DNA from: an uncultured Bifidobacterium sp.
GTDB taxonomy: Bacteria; Verrucomicrobiota; Verrucomicrobiia; Limisphaerales; JADLHS01
Length of the DNA stretch: 46,661 bases
Direction: 5' to 3'
NCBI GenBank assembly: GCA_964429665.1
Contig: CAYSDO010000002.1
Coordinates: 1-46,661, forward strand
How positions within the stretch are numbered: the first letter of the stretch is position 1; every line of letters starts with the position of its first letter. Shown here piece after piece: positions 1 through 46,661 of this stretch. A program made the position numbers and the translations under genes. The notes under the pieces are model-generated. The model worked only from the letters and a program-made list of their open reading frames with translations, ran no database searches and had not been told where the DNA came from.

Positions 1-696
1 GTCGGACCCCGGACCGCCGTGCTGACCTTGCAGAACGGCCTCGGCAACGAGGAGGCGCTCGCAAAACTTTTCCCGCCGGAACAAATCCTCGGCGGCCTGT
101 GCTTTGTCTGTTTGAATCGCATCGCGCCCGGCGTGATTCAGCATCTTGATCACGGCCTGATCATGCTCGGTGAATTCCAACGCTGGCCCGGACCCCGCAC
201 ACACAATATCGCCGGCATGTTCAAACACGCCGGCGTCGTCTGCAAGGTCTCGGACAATCTCGCCCGCGCGCACTGGGAGAAGCTCGTCTGGAACATTCCG
301 TTCAACGGCCTCGGTGTCGCCAGCGCGGCGGGTTACGACGCGTTGCTGGCCGCACCGCCAATTCTCCCAGCAGCGCGCCAGCCCTGCCTCACCACCAACC
401 TGCTCCTCGACAGCGGCCCGTGGGAAACGCTCGTGCGTGAGTTGATGCAGGAAGTCATCGCCGCCGCAAACGCCCTGGGCTGCACGCTCGAACCATCGTT
501 TGCGGGCAAAATGATCGAACGCACCCGTACCATGGGCGCGTATAAAGCCTCGACGATTCTCGATTTCGAGCGCGGTCAACCGCTGGAATTGGAAAGCCTC
601 TTTCTCGAACCGTTGCGCCAGGCGCAGCAAGCCGGTGTCGCCACCCCACGCCTCGCAACGTTGGGTGAGCTTCTACGCCGGCTCAATCCACGCTGA
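1..696 (+). CDS. panE: 2-dehydropantoate 2-reductase (ketopantoate reductase, ApbA/PanE family), 3' part; 5' end upstream of window
   Basis: Frame 1 is open from base 1 (VGPRTAVLTLQNGLGN...) and continues into track ORF 19..696. LQNGLGN, WEKLVWNIPFNGL and KASTILDFERGQPLELESLF resemble ApbA N-/C-domain signatures. Confidence 0.75.
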   Translation, partial: VGPRTAVLTLQNGLGNEEALAKLFPPEQILGGLCFVCLNRIAPGVIQHLDHGLIMLGEFQRWPGPRTHNIAGMFKHAGVVCKVSDNLARAHWEKLVWNIPFNGLGVASAAGYDALLAAPPILPAARQPCLTTNLLLDSGPWETLVRELMQEVIAAANALGCTLEPSFAGKMIERTRTMGAYKASTILDFERGQPLELESLFLEPLRQAQQAGVATPRLATLGELLRRLNPR

Positions 697-699
697 CCA

Positions 700-1737
700 T
701 CAGGGCCCAGGTGATGGCTTGGGAATCAGGGCATTCAGGATCGGCTCCACCCACGCCTCCCTCTTCACGTCATACAGGATGAAATCGCTGTCGAACTGCC
801 AGTAAGCCCAACTCCATTTGCGCGCTTCAGCGGCACGGGCCACGGCCGCAGTCCAGCGCGCTCGCGAAACCATCGGCCCACGATCGTAGGCGCCGAACTC
901 ACCAAGAAATATTGGACGCTTGTTTGCCTTGCTCCATGCGTTCGCTGTGTCGAAGGCGTGATTGAGCGCGGCTACTTCCTCGGGTGACCCCGTCCAATCG
1001 AAACCCAGTTTGTCCTTGCGATCCGTCCAACCTGCGCCTTGATGCGTAAACGCAAATGGCTCGTAGAAATGCACCGTCACGATCAGATTGCGGTCGCTCT
1101 CGGGCAGTTTCAATTCCTCCAGGCGGCTGATCGCATTCCAGTGGCCCGGCCCCACAATCACCGTGCGGGTCGGATTGGTTTTGCGGATGATGCCCAGCGC
1201 TTCGGCGAAATATTCGTTCCACAATTCCGACGTGAGCTTGTCGAACGGTTCGTTCAGCACCTCGAAGTAAACACTGGCCGGCGACTTCTCGTAATGCGTG
1301 GCCATCTGCCGCCAGAACGCCAGAAACTTCTCCCTGTTGCCCTCCGGGTCTTTGCCCAGTGGTTGAAACTCGTGCAGATCGAGAATCAACGCCAACCCCT
1401 GTCTCTGCGCCTCTTTCACCGCCCAGTCCAGCACTTCAAACCAGGCCGGCTTGATCGCCCAGTCATTCGTTGTGTCCATGAATCGGAACGGGTGCAGGTT
1501 GATGCGGACGGAATTAAACCCCGCCTCCTTGAGCTTGCGAAAATGTTCCGCCTGAAAATGGCCCTGCTCCCGATCCCACCAGATGGGATCGTAGCCGAGA
1601 ACGTTGACGCTGCGCCCGAGCATCTGGTTTTGTGCGAACGCATCCGGCACTGGCTCCACTTGCGCGATTGCGCAACTTGAACACCACAGCAGGATGGAAA
1701 CAAGTCCGGCGGCGGGATGGAATTTTGATGCCCTCAT
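700..1737 (-). CDS. secreted glycoside hydrolase family 5 (cellulase/endoglucanase-like)
   Basis: 345-aa ORF with a signal-like N-terminus (AAGLVSILLWCSSCAIAQ). FEVLNEP (acid/base Glu) and IFLGEFGAY (nucleophile Glu) are spaced as in GH5. Confidence 0.85.
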   Translation of the reverse strand: MRASKFHPAAGLVSILLWCSSCAIAQVEPVPDAFAQNQMLGRSVNVLGYDPIWWDREQGHFQAEHFRKLKEAGFNSVRINLHPFRFMDTTNDWAIKPAWFEVLDWAVKEAQRQGLALILDLHEFQPLGKDPEGNREKFLAFWRQMATHYEKSPASVYFEVLNEPFDKLTSELWNEYFAEALGIIRKTNPTRTVIVGPGHWNAISRLEELKLPESDRNLIVTVHFYEPFAFTHQGAGWTDRKDKLGFDWTGSPEEVAALNHAFDTANAWSKANKRPIFLGEFGAYDRGPMVSRARWTAAVARAAEARKWSWAYWQFDSDFILYDVKREAWVEPILNALIPKPSPGP

Positions 1738-1778
1738 GGCCCGGATAAGATGTTCAGCATCTGACCCACCGGATGCTT

Positions 1779-2127
1779 GGTAGTCCCGTCGTTCGTAGTC
1801 AGTAGTCCCAATTTCTGCTTTCTGTTTTTTATATTTCTGCTTTGTAATGCGCGCATGTCAGCATTTCAGTTTGTCAGCCTGTCAGCTTTTGTGGTCCGTG
1901 TGTCAGTCGTCCCGTGGTCTTGTCCTCCGATTTCTACTTTCTGTTTTCACACTTTCAGTCTTTCAGTATGTCAGCTTTTTGCTTTGTAGTCTGTGGTCAT
2001 TTCACATTTCTGCTTTCCTTGGCCCGTGAAGTGTGCCGTTTACTGCTTCACAGGGCTGTTCTCCCAATTTCAGCGTTTCAGCGTTTCAGCGTTTCAGCGT
2101 TTCAGCGTTTCAGCGTTTCAGCTTTTG
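1779..2127 (+). repeat. mosaic repeat block A (GTAGTCC, TTTCTGY, GTCAGC/TTTCAGC modules and one hairpin module)
   Basis: Direct reading: gtagtcccgtcgttcgtagtcagtagtccc / aatttctgctttctgtttttt / catgtcagcatttcagtttgtcagcctgtcagc / hairpin 2021-2056 / octamer run. Lies between the divergent GH5 and AraC genes. Confidence 0.9.
2071..2126 (+). repeat. perfect tandem octamer (CAGCGTTT)x6 plus one variant copy
   Basis: Counted base by base: CAGCGTTT at 2071, 2079, 2087, 2095, 2103 and 2111; variant CAGCTTTT at 2119. Confidence 0.95.
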
Positions 2128-2456
2128 CCCGTGCGTCCCTTTTATGCATGTTGGCCGTACCGCTCACACCGCTCCCAAGGTAAATACCCTCAGTAAATAT
2201 ACTGATCCTGATCCGTTAAAGCCGCTGATTGATGGCACACGAAGTCCGGCGTATGATCTGCAATGCCTTTGACATCAGTGCATAATATAACAATGTGAAC
2301 CGTTTGTCCTGTTCGACTTTCCCGTCCGCTTTTTCTTTTACTGGGTAATGAAAGAAACGTTCTTCAATCCTCAAGGCCCAAATATGTATGGACACTTGGG
2401 ACTTGCTGGACTTAAATCAAGCCAAGTTCAAAACCAATCTCATTCTCTCGAAGTAA

Positions 2457-3647
2457 TTGTCATTCGTGACGCTTCGAGAGGGGGGCACGTCCGCCAGCAG
2501 AGTTCTTGAGCTTTGTAGAACAAGCGATTTGGAAATGGTTGGCAGCAACGTCATTCTAAATTCAGAAGGGTACCAGGTGCTCGGCCAGGAATTTTTAACT
2601 CTCAGGTTGGTGCGGCTCAAGTCCAACGAGGAATGGATCTCCAAGCGCGACGGCCTTTCTCTTTTGTTTCCAAAGACCGGGAACGGAAAATATGTCGCCG
2701 GATCCAGAACACATCGGCTTTCGCCGGGAGATGTGTTTGTTTTTAGCGAAGGAGACGGTCGCGAGAAATTGAGCGTTGCCAGTGGAACAGAAATCGTCTT
2801 TTGGTGCTTCTCATTGCGTCTCGAACATCTCTATCCCCTGTTCGCAGGCAATGAGATCTCACTGCTGGATGCGGTGGTTGAGGAGTTGAAGTCGCCAAAG
2901 CTTTTTCCGGCGCCCACCCCGCTGGCAAAACAGTGTCATCGGTTGATTGAAGACATTCCGTCCCAGCTCAACCTGGATCATCGCAGCCAGTTGCTCCGGA
3001 TCGCTGCCGCAATTTTATCGGAGGAATTCAGGATGGCACAGCACCGCCGGATCGGTGTTCAGGGAATCGAGGAACATACCATCAAGGTGTTCGAGAGCCT
3101 CTCCGGTGACGAACTCGTCGGGCTTTCAGTCGGGGATCTGGCCGCCAGGTTCGGCTGCAGCCGCCGGCATCTGAACCGTCTGTTTCACCAGTACTTCGGT
3201 TACTCGGTCGCGGCGCTGAAAATGGAGATGCGGTTGCTCAAGGCGGTCTCGTTGTTGCGCGACCGCAACATGAAGGTGATCCATGTGGCGGAACGTTGCG
3301 GTTTCAATCATCTCGGCCTGTTCAACACCTGCTTCAGGCGGCGCTTCAGCGTAAGCCCCGGTCAATGGCGAAAGCAGGTTGCTGCTGACGAAAACCCGCC
3401 CGTCCCTCTGGCGTCAAACCACACGGAATGTCCTCTCCATCCCAAGGGATTATGTCCATGGACTGGCCGCGCGGATTATTTTATTTCTGCGGCGGCAAAA
3501 GCTGCTTCGGCCCTAGGATCCGAAAAAAAGGGCTTCGCAAAGGCGTTGCCCCTGCCCAATCCGCAGTTGGAACAGCGGGTGATCCCTCTGCCTCACAAAA
3601 AACCAGCAGAACTCCAAACACCCGGCAGATCGCAGGCCCAGGGTTGA
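2457..3647 (+). CDS. AraC/XylS-family transcriptional regulator
   Basis: C-terminal double HTH: LSVGDLAARFGCSRRHLNRLFHQYFGYS ... VIHVAERCGFNHLGLFNTCFRRRFSVSPGQWR. Start uncertain (alternative ATG at 2535). Sits directly upstream of the export genes. Confidence 0.85.
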   Translation: MSFVTLREGGTSASRVLELCRTSDLEMVGSNVILNSEGYQVLGQEFLTLRLVRLKSNEEWISKRDGLSLLFPKTGNGKYVAGSRTHRLSPGDVFVFSEGDGREKLSVASGTEIVFWCFSLRLEHLYPLFAGNEISLLDAVVEELKSPKLFPAPTPLAKQCHRLIEDIPSQLNLDHRSQLLRIAAAILSEEFRMAQHRRIGVQGIEEHTIKVFESLSGDELVGLSVGDLAARFGCSRRHLNRLFHQYFGYSVAALKMEMRLLKAVSLLRDRNMKVIHVAERCGFNHLGLFNTCFRRRFSVSPGQWRKQVAADENPPVPLASNHTECPLHPKGLCPWTGRADYFISAAAKAASALGSEKKGFAKALPLPNPQLEQRVIPLPHKKPAELQTPGRSQAQG

Positions 3648-3662
3648 GTTCCCTCCAATTTT

Positions 3663-4991
3663 ATGATCCAATCTTCTCAATTGCTCATGTCTTCCCCGCC
3701 CGGGAGGTTGTTCGCTCGCACGGACTGTCACCATCATGCACCCGCTTTCAATGTCTCTGGCCTCTTGTGCCTGTCAGTTGTGTTCACCCTCCTCTCCGTT
3801 GACTGCCCGGCCGTGGAGGCCTTGAAAAACTCACTCGCCAACCAGCCGCAGAACCAGATCCAGTCCCCTTCACAGGCCGCTCTCCCCTACACTTTCAAAA
3901 GCGGTGATTTTCGTTTGCTGGCTACCCCTTCACTTGGCCTCGATTACAACGACAACGTCAGGAATTCAAAGTCGGACAAAGAGGATGATTTCATTCTCCG
4001 CCCCCTGCTCCAGCTCAACGCCACCCAGCCTCTGTCCCACCAGAATGTGATCAGTCTCAACCTCGGTATCGGCTACGACCAGTATTTCGACCACAACGAA
4101 CTGTGCGCCTTGCGGCTTCAGTCCGGCTCGGTCGTCTCGTTTGACCTGGTCGTGAAGGACGTCGCCTTCAACTTCCATGATCGAATGAGTTACACCCGGG
4201 ATTCATCACAGGAGGCCGCGGTTGCCAATACCTCTGACTTCGGCAATTTCGTGAACACCGCCGGCTTCTCCGTCTCCTGCTCTCTTCGCAAGGCAACCGT
4301 GTCCGCAGGTTACGACCACCAGAACGTCGTCTCCGGCAAATCCGCCTTCAACTCCCAGGACCACTCGTCTGAGATGTTTTTCGGCAGGATCGGGTTCGAG
4401 GTGAATCCTGAATTGCAGGCGGGCTTCGAGGCCACAACCGCCTTCACCACCTACGACCAGCCCACGCTCAATGACAATAATGTCAGTTCGGTCGGTCTCT
4501 TCGCCACATGGCAGCCGGGCAAGGCGTTCCGCATCTCCCCTCGGGGCGGCTGTTCCTTCACTCATTTCAAGAACACCAGCACAACATTGCAAACGGATGA
4601 TCTTGGCTCGTATTATCTGGACCTGACAATGACCCATGACATCACCGCTGCCTTCAGCTACGGACTCAGCGCCGGTCACGATGTCAGGCTGGGCATCCAG
4701 TCGGACGCCATCGAGGAGACCTATGTCCGTCCCAACGTCACATGGAGGGCGTTCAAGCACGCTTCCATCCAGTTCGGTTTCTCCTACGAGCACGGCAAAC
4801 AGGGCGCGGGAAGCGTGGGCGGCTTGACGGAGAATTATGACTGGTTTGGCGGCACCATCGGTACCAGTTGGTACATTCTCGACAAGCTCACCCTGGGACT
4901 CAATTACAGGCTCACCATTCGCTCCTCCGATGTTGCTGACCGCGGCTACACGCAGAACATGATCGGACTCCTCTTGACCTATCACATGTGA
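3663..4991 (+). CDS. predicted outer-membrane beta-barrel protein associated with polysaccharide export
   Basis: Signal-like N-terminus (LLCLSVVFTLLSVDCPAVEA). Alternating hydrophobic/polar strands rich in G/Y/S/T/N/D throughout. Terminal strand LNYRLTIRSS...GLLLTYHM. Stop overlaps the start of the OPX gene. Confidence 0.5.
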   Translation: MIQSSQLLMSSPPGRLFARTDCHHHAPAFNVSGLLCLSVVFTLLSVDCPAVEALKNSLANQPQNQIQSPSQAALPYTFKSGDFRLLATPSLGLDYNDNVRNSKSDKEDDFILRPLLQLNATQPLSHQNVISLNLGIGYDQYFDHNELCALRLQSGSVVSFDLVVKDVAFNFHDRMSYTRDSSQEAAVANTSDFGNFVNTAGFSVSCSLRKATVSAGYDHQNVVSGKSAFNSQDHSSEMFFGRIGFEVNPELQAGFEATTAFTTYDQPTLNDNNVSSVGLFATWQPGKAFRISPRGGCSFTHFKNTSTTLQTDDLGSYYLDLTMTHDITAAFSYGLSAGHDVRLGIQSDAIEETYVRPNVTWRAFKHASIQFGFSYEHGKQGAGSVGGLTENYDWFGGTIGTSWYILDKLTLGLNYRLTIRSSDVADRGYTQNMIGLLLTYHM

Positions 4992-6013
4992 TGACATCTG
5001 TTTTTCAGAAAAGGGTTCCGGGTTTTCGCAGATCCGCCGCTGGCGTTGCGGCCGCAATTGTGTTCTTGCTGGCCATTGCGCAGACACAGGGCCAGTCACA
5101 ACTGACCTATGAGGAATTGATGCGCCGCGCCCGCGGCCTTCCCGCCACCAACTCCACAATCAAGACCGCCACCAACTCTCCCGCCGTTTCGAGCACGCCA
5201 CCCAAGGTTGCTGTAGCTCCACCCGCAAAAATCACTCAACCCTCAACCCTCAACCCTCAGCCAAAATCAATCAACCCTCAACCCTCAACCCTCAACCAAA
5301 AACAATCAACCAACCCGCAACGCACCAGCACCAAAAAAACAAAAGGCCCGGTCTACTCCAATCCACCTCCCACCAACTCTGTCTCTTCAGCCCCGCTCCC
5401 GTCTCCTCCGGCTCAGACCCAGGACGCGCCGGTTGCGCAGCCGCTTGCCGGTGACTCAATCTCGACTAACGCCATGGAGTCCTTGGATGAAAAATATCGC
5501 CTCGCCATCGGCGACCGACTCAGCTTCCGCATCATCGAGGACGAGGAGGATCCAAAACCCCTGTTCGTCACGGACTCGGGAGAATTGGAGGTCCCATACG
5601 TCGGACGTTTCCGCGGGGTCGGCAAGACCTGCCGCGAACTCGCAAGGGCGCTGAAGGCGGAACTGGAAAAGGAGTATTACCACCGGGCCACGGTGATCAT
5701 TGCCGTGGATTTGATGGCCCGCAGTCGTGGCAAGATCTACTTCGCAGGGGCCGTCCGCATACCCAACCCCATTGACATGCCGGCCGATGAAACCCTCACC
5801 GTGAGCAAGGCGATCCTCCGCGCCGGCGGCTTTTCAGATTTTGCTGACAAGCGCAACGTCAAGGTCAACCGCAAGGCGGCCACTCCGGACGGGCAGGACA
5901 AGATCTTCAAAGTTAATGTCGAGGAGATCTTGGAAAAGGGAAAAACAGATTCGGATATGCCTCTGGAACCAGACGATTTGATCTACGTCCCTGAAAAACT
6001 GATCCGGTTTTAG
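4988..6013 (+). CDS. polysaccharide export protein, short OPX/Wza family (Poly_export + SLBB) with low-complexity N-terminal region
   Basis: YRLAIGDRLSFRI...LEVPYVGRFRGVGKTCRELARAL (Poly_export-like) then KIYFAGAVRIPN...ILRAGGFSDFADKRNVKV...PDDLIYVPE (SLBB-like). GTG 4988 or ATG 4991. Residues ~40-150 are P/T/S/N/Q-rich. Confidence 0.85.
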   Translation: MMTSVFQKRVPGFRRSAAGVAAAIVFLLAIAQTQGQSQLTYEELMRRARGLPATNSTIKTATNSPAVSSTPPKVAVAPPAKITQPSTLNPQPKSINPQPSTLNQKQSTNPQRTSTKKTKGPVYSNPPPTNSVSSAPLPSPPAQTQDAPVAQPLAGDSISTNAMESLDEKYRLAIGDRLSFRIIEDEEDPKPLFVTDSGELEVPYVGRFRGVGKTCRELARALKAELEKEYYHRATVIIAVDLMARSRGKIYFAGAVRIPNPIDMPADETLTVSKAILRAGGFSDFADKRNVKVNRKAATPDGQDKIFKVNVEEILEKGKTDSDMPLEPDDLIYVPEKLIRF

Positions 6014-6066
6014 GATGGAAACCCTGAGCCCATGATACGATCAACCCAGGTAAAAATAAAGAACCC

Positions 6067-8205
6067 GTGAGCGGACACTTGATTCCATCGCCAGACAACG
6101 AGTATCTGCCTCCACAGGAGGAGCAGCCCGCGGCGGCTTCGTTGTTCCAGTTGCAGCGCTACCTCGTCTTCCTGCGCAGGTGGTGGTGGATTCCGCTGGT
6201 GACTTTGCTCGTCGGTTCCGCTGTGGGCGTCGCGTTCGTTCTTTTGAAGGAACCAACCTTCGTTTCCAAGGGGCGGATGTGGGAGACCATGAAGCTCCGC
6301 CTTCCGGACAAAGAGATTTTTTCTGATGATAGCCAGAATTCCATCGGCACTCAAAGCGATGTATTTCAAAGCTCCGCGCTTCGCGAGCAGGCCTTGGCCC
6401 GCATGAAGGCTTCTACAAATTCTGCCCCCTTGATCGCATTGGACAAGGATCGCCAGCCGCTGCCCGTCCGTATCCGTGTCACCGGCTCCGCCAAAAGCTC
6501 GGTCTTCCTCATCGAAGCCAGCAGCGCCAACCCGCGTTACACCCAGGCCTACCTGGACGCCCTCATGGAGGCTTTTCTCGAAAACAGAAAAAACAATCGC
6601 AAGGAGATTTCCGGAGTCACCTTGGCTTCCATCTCCGAGCAGGTCCAGCGTTGGGAGAGGGACCTCAAGGCCGCCCAGGACGCCCTCAATGTGTTCCAAC
6701 AGACAAACAATCTGGCCATCCTCCAGGAGGAGGGCACCATCGCGGGCAGTTACCTGGTCAAACTCAAGATTCAGCTTTCGGATCTGCAATTGGAAATGCG
6801 CCTGCTCAACGCCAGCGTTCCCGCAACCAATCCTCCACCCATAATCGCAACGAATCCGGATGCCATTGCCCGGGATTCCTCGTCACCACCCAATCCAGCG
6901 CCCGCCTCCGCAGCTTCGGCGGAAACGCAGTCCAGTTTCAAGGAGGTCGAACTGCTCAAGATGCAACGCGCAAAGTTGAGCCAGTTCCTGCGTCCCAAAC
7001 ATCCCAAAATCGTCAAGCTGGACGCCGACATCGAGCGCGGACAAAAACTTCAGGAGATCTTCGGGCAGCAATCCCGGGATCAACTCGCCGCCGCGCGGAG
7101 AGACAACCAGTTGCGGATACAAAACGTGCTCGAAACCATAAGGGATTGGGAAACCAGGGTCATCGCCGCAAATGGCCGTATCGCAGAGGCCGAACGCCTC
7201 AAACTCAATATTCAACGTCTCCAGAGCGTTTATGACCGCTTGGAGCTTCTGGTCCAGAACGTCGGCTTCAGCCGGAATATTGATCAGGAATCCCTTTCCA
7301 TCCTCGAACCCGCCTCTCCGGTCGAACGCTCCTATACCAGGGAAATCAGCGGGCTCGCTCTCTCGGTGGTCTCAGGATTCGGTTTGGGCCTGGCTATCAT
7401 CGGCCTCATCTCATTCCGCGACGACCGTTTGCTCTCCGTCACCGAGGCAAACTCCAAACTCGGCGATTCCATCGTGGCCATGTTGCCGCAGATTGATTCT
7501 GCCAACGGAAAGGGCGACCTCACATTGCTCACCAATGATGATCCACGTCACATCTATGCCGAGGCCTATCGCAGCCTCCGTTCCGCCCTTCTCTTCCTGA
7601 CCCCGGAGAACGAACGGCCCAAGGTCATACTCATCACCAGCGCCACCCCCAACGAAGGCAAGTCCACCATCGCCGCAAATCTCGCGCGCATGCTGGCCCT
7701 CGGCGGCTCCCGGGTGCTCCTCGTGGACGCGGACCTTCGGAAAGGTCACCTCCACAAATTGCTCGAACTTGAAAGCGAACCCGGCCTCATCGAACTGCTC
7801 CACAAACAGAGTGAGCCCCAGGCGGTCATCCAGACCAATTCCCTCCACAATTTTTACTTTGTCGCACGCGGAAAATTTTCAGGCAACCCGGGCGATCTGT
7901 TTCTCGACTCGGCCCTCGAGCACATCCTCGCCCGCTGGCGGCAGGAATACGATTACGTCGTCATAGACAGCAGTCCCTTGTTCGCGGCGGATGACGCGAG
8001 CTGTCTGGCGGCCAAGGTGGACGGAACGCTTTTCGTCGTCCGGAATTATCACTCAAGCGCCCGCGCCGTGCGCGAAGCGCTGGACATCCTGGCCCGACGC
8101 CAGGCCCGCGTGCTTGGACTCGTTTACAACGGAGCCGACGCCTCGGCGCGCTCCTATAACTATTACAAATACCCGGACTATTACGCCACCAGCAAGGCAG
8201 TCTGA
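6067..8205 (+). CDS. polysaccharide co-polymerase (Wzz domain) fused to BY-type tyrosine autokinase (Wzc/EpsG/GumC-like)
   Basis: N-terminal TM plus a long coiled-coil periplasmic region, then a second TM. Walker A ATPNEGKSTIAANLA, A' VLLVDADLRKG, B YVVIDSSPL. C-terminal Tyr cluster SYNYYKYPDYY. GTG start. Confidence 0.9.
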   Translation: MSGHLIPSPDNEYLPPQEEQPAAASLFQLQRYLVFLRRWWWIPLVTLLVGSAVGVAFVLLKEPTFVSKGRMWETMKLRLPDKEIFSDDSQNSIGTQSDVFQSSALREQALARMKASTNSAPLIALDKDRQPLPVRIRVTGSAKSSVFLIEASSANPRYTQAYLDALMEAFLENRKNNRKEISGVTLASISEQVQRWERDLKAAQDALNVFQQTNNLAILQEEGTIAGSYLVKLKIQLSDLQLEMRLLNASVPATNPPPIIATNPDAIARDSSSPPNPAPASAASAETQSSFKEVELLKMQRAKLSQFLRPKHPKIVKLDADIERGQKLQEIFGQQSRDQLAAARRDNQLRIQNVLETIRDWETRVIAANGRIAEAERLKLNIQRLQSVYDRLELLVQNVGFSRNIDQESLSILEPASPVERSYTREISGLALSVVSGFGLGLAIIGLISFRDDRLLSVTEANSKLGDSIVAMLPQIDSANGKGDLTLLTNDDPRHIYAEAYRSLRSALLFLTPENERPKVILITSATPNEGKSTIAANLARMLALGGSRVLLVDADLRKGHLHKLLELESEPGLIELLHKQSEPQAVIQTNSLHNFYFVARGKFSGNPGDLFLDSALEHILARWRQEYDYVVIDSSPLFAADDASCLAAKVDGTLFVVRNYHSSARAVREALDILARRQARVLGLVYNGADASARSYNYYKYPDYYATSKAV

Positions 8206-8218
8206 ACAATGTAGCCAC

Positions 8219-8412
8219 CGTGGAGCGCCGGCCTCCGGCCCGGCCTGTTCCTGGTTCGGTGGAGCGCTGGCCTCCGGGCCGGCTGTTCCTGGTTTGGTAG
8301 TTTGGCGGTTTGACGGACTCGGTCGTCCTCTGGTGTTTGCTTGGTGTCGTTCGTGTGTTTTGTGGTCCAAAGCGCACAGTGGAGCGCCAGCCTCCGGGCC
8401 GGCCTGTAGTTG
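8219..8412 (+). repeat. three copies of a GC-rich palindromic unit GTGGAGCGCYGGCCTCCGGGCCGGC(C)TGT
   Basis: Copies at about 8219-8258, 8259-8297 and 8379-8412, starting 14 nt after the kinase stop. Each has an internal CCGGCC..GGCCGG stem. A related copy lies at 34673-34695. Confidence 0.8.
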
Positions 8413-8597
8413 GGTCGGCGAAGTTTGAATTTTTGAATTGGTGATCGTTGGAATGAGTGGATGGACAATCAGAACGGAGGCCCCGTTTGAGTCTCGATTC
8501 CGCACAACCATGACCAGACATATCCGTGTACGGTTCGCAGTAGATCGCAGGCCCGACACAAGACCGCCTGCGAATTGACCGGGACGAAGTCTGCCTA

Positions 8598-8655
8598 GGG
8601 AAAAACAGAAAGTAGAAATTGGAAAAGCTGAAACTCTGAAAGCTGAAATCTACTC
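8598..8655 (-). repeat. mosaic repeat module in inverted orientation (GCTGAAA / AGAAAG)
   Basis: gggaaaaacagaaagtagaaattggaaaagctgaaactctgaaagctgaaatc is the reverse complement of the TTTCAGC + TTTCTAC modules. It is the only inverted copy seen in the window. Confidence 0.85.
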
Positions 8656-8690
8656 CATCACCCGGTTTTTCTGTATAAACGCGTAGTTTG

Positions 8691-8789
8691 ACAGCCTTTC
8701 AGCCTTTCAGCCTTTCAGTTTGTCAGCCTTTCAGTATTTCAGTTTGTCAGCATTTCAGCGTGTCAGCATTTCAGTTTGTCAGCCTTTCA
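8691..8789 (+). repeat. mosaic repeat block B (TTTCAGC/GTCAGC modules incl. (CAGCCTTT)x3 at 8692-8715)
   Basis: cagcctttcagcctttcagcctttcagtttgtcagcctttcagtatttcagtttgtcagcatttcagcgtgtcagcatttcagtttgtcagcctttcac. Confidence 0.9.
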
Positions 8790-8802
8790 CAATCTAATAA
8801 AA

Positions 8803-9165
8803 ATGAGGCTGTCTGAAGAATTGAGGCGACGAACGAAGCGATACGCATCGGCGACGATTCAGCTGTATGTGAAGCTGCCCCGCGGGCGCAAAGAAGTTGA
8901 AGTGCTCGGTCACCAATTATTGCGCTCCGGCACGTCCGTTGCCGCCCATGCCAGAGAGGCATCCCGCGCACGCTCAGACAGCGAGTTTTGCTCGAAATTG
9001 GACGGACTACTTCAAGAAGCGGACGAATCCGGGCTCTGGTTGGAATTGCTGCGGGATGATTGTGCGATCGAAGGTGAAAACCTCGATCACTTGGTGCGCG
9101 AAACCGACGAACTGCTCGCCATCTTCACCACCATGGTTGCAAAACTCCGCAAGCGCGCCGCTTAA
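8803..9165 (+). CDS. four-helix-bundle protein (23S rRNA intervening-sequence protein / Avd-like family)
   Basis: MRLSEELRRRTKRYASATIQLYVKLPRGRKEVEVLGHQLLRSGTSVAAHAREASRARSDSEFCSKL..EADESGLWLELL matches the characteristic pattern of this family. The track ORF starts at 8776 on a repeat-borne ATG; ATG 8803 is preferred. Confidence 0.8.
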   Translation: MRLSEELRRRTKRYASATIQLYVKLPRGRKEVEVLGHQLLRSGTSVAAHAREASRARSDSEFCSKLDGLLQEADESGLWLELLRDDCAIEGENLDHLVRETDELLAIFTTMVAKLRKRAA

Positions 9166-9216
9166 TTTCAGATTGCCAGCCTTTCAGCGTTTCAGCCTTT
9201 CAGCGTTTCAGCCTTT
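9166..9216 (+). repeat. mosaic repeat block C: (CAGCSTTT)x5 ending 6 nt before the exosortase ATG
   Basis: Octamers at 9177, 9185, 9193, 9201 and 9209 (alternating CAGCCTTT/CAGCGTTT); ATG at 9223. Confidence 0.9.
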
Positions 9217-9222
9217 AACGTA

Positions 9223-11145
9223 ATGTCCGTCTTCCGTCAATTGGCCCTTCCCCTCGCCCTCTTCTCCATCCTCTGGGTGGATCTCTGCCGTCAGCTCAGC
9301 TACACATGGGACACCAACGAACAATACGCCTATGGTTGGTTCGTTCCATTGCTCGCCCTCGGCCTGTTCATTCGCCGCTGGCCCACCCGCCCATCCCCCC
9401 AACCCACAGCATTTCAAGGTTTCAGCGTTCCAGTATCTGCCTTGACCGCTTCCCCAATTTCAGCGTTTCAGCGTTTCAGCATTTCAGCATTTGTCTTCCT
9501 GCTTTGCCTTTTACTGCTCCCCCTCCGCGTCATCATTGAGATCAACCCGGATTGGCCGCTCATCACCTGGCCCTACACACTCATCGTCGTCGCCCTCACA
9601 CTCTACGCCATCCACCTCGCCGGTCCGAGGTCTTCACCCCGTGAGATGTCCGGACCGGCTATCTCACCGGGGTCAGCGTTTCGCCGTTTCATTTCTGTTT
9701 TCAACTTTCTCAATTTCCGCTTTTCCCCTCGTCCTCCGTCCTCCGTTGTCGGTGGTCCATCACCCGAGTCTCCTAACCCTATTTCTGCTTTCTACTTTCA
9801 TAATTTCCGCTTTTTCAAGCTCTCCCCTTGGGTGGCCCACTTCGCCTTCCCCGTATGCTTCATCTTGGTCGCCGTCCAATGGCCCTACCGGATCGAGCAC
9901 GGCCTCACCCAGAACCTCATGCAGATCGTCGCCTCCCTCACCGTCGAGATCATCGGCTGGTGCGGCATACCCGCAATCCAGCAGGGCAACCTGATCGAAC
10001 TGAGCACAGGTGTCCTCGGCGTGGACGAAGCCTGCAGCGGCATCCGCTCCTTTCAATCCACGTTGATGGCCGCACTATTCCTTGGCGAACTATATCTGCT
10101 TCGTGTCCCGATCCGGTTGTTGCTCGTCGTGGCTGGCCTGGGCGCAGCCTTCCTGTTAAACGTCTGCCGCACACTTATCCTCACTTGGCAGGCAAATGCG
10201 CACGGACTGTCGGCAATTGACAAATGGCACGACCCGGCCGGCTTCACCATCGCCATCGCCTGCTTCGGCGTCCTCTGGCTCCTCGCCATCCTCATCAAGA
10301 AGCGCTGGCCCGTTCCTGATCCTCAACCATCCTCGTCCGACATTGATCCGTCGTCCTCGGCCCGTGAGATGGCCACTCGGCCCGCGGAATCAGTTCGATA
10401 TTCCACCGGGTCGCCTATCTCACCGGGGCAGCTTTCTGCTTTCCCAATTTCTGCTCTCTGCTTTCACCCCTGCCGCCATTACCTCCTTATTATTTCCTGC
10501 TGGGTTGTATTCGTGGTCCTGGGTAATCAAATATGGTACGGGATGCATGCGCGAAAAGTGGATGCTTCGCTCCGGTGGTCCGCCATGCTTCCCTCCAAAA
10601 AAAGCACCTACAAAGAACTGACCCTCACTCCAAAGGAACTGGCAGCACTAAAGTGCGACACTAGACAAGGTGGTTCATGGAGGGAGGCTGATGACACGCA
10701 ATGGGCAGTCTGGTTCTTTCGGTGGGATTCCCAGTCCCTGCTTTCACTGGTGGCTGCCCGTTGCCATCGCCCGGAAGTTTGCTTGCCTGCAAGCGGACGC
10801 AAGATGAAGGCCGATCACGGCCTTCGTTGGTACAAAGCGGGTGATCTTAGTCTTCCATTTCGCACTTACGAATTCGATAACGGCGATCAACCGCTGTATG
10901 TCTTCTTCTGCCTCTGGCAGGATGGCACCGAGCAGTTGCCGGTTAAGGACAACCTTGCCTTGGCGGGCCGACTGTGGGCCGCATTCAACGGCAGGCGAGC
11001 TCTCGGCCAGCAAAGTCTGGAAATCATCATCAGCGGCGACTCCTCTTTTGATGCTGCAGAGCAAGCCGTGCGCGAGCGTCTGCCGGGGTTGATTCGGATT
11101 GAACCGCCTGCTCCACTGCGGCAAAGTGCTGTGAACTCCCGATAA
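9223..11145 (+). CDS. exosortase (EpsH/Xrt family) fused to a C-terminal EpsI-like domain; carries three repeat-derived in-frame segments
   Basis: LSYTWDTNEQYAYGWFVP (N-terminal motif), GVDEACSGIRS (catalytic Cys), NVCRTLILTW (Arg) and KWHDPAGF (His). The C-terminal ~200 aa contain CHRPEVCLPASG, resembling the EpsI HxPxxCLPGxGW motif. Confidence 0.85.
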   Translation: MSVFRQLALPLALFSILWVDLCRQLSYTWDTNEQYAYGWFVPLLALGLFIRRWPTRPSPQPTAFQGFSVPVSALTASPISAFQRFSISAFVFLLCLLLLPLRVIIEINPDWPLITWPYTLIVVALTLYAIHLAGPRSSPREMSGPAISPGSAFRRFISVFNFLNFRFSPRPPSSVVGGPSPESPNPISAFYFHNFRFFKLSPWVAHFAFPVCFILVAVQWPYRIEHGLTQNLMQIVASLTVEIIGWCGIPAIQQGNLIELSTGVLGVDEACSGIRSFQSTLMAALFLGELYLLRVPIRLLLVVAGLGAAFLLNVCRTLILTWQANAHGLSAIDKWHDPAGFTIAIACFGVLWLLAILIKKRWPVPDPQPSSSDIDPSSSAREMATRPAESVRYSTGSPISPGQLSAFPISALCFHPCRHYLLIISCWVVFVVLGNQIWYGMHARKVDASLRWSAMLPSKKSTYKELTLTPKELAALKCDTRQGGSWREADDTQWAVWFFRWDSQSLLSLVAARCHRPEVCLPASGRKMKADHGLRWYKAGDLSLPFRTYEFDNGDQPLYVFFCLWQDGTEQLPVKDNLALAGRLWAAFNGRRALGQQSLEIIISGDSSFDAAEQAVRERLPGLIRIEPPAPLRQSAVNSR

Positions 11146-11147
11146 AT

Positions 11148-12050
11148 ATGACCGGCTATCTCCATCCCGGCTATGCCGGATCATTGGCCGAATTTGGCAA
11201 ACCGCTTCCGCTACCCCGGAGCGGTGGACACCTCCTCACGAGACAAGTTCCCAATAGTGAATGCGTGGATGCCATGGGATGCTATCCGCTGTTCTGTTGT
11301 CAGGACTGGGCTCGATTACGTGAAGACCTTGAGGAGTTGCGCGGCGAAATGATTTCGGTGGCGCTGGTAACCGATCCCATGGGAAATTACGATGAAGCAT
11401 TGCTTCACCGTTGCTTTGATCGGGTGGTGAAGTTCAAGGAGCATTTCATTGCCGATCTCACCCAGCCCGTGAATGAGTTGGCGCCAAAATATCATCGAAA
11501 GCATGCCCGCCGTGCGTTGCGTGACGCGACCATGGAGGTTTTGCCACAGCCGCTTGACGGCCTTGAGGACTGGGATCACTTGTATGCGCACTTGGTGACG
11601 CGCCATGACATCAAAGGCCTTCGGGCTTTTTCGCGGGCGTCGTTCACAGCACAACTTCAGGTGCCTGGCATAGTTGTCTTCCGAGCCGCAGTCGCAGGCC
11701 AGACCGTAGGCATGCATCTGTGGTACGTGCAGGGAGACGCTGCGTACAGTCACTTGTCCGCTTATAACGACGCAGGATACGACCTTCGCATTTCCTACGC
11801 ACTGAACTGGGCCGCCAATGAACACTTCGCTGGGAAATTACGGTGGTTGGTTTTGGGCGCTGGAGCAGGCACATCTGCGGAAGACGGTGGTGGCCTTTCT
11901 GAATACAAGCGCGGGTGGTCCACCGGGGTCCGCCAGGTTTACTTTTGCGGCCTGACTCTGGATTCTTTGAAATATGAATCGCTCACCCGGTCTCGCGGCG
12001 GCCCGGCCACTGAATATTTCCCCGCTTACCGCCAGGGTGAATTCGGTTAG
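11148..12050 (+). CDS. FemAB-like / Acetyltransf_6-type GNAT-fold acyltransferase (putative)
   Basis: 300-aa ORF starting 3 nt after the exosortase stop. The C-terminal half (VVFRAAVAGQTVGMHLWYVQGDAAYSHLSAYNDAGYDLRISYALNW...LVLGAGAG...LSEYKRGWST) resembles the BioF2/FemAB-like family found in exosortase loci. Assignment is by pattern memory only. Confidence 0.5.
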   Translation: MTGYLHPGYAGSLAEFGKPLPLPRSGGHLLTRQVPNSECVDAMGCYPLFCCQDWARLREDLEELRGEMISVALVTDPMGNYDEALLHRCFDRVVKFKEHFIADLTQPVNELAPKYHRKHARRALRDATMEVLPQPLDGLEDWDHLYAHLVTRHDIKGLRAFSRASFTAQLQVPGIVVFRAAVAGQTVGMHLWYVQGDAAYSHLSAYNDAGYDLRISYALNWAANEHFAGKLRWLVLGAGAGTSAEDGGGLSEYKRGWSTGVRQVYFCGLTLDSLKYESLTRSRGGPATEYFPAYRQGEFG

Positions 12051-12085
12051 GCCAAACTAAATGGGGGCCAAACGCGTTTGAACTT

Positions 12086-12622
12086 ATGAAGGCAAAATCA
12101 AAAATACTATTGCGAGCTCTGGAAGAAGCAGATGTGGAACGAACACACCGGTGGCATAATGATCCCGAACTTTATTCGTCGCTAATAAATCCCTTTCGGT
12201 TTGTCAGCAAAATGGCTGAATCGGAGTGGTTGCGCCACAAAGCTGGATACTCCGTCAATGAAGTGAATCTCGCCATCTGCGTGCGCGCGAATGGGGAACA
12301 CATTGGGAACATCTACCTCGGAGAGATTGATTGGGTATCACGAAAAGCCGTGTTAGGCATATTCATAGGAAGCTCTGCGCATCGCGAGAAAGGTTATGGC
12401 AAGGAAGCCCTTCGTCAGGTGCTCGCCCACGCGTTCTTTGATCTGAATCTGAATCGTGTTTCCCTTGAGGTCCTAACCGGCAATTCAGTCGCAATTAAGG
12501 CTTACGAAAAATGCGGTTTCACCGTCGAGGGTAGGCTTAGGAACCACGTGTTCAAGAACGGAGCTTACCAGGACGTGGTGGTGATGGGTATTTGCAACCA
12601 AGAATTCAACCCAAGACAATAA
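12086..12622 (+). CDS. GNAT N-acetyltransferase (RimJ/RimL-like)
   Basis: LRALEEADVERTHRWHNDPELY...REKGYGKEALRQVLAHAFFDLNLNRVSLEVLTGNSVAIKAYEKCGFTVEGRLRNHVFKNGAYQDVVVMG. Visibly lower GC than its neighbours. Confidence 0.85.
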   Translation: MKAKSKILLRALEEADVERTHRWHNDPELYSSLINPFRFVSKMAESEWLRHKAGYSVNEVNLAICVRANGEHIGNIYLGEIDWVSRKAVLGIFIGSSAHREKGYGKEALRQVLAHAFFDLNLNRVSLEVLTGNSVAIKAYEKCGFTVEGRLRNHVFKNGAYQDVVVMGICNQEFNPRQ

Positions 12623-12641
12623 TTGCATTGAGGAACTAATC

Positions 12642-13859
12642 ATGAATACACAGACCCCCACATTCGAGAAGCCCGCTTTTCCCAACCCTTTGCATGTCGG
12701 CCGCCCAAACCAGGGCAATCGCCAGCGTCTGCTGGAGCGGATCAATGACATGCTCGACCGCAATTGGCTTTCCAACAATGGCCGCTTCGTTCAGGAGTTT
12801 GAGAAACGCGTCGCCGATTACGTAGGGGTCAAGCACTGCGTCGCCATGTGTAACGCCACCGTGGCTCTGGAGATCACCACCCGGGCCGCCGGCTTCACCG
12901 GGGAGGTCATCGTGCCTGCCTTTACGTTCATCGCCACGGCTCACGCCCTGCAATGGCAGGAAATAACTCCCGTCTTCTGCGACATTGATCCGCGCACCCA
13001 CAACCTGGACCCGGCCCGCGTCGAGGAACTTATCACGCCCAAGACCACGGGAATCATTGGTGTTCACCTCTGGGGGCGGCCGTGCGACGTGGAAGCGCTG
13101 GCCGAAATCGCGGAACGGCGGAAGCTAAAACTGATGTTCGATGCCGCCCACGCCTTTGGTTGCAGTCATGAGGGGAAGATGATCGGCGGGTTCGGATTGG
13201 CCGAGGTCTTTAGTTTCCACGCGACAAAATTCTTCAACACGTTTGAAGGCGGGGCCATTGTTACAGACAACGACGAACTGGCGGCTAAGATCCGCCTGAT
13301 GAAGAATTTTGGATTCGCGGGTTATGACAACGTGATTTATATCGGCACCAACGGCAAGATGCCCGAGGTCAGCGCAGCCATGGGCTTGACCAACCTGGAG
13401 AGCCTGGACGAGTTCGTCGCTGCCAATCGGCGCAACTATGAAGCCTATCGCTTCGGCCTTTCCGGCATTCCCGGACTTTCCATGATCCGTTATGACGATT
13501 CCGAGAAATGCAACTATCACTACATCGTCGTGGAAGTGGATGAGGTCAAAGCGGGATTGAGCCGGGATGAATTATTGAAGGTGCTGCATGCGGAAAACGT
13601 CCTGGCGCGGCGCTATTTCTATCCCGGCTGCCATCGCATGGAACCTTATCGATCTAATTATCCCCACGCCAGACTGCTTCTGCCTGAAACGGAGAAATTG
13701 GGTCAACGCGTTCTGCTCCTGCCCAACGGAACCGCACTTTCAACCAAGGAAATCGAGGTGATCTGTTCCATCCTTGACCGTGCTATCCGGCACTCACCAA
13801 AGACACGCAAGCATTTGAGGGCAGGCAGTGGGGTGCCGCAAGAAGTGATGGTGAAGTGA
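12642..13859 (+). CDS. DegT/DnrJ/EryC1/StrS-family PLP-dependent sugar aminotransferase
   Basis: NGRFVQEFEKRVADYVGVKHCVAMCNATVALEI...FSFHATKFFNTFEGGAIVT (PLP lysine context). GAGGA lies 6-10 nt upstream of the ATG. Confidence 0.9.
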   Translation: MNTQTPTFEKPAFPNPLHVGRPNQGNRQRLLERINDMLDRNWLSNNGRFVQEFEKRVADYVGVKHCVAMCNATVALEITTRAAGFTGEVIVPAFTFIATAHALQWQEITPVFCDIDPRTHNLDPARVEELITPKTTGIIGVHLWGRPCDVEALAEIAERRKLKLMFDAAHAFGCSHEGKMIGGFGLAEVFSFHATKFFNTFEGGAIVTDNDELAAKIRLMKNFGFAGYDNVIYIGTNGKMPEVSAAMGLTNLESLDEFVAANRRNYEAYRFGLSGIPGLSMIRYDDSEKCNYHYIVVEVDEVKAGLSRDELLKVLHAENVLARRYFYPGCHRMEPYRSNYPHARLLLPETEKLGQRVLLLPNGTALSTKEIEVICSILDRAIRHSPKTRKHLRAGSGVPQEVMVK

Positions 13860-13865
13860 GAGGGC

Positions 13866-14100
13866 GTCCGTTTTTCTGTTTCTGCTTTCTGCTTTCCATG
13901 TTCTTGTTTTGAAATGTCAGTATTTCAGATTTCTGCATGTCACTTTTTGTTGTCCGTAGTCAGTCGCCTGTAGTCATTTTGAATTCCTACTTTCCTCGGC
14001 CCGTGAAATGGCGCGCCTACTTCAGGGGGCTGCATTTCAGCTTGTCAGCATTTCCGAATTTCTGATTTGCTTCAGTTTTCCTTGATTCAGTTTTCCTTGA
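13866..14100 (+). repeat. mosaic repeat block D (TTTCTGY, GTCAG, GTCCGTAGTCAG modules, hairpin 13998-14030, 15-bp tandem duplication 14071-14100)
   Basis: gtccgtttttctgtttctgctttctgctttcc...gaaatgtcagtatttcag...tgtccgtagtcagtcgcctgtagtc...cggcccgtgaaatggcgcgcctacttcagggggc...cagcttgtcagcatttcc. Confidence 0.9.
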
Positions 14101-15566
14101 AAGACCTCTCAAAAAAATCCACCTCGGCCGTGTTGTGGGGTGGGATGGAAATATTCCTGAAGCAGGGAATCGGGCTGGTGCTTTCGATTGTAATCGCACG
14201 GCTGCTGAAACCGGAAGACTTTGGGGTCATTGCCATGCTTTCCCTCTTCACAGGTATCGCCGCCGTGTTTGTGGATAGCGGCTTCAATTCGGCGCTGATC
14301 CAGCGGCAGGGTATTACGATCGAGGACACCTCCACGGTTTTCTATTTCAACATTGGGATGGCCCTGGCAATGGCTCTGTTGCTCGCCGCCGCGGCGCCCT
14401 ATATTGCCGATTTCTATCGCATGCCCATCCTGAAACCATTGACTTGGCTGATGGCCTTCAACCTCTTCCTCGGATCCTTCCGCTCGATTCAAGCGGTCTT
14501 GCTGACAAAGGAATTGAACTTCCGCATACAAATGAAGGTGACTTTGGCCGCGACGATTATTTCCGGTGCGATTGGGATTGGCCTGGCGTGGCATGGCTGG
14601 GGCGTTTGGGGCCTTGCCGTCCAAATCGTGGCCTCAACCGCTGTCTCCGTTTTGCTGCTTTGGTTTCTGTCCGCCTGGCGTCCGGCGGTTTGCTTCCGGC
14701 TCGCCTCCCTCCGTTCCCTCTTTCGCTACGGCTCCTTCATGGCTCTCTCCGGGTTGTTGGATACAGCCTACACCCGGTTGAACACGTTGATCATCGGTCG
14801 GGTCTATTCAGCTCGCGACCTCGGCCTTTACTCGCGGGCGGATAATATCCAGCAATTGCCCACCAGCACTATTTCCACACTGCTCGGGCGCGTGGCGTTC
14901 CCGGTCTTTTCTGCCGCAGCCGCTGGCGAATCTGGAGCACTGCGCCACGCGGCTTCAAAGGCCCTGACCGCCATAATGCTTGTCAATACACCGCTCATGT
15001 TCGGCATCCTAGTCACCGCCCGCCCCCTCGTCCTTGTCGTCTATGGCGAAAAATGGTTGCCCTGTGTGCCGTTCTTGCAGGTGCTTGCCCTGGCCGGTGT
15101 ATTCTGGCCGTTGCATGTTATCAACCTAAACCTGATCAAGAGCCGGGGTCGTTCGGACTTGTTCTTCCGTCTGGAAATCATCAAGAAGGTCATCGGCCTG
15201 ACCTTTCTGATCGTGGCCGCCCAAATCAGCATGATGGCAATGGCTTGGAGCCATGTGTTTGTCGGGTTCATCTGTTATTTCATCAACGCTGCCTATTCGG
15301 GAAGACTCGCCGCCTACCCTATCAAGGATCAAGTCCGTGACATGAGTCCGTACCTGGCTGTCGCTGGCATCATGTTGGTGGCCGTCTGGTCTGTGGCTTT
15401 CTTTGCACCATTCTCATCACCTTTGCTTCTCGCGATACAAATTGTATTCGGTGCCGCCCTATACGTTTGGCTTTGCCACTCGTTCAAGCTCACTGCATTT
15501 CACGATGCCACCATGCGACTTCGTAGCGTCCTCGTGCAAAAAGGTTTTGCAGCCGCCCGTGCCTGA
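14067..15566 (+). CDS. Wzx-type polysaccharide flippase (MOP/PST family)
   Basis: Multi-TM ORF. N-terminus KKSTSAVLWGGMEIFLKQGIGLVLSIVIARLLKPEDFGVIAM is typical of PST flippases. Start ambiguous: TTG at 14067 or 14097 inside a 15-bp duplication, first ATG at 14145. Confidence 0.85.
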   Translation: MLQFSLIQFSLKDLSKKSTSAVLWGGMEIFLKQGIGLVLSIVIARLLKPEDFGVIAMLSLFTGIAAVFVDSGFNSALIQRQGITIEDTSTVFYFNIGMALAMALLLAAAAPYIADFYRMPILKPLTWLMAFNLFLGSFRSIQAVLLTKELNFRIQMKVTLAATIISGAIGIGLAWHGWGVWGLAVQIVASTAVSVLLLWFLSAWRPAVCFRLASLRSLFRYGSFMALSGLLDTAYTRLNTLIIGRVYSARDLGLYSRADNIQQLPTSTISTLLGRVAFPVFSAAAAGESGALRHAASKALTAIMLVNTPLMFGILVTARPLVLVVYGEKWLPCVPFLQVLALAGVFWPLHVINLNLIKSRGRSDLFFRLEIIKKVIGLTFLIVAAQISMMAMAWSHVFVGFICYFINAAYSGRLAAYPIKDQVRDMSPYLAVAGIMLVAVWSVAFFAPFSSPLLLAIQIVFGAALYVWLCHSFKLTAFHDATMRLRSVLVQKGFAAARA

Positions 15567-15586
15567 TTCCCAATCCATTCTTTGAC

Positions 15587-16621
15587 ATGACACCCGCTTG
15601 GAAAGAAGTCAGTGATCAGGCCGTGGTGCAAACGACCCCGGTGGTGAGCGTGGCGATGCTGGCGTACAACCACGCAGCCTTCATCGCTGAAGCCATCGAA
15701 GGGATACTGATGCAGAAAACTGAATTCCCTATTGAACTGGTGATCGGGGTCGACTGTTGCCCGGACAACACCCTCGAAATTGTTCTGCGTTACCAAAAAA
15801 TTCACCCAAAAGTCATCCGGGTGTTGGTTCCTGAGCAGAGGCTTGGGGCACTTCAGAACTCCCTTCTGACCCTGGGCGCTTGTCGTGGAAAATACACCGC
15901 CTTGTGCGAAGGGGACGATTTTTGGACCCATCCTCAGAAACTCGAAAGACAGGTTGAATTTCTGGAGCATAGCCCGACTGTCGCCGGTAGCTTTCACGAC
16001 TGCGATATACTCCAACAATCCAGCGGCCAGAAGCGACTTCGTGTCGGAGGAAGAAGAATTGATCCAAATCCGGATGTTGCCTCCCTCATCCGAGAAAACA
16101 ATATTGCGACGTGTTCGATGGTCTTCCGGAATGTCATCCCGATCGGCGAATTTGAAAAATGGCTCGGCCGTACGCGTAAGGGCGATTACATGCTGGCTCT
16201 GCTGGTGGCACAACACGGACCCTGGCACTACTCCAATGACCTAATGTCGGTGTATCGTGTCCATGATGGAGGGATCTGGTCCGGGATTCGCGAAGTGGAG
16301 CGTTGTAATCATAACGTACAGTTTTGGGAACTGTTGGAGGACTCCAACGATTATGCGGCGGTGGCGGAAGTCATCAAGGCACGAAGGCGGAATGATGTCC
16401 GAGGGTTAAGCATCGCCTTGGCCCGCGATGGGAGGTTGTTGGAATCTGCTAGAGCTTACCTCCGGTCCCTCGGGTCCAAGCGTGCTATGCAACGCAAATG
16501 TATTAGTTCTGCCACGTATTTCAAGGAGCTTGCCGGATTCTTGACCGCTCGCCTGGGAATGCAGAAGTTAGCCGGTGGCATCTTGCGGAAGATGTCCGCC
16601 CACAAAGAAACCAGACTGTGA
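15587..16621 (+). CDS. glycosyltransferase family 2
   Basis: VSVAMLAYNHAAFIAEAIEGILMQKTEFPIELVIGVDCCPDNT...YTALCEGDDFW (GT-A fold with DxD-like motif). Confidence 0.9.
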   Translation: MTPAWKEVSDQAVVQTTPVVSVAMLAYNHAAFIAEAIEGILMQKTEFPIELVIGVDCCPDNTLEIVLRYQKIHPKVIRVLVPEQRLGALQNSLLTLGACRGKYTALCEGDDFWTHPQKLERQVEFLEHSPTVAGSFHDCDILQQSSGQKRLRVGGRRIDPNPDVASLIRENNIATCSMVFRNVIPIGEFEKWLGRTRKGDYMLALLVAQHGPWHYSNDLMSVYRVHDGGIWSGIREVERCNHNVQFWELLEDSNDYAAVAEVIKARRRNDVRGLSIALARDGRLLESARAYLRSLGSKRAMQRKCISSATYFKELAGFLTARLGMQKLAGGILRKMSAHKETRL

Positions 16622-16710
16622 AATCTCCTCGCAGGAATTGCCTTTTCTGAGCGATAAGGTGTTTTCAATCCTGAGCCGCTTCATTGTGCCTTTTGCCTGC
16701 GTTGCTTCCG

Positions 16711-16908
16711 ATGGCTGACATTGTTGTAATCGCCGGCGAGAAAAGCATGAATCACGTCCAGCCGTTACTCCAGCGGATTGAACCCGATGCAGGATTGGTC
16801 GTTCAGCACAACTAGGCAACCATCCTGTCGCACAATCCACGGGTCGTCCTTTGCTTTGATGATTACCATTTGTTGTTCTTGAACGTACTGGCGCAGCTCT
16901 GGCAATGA
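16711..16908 (+). pseudogene. decayed copy of the N-terminus of the downstream gene (17382..18626), interrupted by an in-frame TAG at 16813
   Basis: My translation MADIVVIAGEKSMNHVQPLLQRIEPDAGLVVQHN*ATILSHNPRVVLCFDDYH... is collinear (one-residue offset, no gaps) with MDIVVLANRYKVHHFRNLEERFAGRFGYEGSYDPTAIRRHKPALVVCFDEHF... of the next gene. Frame stops again at 16906. Confidence 0.5.
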
Positions 16909-17381
16909 AACATCAGTTTGCTCCTGATGTTCGATGGCATTCTCCAATGGCGAAGAACATTCGAATAATAACTTGACCGTGAGCATCTCCGCCTTTGAGG
17001 AAATGGGCCCTTCAGGTCTTGGGAACCTTTGTCGCGCGCAGGGCAAAGACCGGCAACAATCCACCATTCAGCACTTACACGGGCTACTTTGCCATCGCTC
17101 AGAAGTCCGGCAAATTGGAACAGTCTCAGGAGATTGATGCCAGCAAGGCAGGCCGGTTTCTGCCGCTACTCGTTGATCCAGTCACCAAACCCCCACTCAC
17201 GTTTGAAAGCCACCAAGTGCACAACATCGAAGGTGATCTCTACGAGTTTACCAAAGGAATCCTCGACCTCTGTCCCAGGCAGGGCCTTTTGCAGCTCGCC
17301 GGGCGACCTTGGGCCAAAAGATGAAATCCATGCTCGGAAACATCATTCCAGACCCTAGGTCACATAAATGAGCAAACCGCA

Positions 17382-18626
17382 ATGGACATTGTTGTTTTAG
17401 CCAACCGATACAAGGTGCATCACTTCCGGAATCTGGAGGAGCGCTTTGCGGGCAGATTTGGCTACGAGGGAAGCTATGACCCTACGGCCATTCGCCGCCA
17501 CAAGCCGGCGCTCGTCGTTTGTTTCGATGAACATTTCTGCGAATTAGGGAATGCAATCGGCCACCTCCAAAGCCAGGGAGTAGCCACGCTTCAGGTGGTG
17601 GACGGCATTCTGGAATGGCGGCGCACCTGGGACTATACACGGGAGGGCCACAGGATTGACGGGGTGGCGAATCCTATCAACCAACCGGCGCTTTCCCACA
17701 AGATCGCATGTCTGGGCCGACGGGATGCGCGCATCATGGAAAGCTGGGGCAATTTTGGAAAATGCGAAATCGTCGGCGCCCCGCGCATGGATCATCTGGT
17801 CAGTAAGCGGCTGGCTGGCACAATCAAACCGGCGCGCCAACCAGGGCGACCGCCCCGCGTCCTCGTGATGACGGCCAAGACGCCGGGCTTCACGGAGCAG
17901 CAAATAGCAACTACCAAAAGATCCCTGGCAGATTTGCGCGATTACTTCCTGTCGCAAAAAGAGGTGGATGTCGTCTGGCGGTTGACCCGGGAGCTGGATG
18001 CAGAACTGGGTATTGAGAACCGGCTCTCCGATCTCACCGGCGGTGAGTTGCACGCAATTCTGGAAGAGGTGGACGCCGTCATCACAACACCGTCAACATC
18101 GCTGCTGGAAGCAATGCTGCTGAACCGGCCCGTGGCCCTTCTCGATTATCACAACTGCCCGCACTATTTCGAGACCGCATGGAGCATTTATTGCCGCGAT
18201 CAAATCGCGCCCGTTATCAGCGAACTGCTCGCCCCGCCGGTGGCCCGGATGGACTATCAGGCATTCCTGCTGGACGAACAACTTGCCTGCAAGTCACCGG
18301 CCAGCGACCGGCTGGCCAGGCTGATCGAAGGAATGCTGGAGGCGCACAAGCAATCCACGGGTCCGAAGATGAACTTCCCGGTGCGCATGTTGGAAGATGC
18401 AGATTTGTTTGTCAGCAGCTCCCTGCCTCTTGGAAAATTCCGTGCGAGGTATCCCGAGTTTCCCGTCCCGGACGACATGCCTATGCGGGAGATGAAGACG
18501 GAATTGTCCGCCGCGCGCGGGACGATCCGCACCCTTTATGAAAAAGTCGAGCTGTTAGAACGCCGGCTATCCGCGATTCCCGGCTACTCGTTCCTCCGCA
18601 AGCTGCGCAAAAAGCTACGCCGCTGA
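17382..18626 (+). CDS. conserved-looking protein of unassigned family; possible GT-B-fold polysaccharide biosynthesis enzyme with C-terminal coiled coil
   Basis: 414-aa ORF in the operon. GELHAILEEVDAVITTPSTSLLEAMLLNRPVALLDY resembles the C-terminal nucleotide-sugar-binding half of GT-B/KpsS/TagF-like enzymes. No family signature recognised with certainty. Confidence 0.6.
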   Translation: MDIVVLANRYKVHHFRNLEERFAGRFGYEGSYDPTAIRRHKPALVVCFDEHFCELGNAIGHLQSQGVATLQVVDGILEWRRTWDYTREGHRIDGVANPINQPALSHKIACLGRRDARIMESWGNFGKCEIVGAPRMDHLVSKRLAGTIKPARQPGRPPRVLVMTAKTPGFTEQQIATTKRSLADLRDYFLSQKEVDVVWRLTRELDAELGIENRLSDLTGGELHAILEEVDAVITTPSTSLLEAMLLNRPVALLDYHNCPHYFETAWSIYCRDQIAPVISELLAPPVARMDYQAFLLDEQLACKSPASDRLARLIEGMLEAHKQSTGPKMNFPVRMLEDADLFVSSSLPLGKFRARYPEFPVPDDMPMREMKTELSAARGTIRTLYEKVELLERRLSAIPGYSFLRKLRKKLRR

Positions 18627-18632
18627 TCCAGG

Positions 18633-19760
18633 TTGAAAATCCTCATCGCACATTGGCGGCCCGACATCGTGAGCGGCGCAGAACTGGCCATCGCGGACAT
18701 GGTGGCCAAGCGCAGCGGCGATTTCGCTTACGTTATGCTGGCGCCTGGCGAGGGAAAGCTGGCGGATTACTATCGCACGCGCGGGTTTCCCGTGTGGGCT
18801 TGCAAGCTGCAAACCCGGCGGCGACTGTTTCCGGGCCTGCACAGCCTGCAGTCGTTCTGGTTTGCGCGGCAGCTCAAGCGTGCAGGTGTGGATGCAGTGC
18901 TCTGCAACACCTTTCCGGCCGCGAGCCGGGTGGGTACCGCCTGCCGCCTCGCCCGCAAACCCCATGCTATCTACGTGCGCGAATACATCCGCAACATCTC
19001 GCTTCACCAGAATGTTCTGGCACAGGCAGACATGGTGGTTGCTGTTTCCTGGGATGTGGCGAATTACCTGAAAGATTTCGTGCCGCCAAAGCAGATAGTG
19101 GTGGCCTACGATCATCTGGACACAACGTCGCTAACAGAGCGTGTTCGCGTTCATCGGGCTAGTGGCAAACGATTCCTGCCTTTCGGATCGGGCCATCCGG
19201 TGGTCGGTTTTATGGGCCGCATCACCGCCTACAAGCAACCAGACCTGTTCCTGCGCGCCATTCCAAAAGTTATTCAAAAACAGCCCAACGCAAGATTCGT
19301 CGTGGTCGGGGCGGCGGTGGAGCGCGGACGCGAATACGAGGCAGGACTGAAACGGCTCGCCAATGATCTGGGTGTTGCGGATTACGTTGCCTTCATGGGA
19401 CACAGATCTGATGCCGTGGAAATCCTGTCCGATTTGGCCGTCCTTTGCTTGACCTCGGACCGCGAACCTTTCCCACGGACGGTCCTGGAAGCACAGGCCA
19501 TCGGCTGCCCGGTCGTCGTGTCGGACACAGGAGGCTGCTTGGAGATGGTAAAGGATGGTGTGACGGGCCTGTTGTTCCAGGTTGCAGCACCAAATGCCGC
19601 AGAGGGCCTGGCTGATCAGGTCATCCGTGTGCTGAGTGATGGGGCTATGTCGAGTGCCCTTGCAAAACAGGCCATGGCAACAGTACATGGATCAGTCGGC
19701 AGCCGCGCTCCGGTCACGTCGCTTGAAGCGCATTTGCGTTCGATTGTAGGACTGAAATAG
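18633..19760 (+). CDS. glycosyltransferase family 4 (GT-B, Glycos_transf_1)
   Basis: TTG start. GFMGRITAYKQPDLFLRAIP...ARFVVVGAA...LCLTSDREPFPRTVLEAQAIGCPVVVSDTGGCLEMVKDGVTGLL (E-x7-E region). Confidence 0.9.
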   Translation: MKILIAHWRPDIVSGAELAIADMVAKRSGDFAYVMLAPGEGKLADYYRTRGFPVWACKLQTRRRLFPGLHSLQSFWFARQLKRAGVDAVLCNTFPAASRVGTACRLARKPHAIYVREYIRNISLHQNVLAQADMVVAVSWDVANYLKDFVPPKQIVVAYDHLDTTSLTERVRVHRASGKRFLPFGSGHPVVGFMGRITAYKQPDLFLRAIPKVIQKQPNARFVVVGAAVERGREYEAGLKRLANDLGVADYVAFMGHRSDAVEILSDLAVLCLTSDREPFPRTVLEAQAIGCPVVVSDTGGCLEMVKDGVTGLLFQVAAPNAAEGLADQVIRVLSDGAMSSALAKQAMATVHGSVGSRAPVTSLEAHLRSIVGLK

Positions 19761-19766
19761 CGGCGC

Positions 19767-20903
19767 ATGGCTTCTTTAGATCCCAGACGTGTCGCAGTCG
19801 TTTACATGCTCACGCATCCAGGCGGGGTGCAGTCTTGCGCGCTTGCCCTGATTCGCGGGCTGAATCGAGAAGGCATTGTGCCGGACGTTCTGTGGGACGA
19901 GCAGCCTTCACGGGAGCTGATGGAGGAAGCTGGAGTCAAAGCTGGTTTTGTCCGACTGCCGTTTAGAATTTCCACGCGACAGATCCACCGCCTGCCGGAA
20001 ACGATGCGATATCTTGCATGGCTGGCCAATGTCATTGACGGCTCGGCGTATCGCGATCAGTACGACTGTATTTTCTCCTTTTACAATGGTTTTTTGGTTC
20101 CCCCCAATGTGCCTCACGCCTATTACCTTTCAGGGCCGCCCCTGCTGCCGCAGTTGGAGACCGCTCCCAAAGGTGTGCGTGGCATGCCGGTTCGCCTATT
20201 CAGAACCCTCTACCGTTCGCTGCTGAGAAAGATCTGGCCCGCCTACGAATACCACCGCGGCTGCAATTACGTGATCAATTCGCAATACACTGCGGGTCTG
20301 TTCCGCGAGGCGCATGACGTGTCCCTGCCCGTGGTTTATCCGGCGATCAACCTCACTAGCCGGCGTTTCGATTCAGAGGACCTATTCTGTCGTGATACGC
20401 TCCTCTTCTTCTCGCGCATCGTTGACAACAAACGCCCTGAGATGGTGCTGGATTTGGCCCGACGGTTTCCAGATTTCCGCTGTGTGATCATGGGTGGTGT
20501 CACACCCAACCAGCAGCGCTATCTTGAGTCCTTGCGCCGCCGGGGAGGGAACGCGTTATTCATCCCGAATCCCTCCGATGCGAAAGTCCGCGAGGAACTG
20601 GCTCGCACACGCTTCTATGTCTTCCCCGCCATCAATGAGCATTTTGGTATGACCACTCCTGAGGCCATTGCTTCCGGCGCCATTCCCTACGTGCATGACT
20701 CGGGTGGGCAGCGCGAGGTCGTGGTGGATGAACGACTGCGTTTCCAGGATTCGAAGTTCTTCCCAAAATTTGACGCCCTCTTCAATATGCCGGCCAGACA
20801 ACTCGGGTCCATCCGACAAAGCCTGCTCGAACATGTACGGAGCTTCTCGGAAGAGATTTTTGTTTCAAAAATGCTCGCGTTCAACCGGGCCAGTATGGAA
20901 TGA
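19767..20903 (+). CDS. glycosyltransferase family 4 (GT-B)
   Basis: LLFFSRIVDNKRPEMVLDLA...FYVFPAINEHFGMTTPEAIASGAIPYVHDSGGQREVV. Stop overlaps the next start (ATGA). Confidence 0.85.
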   Translation: MASLDPRRVAVVYMLTHPGGVQSCALALIRGLNREGIVPDVLWDEQPSRELMEEAGVKAGFVRLPFRISTRQIHRLPETMRYLAWLANVIDGSAYRDQYDCIFSFYNGFLVPPNVPHAYYLSGPPLLPQLETAPKGVRGMPVRLFRTLYRSLLRKIWPAYEYHRGCNYVINSQYTAGLFREAHDVSLPVVYPAINLTSRRFDSEDLFCRDTLLFFSRIVDNKRPEMVLDLARRFPDFRCVIMGGVTPNQQRYLESLRRRGGNALFIPNPSDAKVREELARTRFYVFPAINEHFGMTTPEAIASGAIPYVHDSGGQREVVVDERLRFQDSKFFPKFDALFNMPARQLGSIRQSLLEHVRSFSEEIFVSKMLAFNRASME

Positions 20904-22408
20904 ATGCCTCAAACTACGGGCTTGCAGCCAAGCCGCAATTGCGGCGTGCATCGCCCCAGATTATCAGCCGATCATCGGGATGGGTTCTGGCGCAAAAGTT
21001 GTCCGCCGGGATTTTGTGCCAGATCCTGCTGATAGACTTGGTCAGCGGCGGATTCGTGGCGCTCGGTCGTTTGCAACTGGCCGCGCTTTGCATGTGGGCG
21101 CTGCTCGGGATTGCGCTGTTGCGGCTCATGGTGTTAAACCGCCCGTTGGAAGTCGCTTGTTTGCTGGTTGGCGCCGCCCCGATAATAAATTTACTGCGCG
21201 GCGTGGTTCTGTACAGTGCCGTCCCTCTCGTTTATCTTATGGCTCTAGGCTATGTTGCATGGTGCCAGCCCGCTAGAACCCGACAGCTTTTTGGGAAGCC
21301 GACTTTGCCCGCTGCCCTGTTGGGTTTGTGCGTCCTTTATTATATCCTTACCCTGTTCACCACTTTTGATCTCAGGGAGAATTTCCGCGTGCTGGAGCTT
21401 TCCGGTTCGGCGGTTTTGATCTGCTACCTCACTAGCTGCAAGGAACTGCTCCGATCCGCAATTGCCGGACTTCTGGTTTCAGCCTGGGTCGTAGGAGTCT
21501 CTGCATTCCCTCACCTCGAGACAGAGTCTGCAGGACGTCTGGGCATCATCGCGATCGAGGGTCTCTCCATCGGGAATCCTTTTACGCTTGGGACACCGCT
21601 CGCATTTGGATTGCTTGCGCTCTGCCTCGATCGGGGGCAATGGCTGGGATTGGCCAATCGGCCCAACCTCAGGCTGTTGTTGTTGTTTCCGACAGTTGTG
21701 CTGTTGGCGTTATCTACTTCACGGGCAAGCTGGTTGATTGCCGTCGCAGGTCTGGTCATAGGCGCGATGATCGGCAGAAAACAACGGCTGCCGCTGGTGC
21801 TGGGCATACTAACCATCGCCCTCGTTGGCTACGTTCTGACTACCACACCACTGGCTGAAACCTTCATGAAAGGGTTGAATCGCACTTTCACAAAAGATCG
21901 TGACGCAAGCTCAGGCAGGGCGGATCAGTGGAAGGTTTTTTATTACGCGTTCACGGATTCTCCCAAGGCGTTCCTCATGGGTTACGGGCCAGGTAACGGC
22001 CGAACAGTATTTGCCGAGTATTCTCTATTGACCCCGGGGATTGAGCGGGGAATTGGCGGCCAGTTGCCGTTTCACGGTTTGGTAATGCATATTGGCGCTG
22101 CATTGGGCTTGCTGGGTTTGATCCCCTTGGGCGTATGGCTCATTCTGGCTGCGCAAAAAGCCTTGTCGGGGTTTGTCCGAACCGGCTTGGTCCTGCCTAT
22201 GGTAGGCTTCTTGGGATTCGTTTTGGCCTCGCTCACAGTAACTGGTTTTGATACGGTTTCGGGAACATTTCTGGGCTTCGGATTGATCGCAGTTCGAGCG
22301 GATTGGCAAAACCGCCGGCAGCTTCCTTCCATCGCAAAATCCACAATCTCGAGGACTCAACGAAGTGCGGTCATCCAAAGAAACCGACACCAAACGGCAG
22401 ACGTTTGA
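20900..22408 (+). CDS. O-antigen ligase/Wzy-like polysaccharide polymerase (multi-TM)
   Basis: About 10-12 predicted TM segments. LLALSTSRASWLIAVAGLVIGAMIG sits before a larger loop (KDRDASSGRADQWKVFYYAF), as in the Wzy_C family. Confidence 0.75.
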   Translation: MNASNYGLAAKPQLRRASPQIISRSSGWVLAQKLSAGILCQILLIDLVSGGFVALGRLQLAALCMWALLGIALLRLMVLNRPLEVACLLVGAAPIINLLRGVVLYSAVPLVYLMALGYVAWCQPARTRQLFGKPTLPAALLGLCVLYYILTLFTTFDLRENFRVLELSGSAVLICYLTSCKELLRSAIAGLLVSAWVVGVSAFPHLETESAGRLGIIAIEGLSIGNPFTLGTPLAFGLLALCLDRGQWLGLANRPNLRLLLLFPTVVLLALSTSRASWLIAVAGLVIGAMIGRKQRLPLVLGILTIALVGYVLTTTPLAETFMKGLNRTFTKDRDASSGRADQWKVFYYAFTDSPKAFLMGYGPGNGRTVFAEYSLLTPGIERGIGGQLPFHGLVMHIGAALGLLGLIPLGVWLILAAQKALSGFVRTGLVLPMVGFLGFVLASLTVTGFDTVSGTFLGFGLIAVRADWQNRRQLPSIAKSTISRTQRSAVIQRNRHQTADV

Positions 22409-22514
22409 GATTCAGGCTGTAGGAGCGTAGGGATCAGATGGGGGTGTTGTGCAAAATGTCGCCACACACCATTTGTCGAATCTATCTGTTTTTGGATACT
22501 ATCCGCTCATCATC

Positions 22515-23702
22515 ATGCTTCAGCGATTGTTGATCGTCTCACACGTCGTCCATTATCAGTCCGATGGCTTGCTCTATGCCTACGGACCGTACGCCCGGGA
22601 GATCGAAATGTGGGCCGGCCTTTTTCCAGAAATCGTGATCGCGTCCCCATTGCGGATCCAATCGCCGCCGGGCGATGCACTGCCCTTCAGGGCGGCTAAC
22701 ATTTCCATGGCCCCACAGCTTGAGACTGGCGGCAAGCGTTGGTTTTCCAAAGCCATGCAATTGGTTGCCTTGCCGCTGCACCTTTGGCGATTGGGAGGGG
22801 CGATGCGGAGTGCCGACGCCATCCATGTGCGTTGCCCGGGCAATCTGGGCTTGCTGGGTTGCATCCTCGCACCAGTCTTTCGTAGGCCGCGGGTGGCCAA
22901 GTATGCAGGCCAGTGGAATGAATCTGAAAACGAGCCTCTAAGCTGGCGCTTGCAAAAAATGTTGCTGCGGTCGAAATGGTGGAATGCTCCAGTTCTGGTG
23001 TACGGTAAGTGGCCGGATCAACCGCCTCATGTGGTGTCTTTCTTCACGTCGGTAATGGATGGATCGCAGATGGCCCAGGCGACGGAGGTGGCTCGATATC
23101 GGGTATTAAACTCATTTAAGCGAATACTTTTTGTAGGCAGACTGACCTCCGAGAGAAACGTAGATGTTTTGCTTCGTGCAATTCGCATCTGTCGAGATGA
23201 CGGTGTCAACCTCTCGTGCCGCATCGTCGGAGATGGAGAGATGCGGACTCGGCTTGAACAAGAAACTGCGAGTCTGAATCTGCGAGACGTAGTCTCATTT
23301 GCTGGAGCATTGCCTTTCGGACAGGTGATGGAAGAATACGCCAATGCTGACGTCCTTGTATTGGTTGCCGAATCGGAAGGCTGGGGTAAGGCGATCGTGG
23401 AAGGAATGACCTTTGGGTTGGTATGTATTGGTGCGAATCGCGGACCCGTTCCCTGGATTTTGGCGGAGGGGCGTGGCCGGGTGATTGAGCCGCAGGATGC
23501 GCAGGCGCTGGCTCGCGCCCTAACACAGATTCAGTCAAATCCCGAGATCTCGGCTAAAATGGCTCAGTTAGCATCCTGCTGGGCAAAACGATATTCACTC
23601 GAAGGATTGCAGGATGCCATTCGCTACGTGCTAGAATCCTATTGGAATGTAACTTTGACCCCTCCGGAACTTAAGCTTCAATCCGACCGTTCTGCCTTGT
23701 GA
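22515..23702 (+). CDS. glycosyltransferase family 4 (GT-B)
   Basis: ILFVGRLTSERNVDVLLRAIR...IVGDGEMRTRLE...ADVLVLVAESEGWGKAIVEGMTFGLVCIGANRGPVPWIL. The track ORF begins at GTG 22449; ATG 22515 (MLQRLLIVSHVV) fits a GT4 N-terminus better. Confidence 0.85.
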   Translation: MLQRLLIVSHVVHYQSDGLLYAYGPYAREIEMWAGLFPEIVIASPLRIQSPPGDALPFRAANISMAPQLETGGKRWFSKAMQLVALPLHLWRLGGAMRSADAIHVRCPGNLGLLGCILAPVFRRPRVAKYAGQWNESENEPLSWRLQKMLLRSKWWNAPVLVYGKWPDQPPHVVSFFTSVMDGSQMAQATEVARYRVLNSFKRILFVGRLTSERNVDVLLRAIRICRDDGVNLSCRIVGDGEMRTRLEQETASLNLRDVVSFAGALPFGQVMEEYANADVLVLVAESEGWGKAIVEGMTFGLVCIGANRGPVPWILAEGRGRVIEPQDAQALARALTQIQSNPEISAKMAQLASCWAKRYSLEGLQDAIRYVLESYWNVTLTPPELKLQSDRSAL

Positions 23703-24856
23703 ACAATATCGCAATCATGCAAGTGGTGGATTCCCTCCACCTCGGCGGTATGGAAGCAGTAGCGGTTAATCTAGCAAACTCGCTTTCCCGACGTGGCTTA
23801 AACAGTTATCTGTGCTCAACCCGCGGAACTGGCCCGCTCACAAGTCGGCTGCGCGATGAAGTTAAGGCAGTCCACCTGGAGCGAAAAGGGTTCGTCGGTT
23901 TGGCTGGCCTCAGGAGAATGACTCGGTTCATCAGGAAGCACAGAATTGGTCTTCTTCATGCCCATGGGTCGGCGCTTTTTTTCAGCGTGATAGCTGGATT
24001 CTTCTGCCCCGGGGTTAAGGTTATCTGGCACGCGCACTTTGGCAGGTTCGCCACCGAGGAGCGGGCGTCCTGGTTATACAGGCTGGCGACTCGGCACGTG
24101 GCGGGAGTGATCGCAGTAAACCAGCCGCTGGCTGACTGGGCAAAGTTCAGGTTGCATGTGCCTCCCGGGCGCGTGTGGTATTTGCCAAATTTTGTTCCGG
24201 AGCCATGCGGTGGCGAGCTCTCCAAGGGACTGCCGGGAGTTCCAGGAAAACGGATTGTTTGCGTGGCGAATCTACGCCCTGAGAAAGACCACCTCAATCT
24301 CATCGCTGCGATGGAACAGTTGCGAATGAGTGAACCCGCGGCCACCCTTCTCTTGGTGGGCAGCGAGGCCAATCAGCAGCACGCTTCACGGGTTCGAGCT
24401 GCAATCCAACAACGGGGACTGGATTCACAAGTTTTTCTCCTCGGCAGCCGTAAAGACATTCCATCCATATTATCAGCTTGCGACATTGGGGTGTTATCAT
24501 CCGCCTCCGAAGGAATGCCTCTTGCAATCCTCGAATATGCCATGGCAGGTCTTGCGACCGTGGCGACGCGTGTCGGCCAGATTCCGGAGGTCTTGGACGA
24601 AGGCCGCGCTGGCACGCTCGTTCCACCCGGTCATCCCAAGGAGTTATCCCAAGCGCTTCTTTTGATGCTTCGCTCCGTGGATCTGCGCGCCCGCCTTGGT
24701 GGGGAACTGCATCGATGGGTTCAGAAAAAATACGGCGAAACGGCGCTGATAAACCAACTGGTCAGGATTTATGCGACAATTCTCGGCAACATGAAAGAGA
24801 TCCGGCAGTCCCCTCAACCAGACCAAAACACGACATCTGTTTCAAAGTTGTCCTGA
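23699..24856 (+). CDS. glycosyltransferase family 4 (GT-B)
   Basis: IMQVVDSLHLGGMEAVAVNLANSL...VCVANLRPEKDHLNLI...CDIGVLSSASEGMPLAILEYAMAGLATVATRVGQIPEVL. GTG 23699 overlaps the previous stop; alternative ATG at 23717. Confidence 0.9.
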   Translation: MNNIAIMQVVDSLHLGGMEAVAVNLANSLSRRGLNSYLCSTRGTGPLTSRLRDEVKAVHLERKGFVGLAGLRRMTRFIRKHRIGLLHAHGSALFFSVIAGFFCPGVKVIWHAHFGRFATEERASWLYRLATRHVAGVIAVNQPLADWAKFRLHVPPGRVWYLPNFVPEPCGGELSKGLPGVPGKRIVCVANLRPEKDHLNLIAAMEQLRMSEPAATLLLVGSEANQQHASRVRAAIQQRGLDSQVFLLGSRKDIPSILSACDIGVLSSASEGMPLAILEYAMAGLATVATRVGQIPEVLDEGRAGTLVPPGHPKELSQALLLMLRSVDLRARLGGELHRWVQKKYGETALINQLVRIYATILGNMKEIRQSPQPDQNTTSVSKLS

Positions 24857-24894
24857 GTAATCGTATAATGATCTTTTGAACGATCACCCTGGGT

Positions 24895-25968
24895 TTGCGA
24901 AATTCTGTTCTCATAATCGGTAATTTTCTGTTCGCGGCAGGCGGTTCACGGGGCGTTTGCGAGGACCTTGCGGAGCGCCTCGCGGCAACAGGTTGGCACG
25001 TGATAACCACCTCACACAAGCCAGCTAGGCTGGCGCGTCTTGCTGACATGTTGACGACCGTAGTCCGCCACCGACACGAGTATGCCGTGGTCCAGATGGA
25101 TGTCTTCAGTGGTCCGTCATTTCTTTGGGCCGAGGTCGTTTGTTGGGTTCTGAGGCGAATGAGAAAGCCTTACATCTTGACCCTCCACGGGGGAAACCTT
25201 CCTCAGTTCGCAAAACGCTGGCCAGTTCGGGTAGCCGGGTTGTTACGTTCGGCTGCAATCGTAACGGCACCTTCCGGGTATCTCAAACAAGCAATGCAGC
25301 CCTACCGGTCGGATATACGGCTGCTGCCGAACCCGATCAACGTCAGCGCTTATCACTTCCATCAGAGGCGGGTGGTGCAACCCCAGCTCGTCTGGCTTCG
25401 TGCGTTCCACGATATCTACAATCCGGTCATGGCCGTGAGGGTTCTGTCCGCGCTGTTACCCACCTGCCCGGAAACAACGCTCACCATGGTAGGGCCGGAC
25501 AAGGGTGATGGCAGTCTCCAAAGAACCCTTGCCGCAGTGGCTGCTCTTGGACTGCAGCGTCATGTTACCTTTCTAGGCCAGGTGCCAAAGCAACAGGTGT
25601 CAAAAGCGCTCTCGGTGGCCGATATTTTCCTGAACACAACCAATTTCGACAATACCCCGGTAAGCGTAATCGAGGCAATGGCATGCGGCTTGTGCGTTGT
25701 CAGCACGGATGTGGGTGGGATGCCACATTTGGTGGAGCAGGAGAAGGACGGTTTGCTGGTCTCACAGAACGACACCAGCGCGATGGTGAGCGCGGTGAAG
25801 CGTTTACTGAATGAAAAGGGGTTAACCGAAAGGCTCTCACAAAATGCGCGCGCCAAGGCCGAGGAATTTGATTGGAGCAGGATACTGCCTCAGTGGGAAG
25901 CGTTGTTGTTTGAGTTGACCACAGCGCACGCGGATCATTTGCCGGTAGTGAAAGCTTCATCAACCTGA
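24895..25968 (+). CDS. glycosyltransferase family 4 (GT-B)
   Basis: TTG start. LVWLRAFHDIYNPVMAVRVL...LTMVGPDKGDGS...ADIFLNTTNFDNTPVSVIEAMACGLCVVSTDVGGMPHLVEQEKDGLLV. Confidence 0.85.
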   Translation: MRNSVLIIGNFLFAAGGSRGVCEDLAERLAATGWHVITTSHKPARLARLADMLTTVVRHRHEYAVVQMDVFSGPSFLWAEVVCWVLRRMRKPYILTLHGGNLPQFAKRWPVRVAGLLRSAAIVTAPSGYLKQAMQPYRSDIRLLPNPINVSAYHFHQRRVVQPQLVWLRAFHDIYNPVMAVRVLSALLPTCPETTLTMVGPDKGDGSLQRTLAAVAALGLQRHVTFLGQVPKQQVSKALSVADIFLNTTNFDNTPVSVIEAMACGLCVVSTDVGGMPHLVEQEKDGLLVSQNDTSAMVSAVKRLLNEKGLTERLSQNARAKAEEFDWSRILPQWEALLFELTTAHADHLPVVKASST

Positions 25969-26110
25969 GTTCATTGGCTCACAATCTCAATCGGATTTAT
26001 CCTTGCGCGCTGGCGGGCCCGCATAGCTCGACAATTATTGTTTCTTGGCTTCGAGTAGCCGGATGAAAGGCTTTTGTGCTGCGTGGTCAAATTTTTTCGA
26101 TCGAAAGGGT

Positions 26111-27715
26111 TTAATCACCTGGGAAAGCCAGCAGGTTGCTTGGAGCTCCCAACGGAATCACCGGCAGAATTACATAAGCATTAAAAACGGTGTCCGTGTG
26201 CAGATTCGGGTCGCGGCGGTAATGGTTTTGGTTGCCGATGAATTTTGAACAGTTGGTCAGATTGAGCGGCACATTGACGGTCGGATTTGTTGAATAGAAG
26301 GTGCCGATTACCGCTGGTACGCCAAGATAATTCTGCACATCCCGGACTTGATACCGCTCCCCATTCTGCAATCCGATACCCGAAATATCTACTCCCTCGG
26401 AAGAGTTGGTGCGCCAGTTCAACACCACAAGATTCGCCCGTCCCCTCTCATACTTGTTCTTCCGCAAAACAACGACGTTTTGTGCTGGCGTGGTCAGGTT
26501 AAACGTCCCCGTGGCTTCGTAACCCAGGCCCTGAATTGTGCCGAAGGTTTTGCGCGATTGATCCAGCCGCCAGTTGTCATAATTGCTGCCGAAGCCTTTG
26601 CCGTAATATCGGTTCGCATTCGCGTTCAAGACCGTCATATTTGAGTCAATCATGTTGGTCCTGACGATTTCCCAAAAGACCGCCGTCTGTGCATCACCTG
26701 CAATCGTGGACAACTCGACAAACGTATTGTTTGTCAGAATTAGATTCTTCCAACCTTTGAAGCTGGTCGAATATTGATACGCCCCTTCAGCTGTGTGGAT
26801 GAAATAATTGCTCGAAACCAGCAGATTCTGGTTGTTTTGGCCGAAGGCCCCCACGCGGGAGATATTGTTGTTATATTCTATGTTGGCATTTAAGATGGCA
26901 TTGGTAGTCGGGAAACCAGTCGAGTCAATGAAGATTCCGTCCCCATTGTTCTCAAACACAACGTTGCCATCAAAATGGAATCCCTCTGTTCGCGCCCCCT
27001 GCCCGTACGCCTTGATTCCAATGTTGAAATTCTTGAACGAAATGACATCAGTGATGTAACGGTGCCCGCTTTCGTTTTGAGTGTAGATGGCCGACCCGCG
27101 GACATCATTTGTCCAGCCGGGGTCGTAGGAATAAATACCATTGCCCCACATCACGCACCCGTAGATCTCCGCGCCGTCTCCCAACGCATACCAGGCACCA
27201 ATGCCCGGATGACCCACATCATGGACGATCAGGTTGATACAACGGTGACCCAAACCCAGCAGATTAAGGCCGGGTTGACGGTCGGTCGAAAGTCCGGTGC
27301 GATTGGTTGATGAGTTCATGACCTCAAACCCAAAGAAAGTTGTCCACGCTCCTTGGGCCGAGATGCCCCCATCAACGACCGCCCTTTCACCAGAATGCTG
27401 GCGCAAGACAATCGGCTGGTTCGATGTCCCGGTGAGCTGGGAACACACAATCCAGCTTCCACCTGTGCCGTACATTCCACCCCGCAGCCAGATGGTGTCG
27501 CCTGGCTTGACCACATTATTGACGTTCTGTGTCTTGGTATTATCTGCTAGAGCAGTTACAATATCCCACGGTTGTTGCAGGCTTCCGTTGCCCTGCGGGG
27601 TTCCATGGGGGGCAACAAAGAATTCCCCACCTGCAACTCGGACTGCCAAGCAAGCCAGGAGAGCGATGGTAATGAATTTTTTGGCTGTTTTCCTCATTTC
27701 AGACGCCAGACTCAC
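26111..27715 (-). CDS. secreted right-handed parallel beta-helix protein (pectate-lyase fold; candidate polysaccharide lyase/hydrolase/epimerase)
   Basis: Signal-like N-terminus (KKFITIALLACLAVRVAGG). FFVAPHGTPQGNGSLQQPWDI...VKPGDTIWLRGGMY is the typical beta-helix entry motif, followed by repeated G/N/I-rich coils. Start at 27715 or ATG 27697. One of only two minus-strand genes adjoining the locus, and lower GC by eye. Confidence 0.7.
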   Translation of the reverse strand: MSLASEMRKTAKKFITIALLACLAVRVAGGEFFVAPHGTPQGNGSLQQPWDIVTALADNTKTQNVNNVVKPGDTIWLRGGMYGTGGSWIVCSQLTGTSNQPIVLRQHSGERAVVDGGISAQGAWTTFFGFEVMNSSTNRTGLSTDRQPGLNLLGLGHRCINLIVHDVGHPGIGAWYALGDGAEIYGCVMWGNGIYSYDPGWTNDVRGSAIYTQNESGHRYITDVISFKNFNIGIKAYGQGARTEGFHFDGNVVFENNGDGIFIDSTGFPTTNAILNANIEYNNNISRVGAFGQNNQNLLVSSNYFIHTAEGAYQYSTSFKGWKNLILTNNTFVELSTIAGDAQTAVFWEIVRTNMIDSNMTVLNANANRYYGKGFGSNYDNWRLDQSRKTFGTIQGLGYEATGTFNLTTPAQNVVVLRKNKYERGRANLVVLNWRTNSSEGVDISGIGLQNGERYQVRDVQNYLGVPAVIGTFYSTNPTVNVPLNLTNCSKFIGNQNHYRRDPNLHTDTVFNAYVILPVIPLGAPSNLLAFPGD

Positions 27716-27852
27716 ATATTCTAGCCATTAACATACCACATAAATGCTGGTTGGCTGTGGTTAGCGGCACGGTTTTATAACGGTAATGGACTTAGCTTGT
27801 AGAACCGGCCCATGCAAGTCAATCAGTACATACGATTGATAGCTTCTTAACT

Positions 27853-29247
27853 ATGGCTTCGAAACTAGAGCGACTGTATCCTTACTTACCTGTGTTCCTC
27901 CAGAACTTGGGCATCAGCTTCTTCGGCCTTTACTGGAAGCAACAGCGTCTAGGTGGGCATTTTACAGCACATCTTGATGGTTTTAAGGAGCGGGACAAAT
28001 GGTCACCAGTGCAGTTTGATTCACACGTGGAAACCGAACTGCGCCAGGTTCTGGTCCACGCATTCAACCAGGTGCCATACTACACGCGCAAATGGTTCGA
28101 GACCGGAATCAGTGTTGGCGATTTGCAAGGGATGACAGTTGGTGGCTTATCGCGTCTTCCCATTACACCCAAGCAGGACCTGCGGCTTGCGCCCGACTCA
28201 TTTGTGGCCCGCAACGTGGCCGCGCGAGAGAAGTTGCATCGCTACCGCAGCAGCGGCAGTACTGGAACGCCCATCACTGCCATCTGCACATCAGATACCC
28301 ATCGCAGATACATCGCCGCCCGGGAAGCCCGGTCATTCGGGTGGGCAGGTACCAGCGTCCGGAAACCACGCTCGATGATCGGCGGCCGGATGGTCGTTCC
28401 AAGCGGGATTTCTCGTGGGCCGTTTCATCGCTACAATTGGGCCGAAAAGCAGGTCTATTTTTCTGCTTATCATATCTCACCCGCCAACGTTCCGGACTAC
28501 GTGAAGGCCTTCAATCATTACCGTCCACGGGTCATGACCGGCTATGCTTATTCACACTATATCCTCGCGCGCATGATGAACGAGGCCGGGTTGACGTTGG
28601 ACTATGAGCCTGATGCTCTCGTCCTGAGCAGTGAGAAACTGACCACGGAAATGAAGGCCGCAATTCAACAGGCTTTTAGGGCGCGCGCTTTTGAGGAGTA
28701 CGGCGCGACGGAAAACTGCATGCTCGCCACGGAGTGTGAACACGGACGGCTTCATGCAAATCCCGACTTCGGAATCATTGAAATCGTGGACGACCAAAAC
28801 CAACCGGTGCTGCCAGGTGTTGAGGGCCGGATTCTATGCACATCATTGCTCAATGACGCACAGCCCTTGATCCGTTATGACGTCGGTGATTTGGGTGTTT
28901 GGTCGGAAGCTACATGTCCGTGTGGACGGAATCATCTTCCGGTACTTAATGAAATCGTCGGACGGCTTGAGGATGTGGTGGTGGGGCCGGATGGTCGCCA
29001 GATGGTCCGCTTTCATGGTATCTTCATAGATCTGCCTCACGTTCTCGAAGGACAGGTCATCCAGGGAGCGCACGATAGATTCACCGTCAAGGTGGTAACA
29101 CGCGATGGGTTCGGCTCTGCCGAAGAGGCAATGATTCGAAAACGATTTGCCGACCGATTGGGCCCGGTTTCAGTCGAGATTCATCGGGTGACTGAGATCC
29201 CACGCAACGCACGGGGTAAGTTTCGCGCTGTCATCCGGAACTTCTGA
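27853..29247 (+). CDS. phenylacetate-CoA ligase / coenzyme F390 synthetase-like adenylate-forming enzyme
   Basis: HRYRSSGSTGTPITAICT (AMP-binding P-loop-like SSGSTG), YGATENCMLATEC, RYDVGDLG, and C-terminal EIPRNARGKFRAV. Confidence 0.85.
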   Translation: MASKLERLYPYLPVFLQNLGISFFGLYWKQQRLGGHFTAHLDGFKERDKWSPVQFDSHVETELRQVLVHAFNQVPYYTRKWFETGISVGDLQGMTVGGLSRLPITPKQDLRLAPDSFVARNVAAREKLHRYRSSGSTGTPITAICTSDTHRRYIAAREARSFGWAGTSVRKPRSMIGGRMVVPSGISRGPFHRYNWAEKQVYFSAYHISPANVPDYVKAFNHYRPRVMTGYAYSHYILARMMNEAGLTLDYEPDALVLSSEKLTTEMKAAIQQAFRARAFEEYGATENCMLATECEHGRLHANPDFGIIEIVDDQNQPVLPGVEGRILCTSLLNDAQPLIRYDVGDLGVWSEATCPCGRNHLPVLNEIVGRLEDVVVGPDGRQMVRFHGIFIDLPHVLEGQVIQGAHDRFTVKVVTRDGFGSAEEAMIRKRFADRLGPVSVEIHRVTEIPRNARGKFRAVIRNF

Positions 29248-29289
29248 TTTGAGCAACAAGCCTGTCGCACTCACAGCCAGCAAAGCATC

Positions 29290-30555
29290 ATGAAGGTTTG
29301 GATTCTCAAGGATGCCGAACCCCTGCCGTTGAAACCCGGCCAGCGGGCGTTGCGCTCCGGATTGCTCGCCCAGGAACTGGGTCGGCGCGGACACAATGTA
29401 GTCTGGTGGACCAGCACCTTCTCGCATCACCTTAAGCAGTTCATTTTCGAGCAGGACACCCGTCTCGAGTTGATGCCCAATGTCACGCTGCTCGCGCTGG
29501 ATGTCGGACGTTATCAGCGCAATGTCTCGTTCGCTCGCTTGCGCCATCATCGCCGGCTCGGACGCCGATTCCAGAAGCTGGCCGTCAGCGAATCAAAGCC
29601 GGACATCATCGTCAGCACACTGCCCATCATTGACTTTCCATTTGAGGCCGCAGGCTTTGCCTCCAGTCGCGACATTCCACTACTCGTGGATGTGCGGGAT
29701 CCGTGGCCGGATGTCTTCGTTGATAAATCGCCCGCACTTTTAAGACCCTTGGTGCGCTGGCTTACCTGGACCGAACGTCGCCGCGCGGCTCACGCGCTTA
29801 AATGCGCCGCTTCTTTGACGGCTGTCTCCAATGGTTTTCTCCGCTGGGCGCTCGGTCTGGCGGAACGGCGTCAAACTCGACAAGACCGTGTGTTCTACTT
29901 GGGGCATTCCGGATTTGAAACCGCCGCGCCGGACTCATCACAGCCATCGAAAATGCTTGCTCAACTGGACGGGAAATTGGTCTTCACATTTGTCGGGACC
30001 TTCGGCCACTCCTACGAAGTCGAACTGATTGCCCGGGCGGCGCAGTATTTTGGCACGCATCACCCGGATATCGCGTTTGTGCTCGTCGGAGATGGTCACC
30101 AGCGGGAAATCCTTCACCAAAAGTATGCCGGCCTTCCAAATCTCTTTCTGACCGGCTGGCTGGACACCCCGGAGATTGCGGCGCTACTTGCCCAATCCCA
30201 TGTCGGCCTTGTTCCATGTCGCAGTCTGCCCGACACGGTGCCCAACAAGCCGTTCGAGTACATGGCCGCCGATCTGCCACTCCTCAGTTCCTTGCAAGGT
30301 GAAATGGCGGAGATGATTGAAACACTTGGTCTGGGTCTTTCCTACCGCGCAGGAGATTTGGACGGGTTCATCCAAGTCGCGGAGCGTGTCTGGCGCGATC
30401 GCCCGGCCCTTGCTCGTTGGTCCGCCAATTCAAAAAAGGCATTCAATGAAAAGTTCAGTGCCGCCAGAATTTACCCCGACTTTGCCAGCCACATCGAACT
30501 TATCCATTCCTTGTCGCGCAGCGACCGCCCTGTAACCGCCCTTCCCGTCGCCTGA
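29290..30555 (+). CDS. glycosyltransferase (GT-B, WcaI-like GT4)
   Basis: MKVWILKDAEPLP..., LVFTFVGTFGHSYEVELIARAA...VLVGDGHQRE...GLVPCRSLPDTVPNKPFEYMAADLPLLSSL. Confidence 0.85.
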   Translation: MKVWILKDAEPLPLKPGQRALRSGLLAQELGRRGHNVVWWTSTFSHHLKQFIFEQDTRLELMPNVTLLALDVGRYQRNVSFARLRHHRRLGRRFQKLAVSESKPDIIVSTLPIIDFPFEAAGFASSRDIPLLVDVRDPWPDVFVDKSPALLRPLVRWLTWTERRRAAHALKCAASLTAVSNGFLRWALGLAERRQTRQDRVFYLGHSGFETAAPDSSQPSKMLAQLDGKLVFTFVGTFGHSYEVELIARAAQYFGTHHPDIAFVLVGDGHQREILHQKYAGLPNLFLTGWLDTPEIAALLAQSHVGLVPCRSLPDTVPNKPFEYMAADLPLLSSLQGEMAEMIETLGLGLSYRAGDLDGFIQVAERVWRDRPALARWSANSKKAFNEKFSAARIYPDFASHIELIHSLSRSDRPVTALPVA

Positions 30556-31030
30556 CCCTGCTTTCTGTTTTCTGCTTTCTATTTTCTCAATTTCTGTTTT
30601 GTAATGTCAGGTTTCAGAATCTCAGCCTTTTAGCTTTTCAGCATGTCAGCTTTTGTTTGGTCGTCCGTCGTCCGTCGTCCGTTGTCCGTGGACCTTGGCC
30701 CGTGAAGTCCTGTCCCTCTACTTCACTGGGTCCGGCCCGTGAAGTCCTGTCCCTCTACTTCACTGGGTCCGGCCCGTGAAGTGTGCCGTTTTACTTCACC
30801 GGCCTGCTTTCCATATTTCTGTTTTGAAATGTCAGCGTGTCACCTTGTCAGCATTTCAGAATCTGGCGTGTCCCGTAGTCCGTAGTCAGTTGTCCGTGGT
30901 CCCGATTTCTACTTTCTGTTTTCCTAATTTCTCTTTTGTTTTGGTCCGTAGTCAGTAGTCAGTAGTCATTTCTAATTTCTGCTTTCCCAATTTCAGATTT
31001 TTAGTTTGTCAGCATTTCAGCTTTTGCTTT
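30556..31030 (+). repeat. mosaic repeat block E (largest contiguous block; all four module types)
   Basis: Begins 1 nt after the GT stop and ends at the GTG start of the next gene. Order: ctgctttctgttttctgctttctattttctc.. / ..tttcagaatctcagcc..cagcatgtcagc / gtcgtccgtcgtccgtcgtccgttgtccgtgg / three hairpins / further TTTCTGY, GTCAG and GTAGTCA runs. Confidence 0.95.
30697..30804 (+). repeat. triple tandem of the hairpin module (two exact 37-nt copies plus one loop variant)
   Basis: ggcccgtgaagtcctgtccctctacttcactgggtcc at 30697-30733 and 30734-30770; ggcccgtgaagtgtgccgttttacttcaccggcc at 30771-30804. Confidence 0.95.
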
Positions 31031-32077
31031 GTGTCCCCATCCCCCGCCATCTTCCTCGTCTCCACCGCCACTTGCTGGTTGTTGGGATTCGCCGTGTACC
31101 GGCTTCTGAGCCATTATCGCATCATCGATTCCCCAAATTCTCGCTCCAGCCACACACACCCCACCGTTCGTGGCGGCGGTATCGCCATCATCGCCACCTT
31201 GGTGGGTGTCGGCACATGGCTCATCACCCGGTCCGAAGCTCAGCCCCTGTTAATGGTTGGCTTGTGCATGCTGGCGCTGGCGGTTGTTTCCTTCATCGAT
31301 GACCTGAAATCAATACCGGTCGCCATCCGACTTGGTTGCCATCTCCTCGCGGTACTGGTGGCTTGGGTTGCGCTGGGAATATCCGGCATCACTCTGGGAT
31401 TCTCAACCGACACGGGCCTGCGCTTGCCGTGGGTTGCCGGCGGGTTTCTTGGTTGTCTCTGGATCGTCGGATACACCAACGCCTTCAATTTTATGGACGG
31501 CATAAACGGCATCGCCGCTGGTCAGGCTGCTCTTACCGGGTTGGGCATGGCATTGCTGGCCGGTTTAACCCTCGGTGATTTCACCAGCACACCCGTATTG
31601 TTGAGTTTGGCCCTAGCCGGTGCGGCCCTCGGGTTCCTCCCGCACAACTTCCCCTGCGCCCGCATGTTCATGGGCGATGTCGGAAGCGCGCCACTGGGTT
31701 TCCTGTTGGGTGTCATGGTTGTTTGGCTGGCCAGGATTGCGGGCGGATGGCTGCTCATCCCGCTCGCTTTGCTCCACGCCAATTTTGTTTTGGACACCGC
31801 CATCACCCTCGTCCGCCGCGTTGCTCGCGGTGATAAGTGGCATCAGGCTCATCGCGAACACTTCTACCAGCGGCTCGTCCGCTCCGGCAAAAGCCATGCA
31901 TTTGTGACCGGTTGCGAACTCTTGCTCCAGATCCTCGTCCTGGGCTTGATGGTGCTCTATCTCCACGCCAGTGTGCCCGTGCGATTAGGTTTGGTCGTCG
32001 TCGTGATTCTCATCTGGCTGTCCTTTTTTGCCTTCTGCGAAATCTCTTTCCGCCGCCGCCAACTCTCTGATCTCTGA
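31031..32077 (+). CDS. undecaprenyl-phosphate HexNAc-1-phosphate transferase (MraY/WecA/WbpL family, Glycos_transf_4); initiating enzyme
   Basis: IIDSPNSRSSHTHPTVRGGGIAI, GYTNAFNFMDGINGIAAGQA, LPHNFPCARMFMGDVGSAPLGFLLG; about 10 TM segments; GTG start. Confidence 0.9.
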   Translation: MSPSPAIFLVSTATCWLLGFAVYRLLSHYRIIDSPNSRSSHTHPTVRGGGIAIIATLVGVGTWLITRSEAQPLLMVGLCMLALAVVSFIDDLKSIPVAIRLGCHLLAVLVAWVALGISGITLGFSTDTGLRLPWVAGGFLGCLWIVGYTNAFNFMDGINGIAAGQAALTGLGMALLAGLTLGDFTSTPVLLSLALAGAALGFLPHNFPCARMFMGDVGSAPLGFLLGVMVVWLARIAGGWLLIPLALLHANFVLDTAITLVRRVARGDKWHQAHREHFYQRLVRSGKSHAFVTGCELLLQILVLGLMVLYLHASVPVRLGLVVVVILIWLSFFAFCEISFRRRQLSDL

Positions 32078-32395
32078 TGTCAATTTTAGCCCGGATTATT
32101 TCAGCGTTTGAGTATTTCAGCTTTCTGTTTTCTGCTTTCCATATTTCTGTTTTTTTGTGTTTGGTTTCAGCATTTCACTTTTCAGTATCTCAGTTTTTCA
32201 TTCGTGCTAATTCGTGAAATTCGCGTCTCACCTGGGCCCGTGGAGTGGCCCTTCGCCCGTTATCCTTGGCCCGTGAAATGGCCATGCATTTCACTGGGCC
32301 GTATTTCAGCTTTTGCCTTGTGTGATTTCTGCTTTCTACTCTCTGCTTTGGTCGTGACTGTTTCAGCTTTCAACTTTTTGACTTGGTCCATCCGT
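32078..32395 (+). repeat. mosaic repeat block F (TTTCAGC, TTTCTGY, an ATTCGTG motif, hairpin 32268-32300 and a degenerate hairpin 32234-32259)
   Basis: atttcagcgtttgagtatttcagctttctgttttctgctttcc...ttcattcgtgctaattcgtgaaattcgcg...ttggcccgtgaaatggccatgcatttcactgggcc...gatttctgctttctactctctgc. Confidence 0.9.
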
Positions 32396-32424
32396 GATCG
32401 AATCGCGTTTTATAGTCTAGGTTT

Positions 32425-32871
32425 ATGAATCAACCCACCGAAGATTTGAAATTGATTCACGGCGGACAACACTCCGACGCTCGCGGCTCCATTGCTTTCG
32501 TGAATGGATTCAATTTCAAGGGTGTGGACCGCTTCTACTGGATCACAGCGGAGGCGACAAACACACAACGCGGCTGGGTGGGCCATCGCCGGGAGCAAAA
32601 ATGGTTTACCGTACCCCAGGGAGAAGTGCTGATTGCAGCAGTCAAACCGGATGATTGGGAGCGACCGGATAGGAATCTGCCCGTGGCAAGGTATCTTCTT
32701 TCTGCAACCCAACCGCAGGTGCTTCATGTGCCGCCGGGCTACGCGACGGCCAGCGTGAACCTACACCCCCACGCGGTGCTCATGGTCTTTTCCTCAGGCA
32801 GAATTGAAGACGCCAAAACTGACGACTTTAGATTCCCGCTGGATCATTGGCCAATTCAGGCTGCCCCCTGA
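32425..32871 (+). CDS. WxcM/FdtA-like cupin (putative NDP-4-keto-6-deoxyhexose 3,4-isomerase)
   Basis: HSDARGSIAFVNGFNFKGVDRFYWITAEATNTQRGWVGHRREQKWFTVPQGEVLIA...LHVPPGYATA fits the D.RG...R.f....RG.H.H cupin pattern of this family. Confidence 0.65.
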   Translation: MNQPTEDLKLIHGGQHSDARGSIAFVNGFNFKGVDRFYWITAEATNTQRGWVGHRREQKWFTVPQGEVLIAAVKPDDWERPDRNLPVARYLLSATQPQVLHVPPGYATASVNLHPHAVLMVFSSGRIEDAKTDDFRFPLDHWPIQAAP

Positions 32872-33412
32872 TTTCTGCTTTCTGTTTTCTAAATGTTAGC
32901 ATTTGTATTGAGACCGCAATTCAGGTTTCAGAATCTCAGCCTTTCAGCATTTGTTTTTGGCCGCTTTCTACTTTCTGCTTTCTTGATTTCTGTTTTGCAA
33001 TGTCAGCCTGTCAGGATTTCAGCATTTCAGATTTTTGCTTCTTGCTTTGTAGTCCGTGGACCTTGGCCTGTGAAGTCTGCCGTTTACCGCTTCATTGGGC
33101 TGTTCTCCCACTTTCAGCTTTTCAGTATGTCAGCATTTCAGCTTTTTCGATTTTTGCTTCGTAGTCAGTGGTCAGTTGTCCGTGGTCCCAATTTCAGCTT
33201 TCTGCTTTCTTAATTTCTGTTTTGCAATGTCAGCCTGTCAGGATTTCAGCTTTTCAGCGCTTCAGCTTTTTGCTTTATGGTCCGTTGTCCTTATTTCTGC
33301 TTTCTGCTTTCCCAATTTCTGTTTTGAAATGTCAGCGTGTCAGCCTGTCAGGATTTCAGCTTTTCAGCATTTGTTTTTGGCCGCTTTCTCCCTTCCCAAT
33401 TTCTAATTTTGC
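32869..33412 (+). repeat. mosaic repeat block G (~540 bp; starts on the TGA of the preceding gene)
   Basis: Repeated units of gatttctgctttctgttttc / gtttcagaatctcagcctttcagc / ttgcaatgtcagcctgtcaggatttcagc (three near-identical copies at about 32995, 33225 and 33330) / gtagtccgtgg / hairpin 33065-33100. Confidence 0.95.
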
Positions 33413-33477
33413 ATTGGACCGCCATTGTCCTACCCTCAATGTTAATTTCGACGTCAAAAATAAATGAAAGGATCAAT

Positions 33478-33888
33478 ATGACCGACATCGAAACTCAGCA
33501 GCGCTTCGTCTTCCTCCGCTCTCAGGGCTGGAGCTTTGCCCGCATCTCCGAGGACCTCAAGGTCTCCAAACCCACGCTCATCAACTGGAGCCGCAAATTC
33601 CAGTTCGACATCCAGAACCAGCGCGCCATCAACATCGAGGCCCTCCAGGAAAAATGGCTCTCCACGCGCGATGTCCGCGTCAACGCCCTCGGTGAAAATC
33701 TCCGCAAGGTCGAGGCCGAACTCGCAAAGCGCGATCTCACCACCGTGCCTACGCGCCAGTTGTTCAGTCTGGCCGGCTCGTTGCGCCGCGAGATCAAACA
33801 CGAAACGGGGACCTTGCAATTCACATCACCCATTTCCCAGATCCCCAACGATGAATACCACGAACAAGTCCAGGACTGGAACCCTTGA
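33478..33888 (+). CDS. small HTH-domain protein (function unknown) followed by a coiled-coil segment
   Basis: AAGGA lies 6-10 nt upstream of ATG 33478. FVFLRSQGWSFARISEDLKVSKPTLINWSRKF is a canonical HTH, then ...LRKVEAELAKRDL. The track ORF 33337.. starts on a repeat-borne ATG. Confidence 0.6.
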   Translation: MTDIETQQRFVFLRSQGWSFARISEDLKVSKPTLINWSRKFQFDIQNQRAINIEALQEKWLSTRDVRVNALGENLRKVEAELAKRDLTTVPTRQLFSLAGSLRREIKHETGTLQFTSPISQIPNDEYHEQVQDWNP

Positions 33889-33985
33889 GGCGTGCGCTCC
33901 GATGGTAGGGCGTGTCGCGCTGCGACCGCCTTCCCTGGCGCATGTCTGCCGTTCGAGAATTTCGGCATTTGGATGTTGGGTATTT

Positions 33986-34306
33986 GGTCGTCCCATCGTC
34001 CCCAATTTCCCCATGTCAGATTTTCAGTATGTCAGTATGTCAGCATTTGTTTGGTCGTCCCATCGTCCGTGGTCCATGGTCATTTCGTATTTCTGCTTTC
34101 TTTATTTCTGTTTTGCAATGTCAGTTTGTCAGCCTTTCAGCCTTTCAGCATTTGTTTTTGACCGCTTTCTACTTTCCTTGGCCCGTGAAGTCCTGTCCCT
34201 TACTTCACCAGGCTGCTTTCCCAATTTCAGTTTGTCAGCCTTTCAGCCTTTTGCTTTCTGCTTTCTGCTTTCCCAATTTCTGTTTTGAGACAAATGTCAG
34301 CTTTTT
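33986..34306 (+). repeat. mosaic repeat block H
   Basis: ggtcgtcccatcgtcccc / atgtcagattttcagtatgtcagtatgtcagc / ggtcgtcccatcgtccgtggtcc / atttctgctttctttatttctgttttgcaatgtcag / cagcctttcagcctttcagc / hairpin 34180-34213 / ctttctgctttctgctttcccaatttctg. Confidence 0.95.
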
Positions 34307-34314
34307 AGAATGCA

Positions 34315-34584
34315 ATGCGTAACCTGACCCACAATCTTAGCCGCAATGCGACCCGGTACACCACGCGCATGATCGGCGGCCTCCGACGCCCGCCCCAGCC
34401 GGACTATTTGGGCATCGCCTGCCGCGCCTTCGAAAAAGTCTATGAGATTGATCGGCGGCTTCAGCCCTACATCCAGGAACAGATCCGCCTGCAGAAGCAA
34501 CGCGCTTTCGAAGCACAGATTGATGCCGCCCTCGACCGCGTTTACGGCCCGGAAACGAAGCAACCAGATGCTGGTCCGCAGTAG
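34315..34584 (+). CDS. hypothetical small protein (89 aa)
   Basis: ORF lies in unique, non-repeat sequence between two repeat blocks and has an ordinary amino-acid composition (..ACRAFEKVYEIDRRLQPYIQEQIRLQKQRAFEAQIDAALDRVYG..). No recognisable family. Confidence 0.35.
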   Translation: MRNLTHNLSRNATRYTTRMIGGLRRPPQPDYLGIACRAFEKVYEIDRRLQPYIQEQIRLQKQRAFEAQIDAALDRVYGPETKQPDAGPQ

Positions 34585-34823
34585 GTCCCGTTCCCTTTTC
34601 CGCATCCAATGGGAAGAGATTCATCAGATCCCGATTTGCGCCATTAACCCATGAACCGGGGCGCTATGCCTGGGAGCGCTGGCGTCCCGCCGGCGAGTTG
34701 CACTCGGGCCAACAGTCCCGGACCGCGGGCGGTCCCTCGCCCGCAGCGCACCCACCGCTTTCAACCGGCAGGGATTCGTCAAAGTCGCCACAGATGAGCG
34801 ATGATAAGCGCAGATTAGTGGTT

Positions 34824-34983
34824 CAATTTCAGCTTTTGCTTGGTAGTCCGTGGTCAGATGTCCATGGTCATTTTGGATTTCTACTCTCTGCTTTTGATAT
34901 TTCTACTTTTGTTTGGTCGTCCCGTTGTCCGTTGTCCGTGGTCCCAATTTCAGCTTTCTGCTTTCCCAATTTCTGTTTTGTTT
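34824..34983 (+). repeat. mosaic repeat block I-1
   Basis: caatttcagcttttgcttggtagtccgtggtcagatgtccatggtc...atttctactctctgc...ggtcgtcccgttgtccgttgtccgtggtcccaatttcagctttctgctttcccaatttctgttttg. Confidence 0.9.
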
Positions 34984-35076
34984 AGAAAATCGAATCCGGT
35001 AAAGAAATGGTAAACAAACGGTAAAGTTTTCCCCCAATCCCGGACCTCTCAATCTTAATCCCAATCACGCTGGCTG

Positions 35077-35212
35077 GATTTCAGCTTTTCAGCATGTCAG
35101 CATTTCAGCTTTTGTTTGGTCGTCCGTTGTCCATTGTCCGTAGTCCGTCGTCCGTGGTCCCAATTTCTACTTTCTGCTTTCTCAATTTCTGGTTTTCAGT
35201 ATCTCAGCGTTT
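35077..35212 (+). repeat. mosaic repeat block I-2, ending 6 nt before the DUF218 ATG
   Basis: gatttcagcttttcagcatgtcagcatttcagcttttgtttggtcgtccgttgtccattgtccgtagtccgtcgtccgtggtcccaatttctactttctgctttctcaatttctgg. Confidence 0.9.
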
Positions 35213-35217
35213 AACTG

Positions 35218-36000
35218 ATGTCCTTCCTCTACTCCATTCTCCTTAAGCTGCTCTATCCCACCTCGCTTTGCGTCCTCCTGCTCCTGGCGGCAGCGGTCTT
35301 TCGCAAGCGCCAGAAGGCACGCCGCATCTGTTTCAGTCTCGCTATCCTCATCCTGCTCGTCTGCGGCAATGGCTGGGTGGTAAAATATTCCACGCGTTAT
35401 CTGGAATCGCAGTATCCACCTCTGCCCTCGGGCAGTTCAGTTGCTGCCGATTGCATCCTGGTGCTGGGTGGCGGCACTTCCGAAAAGATTCCCCCACGAC
35501 CAACCGTCGAGGTGGGTGAAGCCGGTGACCGCGTCCTCTACGCGGCGCACCTCTTCCGCGCTGGGAATGCACCAAGTATCCTCTGCACGTCAGGGATAGC
35601 AACGGGTGGCAACGGCCCGCGGCCCGCCGCGAATAACATGGCAGAATTGCTTCGGGACCTAGGTGTGCCTGAAAGCGCAATCATCCGGGAAACCGCCTCC
35701 CGCAACACGCACGAGCACGGGGACAACCTGCTTCCAATGCTGAAGCAAAAGGGGATCAAGCGCATGATTCTGGTAACCTCCGCCGCGCACATGCCCCGCT
35801 CAATGGGTGTGTTCAAAAAATCCTGTCCCGGCATCGAGTTCATCCCCGCACCCACGGATTTCCGCATCGTCGAACTCGATTTGCCGTGGTATAGGCAACT
35901 CGTCAACCTGATCCCCACACCCGGCAACCTCGTCCAGTTCTCAGAGACAATGCACGAATATCTCGGCATGGCCTATTATCGGCTCAGAGGCTGGCTATAG
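35218..36000 (+). CDS. YdcF/ElyC-like DUF218 protein (envelope/polysaccharide-related)
   Basis: Two N-terminal TM segments. ADCILVLGGG...APSILCTSG...MILVTSAAHMPRSMGVFKK matches the DUF218 core pattern. Confidence 0.85.
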   Translation: MSFLYSILLKLLYPTSLCVLLLLAAAVFRKRQKARRICFSLAILILLVCGNGWVVKYSTRYLESQYPPLPSGSSVAADCILVLGGGTSEKIPPRPTVEVGEAGDRVLYAAHLFRAGNAPSILCTSGIATGGNGPRPAANNMAELLRDLGVPESAIIRETASRNTHEHGDNLLPMLKQKGIKRMILVTSAAHMPRSMGVFKKSCPGIEFIPAPTDFRIVELDLPWYRQLVNLIPTPGNLVQFSETMHEYLGMAYYRLRGWL

Positions 36001-36050
36001 TCACAATCCATCGCTTACTCCTGCTCTTAACCTGGTACCCTGTCGTGGCG

Positions 36051-36332
36051 CTGTTTTCCAAATTTCAGATTCTCCGCCTTTGCTTCTTTGCCCCGTGGTC
36101 AGTGGTCATTTCTGCTCTCTGCTTTTCCAATTTTTTGATCCGTGGTCAACAGCCAGATTTCTGCTTTCTACTTTCCCGATTTCAGATTTTCAGTTTGTCA
36201 GCATTTCAGCTTTTGTTTTGTCGTCCCGTCGTCCGTCGTCGTTAGTCCGTTGTCATTTCTACTTTCTGTTTTCCCAATTTCTGTTTTGAAATGTCAGTTT
36301 GTCTGCTTTTCAGCATTTGTTTTTGGCCGCTT
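36051..36332 (+). repeat. mosaic repeat block J
   Basis: ctgttttccaaatttcagattc...ccgtggtcagtggtcatttctgctctctgc...gatttctgctttctactttcccgatttcagattttcagtttgtcagcatttcagc...gtcgtcccgtcgtccgtcgtcg...atttctactttctgttttcccaatttctgttttgaaatgtcag. Confidence 0.9.
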
Positions 36333-36794
36333 TTGAAATCTCTATCCCAAACCTGTCTCCGCTTCGTTCTGGCCCTCTACACCGGCCTGCTCTTGTACGT
36401 CACCCTTTGGCCGTTCCAGTTCACCTCCCATCCCGGACGCAACACAACAAACCTCAAGAGACATGTCGAATGGATTCCTTTCACAAGGTTGTGCCCGAAC
36501 CACGGCCTCTTCTGCCCGCGCGACACCGGTTTGAACCTCGCAATGTTCCTCCCCTTCGGCGCCTTGGTAGCCTTGATGTCTTCAGCTGAGATTGGCCGGA
36601 TGCGCCGCGTTGTTCGCGCTGCCGCCTTGGGTTTCAGCCTCAGTTTGCTGATCGAGACTACACAGTATTTCATACCCGTCCGTTATCCCAGCACCACCGA
36701 CCTCTTGTTGAACACGTTGGGTGCGGGTCTGGGCGGGCTCGTCGTTTTCACCACTTCCAAAACCAGGCCATTGAAAATGCCGCATCAACCATAA
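36291..36794 (+). CDS. VanZ-family membrane protein
   Basis: LLYVTLWPFQF...WIPFTRL...NLAMFLPFGALVAL...SLLIETTQYFIPVRYPSTTDLLLNTLGAGLGGLV. ATG 36291 is repeat-borne (aaATGTCAG module), so the real start may be the in-frame TTG at 36333 (MKSLSQTCLRF..). Confidence 0.8.
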   Translation: MSVCLLFSICFWPLLKSLSQTCLRFVLALYTGLLLYVTLWPFQFTSHPGRNTTNLKRHVEWIPFTRLCPNHGLFCPRDTGLNLAMFLPFGALVALMSSAEIGRMRRVVRAAALGFSLSLLIETTQYFIPVRYPSTTDLLLNTLGAGLGGLVVFTTSKTRPLKMPHQP

Positions 36795-36799
36795 GGTGT

Positions 36800-37120
36800 T
36801 TGATGTTTTGGAGCTTTGAGTTTGGTATTTGCTGTTTAGTTTTTGCAGTTCGGGATTTGGTGTTTGGTGTTTTGCCAGTCCGTGGTCCGTGGTCGCGTAG
36901 TCCGTGGTCCCAGTTTCTGCTCTCTGCTTTTCATATTTCTGCTTTTGCTTGCTAGTCCCGTTGTCCGTGGTCATTTTGTTTTTCTACTCTTTGCTTTTGT
37001 TATTTCAGATTTTCAGCATGTCAGCATTTCAGCATTTGCTCTGTTGTCCGTGGTCCCGATTTCTACTTTCTGCTTTCCATATTTCAGATTTTCAGTTTGT
37101 CAGCCTTTCAGCTTTTGCCT
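36800..37120 (+). repeat. mosaic repeat block K (GT-rich TTTGGTG leader, then GTCCGTGG, TTTCTGY and TTTCAGC modules)
   Basis: ggtgtttgatgttttggagctttgagtttggtatttgc...gtccgtggtccgtggtcgcgtagtccgtggtccc...atttctgcttttgc...atttcagattttcagcatgtcagcatttcagc...gatttctactttctgctttcc...cagtttgtcagcctttcagc. Confidence 0.9.
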
Positions 37121-37257
37121 TTACCCGTCCGTACTCCATACCACCCACGTTCGCGATTTTATCCTGTTCCTCCCCAAGAAGTTTGCTTGAATGATGATCC
37201 TCATCAGGCCATGCTTTGAGATTCAGACACGGAAATCAGTGACGATCAAGGAATTGA

Positions 37258-37542
37258 TTGATGTTGTACCCGGCTCTTAAGCGTTGTTTCGATTTGGTGA
37301 TGGCCGGCCTGGGGCTGCTGCTTTTGCTGTGCATGCGGCGGCTCCTCGGCCAAGTCGTGAGACTTTTGGATGGCAGCCTTGTTTCTTTCACCAGTGTTGG
37401 TATCGCCTGGCTTGGTCACCCCCTTAGTATCCATGAATTCGTATCCGTGGTTTTTGGTACAGATAAGTGCGACACATCGTTCACCAAGGAGAGTGGTGAC
37501 CTGCGAATGCATTCGATCTCCCGACTACTGTTCGCTGTATGA
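37258..37542 (+). pseudogene. truncated/degenerate N-terminal fragment of a bacterial sugar transferase (PglC/WbaP/EpsB-type, PF02397-like)
   Basis: LKRCFDLVMAGLGLLLLL...LLDGSLVSFTSVGIAWLGHPLSIHEFVSV parallels the family N-terminus KR.FD + TM + ..GsvlFtQ.R.G..Gk.F.iyKFrtM. It ends at 94 aa before the catalytic region, and its stop overlaps the CapD start (ATGA). Confidence 0.55.
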
Positions 37543-39476
37543 AACTGAATCTCTTCGACTATTCACCACCAGTCCGGGTGTGGCTTTTGTTTTTACTCTA
37601 CACCATTGAGCTGACCGCCAGCCTTTGGTTGGCGTACGAACTGCGCTTTGATTTCATGATGGAGTCCGCTGTCCAGCACGAGCGGCTCATCGTTCTGATG
37701 TGGTTGGTGCCTCTGCAGTTGATCCTTCTCGGGCTTTTCCACCAGCTTAGTTCGTTGCTGGGCTATTTCAGCACGCCGGACCTCGCTCGCATGTTCCACG
37801 CCCTCACCATCAGTGCGGTCGTGGCTGGAATAGTGTGGATGATTTGGGGTATCGGGTTTGCGCCTCCCCGTGGTGTCATCGCGATTGATTTTGTATTCGC
37901 CCTGGTTGGCTTGACCGGCGTACGCCTGGCCATGCGAACCCTGCGCGAATCCTTGAGCGTTCAAGGCAGGAAAAGCGGACAGCGACAACGGCGCGTGGCC
38001 ATCATCGGCGCCGGAGATGCCGGTGCGTTGCTGGCTCATGAGCTCGCACTCAAACCCGGTTGCGGCCTCCATCCCGTGGCCTTCTTCGATGACGACCAGC
38101 ATAAATGGAATTCACGCGTGCATGATATTCCGGTTCTGGGGCCGCCGGAACGATTGACCGAGGTGAATGCCAAACTCGACATCCAGGAGGCCATCATCGC
38201 CATGCCCTCGGCATCCGCCAAACGAATTGGCGAAGTGGTCCGGCTCCTGCGCCTCGCGCGCCTCCCTTGCAAGACCATTCCATCACTGGATCAACTCGCC
38301 CTCGGACAGGTTCGTGTCACCCAGTTGCGCAATGTCGAGGTTTCAGACCTCCTCGGACGTGAACGGGTCGAATTGGAAACGGAAAGCATTCGCCTGGCTC
38401 TTAAGGATCGCGTCGTCCTCGTCTCCGGCGCTGGTGGAAGCATCGGAAGCGAACTGTGCCGCCAGATCGCCACTTATGAACCCAGACAATTGCTCCTGCT
38501 GGACCGTGCGGAGCCAAGCCTATTTCAGATCGAACAGGAGTTGATCGGGTTGGAACATGGGCAGCGGCTCGTCCCCTTGGTTGCTGATATTCTGGATCGC
38601 GCAAGGATGGATCAGATTTTTTCGCGCTTCCATCCTGAAGTGGTCTTTCATGCCGCCGCCCACAAGCATGTACCGATGATGGAGCATCAGCCGGGCGAGG
38701 CGGTCAAAAACAACTGCCATGGCACGGCACAGTTCGCCGACCTCGCACTCGAGTTCGGTGTGGATCGTTTCATCCTGATTTCCTCGGACAAGGCCATCAA
38801 CCCGACCAGCGTCATGGGAGCCACTAAACGTCTGGCGGAGATGTACGTTCAGGCCCTCTTCGCGGCAAATCCCACCCGGACAAAATTCATGGCCGTACGC
38901 TTCGGCAATGTCCTGGGATCCTCCGGCAGCGTGATCCCTCTCTTTCACAAACAAATCGCCGAGGGCGGCCCGGTCAAGGTCACCCACCCAGACATGACCC
39001 GGTATTTCATGACCATCCCGGAGGCTTCAATGCTAGTCCTCCAAAGCGCGATCCAAGGCACTGGTGGCGAAATCTTCGTGCTCGATATGGGCAAGCCGGT
39101 CCGCATCGTGGATCTGGCCCGGCAGATGATTGAACTGAGCGGGCTCAAGCCGGATGAGGACATTCAGATCGAGTTTATCGGCACGCGACCCGGCGAAAAA
39201 CTCTTCGAGGAGGTCACCCACAAGGGCGAGAACTTTGCCCCGACCACCCATCCCAAAATCTGCCGGTTTATCTCCCAGCCATTGGAGTTGATTTCACTTC
39301 GCAAAACACTTCAGTCACTGGTTGCGGAGATTCATCAGAACGGTCCGGAACAGATCAAGCGGCTGATGCGCGATGCCATACCGGATTATACACCCTATTT
39401 GACCGCGCCCGAACCCGCTCCATCCAAAATCACGCACCTCAAGGAATTCGAACGCCAGGCAGACCAGCGCCATTAA
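37539..39476 (+). CDS. membrane-anchored NDP-sugar 4,6-dehydratase/epimerase (CapD/WbpM/PglF family)
   Basis: Four N-terminal TM segments, RVAIIGAGDAGALLA, VLVSGAGGSIGSELCRQI (Rossmann), FHAAAHKHVPMME, SSDKAINPTSVMGATKRLAEMY. Confidence 0.92.
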   Translation: MKLNLFDYSPPVRVWLLFLLYTIELTASLWLAYELRFDFMMESAVQHERLIVLMWLVPLQLILLGLFHQLSSLLGYFSTPDLARMFHALTISAVVAGIVWMIWGIGFAPPRGVIAIDFVFALVGLTGVRLAMRTLRESLSVQGRKSGQRQRRVAIIGAGDAGALLAHELALKPGCGLHPVAFFDDDQHKWNSRVHDIPVLGPPERLTEVNAKLDIQEAIIAMPSASAKRIGEVVRLLRLARLPCKTIPSLDQLALGQVRVTQLRNVEVSDLLGRERVELETESIRLALKDRVVLVSGAGGSIGSELCRQIATYEPRQLLLLDRAEPSLFQIEQELIGLEHGQRLVPLVADILDRARMDQIFSRFHPEVVFHAAAHKHVPMMEHQPGEAVKNNCHGTAQFADLALEFGVDRFILISSDKAINPTSVMGATKRLAEMYVQALFAANPTRTKFMAVRFGNVLGSSGSVIPLFHKQIAEGGPVKVTHPDMTRYFMTIPEASMLVLQSAIQGTGGEIFVLDMGKPVRIVDLARQMIELSGLKPDEDIQIEFIGTRPGEKLFEEVTHKGENFAPTTHPKICRFISQPLELISLRKTLQSLVAEIHQNGPEQIKRLMRDAIPDYTPYLTAPEPAPSKITHLKEFERQADQRH

Positions 39477-39694
39477 ACGCCCACTCCCACAGGTATGAAC
39501 CGTCCGCCACCTGCCACGGCGCTCCTGCCGGCTCTTCCCCAGGAAGCCGGGCGGGAGCTCCGTGCGCAGTGTTCAAGCGGGGTCATCGAGGTCGCGAGAC
39601 TGGTTTCCTTTTTGCTTTTCCCTGTCATGCTCCCGACACACTCTATAGCCACTGCCCTGCATATTGGCTTCCAACCGGATGCACGGCCTCGTTT

Positions 39695-41374
39695 ATGAAA
39701 ACCAAAGTCCAAAAGATTCTGTTGCTCGTTGTCGTTCTTGGCATCGTGCTCCTTGTCGGCAGCTACGCCGGCTACCGCGGATACAAATCGTTCCGCCAGG
39801 CCAGACTCGTCAAGCAGGCTCGCGTCTTCATGGCAAAGCAGGACCAGCGCAAGGCGCTGCTTTCTCTGCAACGCGCACTCCGTTACAACAGCCGCGACGT
39901 GGATGCCTGCCGGTTGATGGCACAACTGGCTGAAGAAAGCCGCTCTCCCGCCGCGTTGATTTGGCGCAGTAAGGTGGTGGAACTCAATCCCGCATCGCTT
40001 GACGACCGCCTGGCCCTCGCACAGACCGCCATGTTCTCACGTGATTTCACCGCTGCCACAAACGCCCTGGAAGGCGTGAAGGCTGCAGACAAGAAGACCG
40101 CCCCCTACCACAACGTCGCCGGCCTCGTGTCCATTGCAGCCAATCAACCCGCCCAGGCGGAGGCCCATTTTGTTGAGGCCGTACGGCTCGAACCGGACAA
40201 CACGTTCTTCCAGATGAATGTTGCCGTAATGCGCCTCAACAGCACAAATGCCTCCACAAAAGCTGGCGCACAGGCATCCCTCCAGCGCATCAGCGCCAAT
40301 CCGACCAATGGTGCCCTGCGCTGCAAAGCGCTTCGCGAACTCGCCACTGATGCGCTGCGTCATCAGGAAGTTGATTCCGCTCTGGCCCTTTGCCAGAAGT
40401 TGGTTCAGGACACAAATTCCTTGTTCTCCGACCGGCTGCTCCAGCTCGATATCTTGCAACAGACCCGGAACAGCCAGTTCAGACCCACGCTCGCGGCCTG
40501 CCAGAAGGAGGCGGGCGAGGACTCGAAGAAGGTCTGGGAGTTGGGCATGTGGCAGATGTCCAAAACTTCACCCCGGGAAACAGTCGTCTGGCTGCAAATC
40601 CTTCCCGCAACCGTGCGAAATACCAGCCAGGTAGGGATGTTGACCGCAGAATGCCACGCCGCCCTGCAGGATTGGCGCGGACTTCAGGCACTTGTCGAAC
40701 CTCAAAACTGGGGGGAACTGGAATTTACCCGCCACGCCTTCAAAACATTGGCCTTGCGGGAACAGAAGCTGGCCGGTGCTGCAAAAGCCGAATGGGAGCT
40801 TGCTTTCAAGGCTGCCGAACTCCAGAAACAAAGTCTCGTGCTGCTCCTCCAATTTGCCGCGCGTTGGAACTGGTTGAGCGAAGGCGAAGAAGTGCTATGG
40901 GTCATCGTCAACCGGTATCCAGGCGAAAAATGGGCGACGCAGCTCCTTGCCCGATTGCTGCTTGCTGGCGGAAGGACCCGGTCCATGATGCAGTTCTACG
41001 GCCAGGAATTGAAAAGGGATCCGTCCGATCTTCTTGCAAAAAACAACCTCGCAATAACAGCTCTTCTACTTGATGCACAAGAACTTAAACCACACGACCT
41101 CGCGCGTGAGGTTTACCAGGTATCCCCCACCAACTCGTCTTTCATCTCCACCTATGCGTTTTCACTGCACCTGCAAAATCGAAATGCCGAGGCGTTGAAA
41201 TTGATGGAGCAGCTGAAGCCGAAGGAGCTTGAGGATCCATCCACAGCCGGCTACTACGGCCTCATTCTGAAGGCGACCGGCAATCGCGCAAAGGCGAAGA
41301 CCTGTCTTGCATCGTCCGCCTCCATGCTCCCCGAGGAAAAAAAACTCTTTGAAGCAGCAAAGGTGGGATTGTGA
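39695..41374 (+). CDS. membrane-anchored TPR-repeat protein
   Basis: MKTKVQKILLLVVVLGIVLLVGSYAG (TM anchor) followed by TPR-like helices (e.g. AEAHFVEAVRLEPDNTFFQMNVA). The track ORF begins at 39569, but ATG 39695 gives a sensible N-terminus. Confidence 0.75.
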   Translation: MKTKVQKILLLVVVLGIVLLVGSYAGYRGYKSFRQARLVKQARVFMAKQDQRKALLSLQRALRYNSRDVDACRLMAQLAEESRSPAALIWRSKVVELNPASLDDRLALAQTAMFSRDFTAATNALEGVKAADKKTAPYHNVAGLVSIAANQPAQAEAHFVEAVRLEPDNTFFQMNVAVMRLNSTNASTKAGAQASLQRISANPTNGALRCKALRELATDALRHQEVDSALALCQKLVQDTNSLFSDRLLQLDILQQTRNSQFRPTLAACQKEAGEDSKKVWELGMWQMSKTSPRETVVWLQILPATVRNTSQVGMLTAECHAALQDWRGLQALVEPQNWGELEFTRHAFKTLALREQKLAGAAKAEWELAFKAAELQKQSLVLLLQFAARWNWLSEGEEVLWVIVNRYPGEKWATQLLARLLLAGGRTRSMMQFYGQELKRDPSDLLAKNNLAITALLLDAQELKPHDLAREVYQVSPTNSSFISTYAFSLHLQNRNAEALKLMEQLKPKELEDPSTAGYYGLILKATGNRAKAKTCLASSASMLPEEKKLFEAAKVGL

Positions 41375-41481
41375 AATCCATAAGCTCCCACCGTGTGAAC
41401 AAGGTTTCCCGACACACGTGAGTTCACATCCCTGGTGATCAACCCGAGGCGGTTTCCAGAAAAATTCAGGGTTCGCGGAAA

Positions 41482-41510
41482 GGCCGGCAATATTGCCGGC
41501 CTTTTTCTTT
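41482..41510 (+). terminator. Rho-independent terminator downstream of the TPR gene
   Basis: GGCCGGCAATATTGCCGGCC perfect hairpin followed by TTTTTCTTT. Confidence 0.7.
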
Positions 41511-41627
41511 GGTGTCATGACACGTTTCATGCTTCCACCTGTTTTTCGAAGTTCAACCGGCATCACGCACCCCGAACCCACACAGACTCGCCAAGCTTGG
41601 TGGCAACTGGCAATCTTGGTCGTCGAA

Positions 41628-43790
41628 ATGGAACTTCGCGAATTTGCCGAGCGCATTCTGTTTGCCACGTCGCTGGAGGAAAAACTCCGGCAACCGGACA
41701 ACATCACGGATGAGAAACCCGGGCCCGCGCTCATCGCTCCCGTTGCGCCCGGTCGTCCTGCCTCGCTCCAGTTCAAACCGCACGCCACCGGCAAGGCGGA
41801 ATTCCCTGGACTTCACCAGCTCGAAAACAGACAGGAACGCGGCCGTCTCCTTCATTTCTTTGCCAACCATGAACTGCTCGCCACGGAACTCATGGCACTC
41901 GTGCTCCTGAAATTTCCCGATGCGCCGGCTTCTTTCCGCAAGGGTGTCCTGCAAACGCTGAAGGACGAACAGGAACACACACGGCTTTACATGGAGCGCA
42001 TGAAGGCGTGCGGCATCGAGTTCGGGGCGCTGCCGGTGAGCGGCTATTTCTGGCGCTGCGTCGCGCCGATGGAGCACCCGATTGATTATGTGGCGGGCCT
42101 TTGCCTCACGTTCGAGCAGGCCAACCTGGACTTCGCGCGCCACTTCGCTCAGGGCTTCGGCAAAGTCGGCGATGCAGACACTTCAACGTTGCTGGAAAAA
42201 ATCTACAGAGACGAAATTGGGCATGTGGCTTACGGACTGAAATGGTTCCGGCGCTGGAAGAATCCTGGCGAAAACGATTGGGAAACTTTCTGCCGCACCC
42301 TCAAGTTCCCGCTCTCGCCGCAGCGCGCAAAAGGATTCGCACTGAATGTCGATGGCCGTCGCGCTGCCGGATTTGACTCGCAATTCATTGCCGAGCTGAA
42401 TGTCTATTCGCAATCCAGAGGTCGCACGCCGGGTGTGTTTGTTTTCAACCCGTTCGCAGAAGGACGCATCGCAGAGGGCAGATCATTCAACCCAGCAAAG
42501 CACCAGGCCCAGCTCGCACGCGATTTGGAGAACCTGCCACAGTTTCTATGTCGTCAGGATGACATCGTGCTGGTGCAACAGCGGCCATCGGTGGAATTTC
42601 TCAGCGGCATCAAACAGGCGGGTTTTCCTTTGCCAGAATTTGTGGAGATGTTCGGTGACGGAGCGCAGCTGGGGTCGAAGACCCAGCCGCAGGAGGCAAA
42701 GCGGCCCCGGAGCGCTGCGACCAGTGCTGCGCACTCAGGCGCGCTTCGTGCCCTGGCCACGCGCAAACTCGGACGCCTGCGTCCGTGGGCGTGGTCGCCA
42801 GACAGTGTGGAACTGCTCACACCGCTGTTTGCAAACATGGCCGCAGAGCAACGGAGCGCGGATCAACGGTTCAACCCGGGCATCGCCCGGCTTTACTCAA
42901 AGGCTTGGAGCGCAGCATTGCTGAGACAAATCCTTGCGTCGGCTGCCGCGAAGGATTGCCTCTGCACGGAATACGAAGCCGGTGTTGCGGTGGATTCGGT
43001 CGAGGCCGCACTCGCAACGGTCGCAGCGATTCGCACCCGCGGCCATCACAGGGTTGTCGTCAAGGAAGCGGTCGGTGTCGCGGGCAGCAACGCGATCCGC
43101 CTGTTCGAGCCGGAGATTTTGGAATCACACCGTCGCTGGATGACCAAGGCATTGCAAGGCGGCCGGCAACTGGTGGTGGAGCCATGGCTGGAACGGCTCG
43201 CAGATTTTTCCATTCAACTAGAGATGTCAGCGGACGGTTTGAAGCTCTGCGGCTACACGGGATTGATCAATGACGCGAAAGGGCAATTCCAGGGCAACTA
43301 CGCCGAGTCCCATCATCACACTCGAATACCGGGCAGCATCGTGAAGTTGTTTCCCAAGGTGACAAACATCTCGCGGCTGATGCTCGATCTTTACGCGGAT
43401 GTTTTTTCGTTGCTCGAAAAGGAACTACGCCGTTTGGATTACCTTGGTCCGCTTGGCATGGACGCCTTGGTTTATCGCGATGTGCATGGTGAACCCCGCC
43501 TCAAGCCCATCGTGGAAATCAATCCGCGCTATACGATGGGCCGGGTGATGGTGGAACTGATGCGTCAGACTTTTCAAGGCAGCAAAGGATCGTTTCGATT
43601 GATCAACAAGGCGGCACTGCGAGCGGAAGGTTGCGAAGACTTTCAGGGCTATTCAAAAAAACTGGCAGAACAATTCCCGCTACGGCTCGAAGGCGAACCT
43701 GTCGCCCGGATTCGTGAAGGTGCAATCTGCCTCAATGATCCGACACGGGCACAATTTTGTCTGGCGGTATTCCAGGTACAGAAGACCTGA
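41628..43790 (+). CDS. fusion protein: N-terminal DUF455/ferritin-like di-iron domain + C-terminal ATP-grasp-like domain
   Basis: N-terminal domain: HELLATELMAL, KDEQEHTRLY (ExxH), TFEQANLDF, RDEIGHVAYG (ExxH). C-terminal domain: VVVKEAVGVAGSNAIRL, LVVEPWLERLADFSIQL, LGMDALVYRD..GEPRLKPIVEINPRYTMG. Start chosen at ATG 41628 (MELREFAERIL..); the track ORF begins at 41493, inside the terminator. Confidence 0.75.
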   Translation: MELREFAERILFATSLEEKLRQPDNITDEKPGPALIAPVAPGRPASLQFKPHATGKAEFPGLHQLENRQERGRLLHFFANHELLATELMALVLLKFPDAPASFRKGVLQTLKDEQEHTRLYMERMKACGIEFGALPVSGYFWRCVAPMEHPIDYVAGLCLTFEQANLDFARHFAQGFGKVGDADTSTLLEKIYRDEIGHVAYGLKWFRRWKNPGENDWETFCRTLKFPLSPQRAKGFALNVDGRRAAGFDSQFIAELNVYSQSRGRTPGVFVFNPFAEGRIAEGRSFNPAKHQAQLARDLENLPQFLCRQDDIVLVQQRPSVEFLSGIKQAGFPLPEFVEMFGDGAQLGSKTQPQEAKRPRSAATSAAHSGALRALATRKLGRLRPWAWSPDSVELLTPLFANMAAEQRSADQRFNPGIARLYSKAWSAALLRQILASAAAKDCLCTEYEAGVAVDSVEAALATVAAIRTRGHHRVVVKEAVGVAGSNAIRLFEPEILESHRRWMTKALQGGRQLVVEPWLERLADFSIQLEMSADGLKLCGYTGLINDAKGQFQGNYAESHHHTRIPGSIVKLFPKVTNISRLMLDLYADVFSLLEKELRRLDYLGPLGMDALVYRDVHGEPRLKPIVEINPRYTMGRVMVELMRQTFQGSKGSFRLINKAALRAEGCEDFQGYSKKLAEQFPLRLEGEPVARIREGAICLNDPTRAQFCLAVFQVQKT

Positions 43791-43924
43791 CCAACCCAGG
43801 AATAGTCAGTGGAATAACAACCTTCCCGCGAATAAATGGTTCGCTAGGTTTTCGATATCCACTCCTTCAGCATCCCGCTTGTCGCGCAGCCAGCGAGATG
43901 AAAGAGTGAAAATGGGCCATCACT

Positions 43925-45097
43925 TTATTTCGAATGATTCGGCATTACCGCAGCAGCAGCGCGACGCACATACTCTTCGTACGCCCATTCTCCGCTTGAA
44001 CCGGTCTGGCGGGTGATGACGAGGTCCAGACTTGGAACGAAGCAGATCAACTGGCCGCCGGAGCCGGGCTTGTACCGGGCATCTGGCGGAATGTCCTTTC
44101 CTTTGTCGCCGCCTTCGAGTGCCGGGAGTTCCCAGCCGTGCGACCACGAACGCGCGTCACGGCCAAAACTCTTTTTCGTTACACCGGTGACGGAATGAGT
44201 GGGTGCTCCGGTTTGTTCGATGAACCAATGCGGCACGACCTGCCGCCCGCCCCATCGACCGTCGCGCAGCACGCAATAGGCGATGCGGGCCAGTTCACGC
44301 GCCGGCAAGCCCAGGCTGTGCGAGGCGTGGCTGCCGTGTTCAGCGTCTCCCTGCAAAATCTGAAACCACCAGCGCTCGATGCCCAGCGGCTTGAGCAGAT
44401 GCTCGATGCAGTATTGATCGTAGGGTTGGCCGGTGACATTTTCGCAAACCAATGCAGCGTGATAGAGGCCGTGAGTGGAATACTCCAATGTCGTGCCTGG
44501 ATCGAAGAAGAGCTTTGACGTTTTCCCATCACCACCGTGACCCAGAATGTATTCCCATTTCTGTGCGTTCGCGATGCCGTAACCTTCGGGCGTGATGCCG
44601 GACGTGTGATTGAGCAGTTGCCTGACCTTGATCCGGGCCTTGCGAGAGTCGCTCAACGGCTGCGCCCACGGAATGAAATCAAACGCAGAATCATCGAACG
44701 TCATGCGGCGTGGGGTTTTGCCCTGCTGACTTTCCTCGGAAGCAATCGCGAGCACCGTCGCACAAATCGCCTTTGCGCAGGATTTGACGTCCCCGGTGTT
44801 GGTGATTGAACTGTGATCGCGTTCCACTTCGAGCACGATGTAGCCATTGCGGATGACCACCGCGCCGAAAGGCCGGTCGTCGAACTGCAACAACCATTGC
44901 TTCAAATCACCAAGCTTTGCCGGGTCCATTCCCGCCAAACGGCGGATGTCATCCGGGCTTTCAAGCTTGCGCCAGCCACCTTGGGATTCGGGCGGGGGGA
45001 AATACCCACTCTGATTGGATGTCGGAAGTTCGTTCCCACCCGCACAGGCCGTTGCCACCAGTGCGAGGCAGGCGACGACTTTAATCAAATAATTCAT
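43925..45097 (-). CDS. secreted serine hydrolase, beta-lactamase/esterase family
   Basis: Signal/lipoprotein-like N-terminus (VVACLALVATACAGG). FGAVVIRNGYIVLE...GDVKSCAKAICATVLAIA contains the S-x-x-K motif. LLNHTSGI lies downstream. Confidence 0.8.
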   Translation of the reverse strand: MNYLIKVVACLALVATACAGGNELPTSNQSGYFPPPESQGGWRKLESPDDIRRLAGMDPAKLGDLKQWLLQFDDRPFGAVVIRNGYIVLEVERDHSSITNTGDVKSCAKAICATVLAIASEESQQGKTPRRMTFDDSAFDFIPWAQPLSDSRKARIKVRQLLNHTSGITPEGYGIANAQKWEYILGHGGDGKTSKLFFDPGTTLEYSTHGLYHAALVCENVTGQPYDQYCIEHLLKPLGIERWWFQILQGDAEHGSHASHSLGLPARELARIAYCVLRDGRWGGRQVVPHWFIEQTGAPTHSVTGVTKKSFGRDARSWSHGWELPALEGGDKGKDIPPDARYKPGSGGQLICFVPSLDLVITRQTGSSGEWAYEEYVRRAAAAVMPNHSK

Positions 45098-45388
45098 TGG
45101 TTTTCATCCCACAACGTCGTGCGGATTTCGAATTGTCGTCCCAAGTGCAAATTCAGGTCGGGCTTTCATTCCGGAAGGCGCGGGTCAATCTGTCCGGAGG
45201 ACCACAGGCTGGACATTCAACGACCTTTTGCCCCGGACTGATGAACACAAACGGCTGTTCTCAAATTTCACCAATATCATCAAGTCACACTCGCACGACA
45301 ATTTACTTTGCGGCCTTGGCGACTCAAGATTTGTCTCTCGTTTCGCCGGGCGGTCAGTTAGGATGGATGAGTCGCAAAGACAAACTGC

Positions 45389-46661
45389 ATGACACCAACT
45401 CTATTTTCCGAACTGGGCCTCTCCGACGAAATGCTGAAGGCCATTGATAAACTCGGCTTTGAACAAGCCGCGCCAATCCAGGCTGCATCCATCCCGCTCC
45501 TGATGCAGGGCAAGGACATCGTCGGCCAATCGCAGACCGGCTCGGGCAAAACGGCAGCGTTCGGTATTCCCGCGGTGGAGAAGGTGGACACCAGCGTGCG
45601 CGGCGTGCAGGTGCTTGTTCTTTGTCCAACGCGCGAGCTGGCCATTCAGGTATCGGAAGAAATCCACAAGCTCGCGTTTTTCAAGCGTGGGGTGAATGCA
45701 TTGCCGATATACGGCGGGCAATCTTACGAGCGCCAGTTTGACGGCCTCCGGCGCGGCGCACAGATTGTGATAGGCACACCGGGACGCATCATGGACCACA
45801 TGCGCCGCGGCACGCTGCGTCTCGACACAGTGAAGATGGCAGTTCTCGATGAAGCGGACGTGATGCTGAACATGGGTTTCCGGGAGGACATCGAAACCAT
45901 TCTCAAAGATTCGCCCAGGGAGCGTCAGACGGTTTTTTTCTCCGCAACGATGCCGCGGCCTATCCGTGACCTGATTGAGAGGTACGCGCGCGATCCGCAG
46001 AACGTGAAGATCGAGCAGAAGGCGATGACCGTGCCAACGGTGGAGCAGGTTTACTACGAGGTGGACCGCCGGTTCAAAATCGAACTGCTGATGCGGCTCA
46101 TTGACATTCACGACCTCAAGCTCGGTATCATTTTCTGCAACACCAAGCGGATGGTGGACGATCTTGTGGATCATCTCGAAGCTGCCGGCTACATGGCTGA
46201 CCGTCTCCACGGCGACATGACGCAGGCGATGCGCGACCGTGTAATGAACAAGTTCCGCAAATCCGGTCTCGAATTCCTCGTCGCCACAGACATCGCCGCG
46301 CGCGGCATTGATGTGGACGATGTGCAGGTGGTCTTCAATTATGACCTGCCCTACGACGGCGAGGATTATGTGCATCGCATCGGGCGCACTGGTCGTGCAG
46401 GCCGCAGCGGGCGGGCGATCACGTTTGTTTCCGGCCGCGAACTGTTTCAGCTCCGCAACATCGAGCGCTACACCAACACGCGCATTCAGCGCGCCCGCGT
46501 TCCAACCGAAGCGGAAGTCTCGGACGCAAAAGAAAACGCGTTCATCGGCAAACTCCGCGCCACGCTCCAGAGCGGCGAATTCAAGAAGCAGGATCATTTG
46601 ATCGAGCGGCTGCTTGAAGAGGGATTTTCATCCACGGACATTGCCTCTGCGTGCCTCACAC
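45389..46661 (+). CDS. DEAD-box ATP-dependent RNA helicase, 5' part (runs off the window end)
   Basis: My translation from ATG 45389: MTPTLFSELGLSDEMLKAIDKLGFEQAAPIQ (Q motif), GQSQTGSGKTAAF (I), PTRELA (Ia), LDEADVML (II), FSAT (III), ARGIDV (V), HRIGRTGRAGRSG (VI). Not in the ORF track because there is no stop in the window. Confidence 0.95.
   Translation, partial: MTPTLFSELGLSDEMLKAIDKLGFEQAAPIQAASIPLLMQGKDIVGQSQTGSGKTAAFGIPAVEKVDTSVRGVQVLVLCPTRELAIQVSEEIHKLAFFKRGVNALPIYGGQSYERQFDGLRRGAQIVIGTPGRIMDHMRRGTLRLDTVKMAVLDEADVMLNMGFREDIETILKDSPRERQTVFFSATMPRPIRDLIERYARDPQNVKIEQKAMTVPTVEQVYYEVDRRFKIELLMRLIDIHDLKLGIIFCNTKRMVDDLVDHLEAAGYMADRLHGDMTQAMRDRVMNKFRKSGLEFLVATDIAARGIDVDDVQVVFNYDLPYDGEDYVHRIGRTGRAGRSGRAITFVSGRELFQLRNIERYTNTRIQRARVPTEAEVSDAKENAFIGKLRATLQSGEFKKQDHLIERLLEEGFSSTDIASACLT

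Follow-up and report, generated by a model that had tools for sequence, protein, structure and literature searches.

In heterocystous cyanobacteria, short tandemly repeated repetitive (STRR) heptamers were reportedly described by Mazel and colleagues in 1990. Rut sites and ops/JUMPStart elements are features of polysaccharide operons. Direct repeats of the heptamer TAACTGA occur in marine Beggiatoaceae and in some Cyanobacteria and Bacteroidetes (MacGregor 2015, PMC4679880), where they lie just upstream of start codons that have no canonical ribosome-binding site and where binding of S1, Csp or CsrA has been proposed (PMC4679880); long simple-sequence repeats in general are treated by Mrazek et al. 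(2007), as cited in PMC4679880. REP elements usually form head-to-head or tail-to-tail dimers and rarely head-to-tail ones, and GTAG REPs are reportedly abundant in Opitutus terrae, a member of the Verrucomicrobia (PMC3733652).

The window analysed here, 46,661 nt long, is an entire contig from an uncultured Verrucomicrobiota bacterium, and its repeat blocks are set at the gene junctions of a polysaccharide (EPS) locus. Sequence inspection, parsing and TRF confirmed the 13 blocks recorded in an initial annotation, with the same coordinates and the same modules: TTTCTRY heptamers (module a), TTTCAGCN/TGTCAGCN octamers (b), GTNGTCC heptamers (c) and a hairpin of 33-37 nt (H). Together they occupy 3,349 nt (3.35 kb), in line with the earlier estimate of roughly 3-3.5 kb, and TRF returned upwards of 60 arrays with a 7- or 8-nt period in the region from 1.8 to 37.1 kb and no tandem arrays in the window beyond 37116, in agreement with the claim that none lie between 37121 and 46661. 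As had also been recorded, the T-rich strand is + in all blocks but one (12 of 13). The features are:

1779..2127, + strand: composite block c a b c a b c a H b7 (sequence, parsing), in the divergent gap between genes for a GH5 cellulase (700-1737, -) and an AraC-type regulator (2457-3647, +) (Pfam)
2021..2057, + strand: hairpin H, GGCCCGTGAAGN-loop-NCTTCACNGGGC; other copies at 13998-14031, 30697-30731, 30734-30768, 30771-30804, 32268-32300, 33065-33101 and 34180-34214
8598..8655, - strand: sole reversed block, A-rich on +, preceding 8656-8690, all that is left of a second four-helix-bundle gene that has been deleted
8691..8789, + strand: pure b array of 12 octamers, ending 13 nt upstream of the four-helix-bundle ATG
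8803..9165, + strand: four-helix-bundle gene (PF05635/TIGR02436) with an adjoining array at either end
9166..9216, + strand: b array of 5 octamers, directly after the TAA and ending 6 nt before the exosortase ATG at 9223
9420..9492, + strand: b-type run in frame in the exosortase ORF, encoding a SAFQRFSISAF-like peptide
9690..9810, + strand: a-c-a composite run, in frame in the exosortase ORF
10431-10465: further a run, in frame in the exosortase ORF
13866..14100, + strand: composite block a b a c H b, in the gap between DegT-type aminotransferase and flippase genes
30556..31030, + strand: composite block of two c>a>b cycles with three head-to-tail hairpins (30697-30804), filling the interval between the GT1 stop codon and the GTG of a WecA-like GT4 gene
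32078..32395, + strand: composite block with its hairpin at 32268-32300
32869..33412, + strand: largest block, 544 nt, with a hairpin at 33065-33101 and a 102-nt period at 33178-33372
33986..34306, + strand: composite block whose hairpin lies at 34180-34214 and whose b end is 8 nt upstream of a small ORF's ATG (ORF 34315-34584)
34824..34983, + strand: composite block b c a c b a
35077..35212, + strand: single b>c>a>b cycle, ending 5 nt upstream of the DUF218 ATG
36051..36332, + strand: composite block in the DUF218/VanZ gap
36800..37120, + strand: composite block 3' of the VanZ gene, opening with a run of GGTGTTT type; a truncated Bac_transf pseudogene comes next

The modules are not arranged in variable order, as had been supposed, but follow a cycle, c>a>b>c, with 39 forward transitions (a>b 15, c>a 13, b>c 11) against 8 in reverse; the blocks are therefore iterated composite units of about 100 nt, each made of c heptamers, then a heptamers, then b octamers, with an optional hairpin, and TRF detected the corresponding higher-order period of 102 nt in the largest block. 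The 21-nt a>b junction, ATTTCTGTTTTGNAATGTCAG, is present in seven copies where shuffled sequences gave an expectation of 0.00, and the occurrence of identical junctions at many sites indicates copying between sites. Counts on the two strands of the window were 39 (+) and 2 (-) for double a units, 25 and 0 for double c units, 8 and 1 for the hairpin core, and 54 and 5 for TTTCAGC. The + blocks have a base composition of 43% T, 24% C, 19.5% G and 13% A, and their RNA was predicted to fold less well than dinucleotide shuffles (z +1.81 for 35077-35212 and +1.93 for 32869-33412).

Several details of the first description had to be revised. Between 1.7 and 37.3 kb, a tally of the ORF list and measured gaps placed arrays in 10 of the 13 gaps that exceed 60 nt, and in the 57-nt gap at 9166-9222 as well; that almost every junction is filled was thus an overstatement, since the gaps at 16622-17381, 25969-26110 and 27716-27852 have no arrays. 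From 9.2 to 30.5 kb the genes are mostly packed without spacers. The + reading frames, said to stay open for hundreds of base pairs, are not fully open and contain 0-6 stops per frame in each block. The arrays are not confined to intergenic DNA: module runs also occur in frame in the exosortase ORF. Exact abutment to stops and starts holds at 30556, 32869 and 9166, but not at the ATGs at 9223 and 35218, which the blocks fall 6 and 5 nt short of, and the GTG at 31031 is an inferred start.

Comparison with related genomes showed that positions are kept while contents change. In the relative GCA_013140495.1 the flanking DNA is 86-91% identical and arrays occupy the same junctions as in the window; the 8691-8789 junction has 12.2 octamers in the window and 23.1 in relative L086, and the 9166-9216 junction 5 and 8, respectively. 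The module strings at the DUF218/VanZ junctions differ between window and relative (c4 a3 c4 a3 c4 a1 in L084), the 35077-35212 junction has other contents in L084 and L085, and the contigs of the metagenome-assembled genomes (MAGs) L084, L085 and L012 terminate inside arrays. The array contents are fast-changing at orthologous junctions, as replication slippage and unequal recombination would lead one to expect, and the earlier suggestion of slippage-prone spacers is supported. Arrays can also expand in frame within genes, as is seen inside the DegT-type genes of L004 and L085 in addition to the exosortase ORF.

The units CTGCTTT, CAGCNTTT, CAGTGGT and AGTCCGT are common to three to five independent Verrucomicrobiota genomes, whose orthologous proteins are 57-76% identical, with a DNA identity of about 72-77% in conserved genes, and arrays are far denser here than in other Verrucomicrobiota loci. 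The exact a>b junction was absent from GTDB species representatives, and a scan for it in JGI metagenomes gave only three matches, which we judged to be chance because the other modules are missing there. A search of the whole window against Rfam gave no match at the gathering score. The supposed specificity for the EPS locus is not supported: array units also occur in toxin-antitoxin islands and in phage tail-gene modules.

Of the described families, the TAACTGA repeats offer one close parallel. Both are tandem, intergenic direct repeats of 7-8 nt, many of them a few nucleotides before start codons without a canonical ribosome-binding site, beside genes of unrelated function and in variable copy number; L004 and L005 carry ACTGAAT/ATTCAGT heptamers, and the reverse strand of TAACTGA (TCAGTTA) has the TCAG core of the b unit, although only that core is common. 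The present units (TTTCAGCN, TTTCTRY and GTNGTCC) are different, however, and include an 8-nt period; several unit types follow one another in a fixed cycle with a hairpin, forming higher-order units of about 100 nt and blocks of up to 544 nt; the hosts are Verrucomicrobiota, together with phage contigs; and the sense strand is T-rich in this window, whereas TAACTGA is read A-rich upstream of genes.

With STRRs and long simple-sequence repeats the arrays share a small, lineage-specific set of heptamers that is tandemly amplified and scattered across many intergenic sites, with slippage as the accepted source of length change. Head-to-tail copies of a 5-11-nt unit in runs beyond chance length, lineage-specific dispersal and a copy number that varies between relatives are all found here, and the c variant GTGGTCA is one base from STRR2 (TTGGTCA), although the unit set differs. 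To our knowledge, the cyclic composite order, the hairpin, the in-frame copies in genes and the fixed-spacing copies in phage form no part of the STRR description.

The phage copies are informative as to function. We found b arrays in 45 stretches of IMG/VR viral contigs (tailed phage), adjoining tape-measure and tail-fibre-like genes. An ORF-opening start lies within 15 nt downstream on the T-rich strand in 22 of 66 distinct phage arrays, 21 of them at 6-12 nt, compared with 12 of 66 on the antisense strand and 13% of random positions, the last being a generous control because any intergenic element is near a start in compact phage genomes. Of the downstream genes, 39 are co-directional and 20 opposite, and the distance from the preceding stop is often 0-3 nt. 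This preference for the sense strand and the fixed place upstream of starts point to a role at the RNA level, which is the part of the initial proposal of transcribed, orientation-specific elements that we would retain. Most of the block length in the window consists of modules a and c, which were absent from the phage contigs carrying b arrays; a scan for a runs gave five stretches on four contigs, with a arrays beside starts in both orientations. Within the window, the starts at 8803, 9223, 31031, 34315 and 35218 each have a b run ending 5-18 nt upstream, most window starts lack an SD-like motif, and most b runs are internal to composite blocks, away from starts.

We therefore offer, tentatively, the explanation that the blocks are a clade-specific family of short-period direct-repeat arrays, shared by Verrucomicrobiota and phage contigs, in which an octamer core may be an expression signal expanded by slippage. 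The family is best read as one of the intergenic simple-sequence-repeat kind. Its conserved core is the (TTTCAGCN)n octamer array followed by a TTTT-pyrimidine tail, which probably serves as an unstructured leader that lets translation start without an SD site. If transcribed, such an array would give a pyrimidine-rich leader or intercistronic spacer unable to pair with itself; this would keep SD-less start codons accessible and may recruit the ribosome, for example via protein S1 or another protein that binds periodic single strands. In the EPS locus, the long composite blocks would then be slippage-driven overgrowth of the signal, filling the junctions of a cassette-built locus and tolerated there, with no dedicated checkpoint at each junction. 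The arrays thus look like an undescribed gene-expression signal grown into satellites, rather than a locus-specific termination device. In L012, L087, L098 and L004, however, the A-rich strand is the sense strand of comparable gene strings, also beside start codons, and a strictly orientation-specific signal therefore cannot explain all copies.

Orientation also bears on a second explanation, which we consider doubtful, namely that the arrays are a functionless, selfish or neutral satellite, spread by slippage, unequal crossing-over and gene conversion and piling up in tolerant spacers, with the uniform orientation of the locus reflecting local amplification or replication-strand bias instead of transcription. 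Orientation does differ by genome, with 13 T-rich to 1 A-rich in the window and about 16 A-rich to 1 T-rich in L087 (TRF-unit counts), and in four of the five clear cases it goes along with the third-codon-position GC (GC3) skew of the coding sequence: -0.094 and -0.105 at loci with T-rich arrays (the window and L084), and +0.085, +0.079 and +0.157 at loci with A-rich arrays (L087, L098 and L012). L004 violates this rule, having A-rich arrays at a skew of -0.094, and the array orientation of L107 is mixed. A satellite would also account for arrays adjoining truncated genes or rearrangement breakpoints (the four-helix-bundle remnant, the L004 DUF218 gene and the Bac_transf pseudogene of the window), and heptamers are the commonest long prokaryotic simple-sequence repeats, ascribed to slippage (Mrazek 2007, as summarised in PMC4679880). 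The hypervariable contents of orthologous junctions are in its favour too; a purely selfish or neutral satellite would show hypervariability equal to that of a signal. Against it, units and hairpin are conserved between the diverged genomes described above, where neutral drift would not preserve them, and the b arrays are retained in compact phage genomes, in a fixed place relative to starts and with a 2:1 preference for the sense strand.

We regard it as improbable that the blocks represent REP/BIME- or MITE-type elements, non-autonomous and mobilised by a transposase encoded elsewhere, perhaps an HUH enzyme recognising H on single-stranded DNA, which would also produce a replication-strand bias. 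H is an imperfect palindrome of 11 pairs with a bulge, and 5 of the 11 pairs show compensatory changes among 14 copies from four genomes. This conserved hairpin, the identical composite junctions at many sites, the orientation that is uniform within the locus and loosely tracks GC3 skew, and the abundance of GTAG REPs in Opitutus terrae all fit such elements, as does the resemblance to REP/BIME mosaics (PMC3733652), which are likewise intergenic assemblies of short motifs, present at many sites per genome and including an imperfect palindrome with conserved stem and variable loop. However, H has no unpaired GTAG/CGTC tag, being preceded by CCTT or CCTC, and GTAG and CGTC are confined to the c heptamers. 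H occurs singly or, at 30697-30804, as three head-to-tail copies, inverted dimers not being predominant, and the bulk of the blocks is direct tandem repeat and not palindrome. The blocks do not show the terminal inverted repeats and target-site duplications of the MITE-like elements first proposed: an inverted-repeat search of 30.4-37.3 kb gave only six weak, distant pairs, and block ends fall within repeat units. Relatives have blocks at the same junctions and do not show presence/absence polymorphism. ORF and Pfam scans found no transposase gene in the window, RAYT included. We know of no RAYT gene for this lineage.

Transcription signals, whether leaderless-mRNA promoters or arrays bound by a regulator (for instance the AraC-type protein of 2457-3647), seem to us very unlikely. 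The array-to-start distance of 6-12 nt would also fit the spacing between a -10 element and the 5' end of a leaderless mRNA, and nine phage arrays lie at divergent junctions upstream of first genes; most, however, are in co-directional strings 0-3 nt after a stop (20 cases against the nine divergent ones), a period of 8 nt would be off the helical repeat expected for arrays of duplex-binding sites, and a sigma-70-type scan of 28-38 kb gave three promoter-like sites against 5.3 expected.

Least credible of all is the initial proposal that C/U-rich arrays on a long EPS mRNA are Rho-loading or antitermination platforms, with a polarity checkpoint at each junction: the blocks do resemble rut and ops/JUMPStart elements as untranslated, unstructured, pyrimidine-biased RNA in a long polysaccharide operon, with C in excess of G and a sense-strand, inter-cistronic position in the window, but they are T-rich, with a C content below the window average of 29% and so not the composition of a rut site, which is C-rich and G-poor over 60-80 nt; the ops/boxA motifs GGCGGTAGNNTG and GCTCTTTAACAA had no match in the window at one mismatch and two at two mismatches, both within genes, against 2.6 expected; there was no Rfam match, nor a NusG/RfaH-type gene among the scanned ORFs; and the modules extend beyond polysaccharide loci, are antisense in comparable polysaccharide loci of relatives, and in phage keep a fixed spacing to start codons that points to initiation and not termination.

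Two minor observations concern the 5' part of the locus. A run of CTCAACC heptamers is present at 5228-5311. The four-helix-bundle gene is a conserved passenger of polysaccharide loci, found in all five independent loci sampled, and the first 24 codons of the second, deleted gene of this type persist in relative L086.

The window is a polysaccharide locus, encoding a Wza/Wzc-type export pair, an exosortase, acetyltransferases, a DegT aminotransferase, a flippase and many glycosyltransferases, together with a Wzy-type protein, a WecA-like transferase, DUF218 and VanZ proteins and a CapD-type dehydratase. The best relatives of the dehydratase come from Verrucomicrobiota metagenome-assembled genomes (MAGs), at 75–78% protein identity; the assembly GCA_013140495.1, represented here by contigs L084 and L086, is much closer, with proteins 93–98% and flanking DNA 86–91% identical to the window. 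The Bac_transf sugar-transferase gene is intact in L084 (2210–3544, 444 residues); in the window (37262–37540) a deletion of ~1.3 kb, reaching as far as the beginning of the following gene, has left its first ~90 codons. The densest repeat region of the window also holds two small genes unrelated to polysaccharide synthesis, namely an HTH_23-like gene (33478–33888), one of the few in the window with an upstream Shine–Dalgarno (SD)-like sequence (AAAGGA), and an 89-residue ORF of no family (34315–34584); relatives of these two proteins were found in none of the fetched loci.

Reading the sequence of the 13 repeat blocks at each coordinate confirmed exactly the four modules described in the initial annotation, that is, TTTCTRY heptamers (a), octamers (b), GTNGTCC heptamers (c) and a hairpin of 33–37 nt (H). 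TRF detected over 60 arrays with a period of 7 or 8 within 1.8–37.1 kb and none past 37116, in agreement with the reported absence of the repeats beyond the locus, and the blocks sum to 3349 nt, within the estimate of ~3–3.5 kb. The strong bias to the + strand was likewise evident, with double a units occurring 39 times against 2 on the − strand, double c units 25 against 0 and the hairpin core 8 against 1. Compared with the whole window, the blocks contain 43% T against 24%, 24% C against 29%, 19.5% G against 26% and 13% A against 21%. The order of the modules, previously described as variable, instead follows a cycle, c>a>b>c, with 39 forward and 8 reverse transitions; the 21-nt a>b junction ATTTCTGTTTTGNAATGTCAG occurs seven times, against 0.00 expected. 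Given this cyclic order and a 102-nt period found by TRF at 33178–33372, the blocks are therefore iterated composite units of ~100 nt in which the number of sub-repeats varies. The claim that arrays fill almost every junction stands for 10 of the 13 gaps longer than 60 nt, the other three being without arrays (tallied from the ORF list and measured gaps); similarly, exact abutment was seen at the stop codons at 30555, 32871 and 9165, whereas the blocks end 5–6 nt short of the ATGs at 9223 and 35218. Nor are the + frames fully open, as there are 0–6 stops per block. Rfam gave no matches and a tRNA search no hits in the window, and scans of 28–38 kb for sigma-70 promoters and intrinsic terminators gave no excess.

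At orthologous junctions, the contents of the arrays change. Both contigs of GCA_013140495.1 and L085, a Logan contig of a relative, have arrays at the same junctions as the window, with different contents. The octamers upstream of a four-helix-bundle gene number 23.1 in L086 and 12.2 in the window, and those downstream 8 and 5, respectively; the c part upstream of DUF218 is (GTCTGTAGTCGGTG)4(GTCAGTG)3 in the relative and a GTCGTCC-type run in the window; and the module strings of the DUF218–VanZ and VanZ–downstream spacers also differ. In the window and its relatives, arrays coincide with gene loss and rearrangement: a truncated DUF218 gene adjoins arrays in L004, a further relative, and the gene after DUF218 differs in L085. 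Three of the contigs (L084, L085 and L012) terminate within arrays, and short-read assembly of multi-copy repeats is expected to end contigs at such places.

The arrays are not intergenic alone, because the exosortase gene also holds in-frame module runs. Residues 21–60 (N-terminus) and 194–373 (core) of the exosortase align to the 282-residue exosortase of L012, another relative, and the 133 residues between the aligned parts correspond to ~48 in L012, the extra DNA consisting of b, a and c runs in frame. In the alignment of the DegT proteins of L004 and the window, a gap of 52 residues coincides exactly with in-frame heptamer arrays (L004 8836–8970), and this insertion slightly precedes the part that aligns with the conserved FSF..K motif. 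L085 too has a probable array-derived insertion in a DegT-type gene, a b-like run at 1740–1790.

The gene flanked by octamers encodes a 120-residue four-helix-bundle protein (PF05635), located as follows:

Window, 8803–9165: four-helix-bundle gene
L086, 2601–2963: four-helix-bundle gene
L087, L098, L107 and L111 (metagenome contigs), ~10001–10370: four-helix-bundle gene

PF05635 also comprises the 23S rRNA intervening-sequence proteins and the DGR protein Avd. The protein has 5789 relatives at E<1e-10, the best 120 of which are 79–100% identical, and in five of five independent loci sampled the gene lies inside a polysaccharide cluster, co-oriented, with arrays directly abutting. The usual layout is a reversed b array upstream and a forward b array downstream, as found in L087, L098 and L107 and at the gene remnant in L086. 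A second four-helix-bundle gene has undergone stepwise deletion between oppositely oriented arrays: within 2196–2380 of L086 its first 24 codons (MTFEDLESWQKSRQLTKQIYSITR) are kept, with the reversed block on one side and the b array on the other, and within the corresponding region of the window (8598–8690) the remnant is down to a few codons, ~95 nt more having been lost. Relatives of the four-helix-bundle, HTH and small-ORF proteins were absent from the viral loci. Close by, a 390-nt stretch of the window without a credible gene contains another hairpin repeat, GC-rich and in three copies (GTGGAGCGCCGGCCTCCGGCCCGGCC...; 8220–8298 and 8379–8415), which L086 has too.

The canonical units are common to independent genomes (CTGCTTT to five, variants of CAGCNTTT to three or four each, CAGTGGT to four and AGTCCGT to three), including the peat, lake and other metagenome contigs L087, L098, L107 and L111, which were found via the four-helix-bundle gene. 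Among these four a WecA-like orthologue is 58% identical and the four-helix-bundle gene 82–85% identical in protein and 72–77% in DNA. The hairpin is also common to several genomes, with compensatory changes in 5 of 11 pairs. Because the units are kept at high divergence while copy number differs between near-identical genomes, we argue for sequence-specific maintenance of the array units. Other Verrucomicrobiota have 7–8-nt units of their own, such as ACCCTTGG, present 35 times in L015. The a>b junction had no exact match among the GTDB species representatives, and three matches in JGI metagenomes were rejected as chance, since they were without any other module, so that neither collection contains the source genome. 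A look-up of the DegT protein of the window was likewise negative; the translated block 33095–33406, used as a protein query for spurious array ORFs elsewhere, also gave no match.

The arrays of the window and of its close relatives have their T-rich strand as the sense strand. Both arrays of L012, by comparison, are antisense to three co-directional genes, the sense strand of L087 carries ~16 A-rich array units against one T-rich (counted as TRF units), L098 is mostly A-rich, L004 is A-rich and L107 is mixed; the array family as a whole is therefore not co-oriented with transcription. The GC3 skew of coding sequence tracks array orientation in four of five clear loci, failing in L004, and a replication-strand effect on orientation is possible. 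The GC3 skew of the + strand genes of the window is −0.094, most related loci being positive, which may place the window locus on the lagging strand. In a lake or peat relative (L087 5400–10000; L088–L096), arrays separate a string of toxin–antitoxin pairs (PIN, PhdYeFM, UPF0175/DUF3368) that stands inside a glycosyltransferase locus, and spurious minus-strand ORFs are called over the arrays.

When IMG/VR was scanned for three b units, 45 stretches on ~30 contigs were returned, most of 55–65% G+C; three low-GC stretches (39–40%) were excluded from analysis. Tape-measure and tail-fibre-like proteins are encoded on these contigs, which have neither module a nor module c and whose b arrays are short, mostly of four units. 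Many of the arrays begin 0–3 nt past a stop codon, with a TTTT-pyrimidine tail and then an ATG coming after them. An ORF-opening start lies at most 15 nt downstream on the T-rich strand in 22 of the 66 distinct arrays (at 6–12 nt in 21 of them), compared with 12 of 66 on the other strand and 13% of random positions, and the next gene downstream runs in the same direction in 39 cases and in the opposite one in 20. As the array-to-start distance is more uniform than the stop-to-array distance in the phage rows listed, it appears to be the start codon that sets the position of the b array. The corresponding scan for a runs gave five stretches on four contigs, with a arrays beside starts in both orientations. 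A reversed b array directly followed by a forward one, which could form a long hairpin immediately ahead of a gene, was seen twice, nearly identical, in the phage contig L125 (~1360–1460 and 5270–5370) and once in the host locus L107 (17398–17577).

In the window, SD-like motifs are found at few starts, b runs end 5–18 nt before five starts, and block RNA folds worse than its shuffles (z of +1.81 and +1.93). The most economical reading of these sequences is that the transcribed b array would form an unstructured, pyrimidine-rich leader permitting initiation without an SD site, and that the long composite blocks would be slippage-driven overgrowth of this leader. A more far-reaching proposal, which we consider unlikely, is that (UUUCAGCN)n-UUUUYC is a new periodic cis-element replacing the SD sequence in Verrucomicrobiota and their phages and read by an ssRNA-binding protein with an 8-nt register, slippage tuning expression and generating both composite satellites and in-frame peptide insertions; ribosomal protein S1 and the conserved four-helix-bundle protein would be candidate readers. 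A serious rival to the leader is that the arrays are a functionless satellite, and three features make the question of function testable: the conservation of units despite hypervariable copy number, the fixed start distance in phages and the higher-order cycle. The Rho platforms proposed in the initial annotation fail on composition, the blocks being poorer in C than the window, on motif content, searches for ops and boxA having found none, and on orientation, the arrays being antisense in several relatives. A MITE or REP origin fails on tag, on dimer form and on termini, none having been detected in a search for inverted repeats.

To our knowledge, tandem intergenic arrays of 7–8 nt in bacteria, such as cyanobacterial STRRs and TAACTGA repeats, have been known for decades and have no accepted function. 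The STRRs are among the nearest to the present arrays, as are, more broadly, long simple-sequence repeats. The TAACTGA repeats that precede start codons are also among the nearest described (PMC4679880). In comparison with all three, the window family adds a fixed cyclic order of several units accompanied by a hairpin, clade-wide conservation and occurrence in phages. A literature search for the unit runs found no paper containing them, the sole match being an unrelated 11-mer in primer lists, and one for repeats in Verrucomicrobia found no paper. If the octamer array recruits ribosomes or is some other signal for expression, it would describe how translation starts in a poorly studied, SD-poor phylum and provide a marker linking phages to Verrucomicrobiota hosts. 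In practice, the arrays break short-read MAG assemblies, yield spurious ORF calls on the T-rich strand and add peptide segments to real proteins.

The 11-nt repeat CGGTAAAGAAA (2.7 copies) stands at 34997–35026 in the window and at the same position in the relative L005 (7502–7531; ~78% protein identity), the arrays surrounding it not being conserved between the two. A CTCAACC heptamer run of nine copies, with a higher period of 35 nt, occupies 5228–5311 of the window, towards the 5′ end of the Poly_export ORF and ahead of its Pfam match, and L005 has a CAACCCT run at 8231–8263.

Follow-up and report, generated by a model that had tools for sequence, protein, structure and literature searches.

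In-frame insertion of short modular repeats at three sites of a verrucomicrobial exosortase gene

In-frame insertion of repeats into bacterial genes is already known; the mosaic form described here is new. As far as Ogata et al., 2000 is relayed in PMC10969869 and PMC3733652, Rickettsia palindromic elements (RPEs) are discrete palindromes of ~100-150 bp with a family-conserved peptide. Di Nocera et al. (2013, PMC3733652) counted more intragenic GTAG repeats in Opitutus terrae, a verrucomicrobium, than in any other of their genomes, and REPs of the GTAG/CGTC type occur within ORFs singly, as dimers or as clusters, encoding 20-82 aa, with different REPs at the same site of orthologues, and have been read as neutral linker or loop inserts (PMC3733652). 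In-frame MITEs (ERIC, BOX and the Anabaena MITEs) are small non-autonomous repeats for which in-frame fusion with host ORFs is possible (PMC10969869).

In the part of the literature that we covered, we found no account of the repeats described below for Verrucomicrobia, Limisphaerales or Pedosphaera. Mazel et al. are said to have described the heptanucleotide STRR repeats of cyanobacteria in 1990. TAACTGA repeats occur in Beggiatoaceae, cyanobacteria and Bacteroidetes, have stops in every forward frame and are rarely internal to ORFs (PMC4679880). The DNA analysed here, which we call the window, is a stretch of 46,661 nt from a genome of Verrucomicrobiota, order Limisphaerales or close relatives, of soil or freshwater origin.

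The window holds an intact ORF at 9223..11145 on the + strand, which starts with ATG and encodes a 640-aa exosortase of the 8-TM EpsH type with a C-terminal EpsI/DUF3485-like periplasmic domain. An earlier note on this DNA had described this ORF and three repeat-like segments within it; the ORF is real, the translations quoted for the three segments are exact, and the family motifs stand in the frame of the ATG at 9223 (W29 at 9307, D268 at 10024, C315-R316 at 10165, W335 at 10225 and H515 at 10765). Profile search places the protein in the exosortase family, with 118.8 bits for PF09721 (gathering score 25.7) and 45.3 bits for TIGR04178 (cut-off 23). Like EpsH/XrtA-type members of this family, it has an 8-TM core with Cys/Arg/His motifs, and C271 (DEACSG), R316 (NVCR) and H336 (WHD) are invariant columns of that core among 33 orthologues. 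Scores for the named NCBIfam subfamilies stayed below their cut-offs (81.2 versus 400 for XrtD, 80.2 versus 208 for XrtA and 57.9 versus 425 for XrtW). The C-terminal EpsI-like fusion resembles the long XrtD/XrtW-type models; PF11984 (EpsI/DUF3485) gives 18.0 bits on this domain versus a gathering score of 26.1, a precomputed PF11984 match is present in several orthologues, and a fold search with the modelled domain returned weak matches to PsbP/DcrB-like alpha/beta folds only. Wza-like, chain-length/tyrosine-kinase, glycosyltransferase and flippase genes adjoin, the EPS-locus setting usual for exosortases.

The protein is ~120 aa longer than repeat-free orthologues, and its 640 codons run unbroken across ~400 nt of repeat-derived sequence. 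Comparison of the gene with four relatives gave an omega of 0.08-0.22 at dS of about 1-1.5, with an omega of 0.08 in the catalytic domain. The intact ORF, these omega values and the invariant catalytic residues point to a functional gene under purifying selection; the earlier note had named pseudogene status as something that would undo its proposal, and the gene is not a pseudogene.

We then compared the segments with the rest of the window at the DNA level, as the earlier note had taken them for copies of intergenic modules. With the exosortase ORF masked, blastn returned 88 matches for segment 1 (best 95% over 40 nt, to intergenic 2063-2102, E 5e-14), 48 for segment 2 (best 87-100% over 19-31 nt, E 5e-5) and 46 for segment 3 (best 100% over 25 nt, to intergenic 34951-34975, E 9e-9), and more than 94% of the segment-to-array matches were on the same strand. 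A 60-nt sliding scan at E<=0.01 found matches in windows starting at 9403-9463, 9673-9763 and 10333-10423 only, with one stray exception at 10993, confirming that the segments, and next to nothing else in the gene, are copies of the intergenic modules. Their base composition (T 0.28-0.38, G 0.17-0.24) also departs from that elsewhere in the ORF (T 0.23, G 0.25).

The modules comprise tandem 8-mers (TTTCAGCN), tandem 7-mers (TTTCTGC, GTCCGTG/GTCGTCC, CTCAACC and others) and, as a third type, bulged hairpins of ~33-45 nt in which the stem is conserved and the loop varies; they are mostly intergenic. Reference copies include an array of 12 CAGCCTTT-type 8-mers at 8692..8792 (+), upstream of a 23S_rRNA_IVP-like gene, and a second 8-mer array at 9165..9216 (+) lies directly upstream of the exosortase start codon. 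The reference for module order is the large array at 30558..31030 (+), which runs from TTTCTGC 7-mers through 8-mers, GTCGTCC 7-mers, three tandem GAAGT hairpins, 7-mers and 8-mers to GTCCGTA 7-mers; the modular array at 32870..33404 (+), with a 102-nt higher-order unit, is where a number of the best matches of segments 2 and 3 lie. The hairpin pattern CCGTGAR-loop-YTCACYGG occurs 5 times in the window versus 0.01 expected, both in-gene hairpins having a GAGAT stem and the window's intergenic ones a GAAGT or GAAAT stem. The notion that the elements are stop-free in all three forward frames stands for the core 7/8-nt units only: hairpins, junction motifs and some unit variants have TGA, TAA or TAG in one frame, each of the three segments has one frame with TGA or TAA, and the intergenic arrays hold 52 forward stop triplets in 3,058 nt.

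All arrays of the window bar one lie on the + strand. Across 85 loci, the T-rich strand ran with both neighbouring genes in 22 cases and against them in 11, and no firm rule of transcription-coupled array orientation emerged. Reading the hairpins as terminators or attenuators was unsupported by a consensus scan, and they are not terminator-like. Searches of the window and of 20 metagenome contigs that carry the hairpins gave no Rfam family apart from one tRNA.

Each insert has its own anatomy. Insert 1 (TAFQGFSVPVSALTASPISAFQRFSISAFV, residues 62-91, 9406..9495, +), delimited by TRF, blastn, repeat search, loop comparison and AlphaFold, consists of degenerate 8-mers (9408-9452), a CCCAATTTC junction and an array of 4.5 copies of TTTCAGCN (9453-9494), in which TRF found period 8 with 92% matches at 9457-9492; the array continues into the start of the TM helix of residues 81-107. 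Insert 2 (9625..9828, +) is a composite of 68 aa (residues 135-202) in place of an ancestral G-W-x. It includes a hairpin at 9632..9674 (+), composed of a TTCAC tag, CCCGTGAGAT, the loop GTCCGGACCGGCT and ATCTCACCGGGG, the 3' arm carrying a bulged C; this hairpin is translated as SPREMSGPAISPG and folds at -23.2 kcal/mol (z -4.0). Codon alignment with contig L081, which carries orthologue P0002, identifies the following 9673..9690 (+) as a remnant (tcagcgtttcgccgtttc) of a TTTCAGCG 8-mer array; P0002 continues this array where the window has a nested block of ~120 nt. The nested block (9691..9815, +), recognised by blastn to intergenic arrays (matches at 30569, 30666, 33187, 33292 and 36157) and by TRF at 9730-9746, is made up of T-rich 7-mers (9691-9726), CGTCCTC/GTCC-type 7-mers (9727-9760), a spacer and further T-rich 7-mers (9777-9815). 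Within it, 9691-9724 and 9781-9814 form a direct duplication, 88% identical and in frame at a spacing of 90 nt (30 codons).

Insert 3 (10345..10467, +, residues 375-415) consists of a GTCGTCC remnant, nested hairpins and a TTTCTGC-type array. Its outer GAGAT hairpin (10361-10426) carries an inner GGAAT hairpin (10381-10413) in its loop; the structure folds at -34.4 kcal/mol (z -3.3), and the same nested hairpin is found at the same site in orthologue P0009. The array, at 10429-10467, adjoins the TM helix of residues 415-442. The segment limits first proposed were too narrow at two sites, as the repeat-derived part of site 3 begins at ~10345, with the GTCGTCC remnant, and the whole site-2 insert spans 9625-9828.

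To set a baseline for loop length, we used 80 species-representative orthologue loci. The site 1 loop has a baseline of ~20-21 aa versus 40 aa in the window, 67 of the 80 orthologues have exactly 3 aa (G-W-x) at site 2, where the window has 68 aa, and the site 3 loop has a baseline of ~25-28 aa versus 65 aa. Orthologues from repeat-poor genomes lack homologous peptides at these positions, in agreement with the original proposal, and loop length rises with the repeat density of the flanking DNA (Spearman rho 0.56, p 7e-8). The three segments are repeat-derived insertions into the exosortase gene. Among 120 orthologue clusters the three sites are hot spots that hold varying modules, forward as well as reverse; 37 of the 120 have an insert at site 2, for which a rough NJ tree implies no fewer than 23 changes of state. 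Hairpins within ORFs use only the two TGA-free frames, and 79 of the 80 orthologue ORFs are in frame, the exception being L058, which is frameshifted exactly at site 2.

The inserts occupy positions between well-modelled helices. AlphaFold gives pLDDT <50 at residues 63-78, 137-198 and 373-413, flanked by confident helices, with a helix from residue 81 onward after insert 1, and no additional 19-aa hydrophobic window was found within the inserts. Even-numbered loops are K+R-rich and acid-poor, which by the positive-inside rule puts all three sites in the cytoplasm; topology was read from these charges because sequence search finds no solved structure and fold matches are weak and confined to the C-terminal domain. 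The sites are thus predicted to be two cytoplasmic TM-TM loops and a linker, likewise cytoplasmic, that precedes the last TM helix and the periplasmic EpsI-like domain. The earlier note had put the segments between predicted TM helices and in the linker preceding the EpsI domain, which agrees with the model and its low confidence there, yet segments 1 and 3 are more than loops, since their 3' ends help encode the TM helices that follow. In relatives, half of a TM helix (FLLSAFCFLL) comes from perfect (TTTCTGC)n arrays.

In-frame arrays are not confined to the exosortase gene. A second one in the window, a (CTCAACC)n array at 5228..5311 (+) identified by TRF and translation, encodes QPSTLNPQP in a Wza-like export gene (4988..6013), with the Poly_export and SLBB domains downstream of it. 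A DNA scan of the orthologue loci for other host genes found in-frame arrays, flanked by Pfam domains on either side, in genes for Wza-like, GT4 (two cases), carbamoyltransferase and DUF218 proteins.

Comparison with described systems shows partial likeness to each. As far as the accounts of RPEs go, both they and the present inserts are lineage-specific repeats lying in frame in functional, unrelated protein genes and adding peptides at fold-compatible positions, with several per gene possible; the comparison to RPEs originally drawn for this gene is apt in that the inserts work like them. Unlike RPEs as described there, the inserts are mosaics of 7/8-nt arrays and 33-75-nt hairpins, found in either orientation and apparently growing by accretion, and both this architecture and the host, Limisphaerales rather than Rickettsia, set them apart. 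The hairpins resemble REPs in being short, imperfect, bulged palindromes (REPs being 20-40 nt long), of high copy number and mostly extragenic. They are not members of the GTAG/CGTC REPs, as that tag is absent next to the stem; the flanks are TTCAC at site 2, CTCGG at site 3, and TTGG or CCGG beside the intergenic hairpins, while 120 metagenome copies have TTyAC as their consensus. Also unlike REPs, they are set among tandem 7/8-mers that account for most of the length inserted. With STRR and TAACTGA heptamers the arrays share related tandem 7-nt units, an overwhelmingly intergenic location, 7-nt indel steps and an ORF occurrence that depends on stop-free orientation. The units themselves (TTTCTGC, GTCCGTG/GTCGTCC, CTCAACC and the 8-mer TTTCAGCN) differ from STRR1-3 and TAACTGA, the core units, unlike TAACTGA, can be read in every forward frame without a stop, and in contrast to both systems the arrays recur within bona fide genes, even coding for part of a TM helix. 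In-frame fusion with the host ORF is shared with MITEs, but the modular tandem architecture is not; assignment to MITEs was rejected because comparison of junctions and a repeat search found no terminal inverted repeat (TIR) or target-site duplication bounding the inserts, whose hairpins and arrays are all internal. No transposase was found; small GIY-YIG and 23S_rRNA_IVP-like genes next to the arrays are candidate mobilisers.

We consider it probable, at roughly 80%, that selfish or slippage-prone repeats, filtered by selection, entered the exosortase gene in frame, comparably to RPEs and intragenic REPs. Under this explanation, short modular repeats that colonise genomes across the lineage would have contributed copies to the gene at three permissive places, and the inserts would then have grown by accretion within it, as suggested by the hairpin in a hairpin loop, the ~120-nt block in an 8-mer array and the 90-nt in-frame duplication. 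Slippage is a likely route, as are recombination and gene conversion involving the numerous homologous arrays elsewhere in the genome. Purifying selection would act as a filter, leaving survivors with a net length divisible by three, a stop-free orientation and frame and a tolerant position. Forward T-rich units would then be read as strings rich in F, L, S, A and C, reverse units, as in orthologues, as charged strings such as AESRKQK and TTDHGPR, and the hairpin as SPREM...ISPG. The repeat stretches would form disordered loops, with forward arrays that abut a membrane helix co-opted as part of it, and the enzyme core presumably remains functional despite the inserts.

The near-identity of some in-gene repeat DNA between species fits poorly with inserts that are neutral passengers. 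The site-2 hairpin element is the same in DNA in orthologues P0002 and P0005, the 33-nt hairpin shared with P0005 including its loop; 19 of 20 codons of the hairpin block are identical between the window and P0002, compared to 53% identical codons in the most conserved domain, at a dS for the gene of about 1-1.4. TM-coding (TTTCTGC)n arrays are identical at 26-29 of 30 nt between species, where third codon positions are 44-59% identical. Hairpin stems covary, with 29 of 40 triplets fully paired versus 9.7 (maximum 17) after partner shuffling, and every GAGAT-type hairpin in ~1 Mb of Verrucomicrobia loci falls within an exosortase ORF. Such conservation of the hairpin block, far beyond expectation, counts against the neutral-passenger view, and mere toleration of junk explains neither it nor the near-identity of the arrays; gene conversion, renewed insertion or selection at the nucleic-acid level would be needed. 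The last of these suggests that the GAGAT hairpin, the perfect 7-mer arrays and perhaps the other in-gene modules are kept for a function as nucleic acid, such as a protein-binding RNA or DNA structure, modulation of translation or mRNA stability, or pacing of co-translational membrane insertion, a reading that is compatible with an origin by insertion and that we hold to be possible but unlikely. Most orthologues do without inserts, however, and insert content changes freely; the missing Rfam matches and the lack of terminator-like character also count against it, conversion by genomic copies or repeated insertion from a mobile master could produce equal conservation, and the three species with identical hairpins are not mutual closest relatives on the rough NJ tree.

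The remaining alternatives carry far less weight. That the exosortase is a contingency gene, in which gain or loss of one unit toggles PEP-CTERM sorting and EPS production by phase variation, is improbable: units of 7 or 8 nt, not multiples of three, the 4.5-copy 8-mer array within the ORF, perfect (TTTCTGC)x4 arrays in the ORFs of relatives and the frameshift of L058 at site 2 would all suit it, but copy numbers are low and arrays imperfect, the two contigs carrying P0002 (L081 and L082) are 100% identical, and the remaining 79 orthologue ORFs are in frame. The L058 shift may be a sequencing error, since it falls at a G/C homopolymer of a long-read MAG, outside any array. Membrane proteins often have loops and linkers that vary and are of low complexity, and forward arrays yield hydrophobic strings that suit a membrane protein, so that the segments might be ordinary linkers under selection on the protein, their intergenic resemblance being coincidence or codon bias. 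DNA-level identity to non-coding arrays, the unrelated peptides given by reverse-oriented units in orthologues, the palindromic, covarying stems and the rise of loop length with genomic repeat load effectively refute this explanation, which we regard as very improbable. Least credible of all is a decaying pseudogene, or inserts that are assembly chimeras induced by the repeats: repeats do promote misassembly and the protein is a database singleton (1 member, 1 contig), but the unbroken ORF and the low omega of the catalytic domain speak against decay, and identical hairpins recur at identical sites in orthologues assembled independently by JGI, ENA and NCBI.

Insertion by selfish or slippage-prone repeats may be part of a wider pattern. 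We tentatively propose, with more doubt than confidence, that the 7/8-nt arrays, together with the tagged hairpins, belong to a single undescribed repeat system, one that reaches beyond this lineage, is compatible with protein through core units open in all forward frames, and recurrently writes protein into genes, including half a TM helix, with in-gene copies near-identical across synonymously saturated species and the exosortase as a preferred, recurrent target. If this is true, in-gene conservation would mean that some machinery actively homogenises or mobilises the repeats, or else that they function as nucleic acid within coding regions. For the annotation of Verrucomicrobia MAGs, the arrays create long spurious ORFs, inflate protein lengths and lower profile scores; the N-terminal half of the exosortase is missed by most family models. 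The strong conservation of hairpins and 7-mers makes the question of junk versus mobile versus functional elements testable, and three recurrently hit sites with dozens of variants offer a natural experiment on what a polytopic membrane protein tolerates. In this bacterial membrane enzyme, non-coding repeats have become de novo protein sequence, supplying part of a TM helix as well as loops that reach 68 aa, in an enzyme that stays under purifying selection.

Short-period modules are abundant throughout the window: an 8-mer (TTTCAGCN), the 7-mers TTTCTGC, GTCCGTG/GTCGTCC and CTCAACC, and hairpins of the type CCGTGAR-loop-YTCACYGG. With the exosortase ORF masked, blastn of its three segments against the rest of the window returned 88 matches for segment 1 (best 95% over 40 nt), 48 for segment 2 and 46 for segment 3 (best 100% over 25 nt), more than 94% of them on the same strand. 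In a 60-nt sliding scan of the ORF, matching windows started at 9403-9463, 9673-9763 and 10333-10423 and otherwise only at one stray position, 10993, bearing out the earlier note's claim that the segments are nucleotide copies of intergenic modules. The hairpin pattern was observed five times in the window versus 0.01 expected, and the segments are T-rich and G-poor compared to the remainder of the gene. Given the confinement of the matches, the hairpin excess and the shift in composition, the repeat resemblance of the segments is far beyond chance.

Insert 1 (9406-9495) consists of degenerate 8-mers followed by 4.5 copies of TTTCAGCN. Insert 2 (9625-9828) holds a hairpin element (TTCAC, CCCGTGAGAT, a 13-nt loop and ATCTCACCGGGG with a bulged C; -23.2 kcal/mol, z -4.0), an 8-mer remnant, and a block of about 120 nt that runs from T-rich to GTCC-type and again to T-rich 7-mers. 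Within this block, two 34-nt stretches with 88% identity are set at a 90-nt (30-codon) spacing, indicating an in-frame internal duplication, and because the block is absent from the closest orthologue (P0002, contig L081), which has the hairpin and an 8-mer array at site 2, modules have been added within existing modules. Insert 3 (10345-10467) comprises a GTCGTCC remnant, nested hairpins folding at -34.4 kcal/mol, and a TTTCTGC-type array; a paralogous GGAAT hairpin sits in the loop of the outer GAGAT hairpin, both start with CTCGGCCCG, and the orthologue P0009 carries the same nested hairpin at the same position. Neither terminal inverted repeats nor target-site duplications were found at the insert boundaries.

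The elements had been described as stop-free in all three forward frames, which holds for the core 7- and 8-nt units but not for hairpins, junction motifs and unit variants, where the forward stops of the intergenic arrays sit. These stops are depleted, not absent (52 triplets in 3,058 nt versus 92 ± 7 in shuffles, with 181 on the reverse strand), and segments 1, 2 and 3 each have one stop-bearing forward frame. Read in reverse complement, the 8-mer does include a TGA.

The T-rich arrays of the window are all on the plus strand (e.g. 1794-2128, 30558-31030, 32870-37118) except one (8601-8650), while across 85 loci array orientation is merely about 2:1 co-directional with neighbouring genes; the local uniformity possibly stems from replication strand or local duplication. 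The arrays at 33178-33372 have a higher-order structure, a 102-nt super-unit (GTCC 7-mers, TTTCTGC 7-mers, then 8-mers) repeated 1.9 times, and three GAAGT hairpins lie in tandem at 30697-30802 with a 37-nt period. At 8220-8410, with the kinase gene on one side and the arrays on the other, lie three copies of a GC-rich repeat (about 39 nt, GGAGCGCCGGCCTCCGGCCCGGC...) unlike the other modules; GTAG follows one copy, and long spurious ORFs cross the repeat on both strands. The small 23S_rRNA_IVP-like (four-helix-bundle) gene at 8776..9165 has 8-mer arrays on either side (8692-8792, 9165-9216). This family also lies just upstream of the exosortase in contigs L081 and L204 (there annotated bAvd too), small GIY-YIG genes lie close by in L081 and L203, and these genes might be cassettes carried along with the arrays or inserted into them. 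Forward-open arrays also make or lengthen long ORFs (33536..34288, 33337..33888, 36291..36794), including one of 250 aa that is chiefly repeat translation, and N-termini such as MSVCLLFSICF have a like origin; array-derived ORFs are thus an annotation hazard.

We compared the segments with 80 species-representative orthologue loci, nearly all labelled Verrucomicrobiota and many of them Limisphaerales or subdivision 3. The site 1 loop has an orthologue baseline of about 20-21 aa versus 40 aa in the window, the site 2 loop exactly 3 aa (G-W-x) in 67 of the 80 versus 68 aa, and the site 3 loop about 25-28 aa versus 65 aa. Over these loci, the denser the flanking 7/8-nt tandem repeats, the greater the summed loop length (Spearman 0.56, p=7e-8), and loops are at baseline where such repeats are absent. 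Judged by this comparison, which the earlier note had proposed, the three segments are insertions.

Across 120 orthologue clusters, sites 1-3 hold widely varied repeat-derived peptides: FLLSAFC, FQxFSxSA, VRGPWSV and LNPQPST from three units of TTTCTGC, TTTCAGCN, GTCCGTG and CTCAACC, respectively; AESRKQK and TTDHGPR from units in reverse orientation; and SPREM..ISPG from the hairpin, a type that yields PVK..YFTG when read in the second open frame. Hairpins are never read in the frame that contains TGA. Site 2 carries an insert in 37 of the clusters, and a rough NJ tree requires no fewer than 23 changes of state. In contig L204, an AAG/CTT-type hairpin (3817, minus strand) is inverted within the exosortase ORF of the orthologue P0005 (3001-4881), so hairpins are tolerated in both orientations within this gene. 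The Wza-like gene of the window (4988..6013) carries an in-frame (CTCAACC)n array at 5228-5311, which precedes the Poly_export and SLBB domains and is read as QPSTLNPQP; its orthologue in L004 has (TTTCTGC)n instead, read as FLLSAFCFL. Fetched loci contain further in-frame arrays in another Wza-like gene, two GT4 glycosyltransferases, a carbamoyltransferase (between N and C domains) and a DUF218 protein, and in each of these further genes Pfam domains flank the array.

The host ORF (9223..11145, plus strand, ATG start, 640 aa) scores 118.8 bits against the Exosortase_EpsH profile (gathering score 25.7) and also matches the exosortase/archaeosortase signature TIGR04178, falling under the cut-off for all named Xrt subfamilies. 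Its C-terminal 200 aa give a sub-threshold match to DUF3485/EpsI, a precomputed annotation in several orthologues. The surrounding polysaccharide locus encodes a Wza-like exporter, chain-length/P-loop kinase, GNATs, DegT aminotransferase, flippase and glycosyltransferases. The earlier note's translations of the three segments are exact, and its five family motifs are correctly placed, all in frame with ATG 9223. In comparisons with four relatives, dS is about 1.4-2.0 and omega 0.18-0.27 over the core of the gene, and omega is 0.08 for the catalytic domain (residues 203-352) against the closest relative. Cys271, Arg316 and His336 are invariant. The low omega and invariant catalytic residues reject a pseudogene reading, and the gene is functional.

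An AlphaFold2 model (33-sequence alignment, mean pLDDT 72) fell below pLDDT 50 at residues 63-78, 137-198 and 373-413, which are the three inserts, flanked by confident helices, in agreement with the predicted placement between TM helices and in the linker before the EpsI domain. The inserts add no TM helix, as no 19-residue hydrophobic window lies within them. In the model, a TM helix (residues 81-107) begins in the 3' portion of segment 1 (ISAFQRFSISAF...), and segment 3 continues into the helix at 415-442. By the positive-inside rule, all three insert sites are probably cytoplasmic: the putative cytoplasmic loops (residues 51-84, 134-201, 291-294, 359-417) are K/R-rich and D/E-poor, and the putative periplasmic loops (28-35, 104-112, 218-271, 321-339) are acidic and hold the catalytic Cys, with the His nearby. 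Exosortases act on exported PEP-CTERM proteins, and this topology agrees with that activity.

The repeat origin of the segments, their status as insertions, their placement, the constraint on the gene and the recurrence are documented here. The best-supported account is that lineage-wide modular repeats would enter or expand in coding DNA, with selection retaining only frame-preserving, stop-free events at tolerated positions, in the exosortase the predicted cytoplasmic loops and linker of a polytopic enzyme. Inserts would then enlarge via nesting and duplication, and hydrophobic strings from forward T-rich arrays could be absorbed into TM helices. Entry was probably by slippage, recombination or conversion, not transposition, and the inserts are presumably neutral for the enzyme. 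Phase variation of the exosortase via the 7/8-nt units seems very improbable; its sole hint is an ambiguous frameshift in contig L058 (~6330-6360), where the orthologue of a repeat-rich MAG breaks in two precisely at site 2 (…LAMAERGPW / KGPLVCTLVFP…), in a GGGGCCC run, which could be a long-read sequencing error, a pseudogene or an off-phase variant.

A pure model of tolerated junk does not explain the conservation of the hairpin block, coding arrays and stems. Between the window and P0002, 19 of 20 codons of the site-2 hairpin block are identical, compared to just 53% in the most conserved domain, and synonymous sites are saturated; P0005 has an identical 33-nt hairpin including the loop. 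Five orthologues carry a (TTTCTGC)x4 array, perfect or nearly so, that codes for FLLSAFCFLL and so supplies the TM helix after site 1 with its N-terminal half, in place of the unrelated FWLVALVVV... of repeat-free orthologues; these coding arrays are identical between species at 26-29 of 30 nt, versus 44-59% at third codon positions. The hairpin stems covary (AAG/CTT, AGA/TCT, GAA/TTC, AAA/TTT), with 29 of 40 triplets fully paired versus 9.7 after partner shuffling. The cause must be gene conversion or re-insertion from other copies, array homogenisation, or selection at the nucleic-acid level; that the hairpin and arrays are kept for a nucleic-acid function is possible, if rather unlikely.

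The hairpin family extends beyond the lineage, with exact stems CCCGTGAGAT...ATCTCACCGGG in at least 120 metagenome stretches (contigs L083-L202). Among the listed stem matches, about 5% lie deep within long ORFs, two of these exosortases. Listed GAGAT copies have a TTyAC tag on the 5' side and GCC on the 3' side in common, and many listed hairpins are embedded in other heptamer arrays (AAACCAG-like, TCTGTCG-like). Their contigs range in GC from 0.32 to 0.62, and almost none has the T-rich Limisphaerales arrays. Some listed loops carry TTTCAGC or CCAATTTTCTGC. The hairpins match no Rfam family, and the in-gene copies are not terminator-like.

The exosortase inserts work like Rickettsia palindromic elements (RPEs) but lack an RPE-type 100-150 bp element, and like intragenic REPs but lack a GTAG or CGTC tag. 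In the survey of Di Nocera et al. (PMC3733652), intragenic GTAG repeats were most numerous in the verrucomicrobium Opitutus terrae, and repeat clusters in Thauera and R. conorii encoded up to 82 aa. STRR and TAACTGA heptamer repeats resemble the tandem part of the inserts, although the unit sequences here differ from those described; their presence in ORFs is dictated by stop codons (PMC4679880), a control common to the tandem units here. The missing tags and 100-150 bp element, the different units, and the lack of terminal inverted repeats and target-site duplications exclude membership in the RPE, REP and heptamer families. Within limited literature coverage, we found no published account of the repeat system or its in-frame copies in Limisphaerales. 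In-frame repeat insertion in the exosortase is real, as the earlier note essentially had it, and to it are now added hot spots that recur within a large family of orthologues, part of a TM helix encoded by tandem heptanucleotides, and conservation of inserted modules at the nucleotide level between species, which together raise the value of the finding.

Follow-up and report, generated by a model that had tools for sequence, protein, structure and literature searches.

The hairpin described here is best read, with a probability of roughly 0.6, as a miniature non-coding repeated DNA element of the Verrucomicrobiota, a mobile hairpin resembling REP, SDR and RPE sequences that would spread as a unit of about 36 nt. 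Since its copies act like inserted self-copying DNA, even in frame within genes, it is less likely to be a dedicated RNA gene or regulatory site. Each hairpin has a stem of 12 bp, interrupted on the 3' arm by a single bulged pyrimidine, and a loop that varies, and it was followed both in a stretch of 46,661 nt, hereafter the window, and in loci collected from Verrucomicrobial genomes and from metagenomes.

The inventory of the window comprises ten intact copies, one outer copy enclosing a nested copy and one orphan 5' arm, and the coordinates and + strand that a preliminary description of this DNA had assigned to the hairpins were borne out for all copies. The 5' arm GGCCCGTGANNT, allowing at most one mismatch, occurs 15 times against 3.9 expected, a count that 0 of 100 shuffles reached. 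A covariance model trained on window and foreign copies, and applied to the window with filters off, returned 10 copies on the + strand at 32-41 bits, starting at 2021, 9636, 10379, 13998, 30697, 30734, 30771, 32268, 33065 and 34180; this is exactly the set known beforehand, with no further copy, and on the minus strand the same sites score at most 24 bits. The hairpins and the features around them are the following.

2021..2056, +, hairpin, 39.7 bits, RNA z -3.5, in a divergent spacer upstream of an AraC-type gene
2068..2126, +, simple-repeat array (TTTCAGCG)x7.4 from the repeat analysis, an example of the arrays hosting hairpins
9223..11145, +, exosortase (EpsH) ORF whose conserved blocks are separated by loops with three repeat insertions in frame, one a TTTCAGC array (9411-9492) and two hairpin modules (about 9636-9830 and 10340-10470)
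9636..9672, +, hairpin, GAGAT/ATCTC variant, within the exosortase ORF, with the in-frame reading SPREMSGPAISPG
10359..10428, +, outer hairpin GTGAGAT/ATCTCAC within the exosortase ORF, with a complete second copy in its loop
10379..10411, +, inner nested hairpin GCGGAAT/ATTCCAC, 35.4 bits, preceded by CTC, at the outer loop site GGCCA^CGCCT
13998..14030, +, decayed hairpin with two mismatches, 36.8 bits, z -0.55, between DegT and flippase genes
30697..30733, +, unit 1 of a tandem of three hairpins, in the spacer between a GT4 gene and a WecA-like gene
30734..30770, +, tandem unit 2, an exact 37-nt duplicate of unit 1
30771..30804, +, tandem unit 3, with the different loop GTGCCGTTTT and then TGCTTTCCATATTTC, z -5.4
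32235..32246, +, orphan 5' arm without a matching 3' arm
32268..32300, +, hairpin, GTGAAAT/ATTTCAC variant, z -4.9
33065..33100, +, hairpin with three G-T pairs, 32.1 bits
34180..34213, +, hairpin splitting a motif between CTTTC and TGCTTTCCCAATTTC, between an HTH gene and an 88-aa gene
34261..34280, +, uninterrupted ("empty") target motif CTTTCTGCTTTCCCAATTTC, an example of 12 such sites in the window, all +

The exact tandem was recovered by TRF as a 37-nt unit in 2.3 copies at 100% identity (30697-30782), and the nested pair 10359-10428 / 10379-10411 proved equally real, each level having self-matched arms of its own (AGA/TCT outer, GAA/TTC inner). The stretch 32234-32259, formerly taken for a degenerate copy, is instead an orphan 5' arm, GGCCCGTGGAGT, without partner. 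The arrangement is not that of a CRISPR array: hairpin units abut with 0-3 nt between them, without spacers.

Regarding the fold, the stem variants GTGAAGT/ACTTCAC, GTGAGAT/ATCTCAC and GTGAAAT/ATTTCAC and the unpaired base on the 3' arm are as the preliminary description had them, and some of its details need correction. The loop measures 8-13 nt in the window instead of 11-13 nt, copy 33065 contains three G-T pairs instead of one, the two announced loop subfamilies become at least three classes (GTGCCGTTT-like, CCTGTCCCT-like and GGCC..GCCT-like), and the downstream TGYTTTCCCAATTTC does exist, after about half of the copies and not after all of them. Compared with shuffled sequences, the predicted folds of most copies are more stable, with RNA z values of -1.7 to -5.4 (the exception being the copy at 13998, with z = -0.55 and two mismatches), and the eight sequences tested with DNA parameters gave z values of -3.1 to -5.7. 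Folding is equally good on either strand and with RNA or DNA parameters, so that it does not discriminate between the strands or between RNA and DNA. The tandem triple is predicted to fold alternatively as a nested structure.

Pairing is kept through extensive change of the stem. Of all pair cells in 79 distinct copies, 97.9% are paired, and five of the 11 pairs have changed on both sides. In a metagenome set gathered with three stem pairs left free, 165 of 168 cells are paired in 56 distinct family copies belonging to three triplet classes, against 36% of cells in chance matches to the same search pattern. These numbers uphold the earlier claim that the fold, and not the sequence alone, is maintained, and they make the notion of a recognised structure reasonable, since stem pairing persists through the variants. 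Counted on the strand of the element itself, there are 13 G-T pairs and 5 A-C mismatches. Such an excess would be expected of a fold that is transcribed or strand-specific, but it is weak and biased because the collecting covariance model scores G-U above A-C. An intrinsic-terminator scan called no copy; the hairpins are followed by TGCTTTCC, TGTTCTCC or AGCATTTC, and a number of them are located within ORFs. Rfam 15, run on the whole window, gave 0 matches at gathering score, and an E-value search of 30400-37600 returned a single chance match only.

The same hairpin recurs in numerous MAGs of the Verrucomicrobiota as well as in metagenomes from soil, peat and freshwater. Most family matches fall in MAGs labelled Verrucomicrobiota, Limisphaerales or Terrimicrobiaceae, and the same stem is common to Limisphaerales-like, subdivision-3 and Terrimicrobiaceae MAGs; covariance-model matches in the collected Verrucomicrobial and metagenome loci amount to 93 plus 31. 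A scan of a genome collection with a loose pattern gave about 15 family members among the 120 matches listed, the rest being mostly unrelated palindromic terminators of Actinobacteria or chance matches in coding sequence. To the latter kind seems to belong the one match (L047) in the 10.5-Mb Limisphaerales chromosome OZ245740.1. Plasmid and phage BLAST searches for the hairpin were negative and viral contigs gave one match, so that collections of viruses, plasmids and phages are essentially free of the element. Of the annotated genes next to copies, about half are polysaccharide genes. A search of the literature on Verrucomicrobia or Pedosphaera found no description of such repeats, and this family of tiny hairpin repeats, widespread in Verrucomicrobia, is apparently undescribed.

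The boundaries of the copies are consistent with insertion. Removing exactly 3 nt plus the hairpin yielded a 10-mer found elsewhere in the same locus for 14 of 86 copies, compared with 0-5 copies at other offsets, besides a second ridge of 9-11 copies at offsets that delete 10 flanking nt in total, 7 of them beyond the CTT; this ridge is attributed to the removal of one extra 7-nt repeat unit. That the test succeeded in just 14 of the 86 copies weakens the mobile reading. Removal of CTT plus hairpin restores the local simple-repeat array. The motif that stands uninterrupted 12 times in the window is split by CTT-hairpin after CTTTC at 34180 and, with mismatches, at 2021, where CTTTC-CTT precedes the copy and TGTTCTCCCAATTTC followed by (TTTCAGCG)x7 comes after it. 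Judged from paralogous, not orthologous, empty sites, the target would be TTTC^WGC, with no duplicated bases needed. Across lineages with differing simple repeats, the upstream flank is conserved, with CC at -4/-3 in 87% and TT at -2/-1 in 85%/75%.

Besides the window pair 10359/10379, nested copies occur in loci L153, L160 and L178, with complementary arms of their own at each level, and the nesting in L178 is three deep (GGAGT/ACTCC, GAAAT/ATTTC and GGAAT/ATTCC). Runs of up to four adjacent units, and eight copies within about 2 kb, are found in L212, and L230 has a tandem period of 147 nt. A census of arrangements counted 54 solitary copies, the others being direct tandems, nested copies or orphan arms; no inverted doublet was seen in this census, and the window copies are all +. 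Finally, L198 and L176 contain ORF-free stretches of several kb that are full of copies.

Copies also lie inside genes. The exosortases of the window, L121, L123 and L069 contain an in-frame hairpin, read as PREMSGPAISPG or, reversed, as RPSEVTERLHGPG, and in the alignment the exosortases P0007, P0019 and P0112 are without inserts. One gene contains a 70-nt module twice, in two of its loops. In addition, the DegT protein of L200 is longer than that of the window by about 90 residues, which lie between DAAH and the PLP-lysine region and include a copy in reverse orientation, and the DegT of L201 encloses two reverse-oriented copies which split its Pfam match. The 37-mer at 9636..9672 is identical in the exosortase genes of L121 and L123, so that this variant is shared by three organisms over 37 nt (48/49 with flanks), while the exosortase cores have 71-81% DNA identity; such identity over diverged cores is explained by purifying selection on a function no less well than by recent spread.

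All 11 copies of the window are co-oriented with the genes, and outside the window the orientation relative to genes is mixed, so the uniform + orientation is a local property of the window and not of the family. Among copies flanked by same-strand ORFs, 20 are sense and 7 antisense, the window supplying many of the sense cases; copies antisense to both neighbours occur in L160, L191 and L201, and reversed copies inside ORFs in L123, L200 and L201. The syntenic locus L256, whose WecA-like protein is 78% identical, has no hairpin in its GT-to-WecA spacer and one hairpin elsewhere. Among candidate orthologous pairs of filled and empty sites, the sequences of L094/L205 and L172/L174 part or stop short of the hairpins, and L121/L122 and L123/L124 are identical over their overlap. 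An insertion polymorphism between near-identical strains could not be demonstrated, the closest relative of the locus having about 78% protein identity.

These observations can be assembled into a model. The unit would open with CTT, or in fewer copies with CTC or CCT, continue with GGCCCGTGAAGT and a loop of variable sequence, and close with ACTTCAC-Y-GGGC. It would land after TTTC, without target duplication, in the 7-8-nt simple-repeat arrays (TTTC^AGC, TTTC^TGC) that seem to fill the long spacers of carrier genomes, and presumably also in the loops of earlier copies, and would then be amplified locally by tandem and segmental duplication. Copies within genes do exist, and they may survive solely where the reading frame is preserved and the loop tolerates the insert. 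Retention of the stem and of the bulged pyrimidine with compensatory changes suggests that folding of the single strand could be needed for recognition by the copying machinery, each successful stem variant possibly founding a sub-family. As a guess, an HUH/Y1-type hairpin-specific single-strand DNA transposase would be the most plausible enzyme. Side effects on the host transcript, for instance as an exonuclease barrier, are possible and would not be what maintains the family.

In the search for such an enzyme, no RAYT gene was seen, Y1_Tnp having no match among the window ORFs scanned, and a tblastn search of the collected loci with an IS200 TnpA query, a weak test, gave no match. A transposase enclosed between inverted copies was considered for L069, L200 and L160, where the enclosed genes turned out to encode an exosortase, DegT and UDP-glucose dehydrogenase. 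The pair formed by the 136-aa HTH gene and the 88-aa gene (33478-34584) was likewise rejected as an associated factor: 335 homologues keep the pair, and its other loci are without hairpins. A variant of the mobile reading, which we regard as a tentative possibility well behind the main one, is that CTT plus hairpin, about 36 nt in length, is a site-specific mobile element complete in itself, moved by a mechanism of neither RAYT nor IS200 type, and that some copies, such as the nucleotide-identical one in exosortase genes, now serve as mRNA signals. Its mover, at a similarly modest level of credence, might be a novel hairpin-recognising enzyme or an RNA-templated route. The extreme version, in which in-frame inserts such as those of DegT are cut from the RNA before translation, is scarcely credible.

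The most serious rival explanation, which we nevertheless hold to be unlikely, is that of a host-serving RNA element in the polycistronic transcript of polysaccharide operons, where it would stabilise the message between cistrons or block exonucleases, be a site of processing, or bind a conserved RNA-binding protein; the stem would then be kept by selection on this role and the spread through the genome would be secondary, as in the REPs of E. coli, which do both. The sense orientation of 11/11 window copies to the operon speaks for it, as do the covariation of the stem, the conservation of stem, bulge and flanks across lineages with different surrounding repeats, the in-ORF copy conserved well over its coding background, the G-T over A-C excess (13 vs 5) and the polysaccharide genes making up about half of the annotated neighbours. 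However, copies antisense to both neighbours or reversed in ORFs, in the five loci named above, are hard to reconcile with it, and so are the differing positions between syntenic loci, the equal folding of both strands and the lack of an Rfam match; nesting, orphan arms and the copy-filled ORF-free stretches of L198 and L176 would also be unexpected for a site-specific RNA signal. For the same reasons, the small structured RNA gene, the processing site and the transcript-tied RNA-binding-protein site offered in the preliminary description are disfavoured, because copies lie in coding sequence in both directions, nest in one another, are not fixed in synteny and, outside the window, are often antisense to both neighbours, and because Rfam has no match at the window sites.

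It is less probable still that no dedicated insertion takes place and that slippage, template switching and unequal recombination in unstable simple-sequence arrays produce the copies, one arm serving as the template of the other and complementarity thereby being restored mechanically. Such processes would account for the exact tandem duplicate of the window, orphan 3' arms and multiplied arms (e.g. '())' and '()))'), the 70-nt module in two loops of one gene, composite tandem repeats of 102 nt and 147 nt, and a tandem triple that can fold as a nested structure. They would hardly explain a stem that stays near-identical despite differing lineage repeats (TTTCAGC, TTTCGGN, AATCCGC), the sharp CTT-plus-hairpin boundaries of the unit, or copies in non-repeat contexts within DegT and exosortase genes, and the triple nesting of three different self-matched variants would be hard to produce in this way. 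Very improbable, finally, is a double-stranded DNA site, with the inverted repeat GTGAAGT-N8-13-ACTTCAC bound, as an operator or otherwise, by a dimeric protein of the DNA-binding or nucleoid kind. The conserved half-site with variable spacer and the AraC-type regulator encoded in the locus fit this idea, but the compensatory changes preserve complementarity and not a fixed half-site, the conserved asymmetric bulge and the G-T pairs would be meaningless in duplex DNA, and a spacer varying over 7-13 nt, nesting and in-ORF copies are unlike an operator.

Returning to the mobile hairpin, its relation to known systems can be specified. REPs and REPINs are mobilised by RAYTs, transposases of the Y1 HUH type whose gene is itself flanked by the repeats. 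One end of the REP stem-loop carries a conserved tetranucleotide, GTAG or CGTC (PMC3733652), and the replicative unit of the REPIN is an inverted doublet of two REPs (PMC3116915). The present family shares with them the short imperfect palindrome of 20-40 nt in many dispersed and mainly extragenic copies, mostly in operon spacers, the mosaic arrays with other short motifs (BIME-like), the compensatory stem change and a single-strand hairpin as the plausibly recognised form. In contrast, its ends read CTT-GGCCCG... and ...GGGC-WGC in 90 distinct copies, with neither tetranucleotide, its copies are solitary, in direct tandem or nested and never form inverted doublets, and some lie within coding sequence. 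Thus, the REP/RAYT-type substrate that had been proposed is the nearest of the earlier options in behaviour, though the present hairpin lacks both the tag and the doublets.

SDRs (small dispersed repeats) are reportedly very small hairpins with compensatory changes, nested and set in tandem heptamer or octamer arrays, and are said to be present or absent between homologous genes and to have a specific short insertion site; no enzyme is known to mobilise them. The compensatory changes, the nesting and the embedding in 7-8-nt tandem repeats are all found here. Differences lie in length and lineage, the present hairpin having 33-37 nt plus CTT, a bulged 12-bp stem and an unrelated sequence in Verrucomicrobiota, whereas SDRs are 21-27 nt long and reported only from Nostocaceae (PMC5861425).

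The likeness to RPEs (Rickettsia palindromic elements) resides in the in-frame palindrome that adds an extra peptide segment at tolerant positions of genes, with orthologues without it, as seen in the exosortase alignment, in the DegT of L200 and in the Pfam model matching in two stretches. RPEs are reportedly palindromic repeats of Rickettsia, in frame within protein-coding genes and read through as tolerated peptide segments; they span about 100-150 bp and are not known to be linked to simple-repeat arrays or nesting. The Verrucomicrobiota element, of about 36 nt, differs in size, lineage and sequence. Members of the IS200/IS605 family insert directly 3' of a fixed tetranucleotide without target-site duplication, recognise an imperfect single-stranded hairpin with an extrahelical base, and have a strand-specific orientation; their two subterminal hairpins differ from each other, and TnpA is either encoded by the element or required by it. 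If the paralogous sites are a guide, both would insert just 3' of a short fixed target and leave it unduplicated, and a single hairpin (about 33 nt plus 3 nt) is found here in place of two subterminal ones. The family, whose miniature derivatives are the PATEs, is described in PMC6006769.

If confirmed, this phylum-wide family would be among the smallest mobile units known, and its inferable target and clean nested products would make it a tractable case for the movement of SDR-like hairpins below 40 nt. At the practical level, the hairpin repeats probably break metagenome assemblies of Verrucomicrobia, and gene calls in the spacers are inflated because the T+C-rich arrays are without stop codons. 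Junk-like peptide segments (PREMSGPAISPG, FQLSAF, KQKAEI) are added to annotated proteins, enzymes included, and should be recognised by annotators and structure predictors. The repeats may also promote recombination between the cassettes of polysaccharide loci.

Every hairpin copy that the preliminary description had placed in the window was recovered at its coordinates and on the + strand. With at most one mismatch, the 5' arm GGCCCGTGANNT occurs 15 times in the window against 3.9 expected occurrences, a number reached by no shuffled sequence, and Tandem Repeats Finder reports a 37-nt unit in 2.3 copies of 100% identity at 30697-30782. A covariance model of the hairpin (R1), built from nine window and 18 foreign copies and run on the entire window with filters off, returns ten sites, which score 32-41 bits and all lie on the + strand, and nothing more above noise. 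Since the opposite strands of these sites score at most 24 bits, the hairpin is asymmetric and its orientation well defined. The window total amounts to 11 copies, namely the ten R1 sites and an outer copy at 10359-10428, which was missed by R1 because its loop contains another copy. An orphan 5' arm is also present at 32235-32246, and what had been taken for a degenerate copy is this lone arm.

The RNA and DNA energy models agree on a 12-bp bulged stem-loop, in which a single unpaired base in the 3' arm divides the stem into 5 + 7 bp and the loop measures 8-13 nt, instead of the 11-13 nt initially given; copy 33065 has three G-T pairs, where one had been read. Most copies are predicted to be more stable than shuffled sequences (most RNA z-scores from -2.7 to -5.4), the decayed copy 13998 being the exception. 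The TGYTTTCCCAATTTC tail, first described as part of the consensus, follows about half of the copies and is absent after the rest. At minimum energy, the array 30693-30808 folds into a nested three-tier stem (-54 kcal/mol) and not three adjacent hairpins, because the three tandem hairpins have arms in common; tandem and nested forms are predicted to be energetically interchangeable.

The preliminary description was right in proposing that the fold itself is maintained. Among 56 distinct metagenome copies, taken as family members by their CTT, CTC or CCT flank with one sub-family omitted and forming a set unbiased at stem positions 9-11, 165 of the 168 cells at these positions are paired, compared to 36% in chance matches to the metagenome pattern. 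The triplets found there are AAG/CTT (33 copies), AAA/TTT (14) and GAA/TTC (3). Besides, 97.9% of cells are paired in 79 distinct model matches, a value that neither column shuffles nor slid registers approach. The bulged stem is conserved with compensatory change: five of the 11 pairs are changed on both sides (G-C to C-G, C-G to U-A, A-U to G-C twice, and G-C to A-U), and 92% of copies have a pyrimidine as the bulged base. As stem variants track loop types, these changes represent few independent events, perhaps five or six founders.

A genome scan with a loose pattern and one genome per species mostly returned unrelated palindromes; its matches with flanks and stem of the window type belong to MAGs with the label Verrucomicrobiota, Verrucomicrobia subdivision 3 or Terrimicrobiaceae, subdivision 3 accounting, among the matches listed, for nine contigs of one MAG (L033, L034, L039, L049, L081, L102, L111 and two more). 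Two more family contigs, binned as Terriglobia and Bifidobacteriaceae, may be misbinned, since their surroundings resemble those of the other family contigs. A metagenome scan leaving three stem pairs free yielded 120 loci, chiefly from soil, peat, wetland and lake samples, and R1 has 93 plus 31 matches in the Verrucomicrobial and metagenome loci collected. A single match was obtained among 2.9 million viral contigs and none in plasmid and phage collections, and the literature search gave no description of such repeats in the Verrucomicrobia phylum. Some multi-kb stretches are devoid of ORFs of at least 200 codons and hold several hairpins, all on one strand, namely L198 1-9499 (six copies) and the whole of L176 (5.4 kb, three copies).

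As an exosortase (EpsH)-type exopolysaccharide locus, the window has genes, nearly all on the + strand, for an AraC-type regulator, a beta-barrel protein, a Wza-like exporter, a chain-length/ATPase protein, an exosortase, acetyltransferases, a DegT aminotransferase, a flippase, many GT4 and GT2 transferases, Wzy, a WecA-like transferase and a Polysacc_synt_2 protein; among the names of homologues are Verrucomicrobia and Limisphaerales MAGs. The long spacers, T+C-rich on the + strand, consist almost entirely of 7-8-nt tandem units (TTTCAGCN, TTTCTGC, GTCCGTN/GTCAGTN), and the hairpins sit within these arrays, from which stop codons are absent in most frames. The features concerned are as follows, L numbers denoting other loci.

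Repeats and accompanying genes in the window and at other loci
Window 1853-2126, 8692-8789, 9166-9216, 30558-30689, 32100-32420, 32870-33410, 33960-34290, 34820-35210, 36180-36290, 36795-37120: repeat-filled spacers (examples)
Window 8216-8264, 8255-8303, 8375-8423: three copies of a second, unrelated G+C-rich repeat, GTGGAGCGCCGGCCTCCGGCCCGGC..., downstream of the chain-length/ATPase gene
Window 8600-8650: reverse-oriented simple-repeat block, just past the preceding repeats
Window 5228-5311: (CTCAACC)n / 35-nt tandem repeat inside the Wza-like export ORF 4988-6013
Window 8776-9165; L121 1211-1576, 6025-6375; L123 5168-5551; L125 9512-9898; L160 3507-3872; L256 9509-9874: 23S_rRNA_IVP / Avd-like four-helix-bundle genes
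Window 33478-33885, 34318-34584; L200 3581-3988, 3269-3517: gene pair for a 136-aa HTH_23-like protein (coiled-coil tail) and an 84-109-aa partner

The 23S_rRNA_IVP / Avd-like genes are located in these repeat-filled spacers, and in four loci one of them lies immediately upstream of the exosortase; the L256 gene has reverse-oriented simple repeats on both sides. The HTH_23-like/partner pair is conserved, with 335 homologues, nearly all of 136 aa, some being labelled transposase and many lying on contigs of very small size. The pair's other loci contain no hairpins.

The hairpin unit is discrete, with defined ends, and is found at a recurrent short target in simple repeats and in its own loops. 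Over 90 distinct copies, the flank consensus reads ...cTTTC-CTT, hairpin, WGCWTTTC. In a junction test, the hairpin was deleted together with x upstream and y downstream bases and the new 10-mer was sought elsewhere in its own locus: a sharp peak is obtained at x = 3, y = 0 (14 of 86 copies), most other offsets giving 0-5, and a second ridge of 9-11 at x + y = 10 (CTT plus 7 nt) is attributed to the loss of one additional 7-nt repeat unit. The restored junctions, TTTC^AGC and TTTC^TGC, are the simple repeat without interruption, and target-base duplication is not required to explain them. CTTTCTGCTTTCCCAATTTC is present uninterrupted 12 times in the window, always on the + strand, and is split exactly at CTTTC / TGC by copy 34180 and, with mismatches, by copy 2021.

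Whole hairpins also lie inside the loops of others, each level having its own matched arms, as in the window pair (AGA/TCT outside GAA/TTC), L153, L160, L025 and L178, the last being a triple nest of three different variants that folds into a three-tier stem (-60 kcal/mol, z = -5.5); in GGCC-NN-GCCT-type loops, the insert is CTY plus the hairpin, in mid-loop. Tandem and segmental duplications are observed as well, with a direct tandem of three copies in the window, up to four adjoining units in L212 (eight copies spanning about 2 kb), in L230 a composite tandem of 147 nt and a 70-nt module occurring twice within one gene of L123; orphan 3' arms were also found. Positional conservation is lacking between syntenic loci: in L256, whose WecA-like protein is 78% identical, a 23S_rRNA_IVP gene and no hairpin occupies the place of the window's triple-hairpin spacer, and the single hairpin of L256 lies at a different position.

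Coding loops tolerate the hairpin too. The exosortase ORF 9223-11145 matches the Pfam model in two stretches and has three in-frame repeat blocks, which a 14-homologue alignment places in variable loops that separate invariant membrane segments; they are missing from the short homologous proteins P0007, P0019 and P0112, and block numbers, positions and orientations vary in the others. The hairpin translates as PREMSGPAISPG forward and RPSEVTERLHGPG reverse, and the simple repeat, in homologous proteins, gives FQLSAF or SAFCF when forward and KQKAEI when reversed. The DegT aminotransferase of L200 is about 90 residues longer between its DAAH motif and PLP-lysine region, one reverse-oriented copy lying within this stretch, and that of L201 encloses two such copies, which split the Pfam match. 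Among the sequences collected, the GAGAT/ATCTC stem is found only in exosortase genes. Another dispersed element, in frame as ...LRLDRGEGQGEVS..., occurs in unrelated genes (DegT, several exosortases), at about 2100-2400 of L200 (the DegT insert) and in P0019, P0005 and P0052.

From this behaviour, we infer that the hairpin spreads as DNA and that the copying machinery would recognise it in its folded, single-stranded form. Variants unable to fold would then leave no descendants, which would keep the stem. The enzyme could, tentatively, be a hairpin-specific HUH/Y1 transposase. Enzymes of this kind target the 3' side of a fixed tetranucleotide, cause no duplication, and recognise imperfect hairpins that have extrahelical bases. 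Known elements, however, possess either a pair of end hairpins or a GTAG/CGTC tag together with inverted doublets, features all missing from the hairpin family.

That the hairpin has a role as RNA seems unlikely. The window copies are uniformly sense, as such a role would have it, but the counts over all loci are unlike those of a transcript-bound signal and would fit a replication-strand bias: between same-strand ORFs, 20 copies are sense, to which the window contributes many, and 7 antisense, inside stop-to-stop ORFs 10 are sense and 9 antisense, and orientation is mostly uniform within one contig. An RNA role also draws on a 37-nt variant found inside ORFs, ACCCCGTGAGATGTCCGGACCGGCTATCTCACCGGGG, which the window, L121 and L123 share without a difference (48/49 nt with flanks between window and L123) despite exosortase cores of only 71-81% DNA identity, an identity which may reflect either nucleotide-level selection or homogenisation/recent spread. 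Spread as DNA and an RNA role would not be exclusive, as in E. coli REPs.

The feature is real and statistically solid, and is best classified as a new, Verrucomicrobia-wide miniature hairpin repeat, probably mobile. An intrinsic terminator (terminator scan), a CRISPR array and a described Rfam family (no match) were rejected for it. In behaviour it most resembles three kinds of element. The small dispersed repeats (SDR) of Nostocaceae share tiny hairpins, compensatory changes, nesting and heptamer-array embedding, and are not known to have a mover; Rickettsia palindromic elements (RPE) share in-frame insertion in coding sequence; REP elements are the third kind. The family belongs to none of them, their defining tags, sizes, doublet organisation and lineages having been compared and found to differ. 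Elements of this general kind are already familiar. With its clean insertion unit, its triple nesting, its spread into enzyme genes and a conservation that spans the phylum, the family is well suited to studies of the movement of very small elements. Finally, a sister sub-family, GGCCCGTGCAGT-GCGGAGCAA-ACTTCACTGGGC (GTGCAGT...ACTTCAC), is found in L129, L138, L141, L143, L159, L184, L188, L197, L199, L203, L216, L220, L228 and others, with a conserved C-U mismatch within the stem, a second caveat to the maintained pairing, and with AATCCGC/AATCCCT units as flanks in place of TTTCAGC units.
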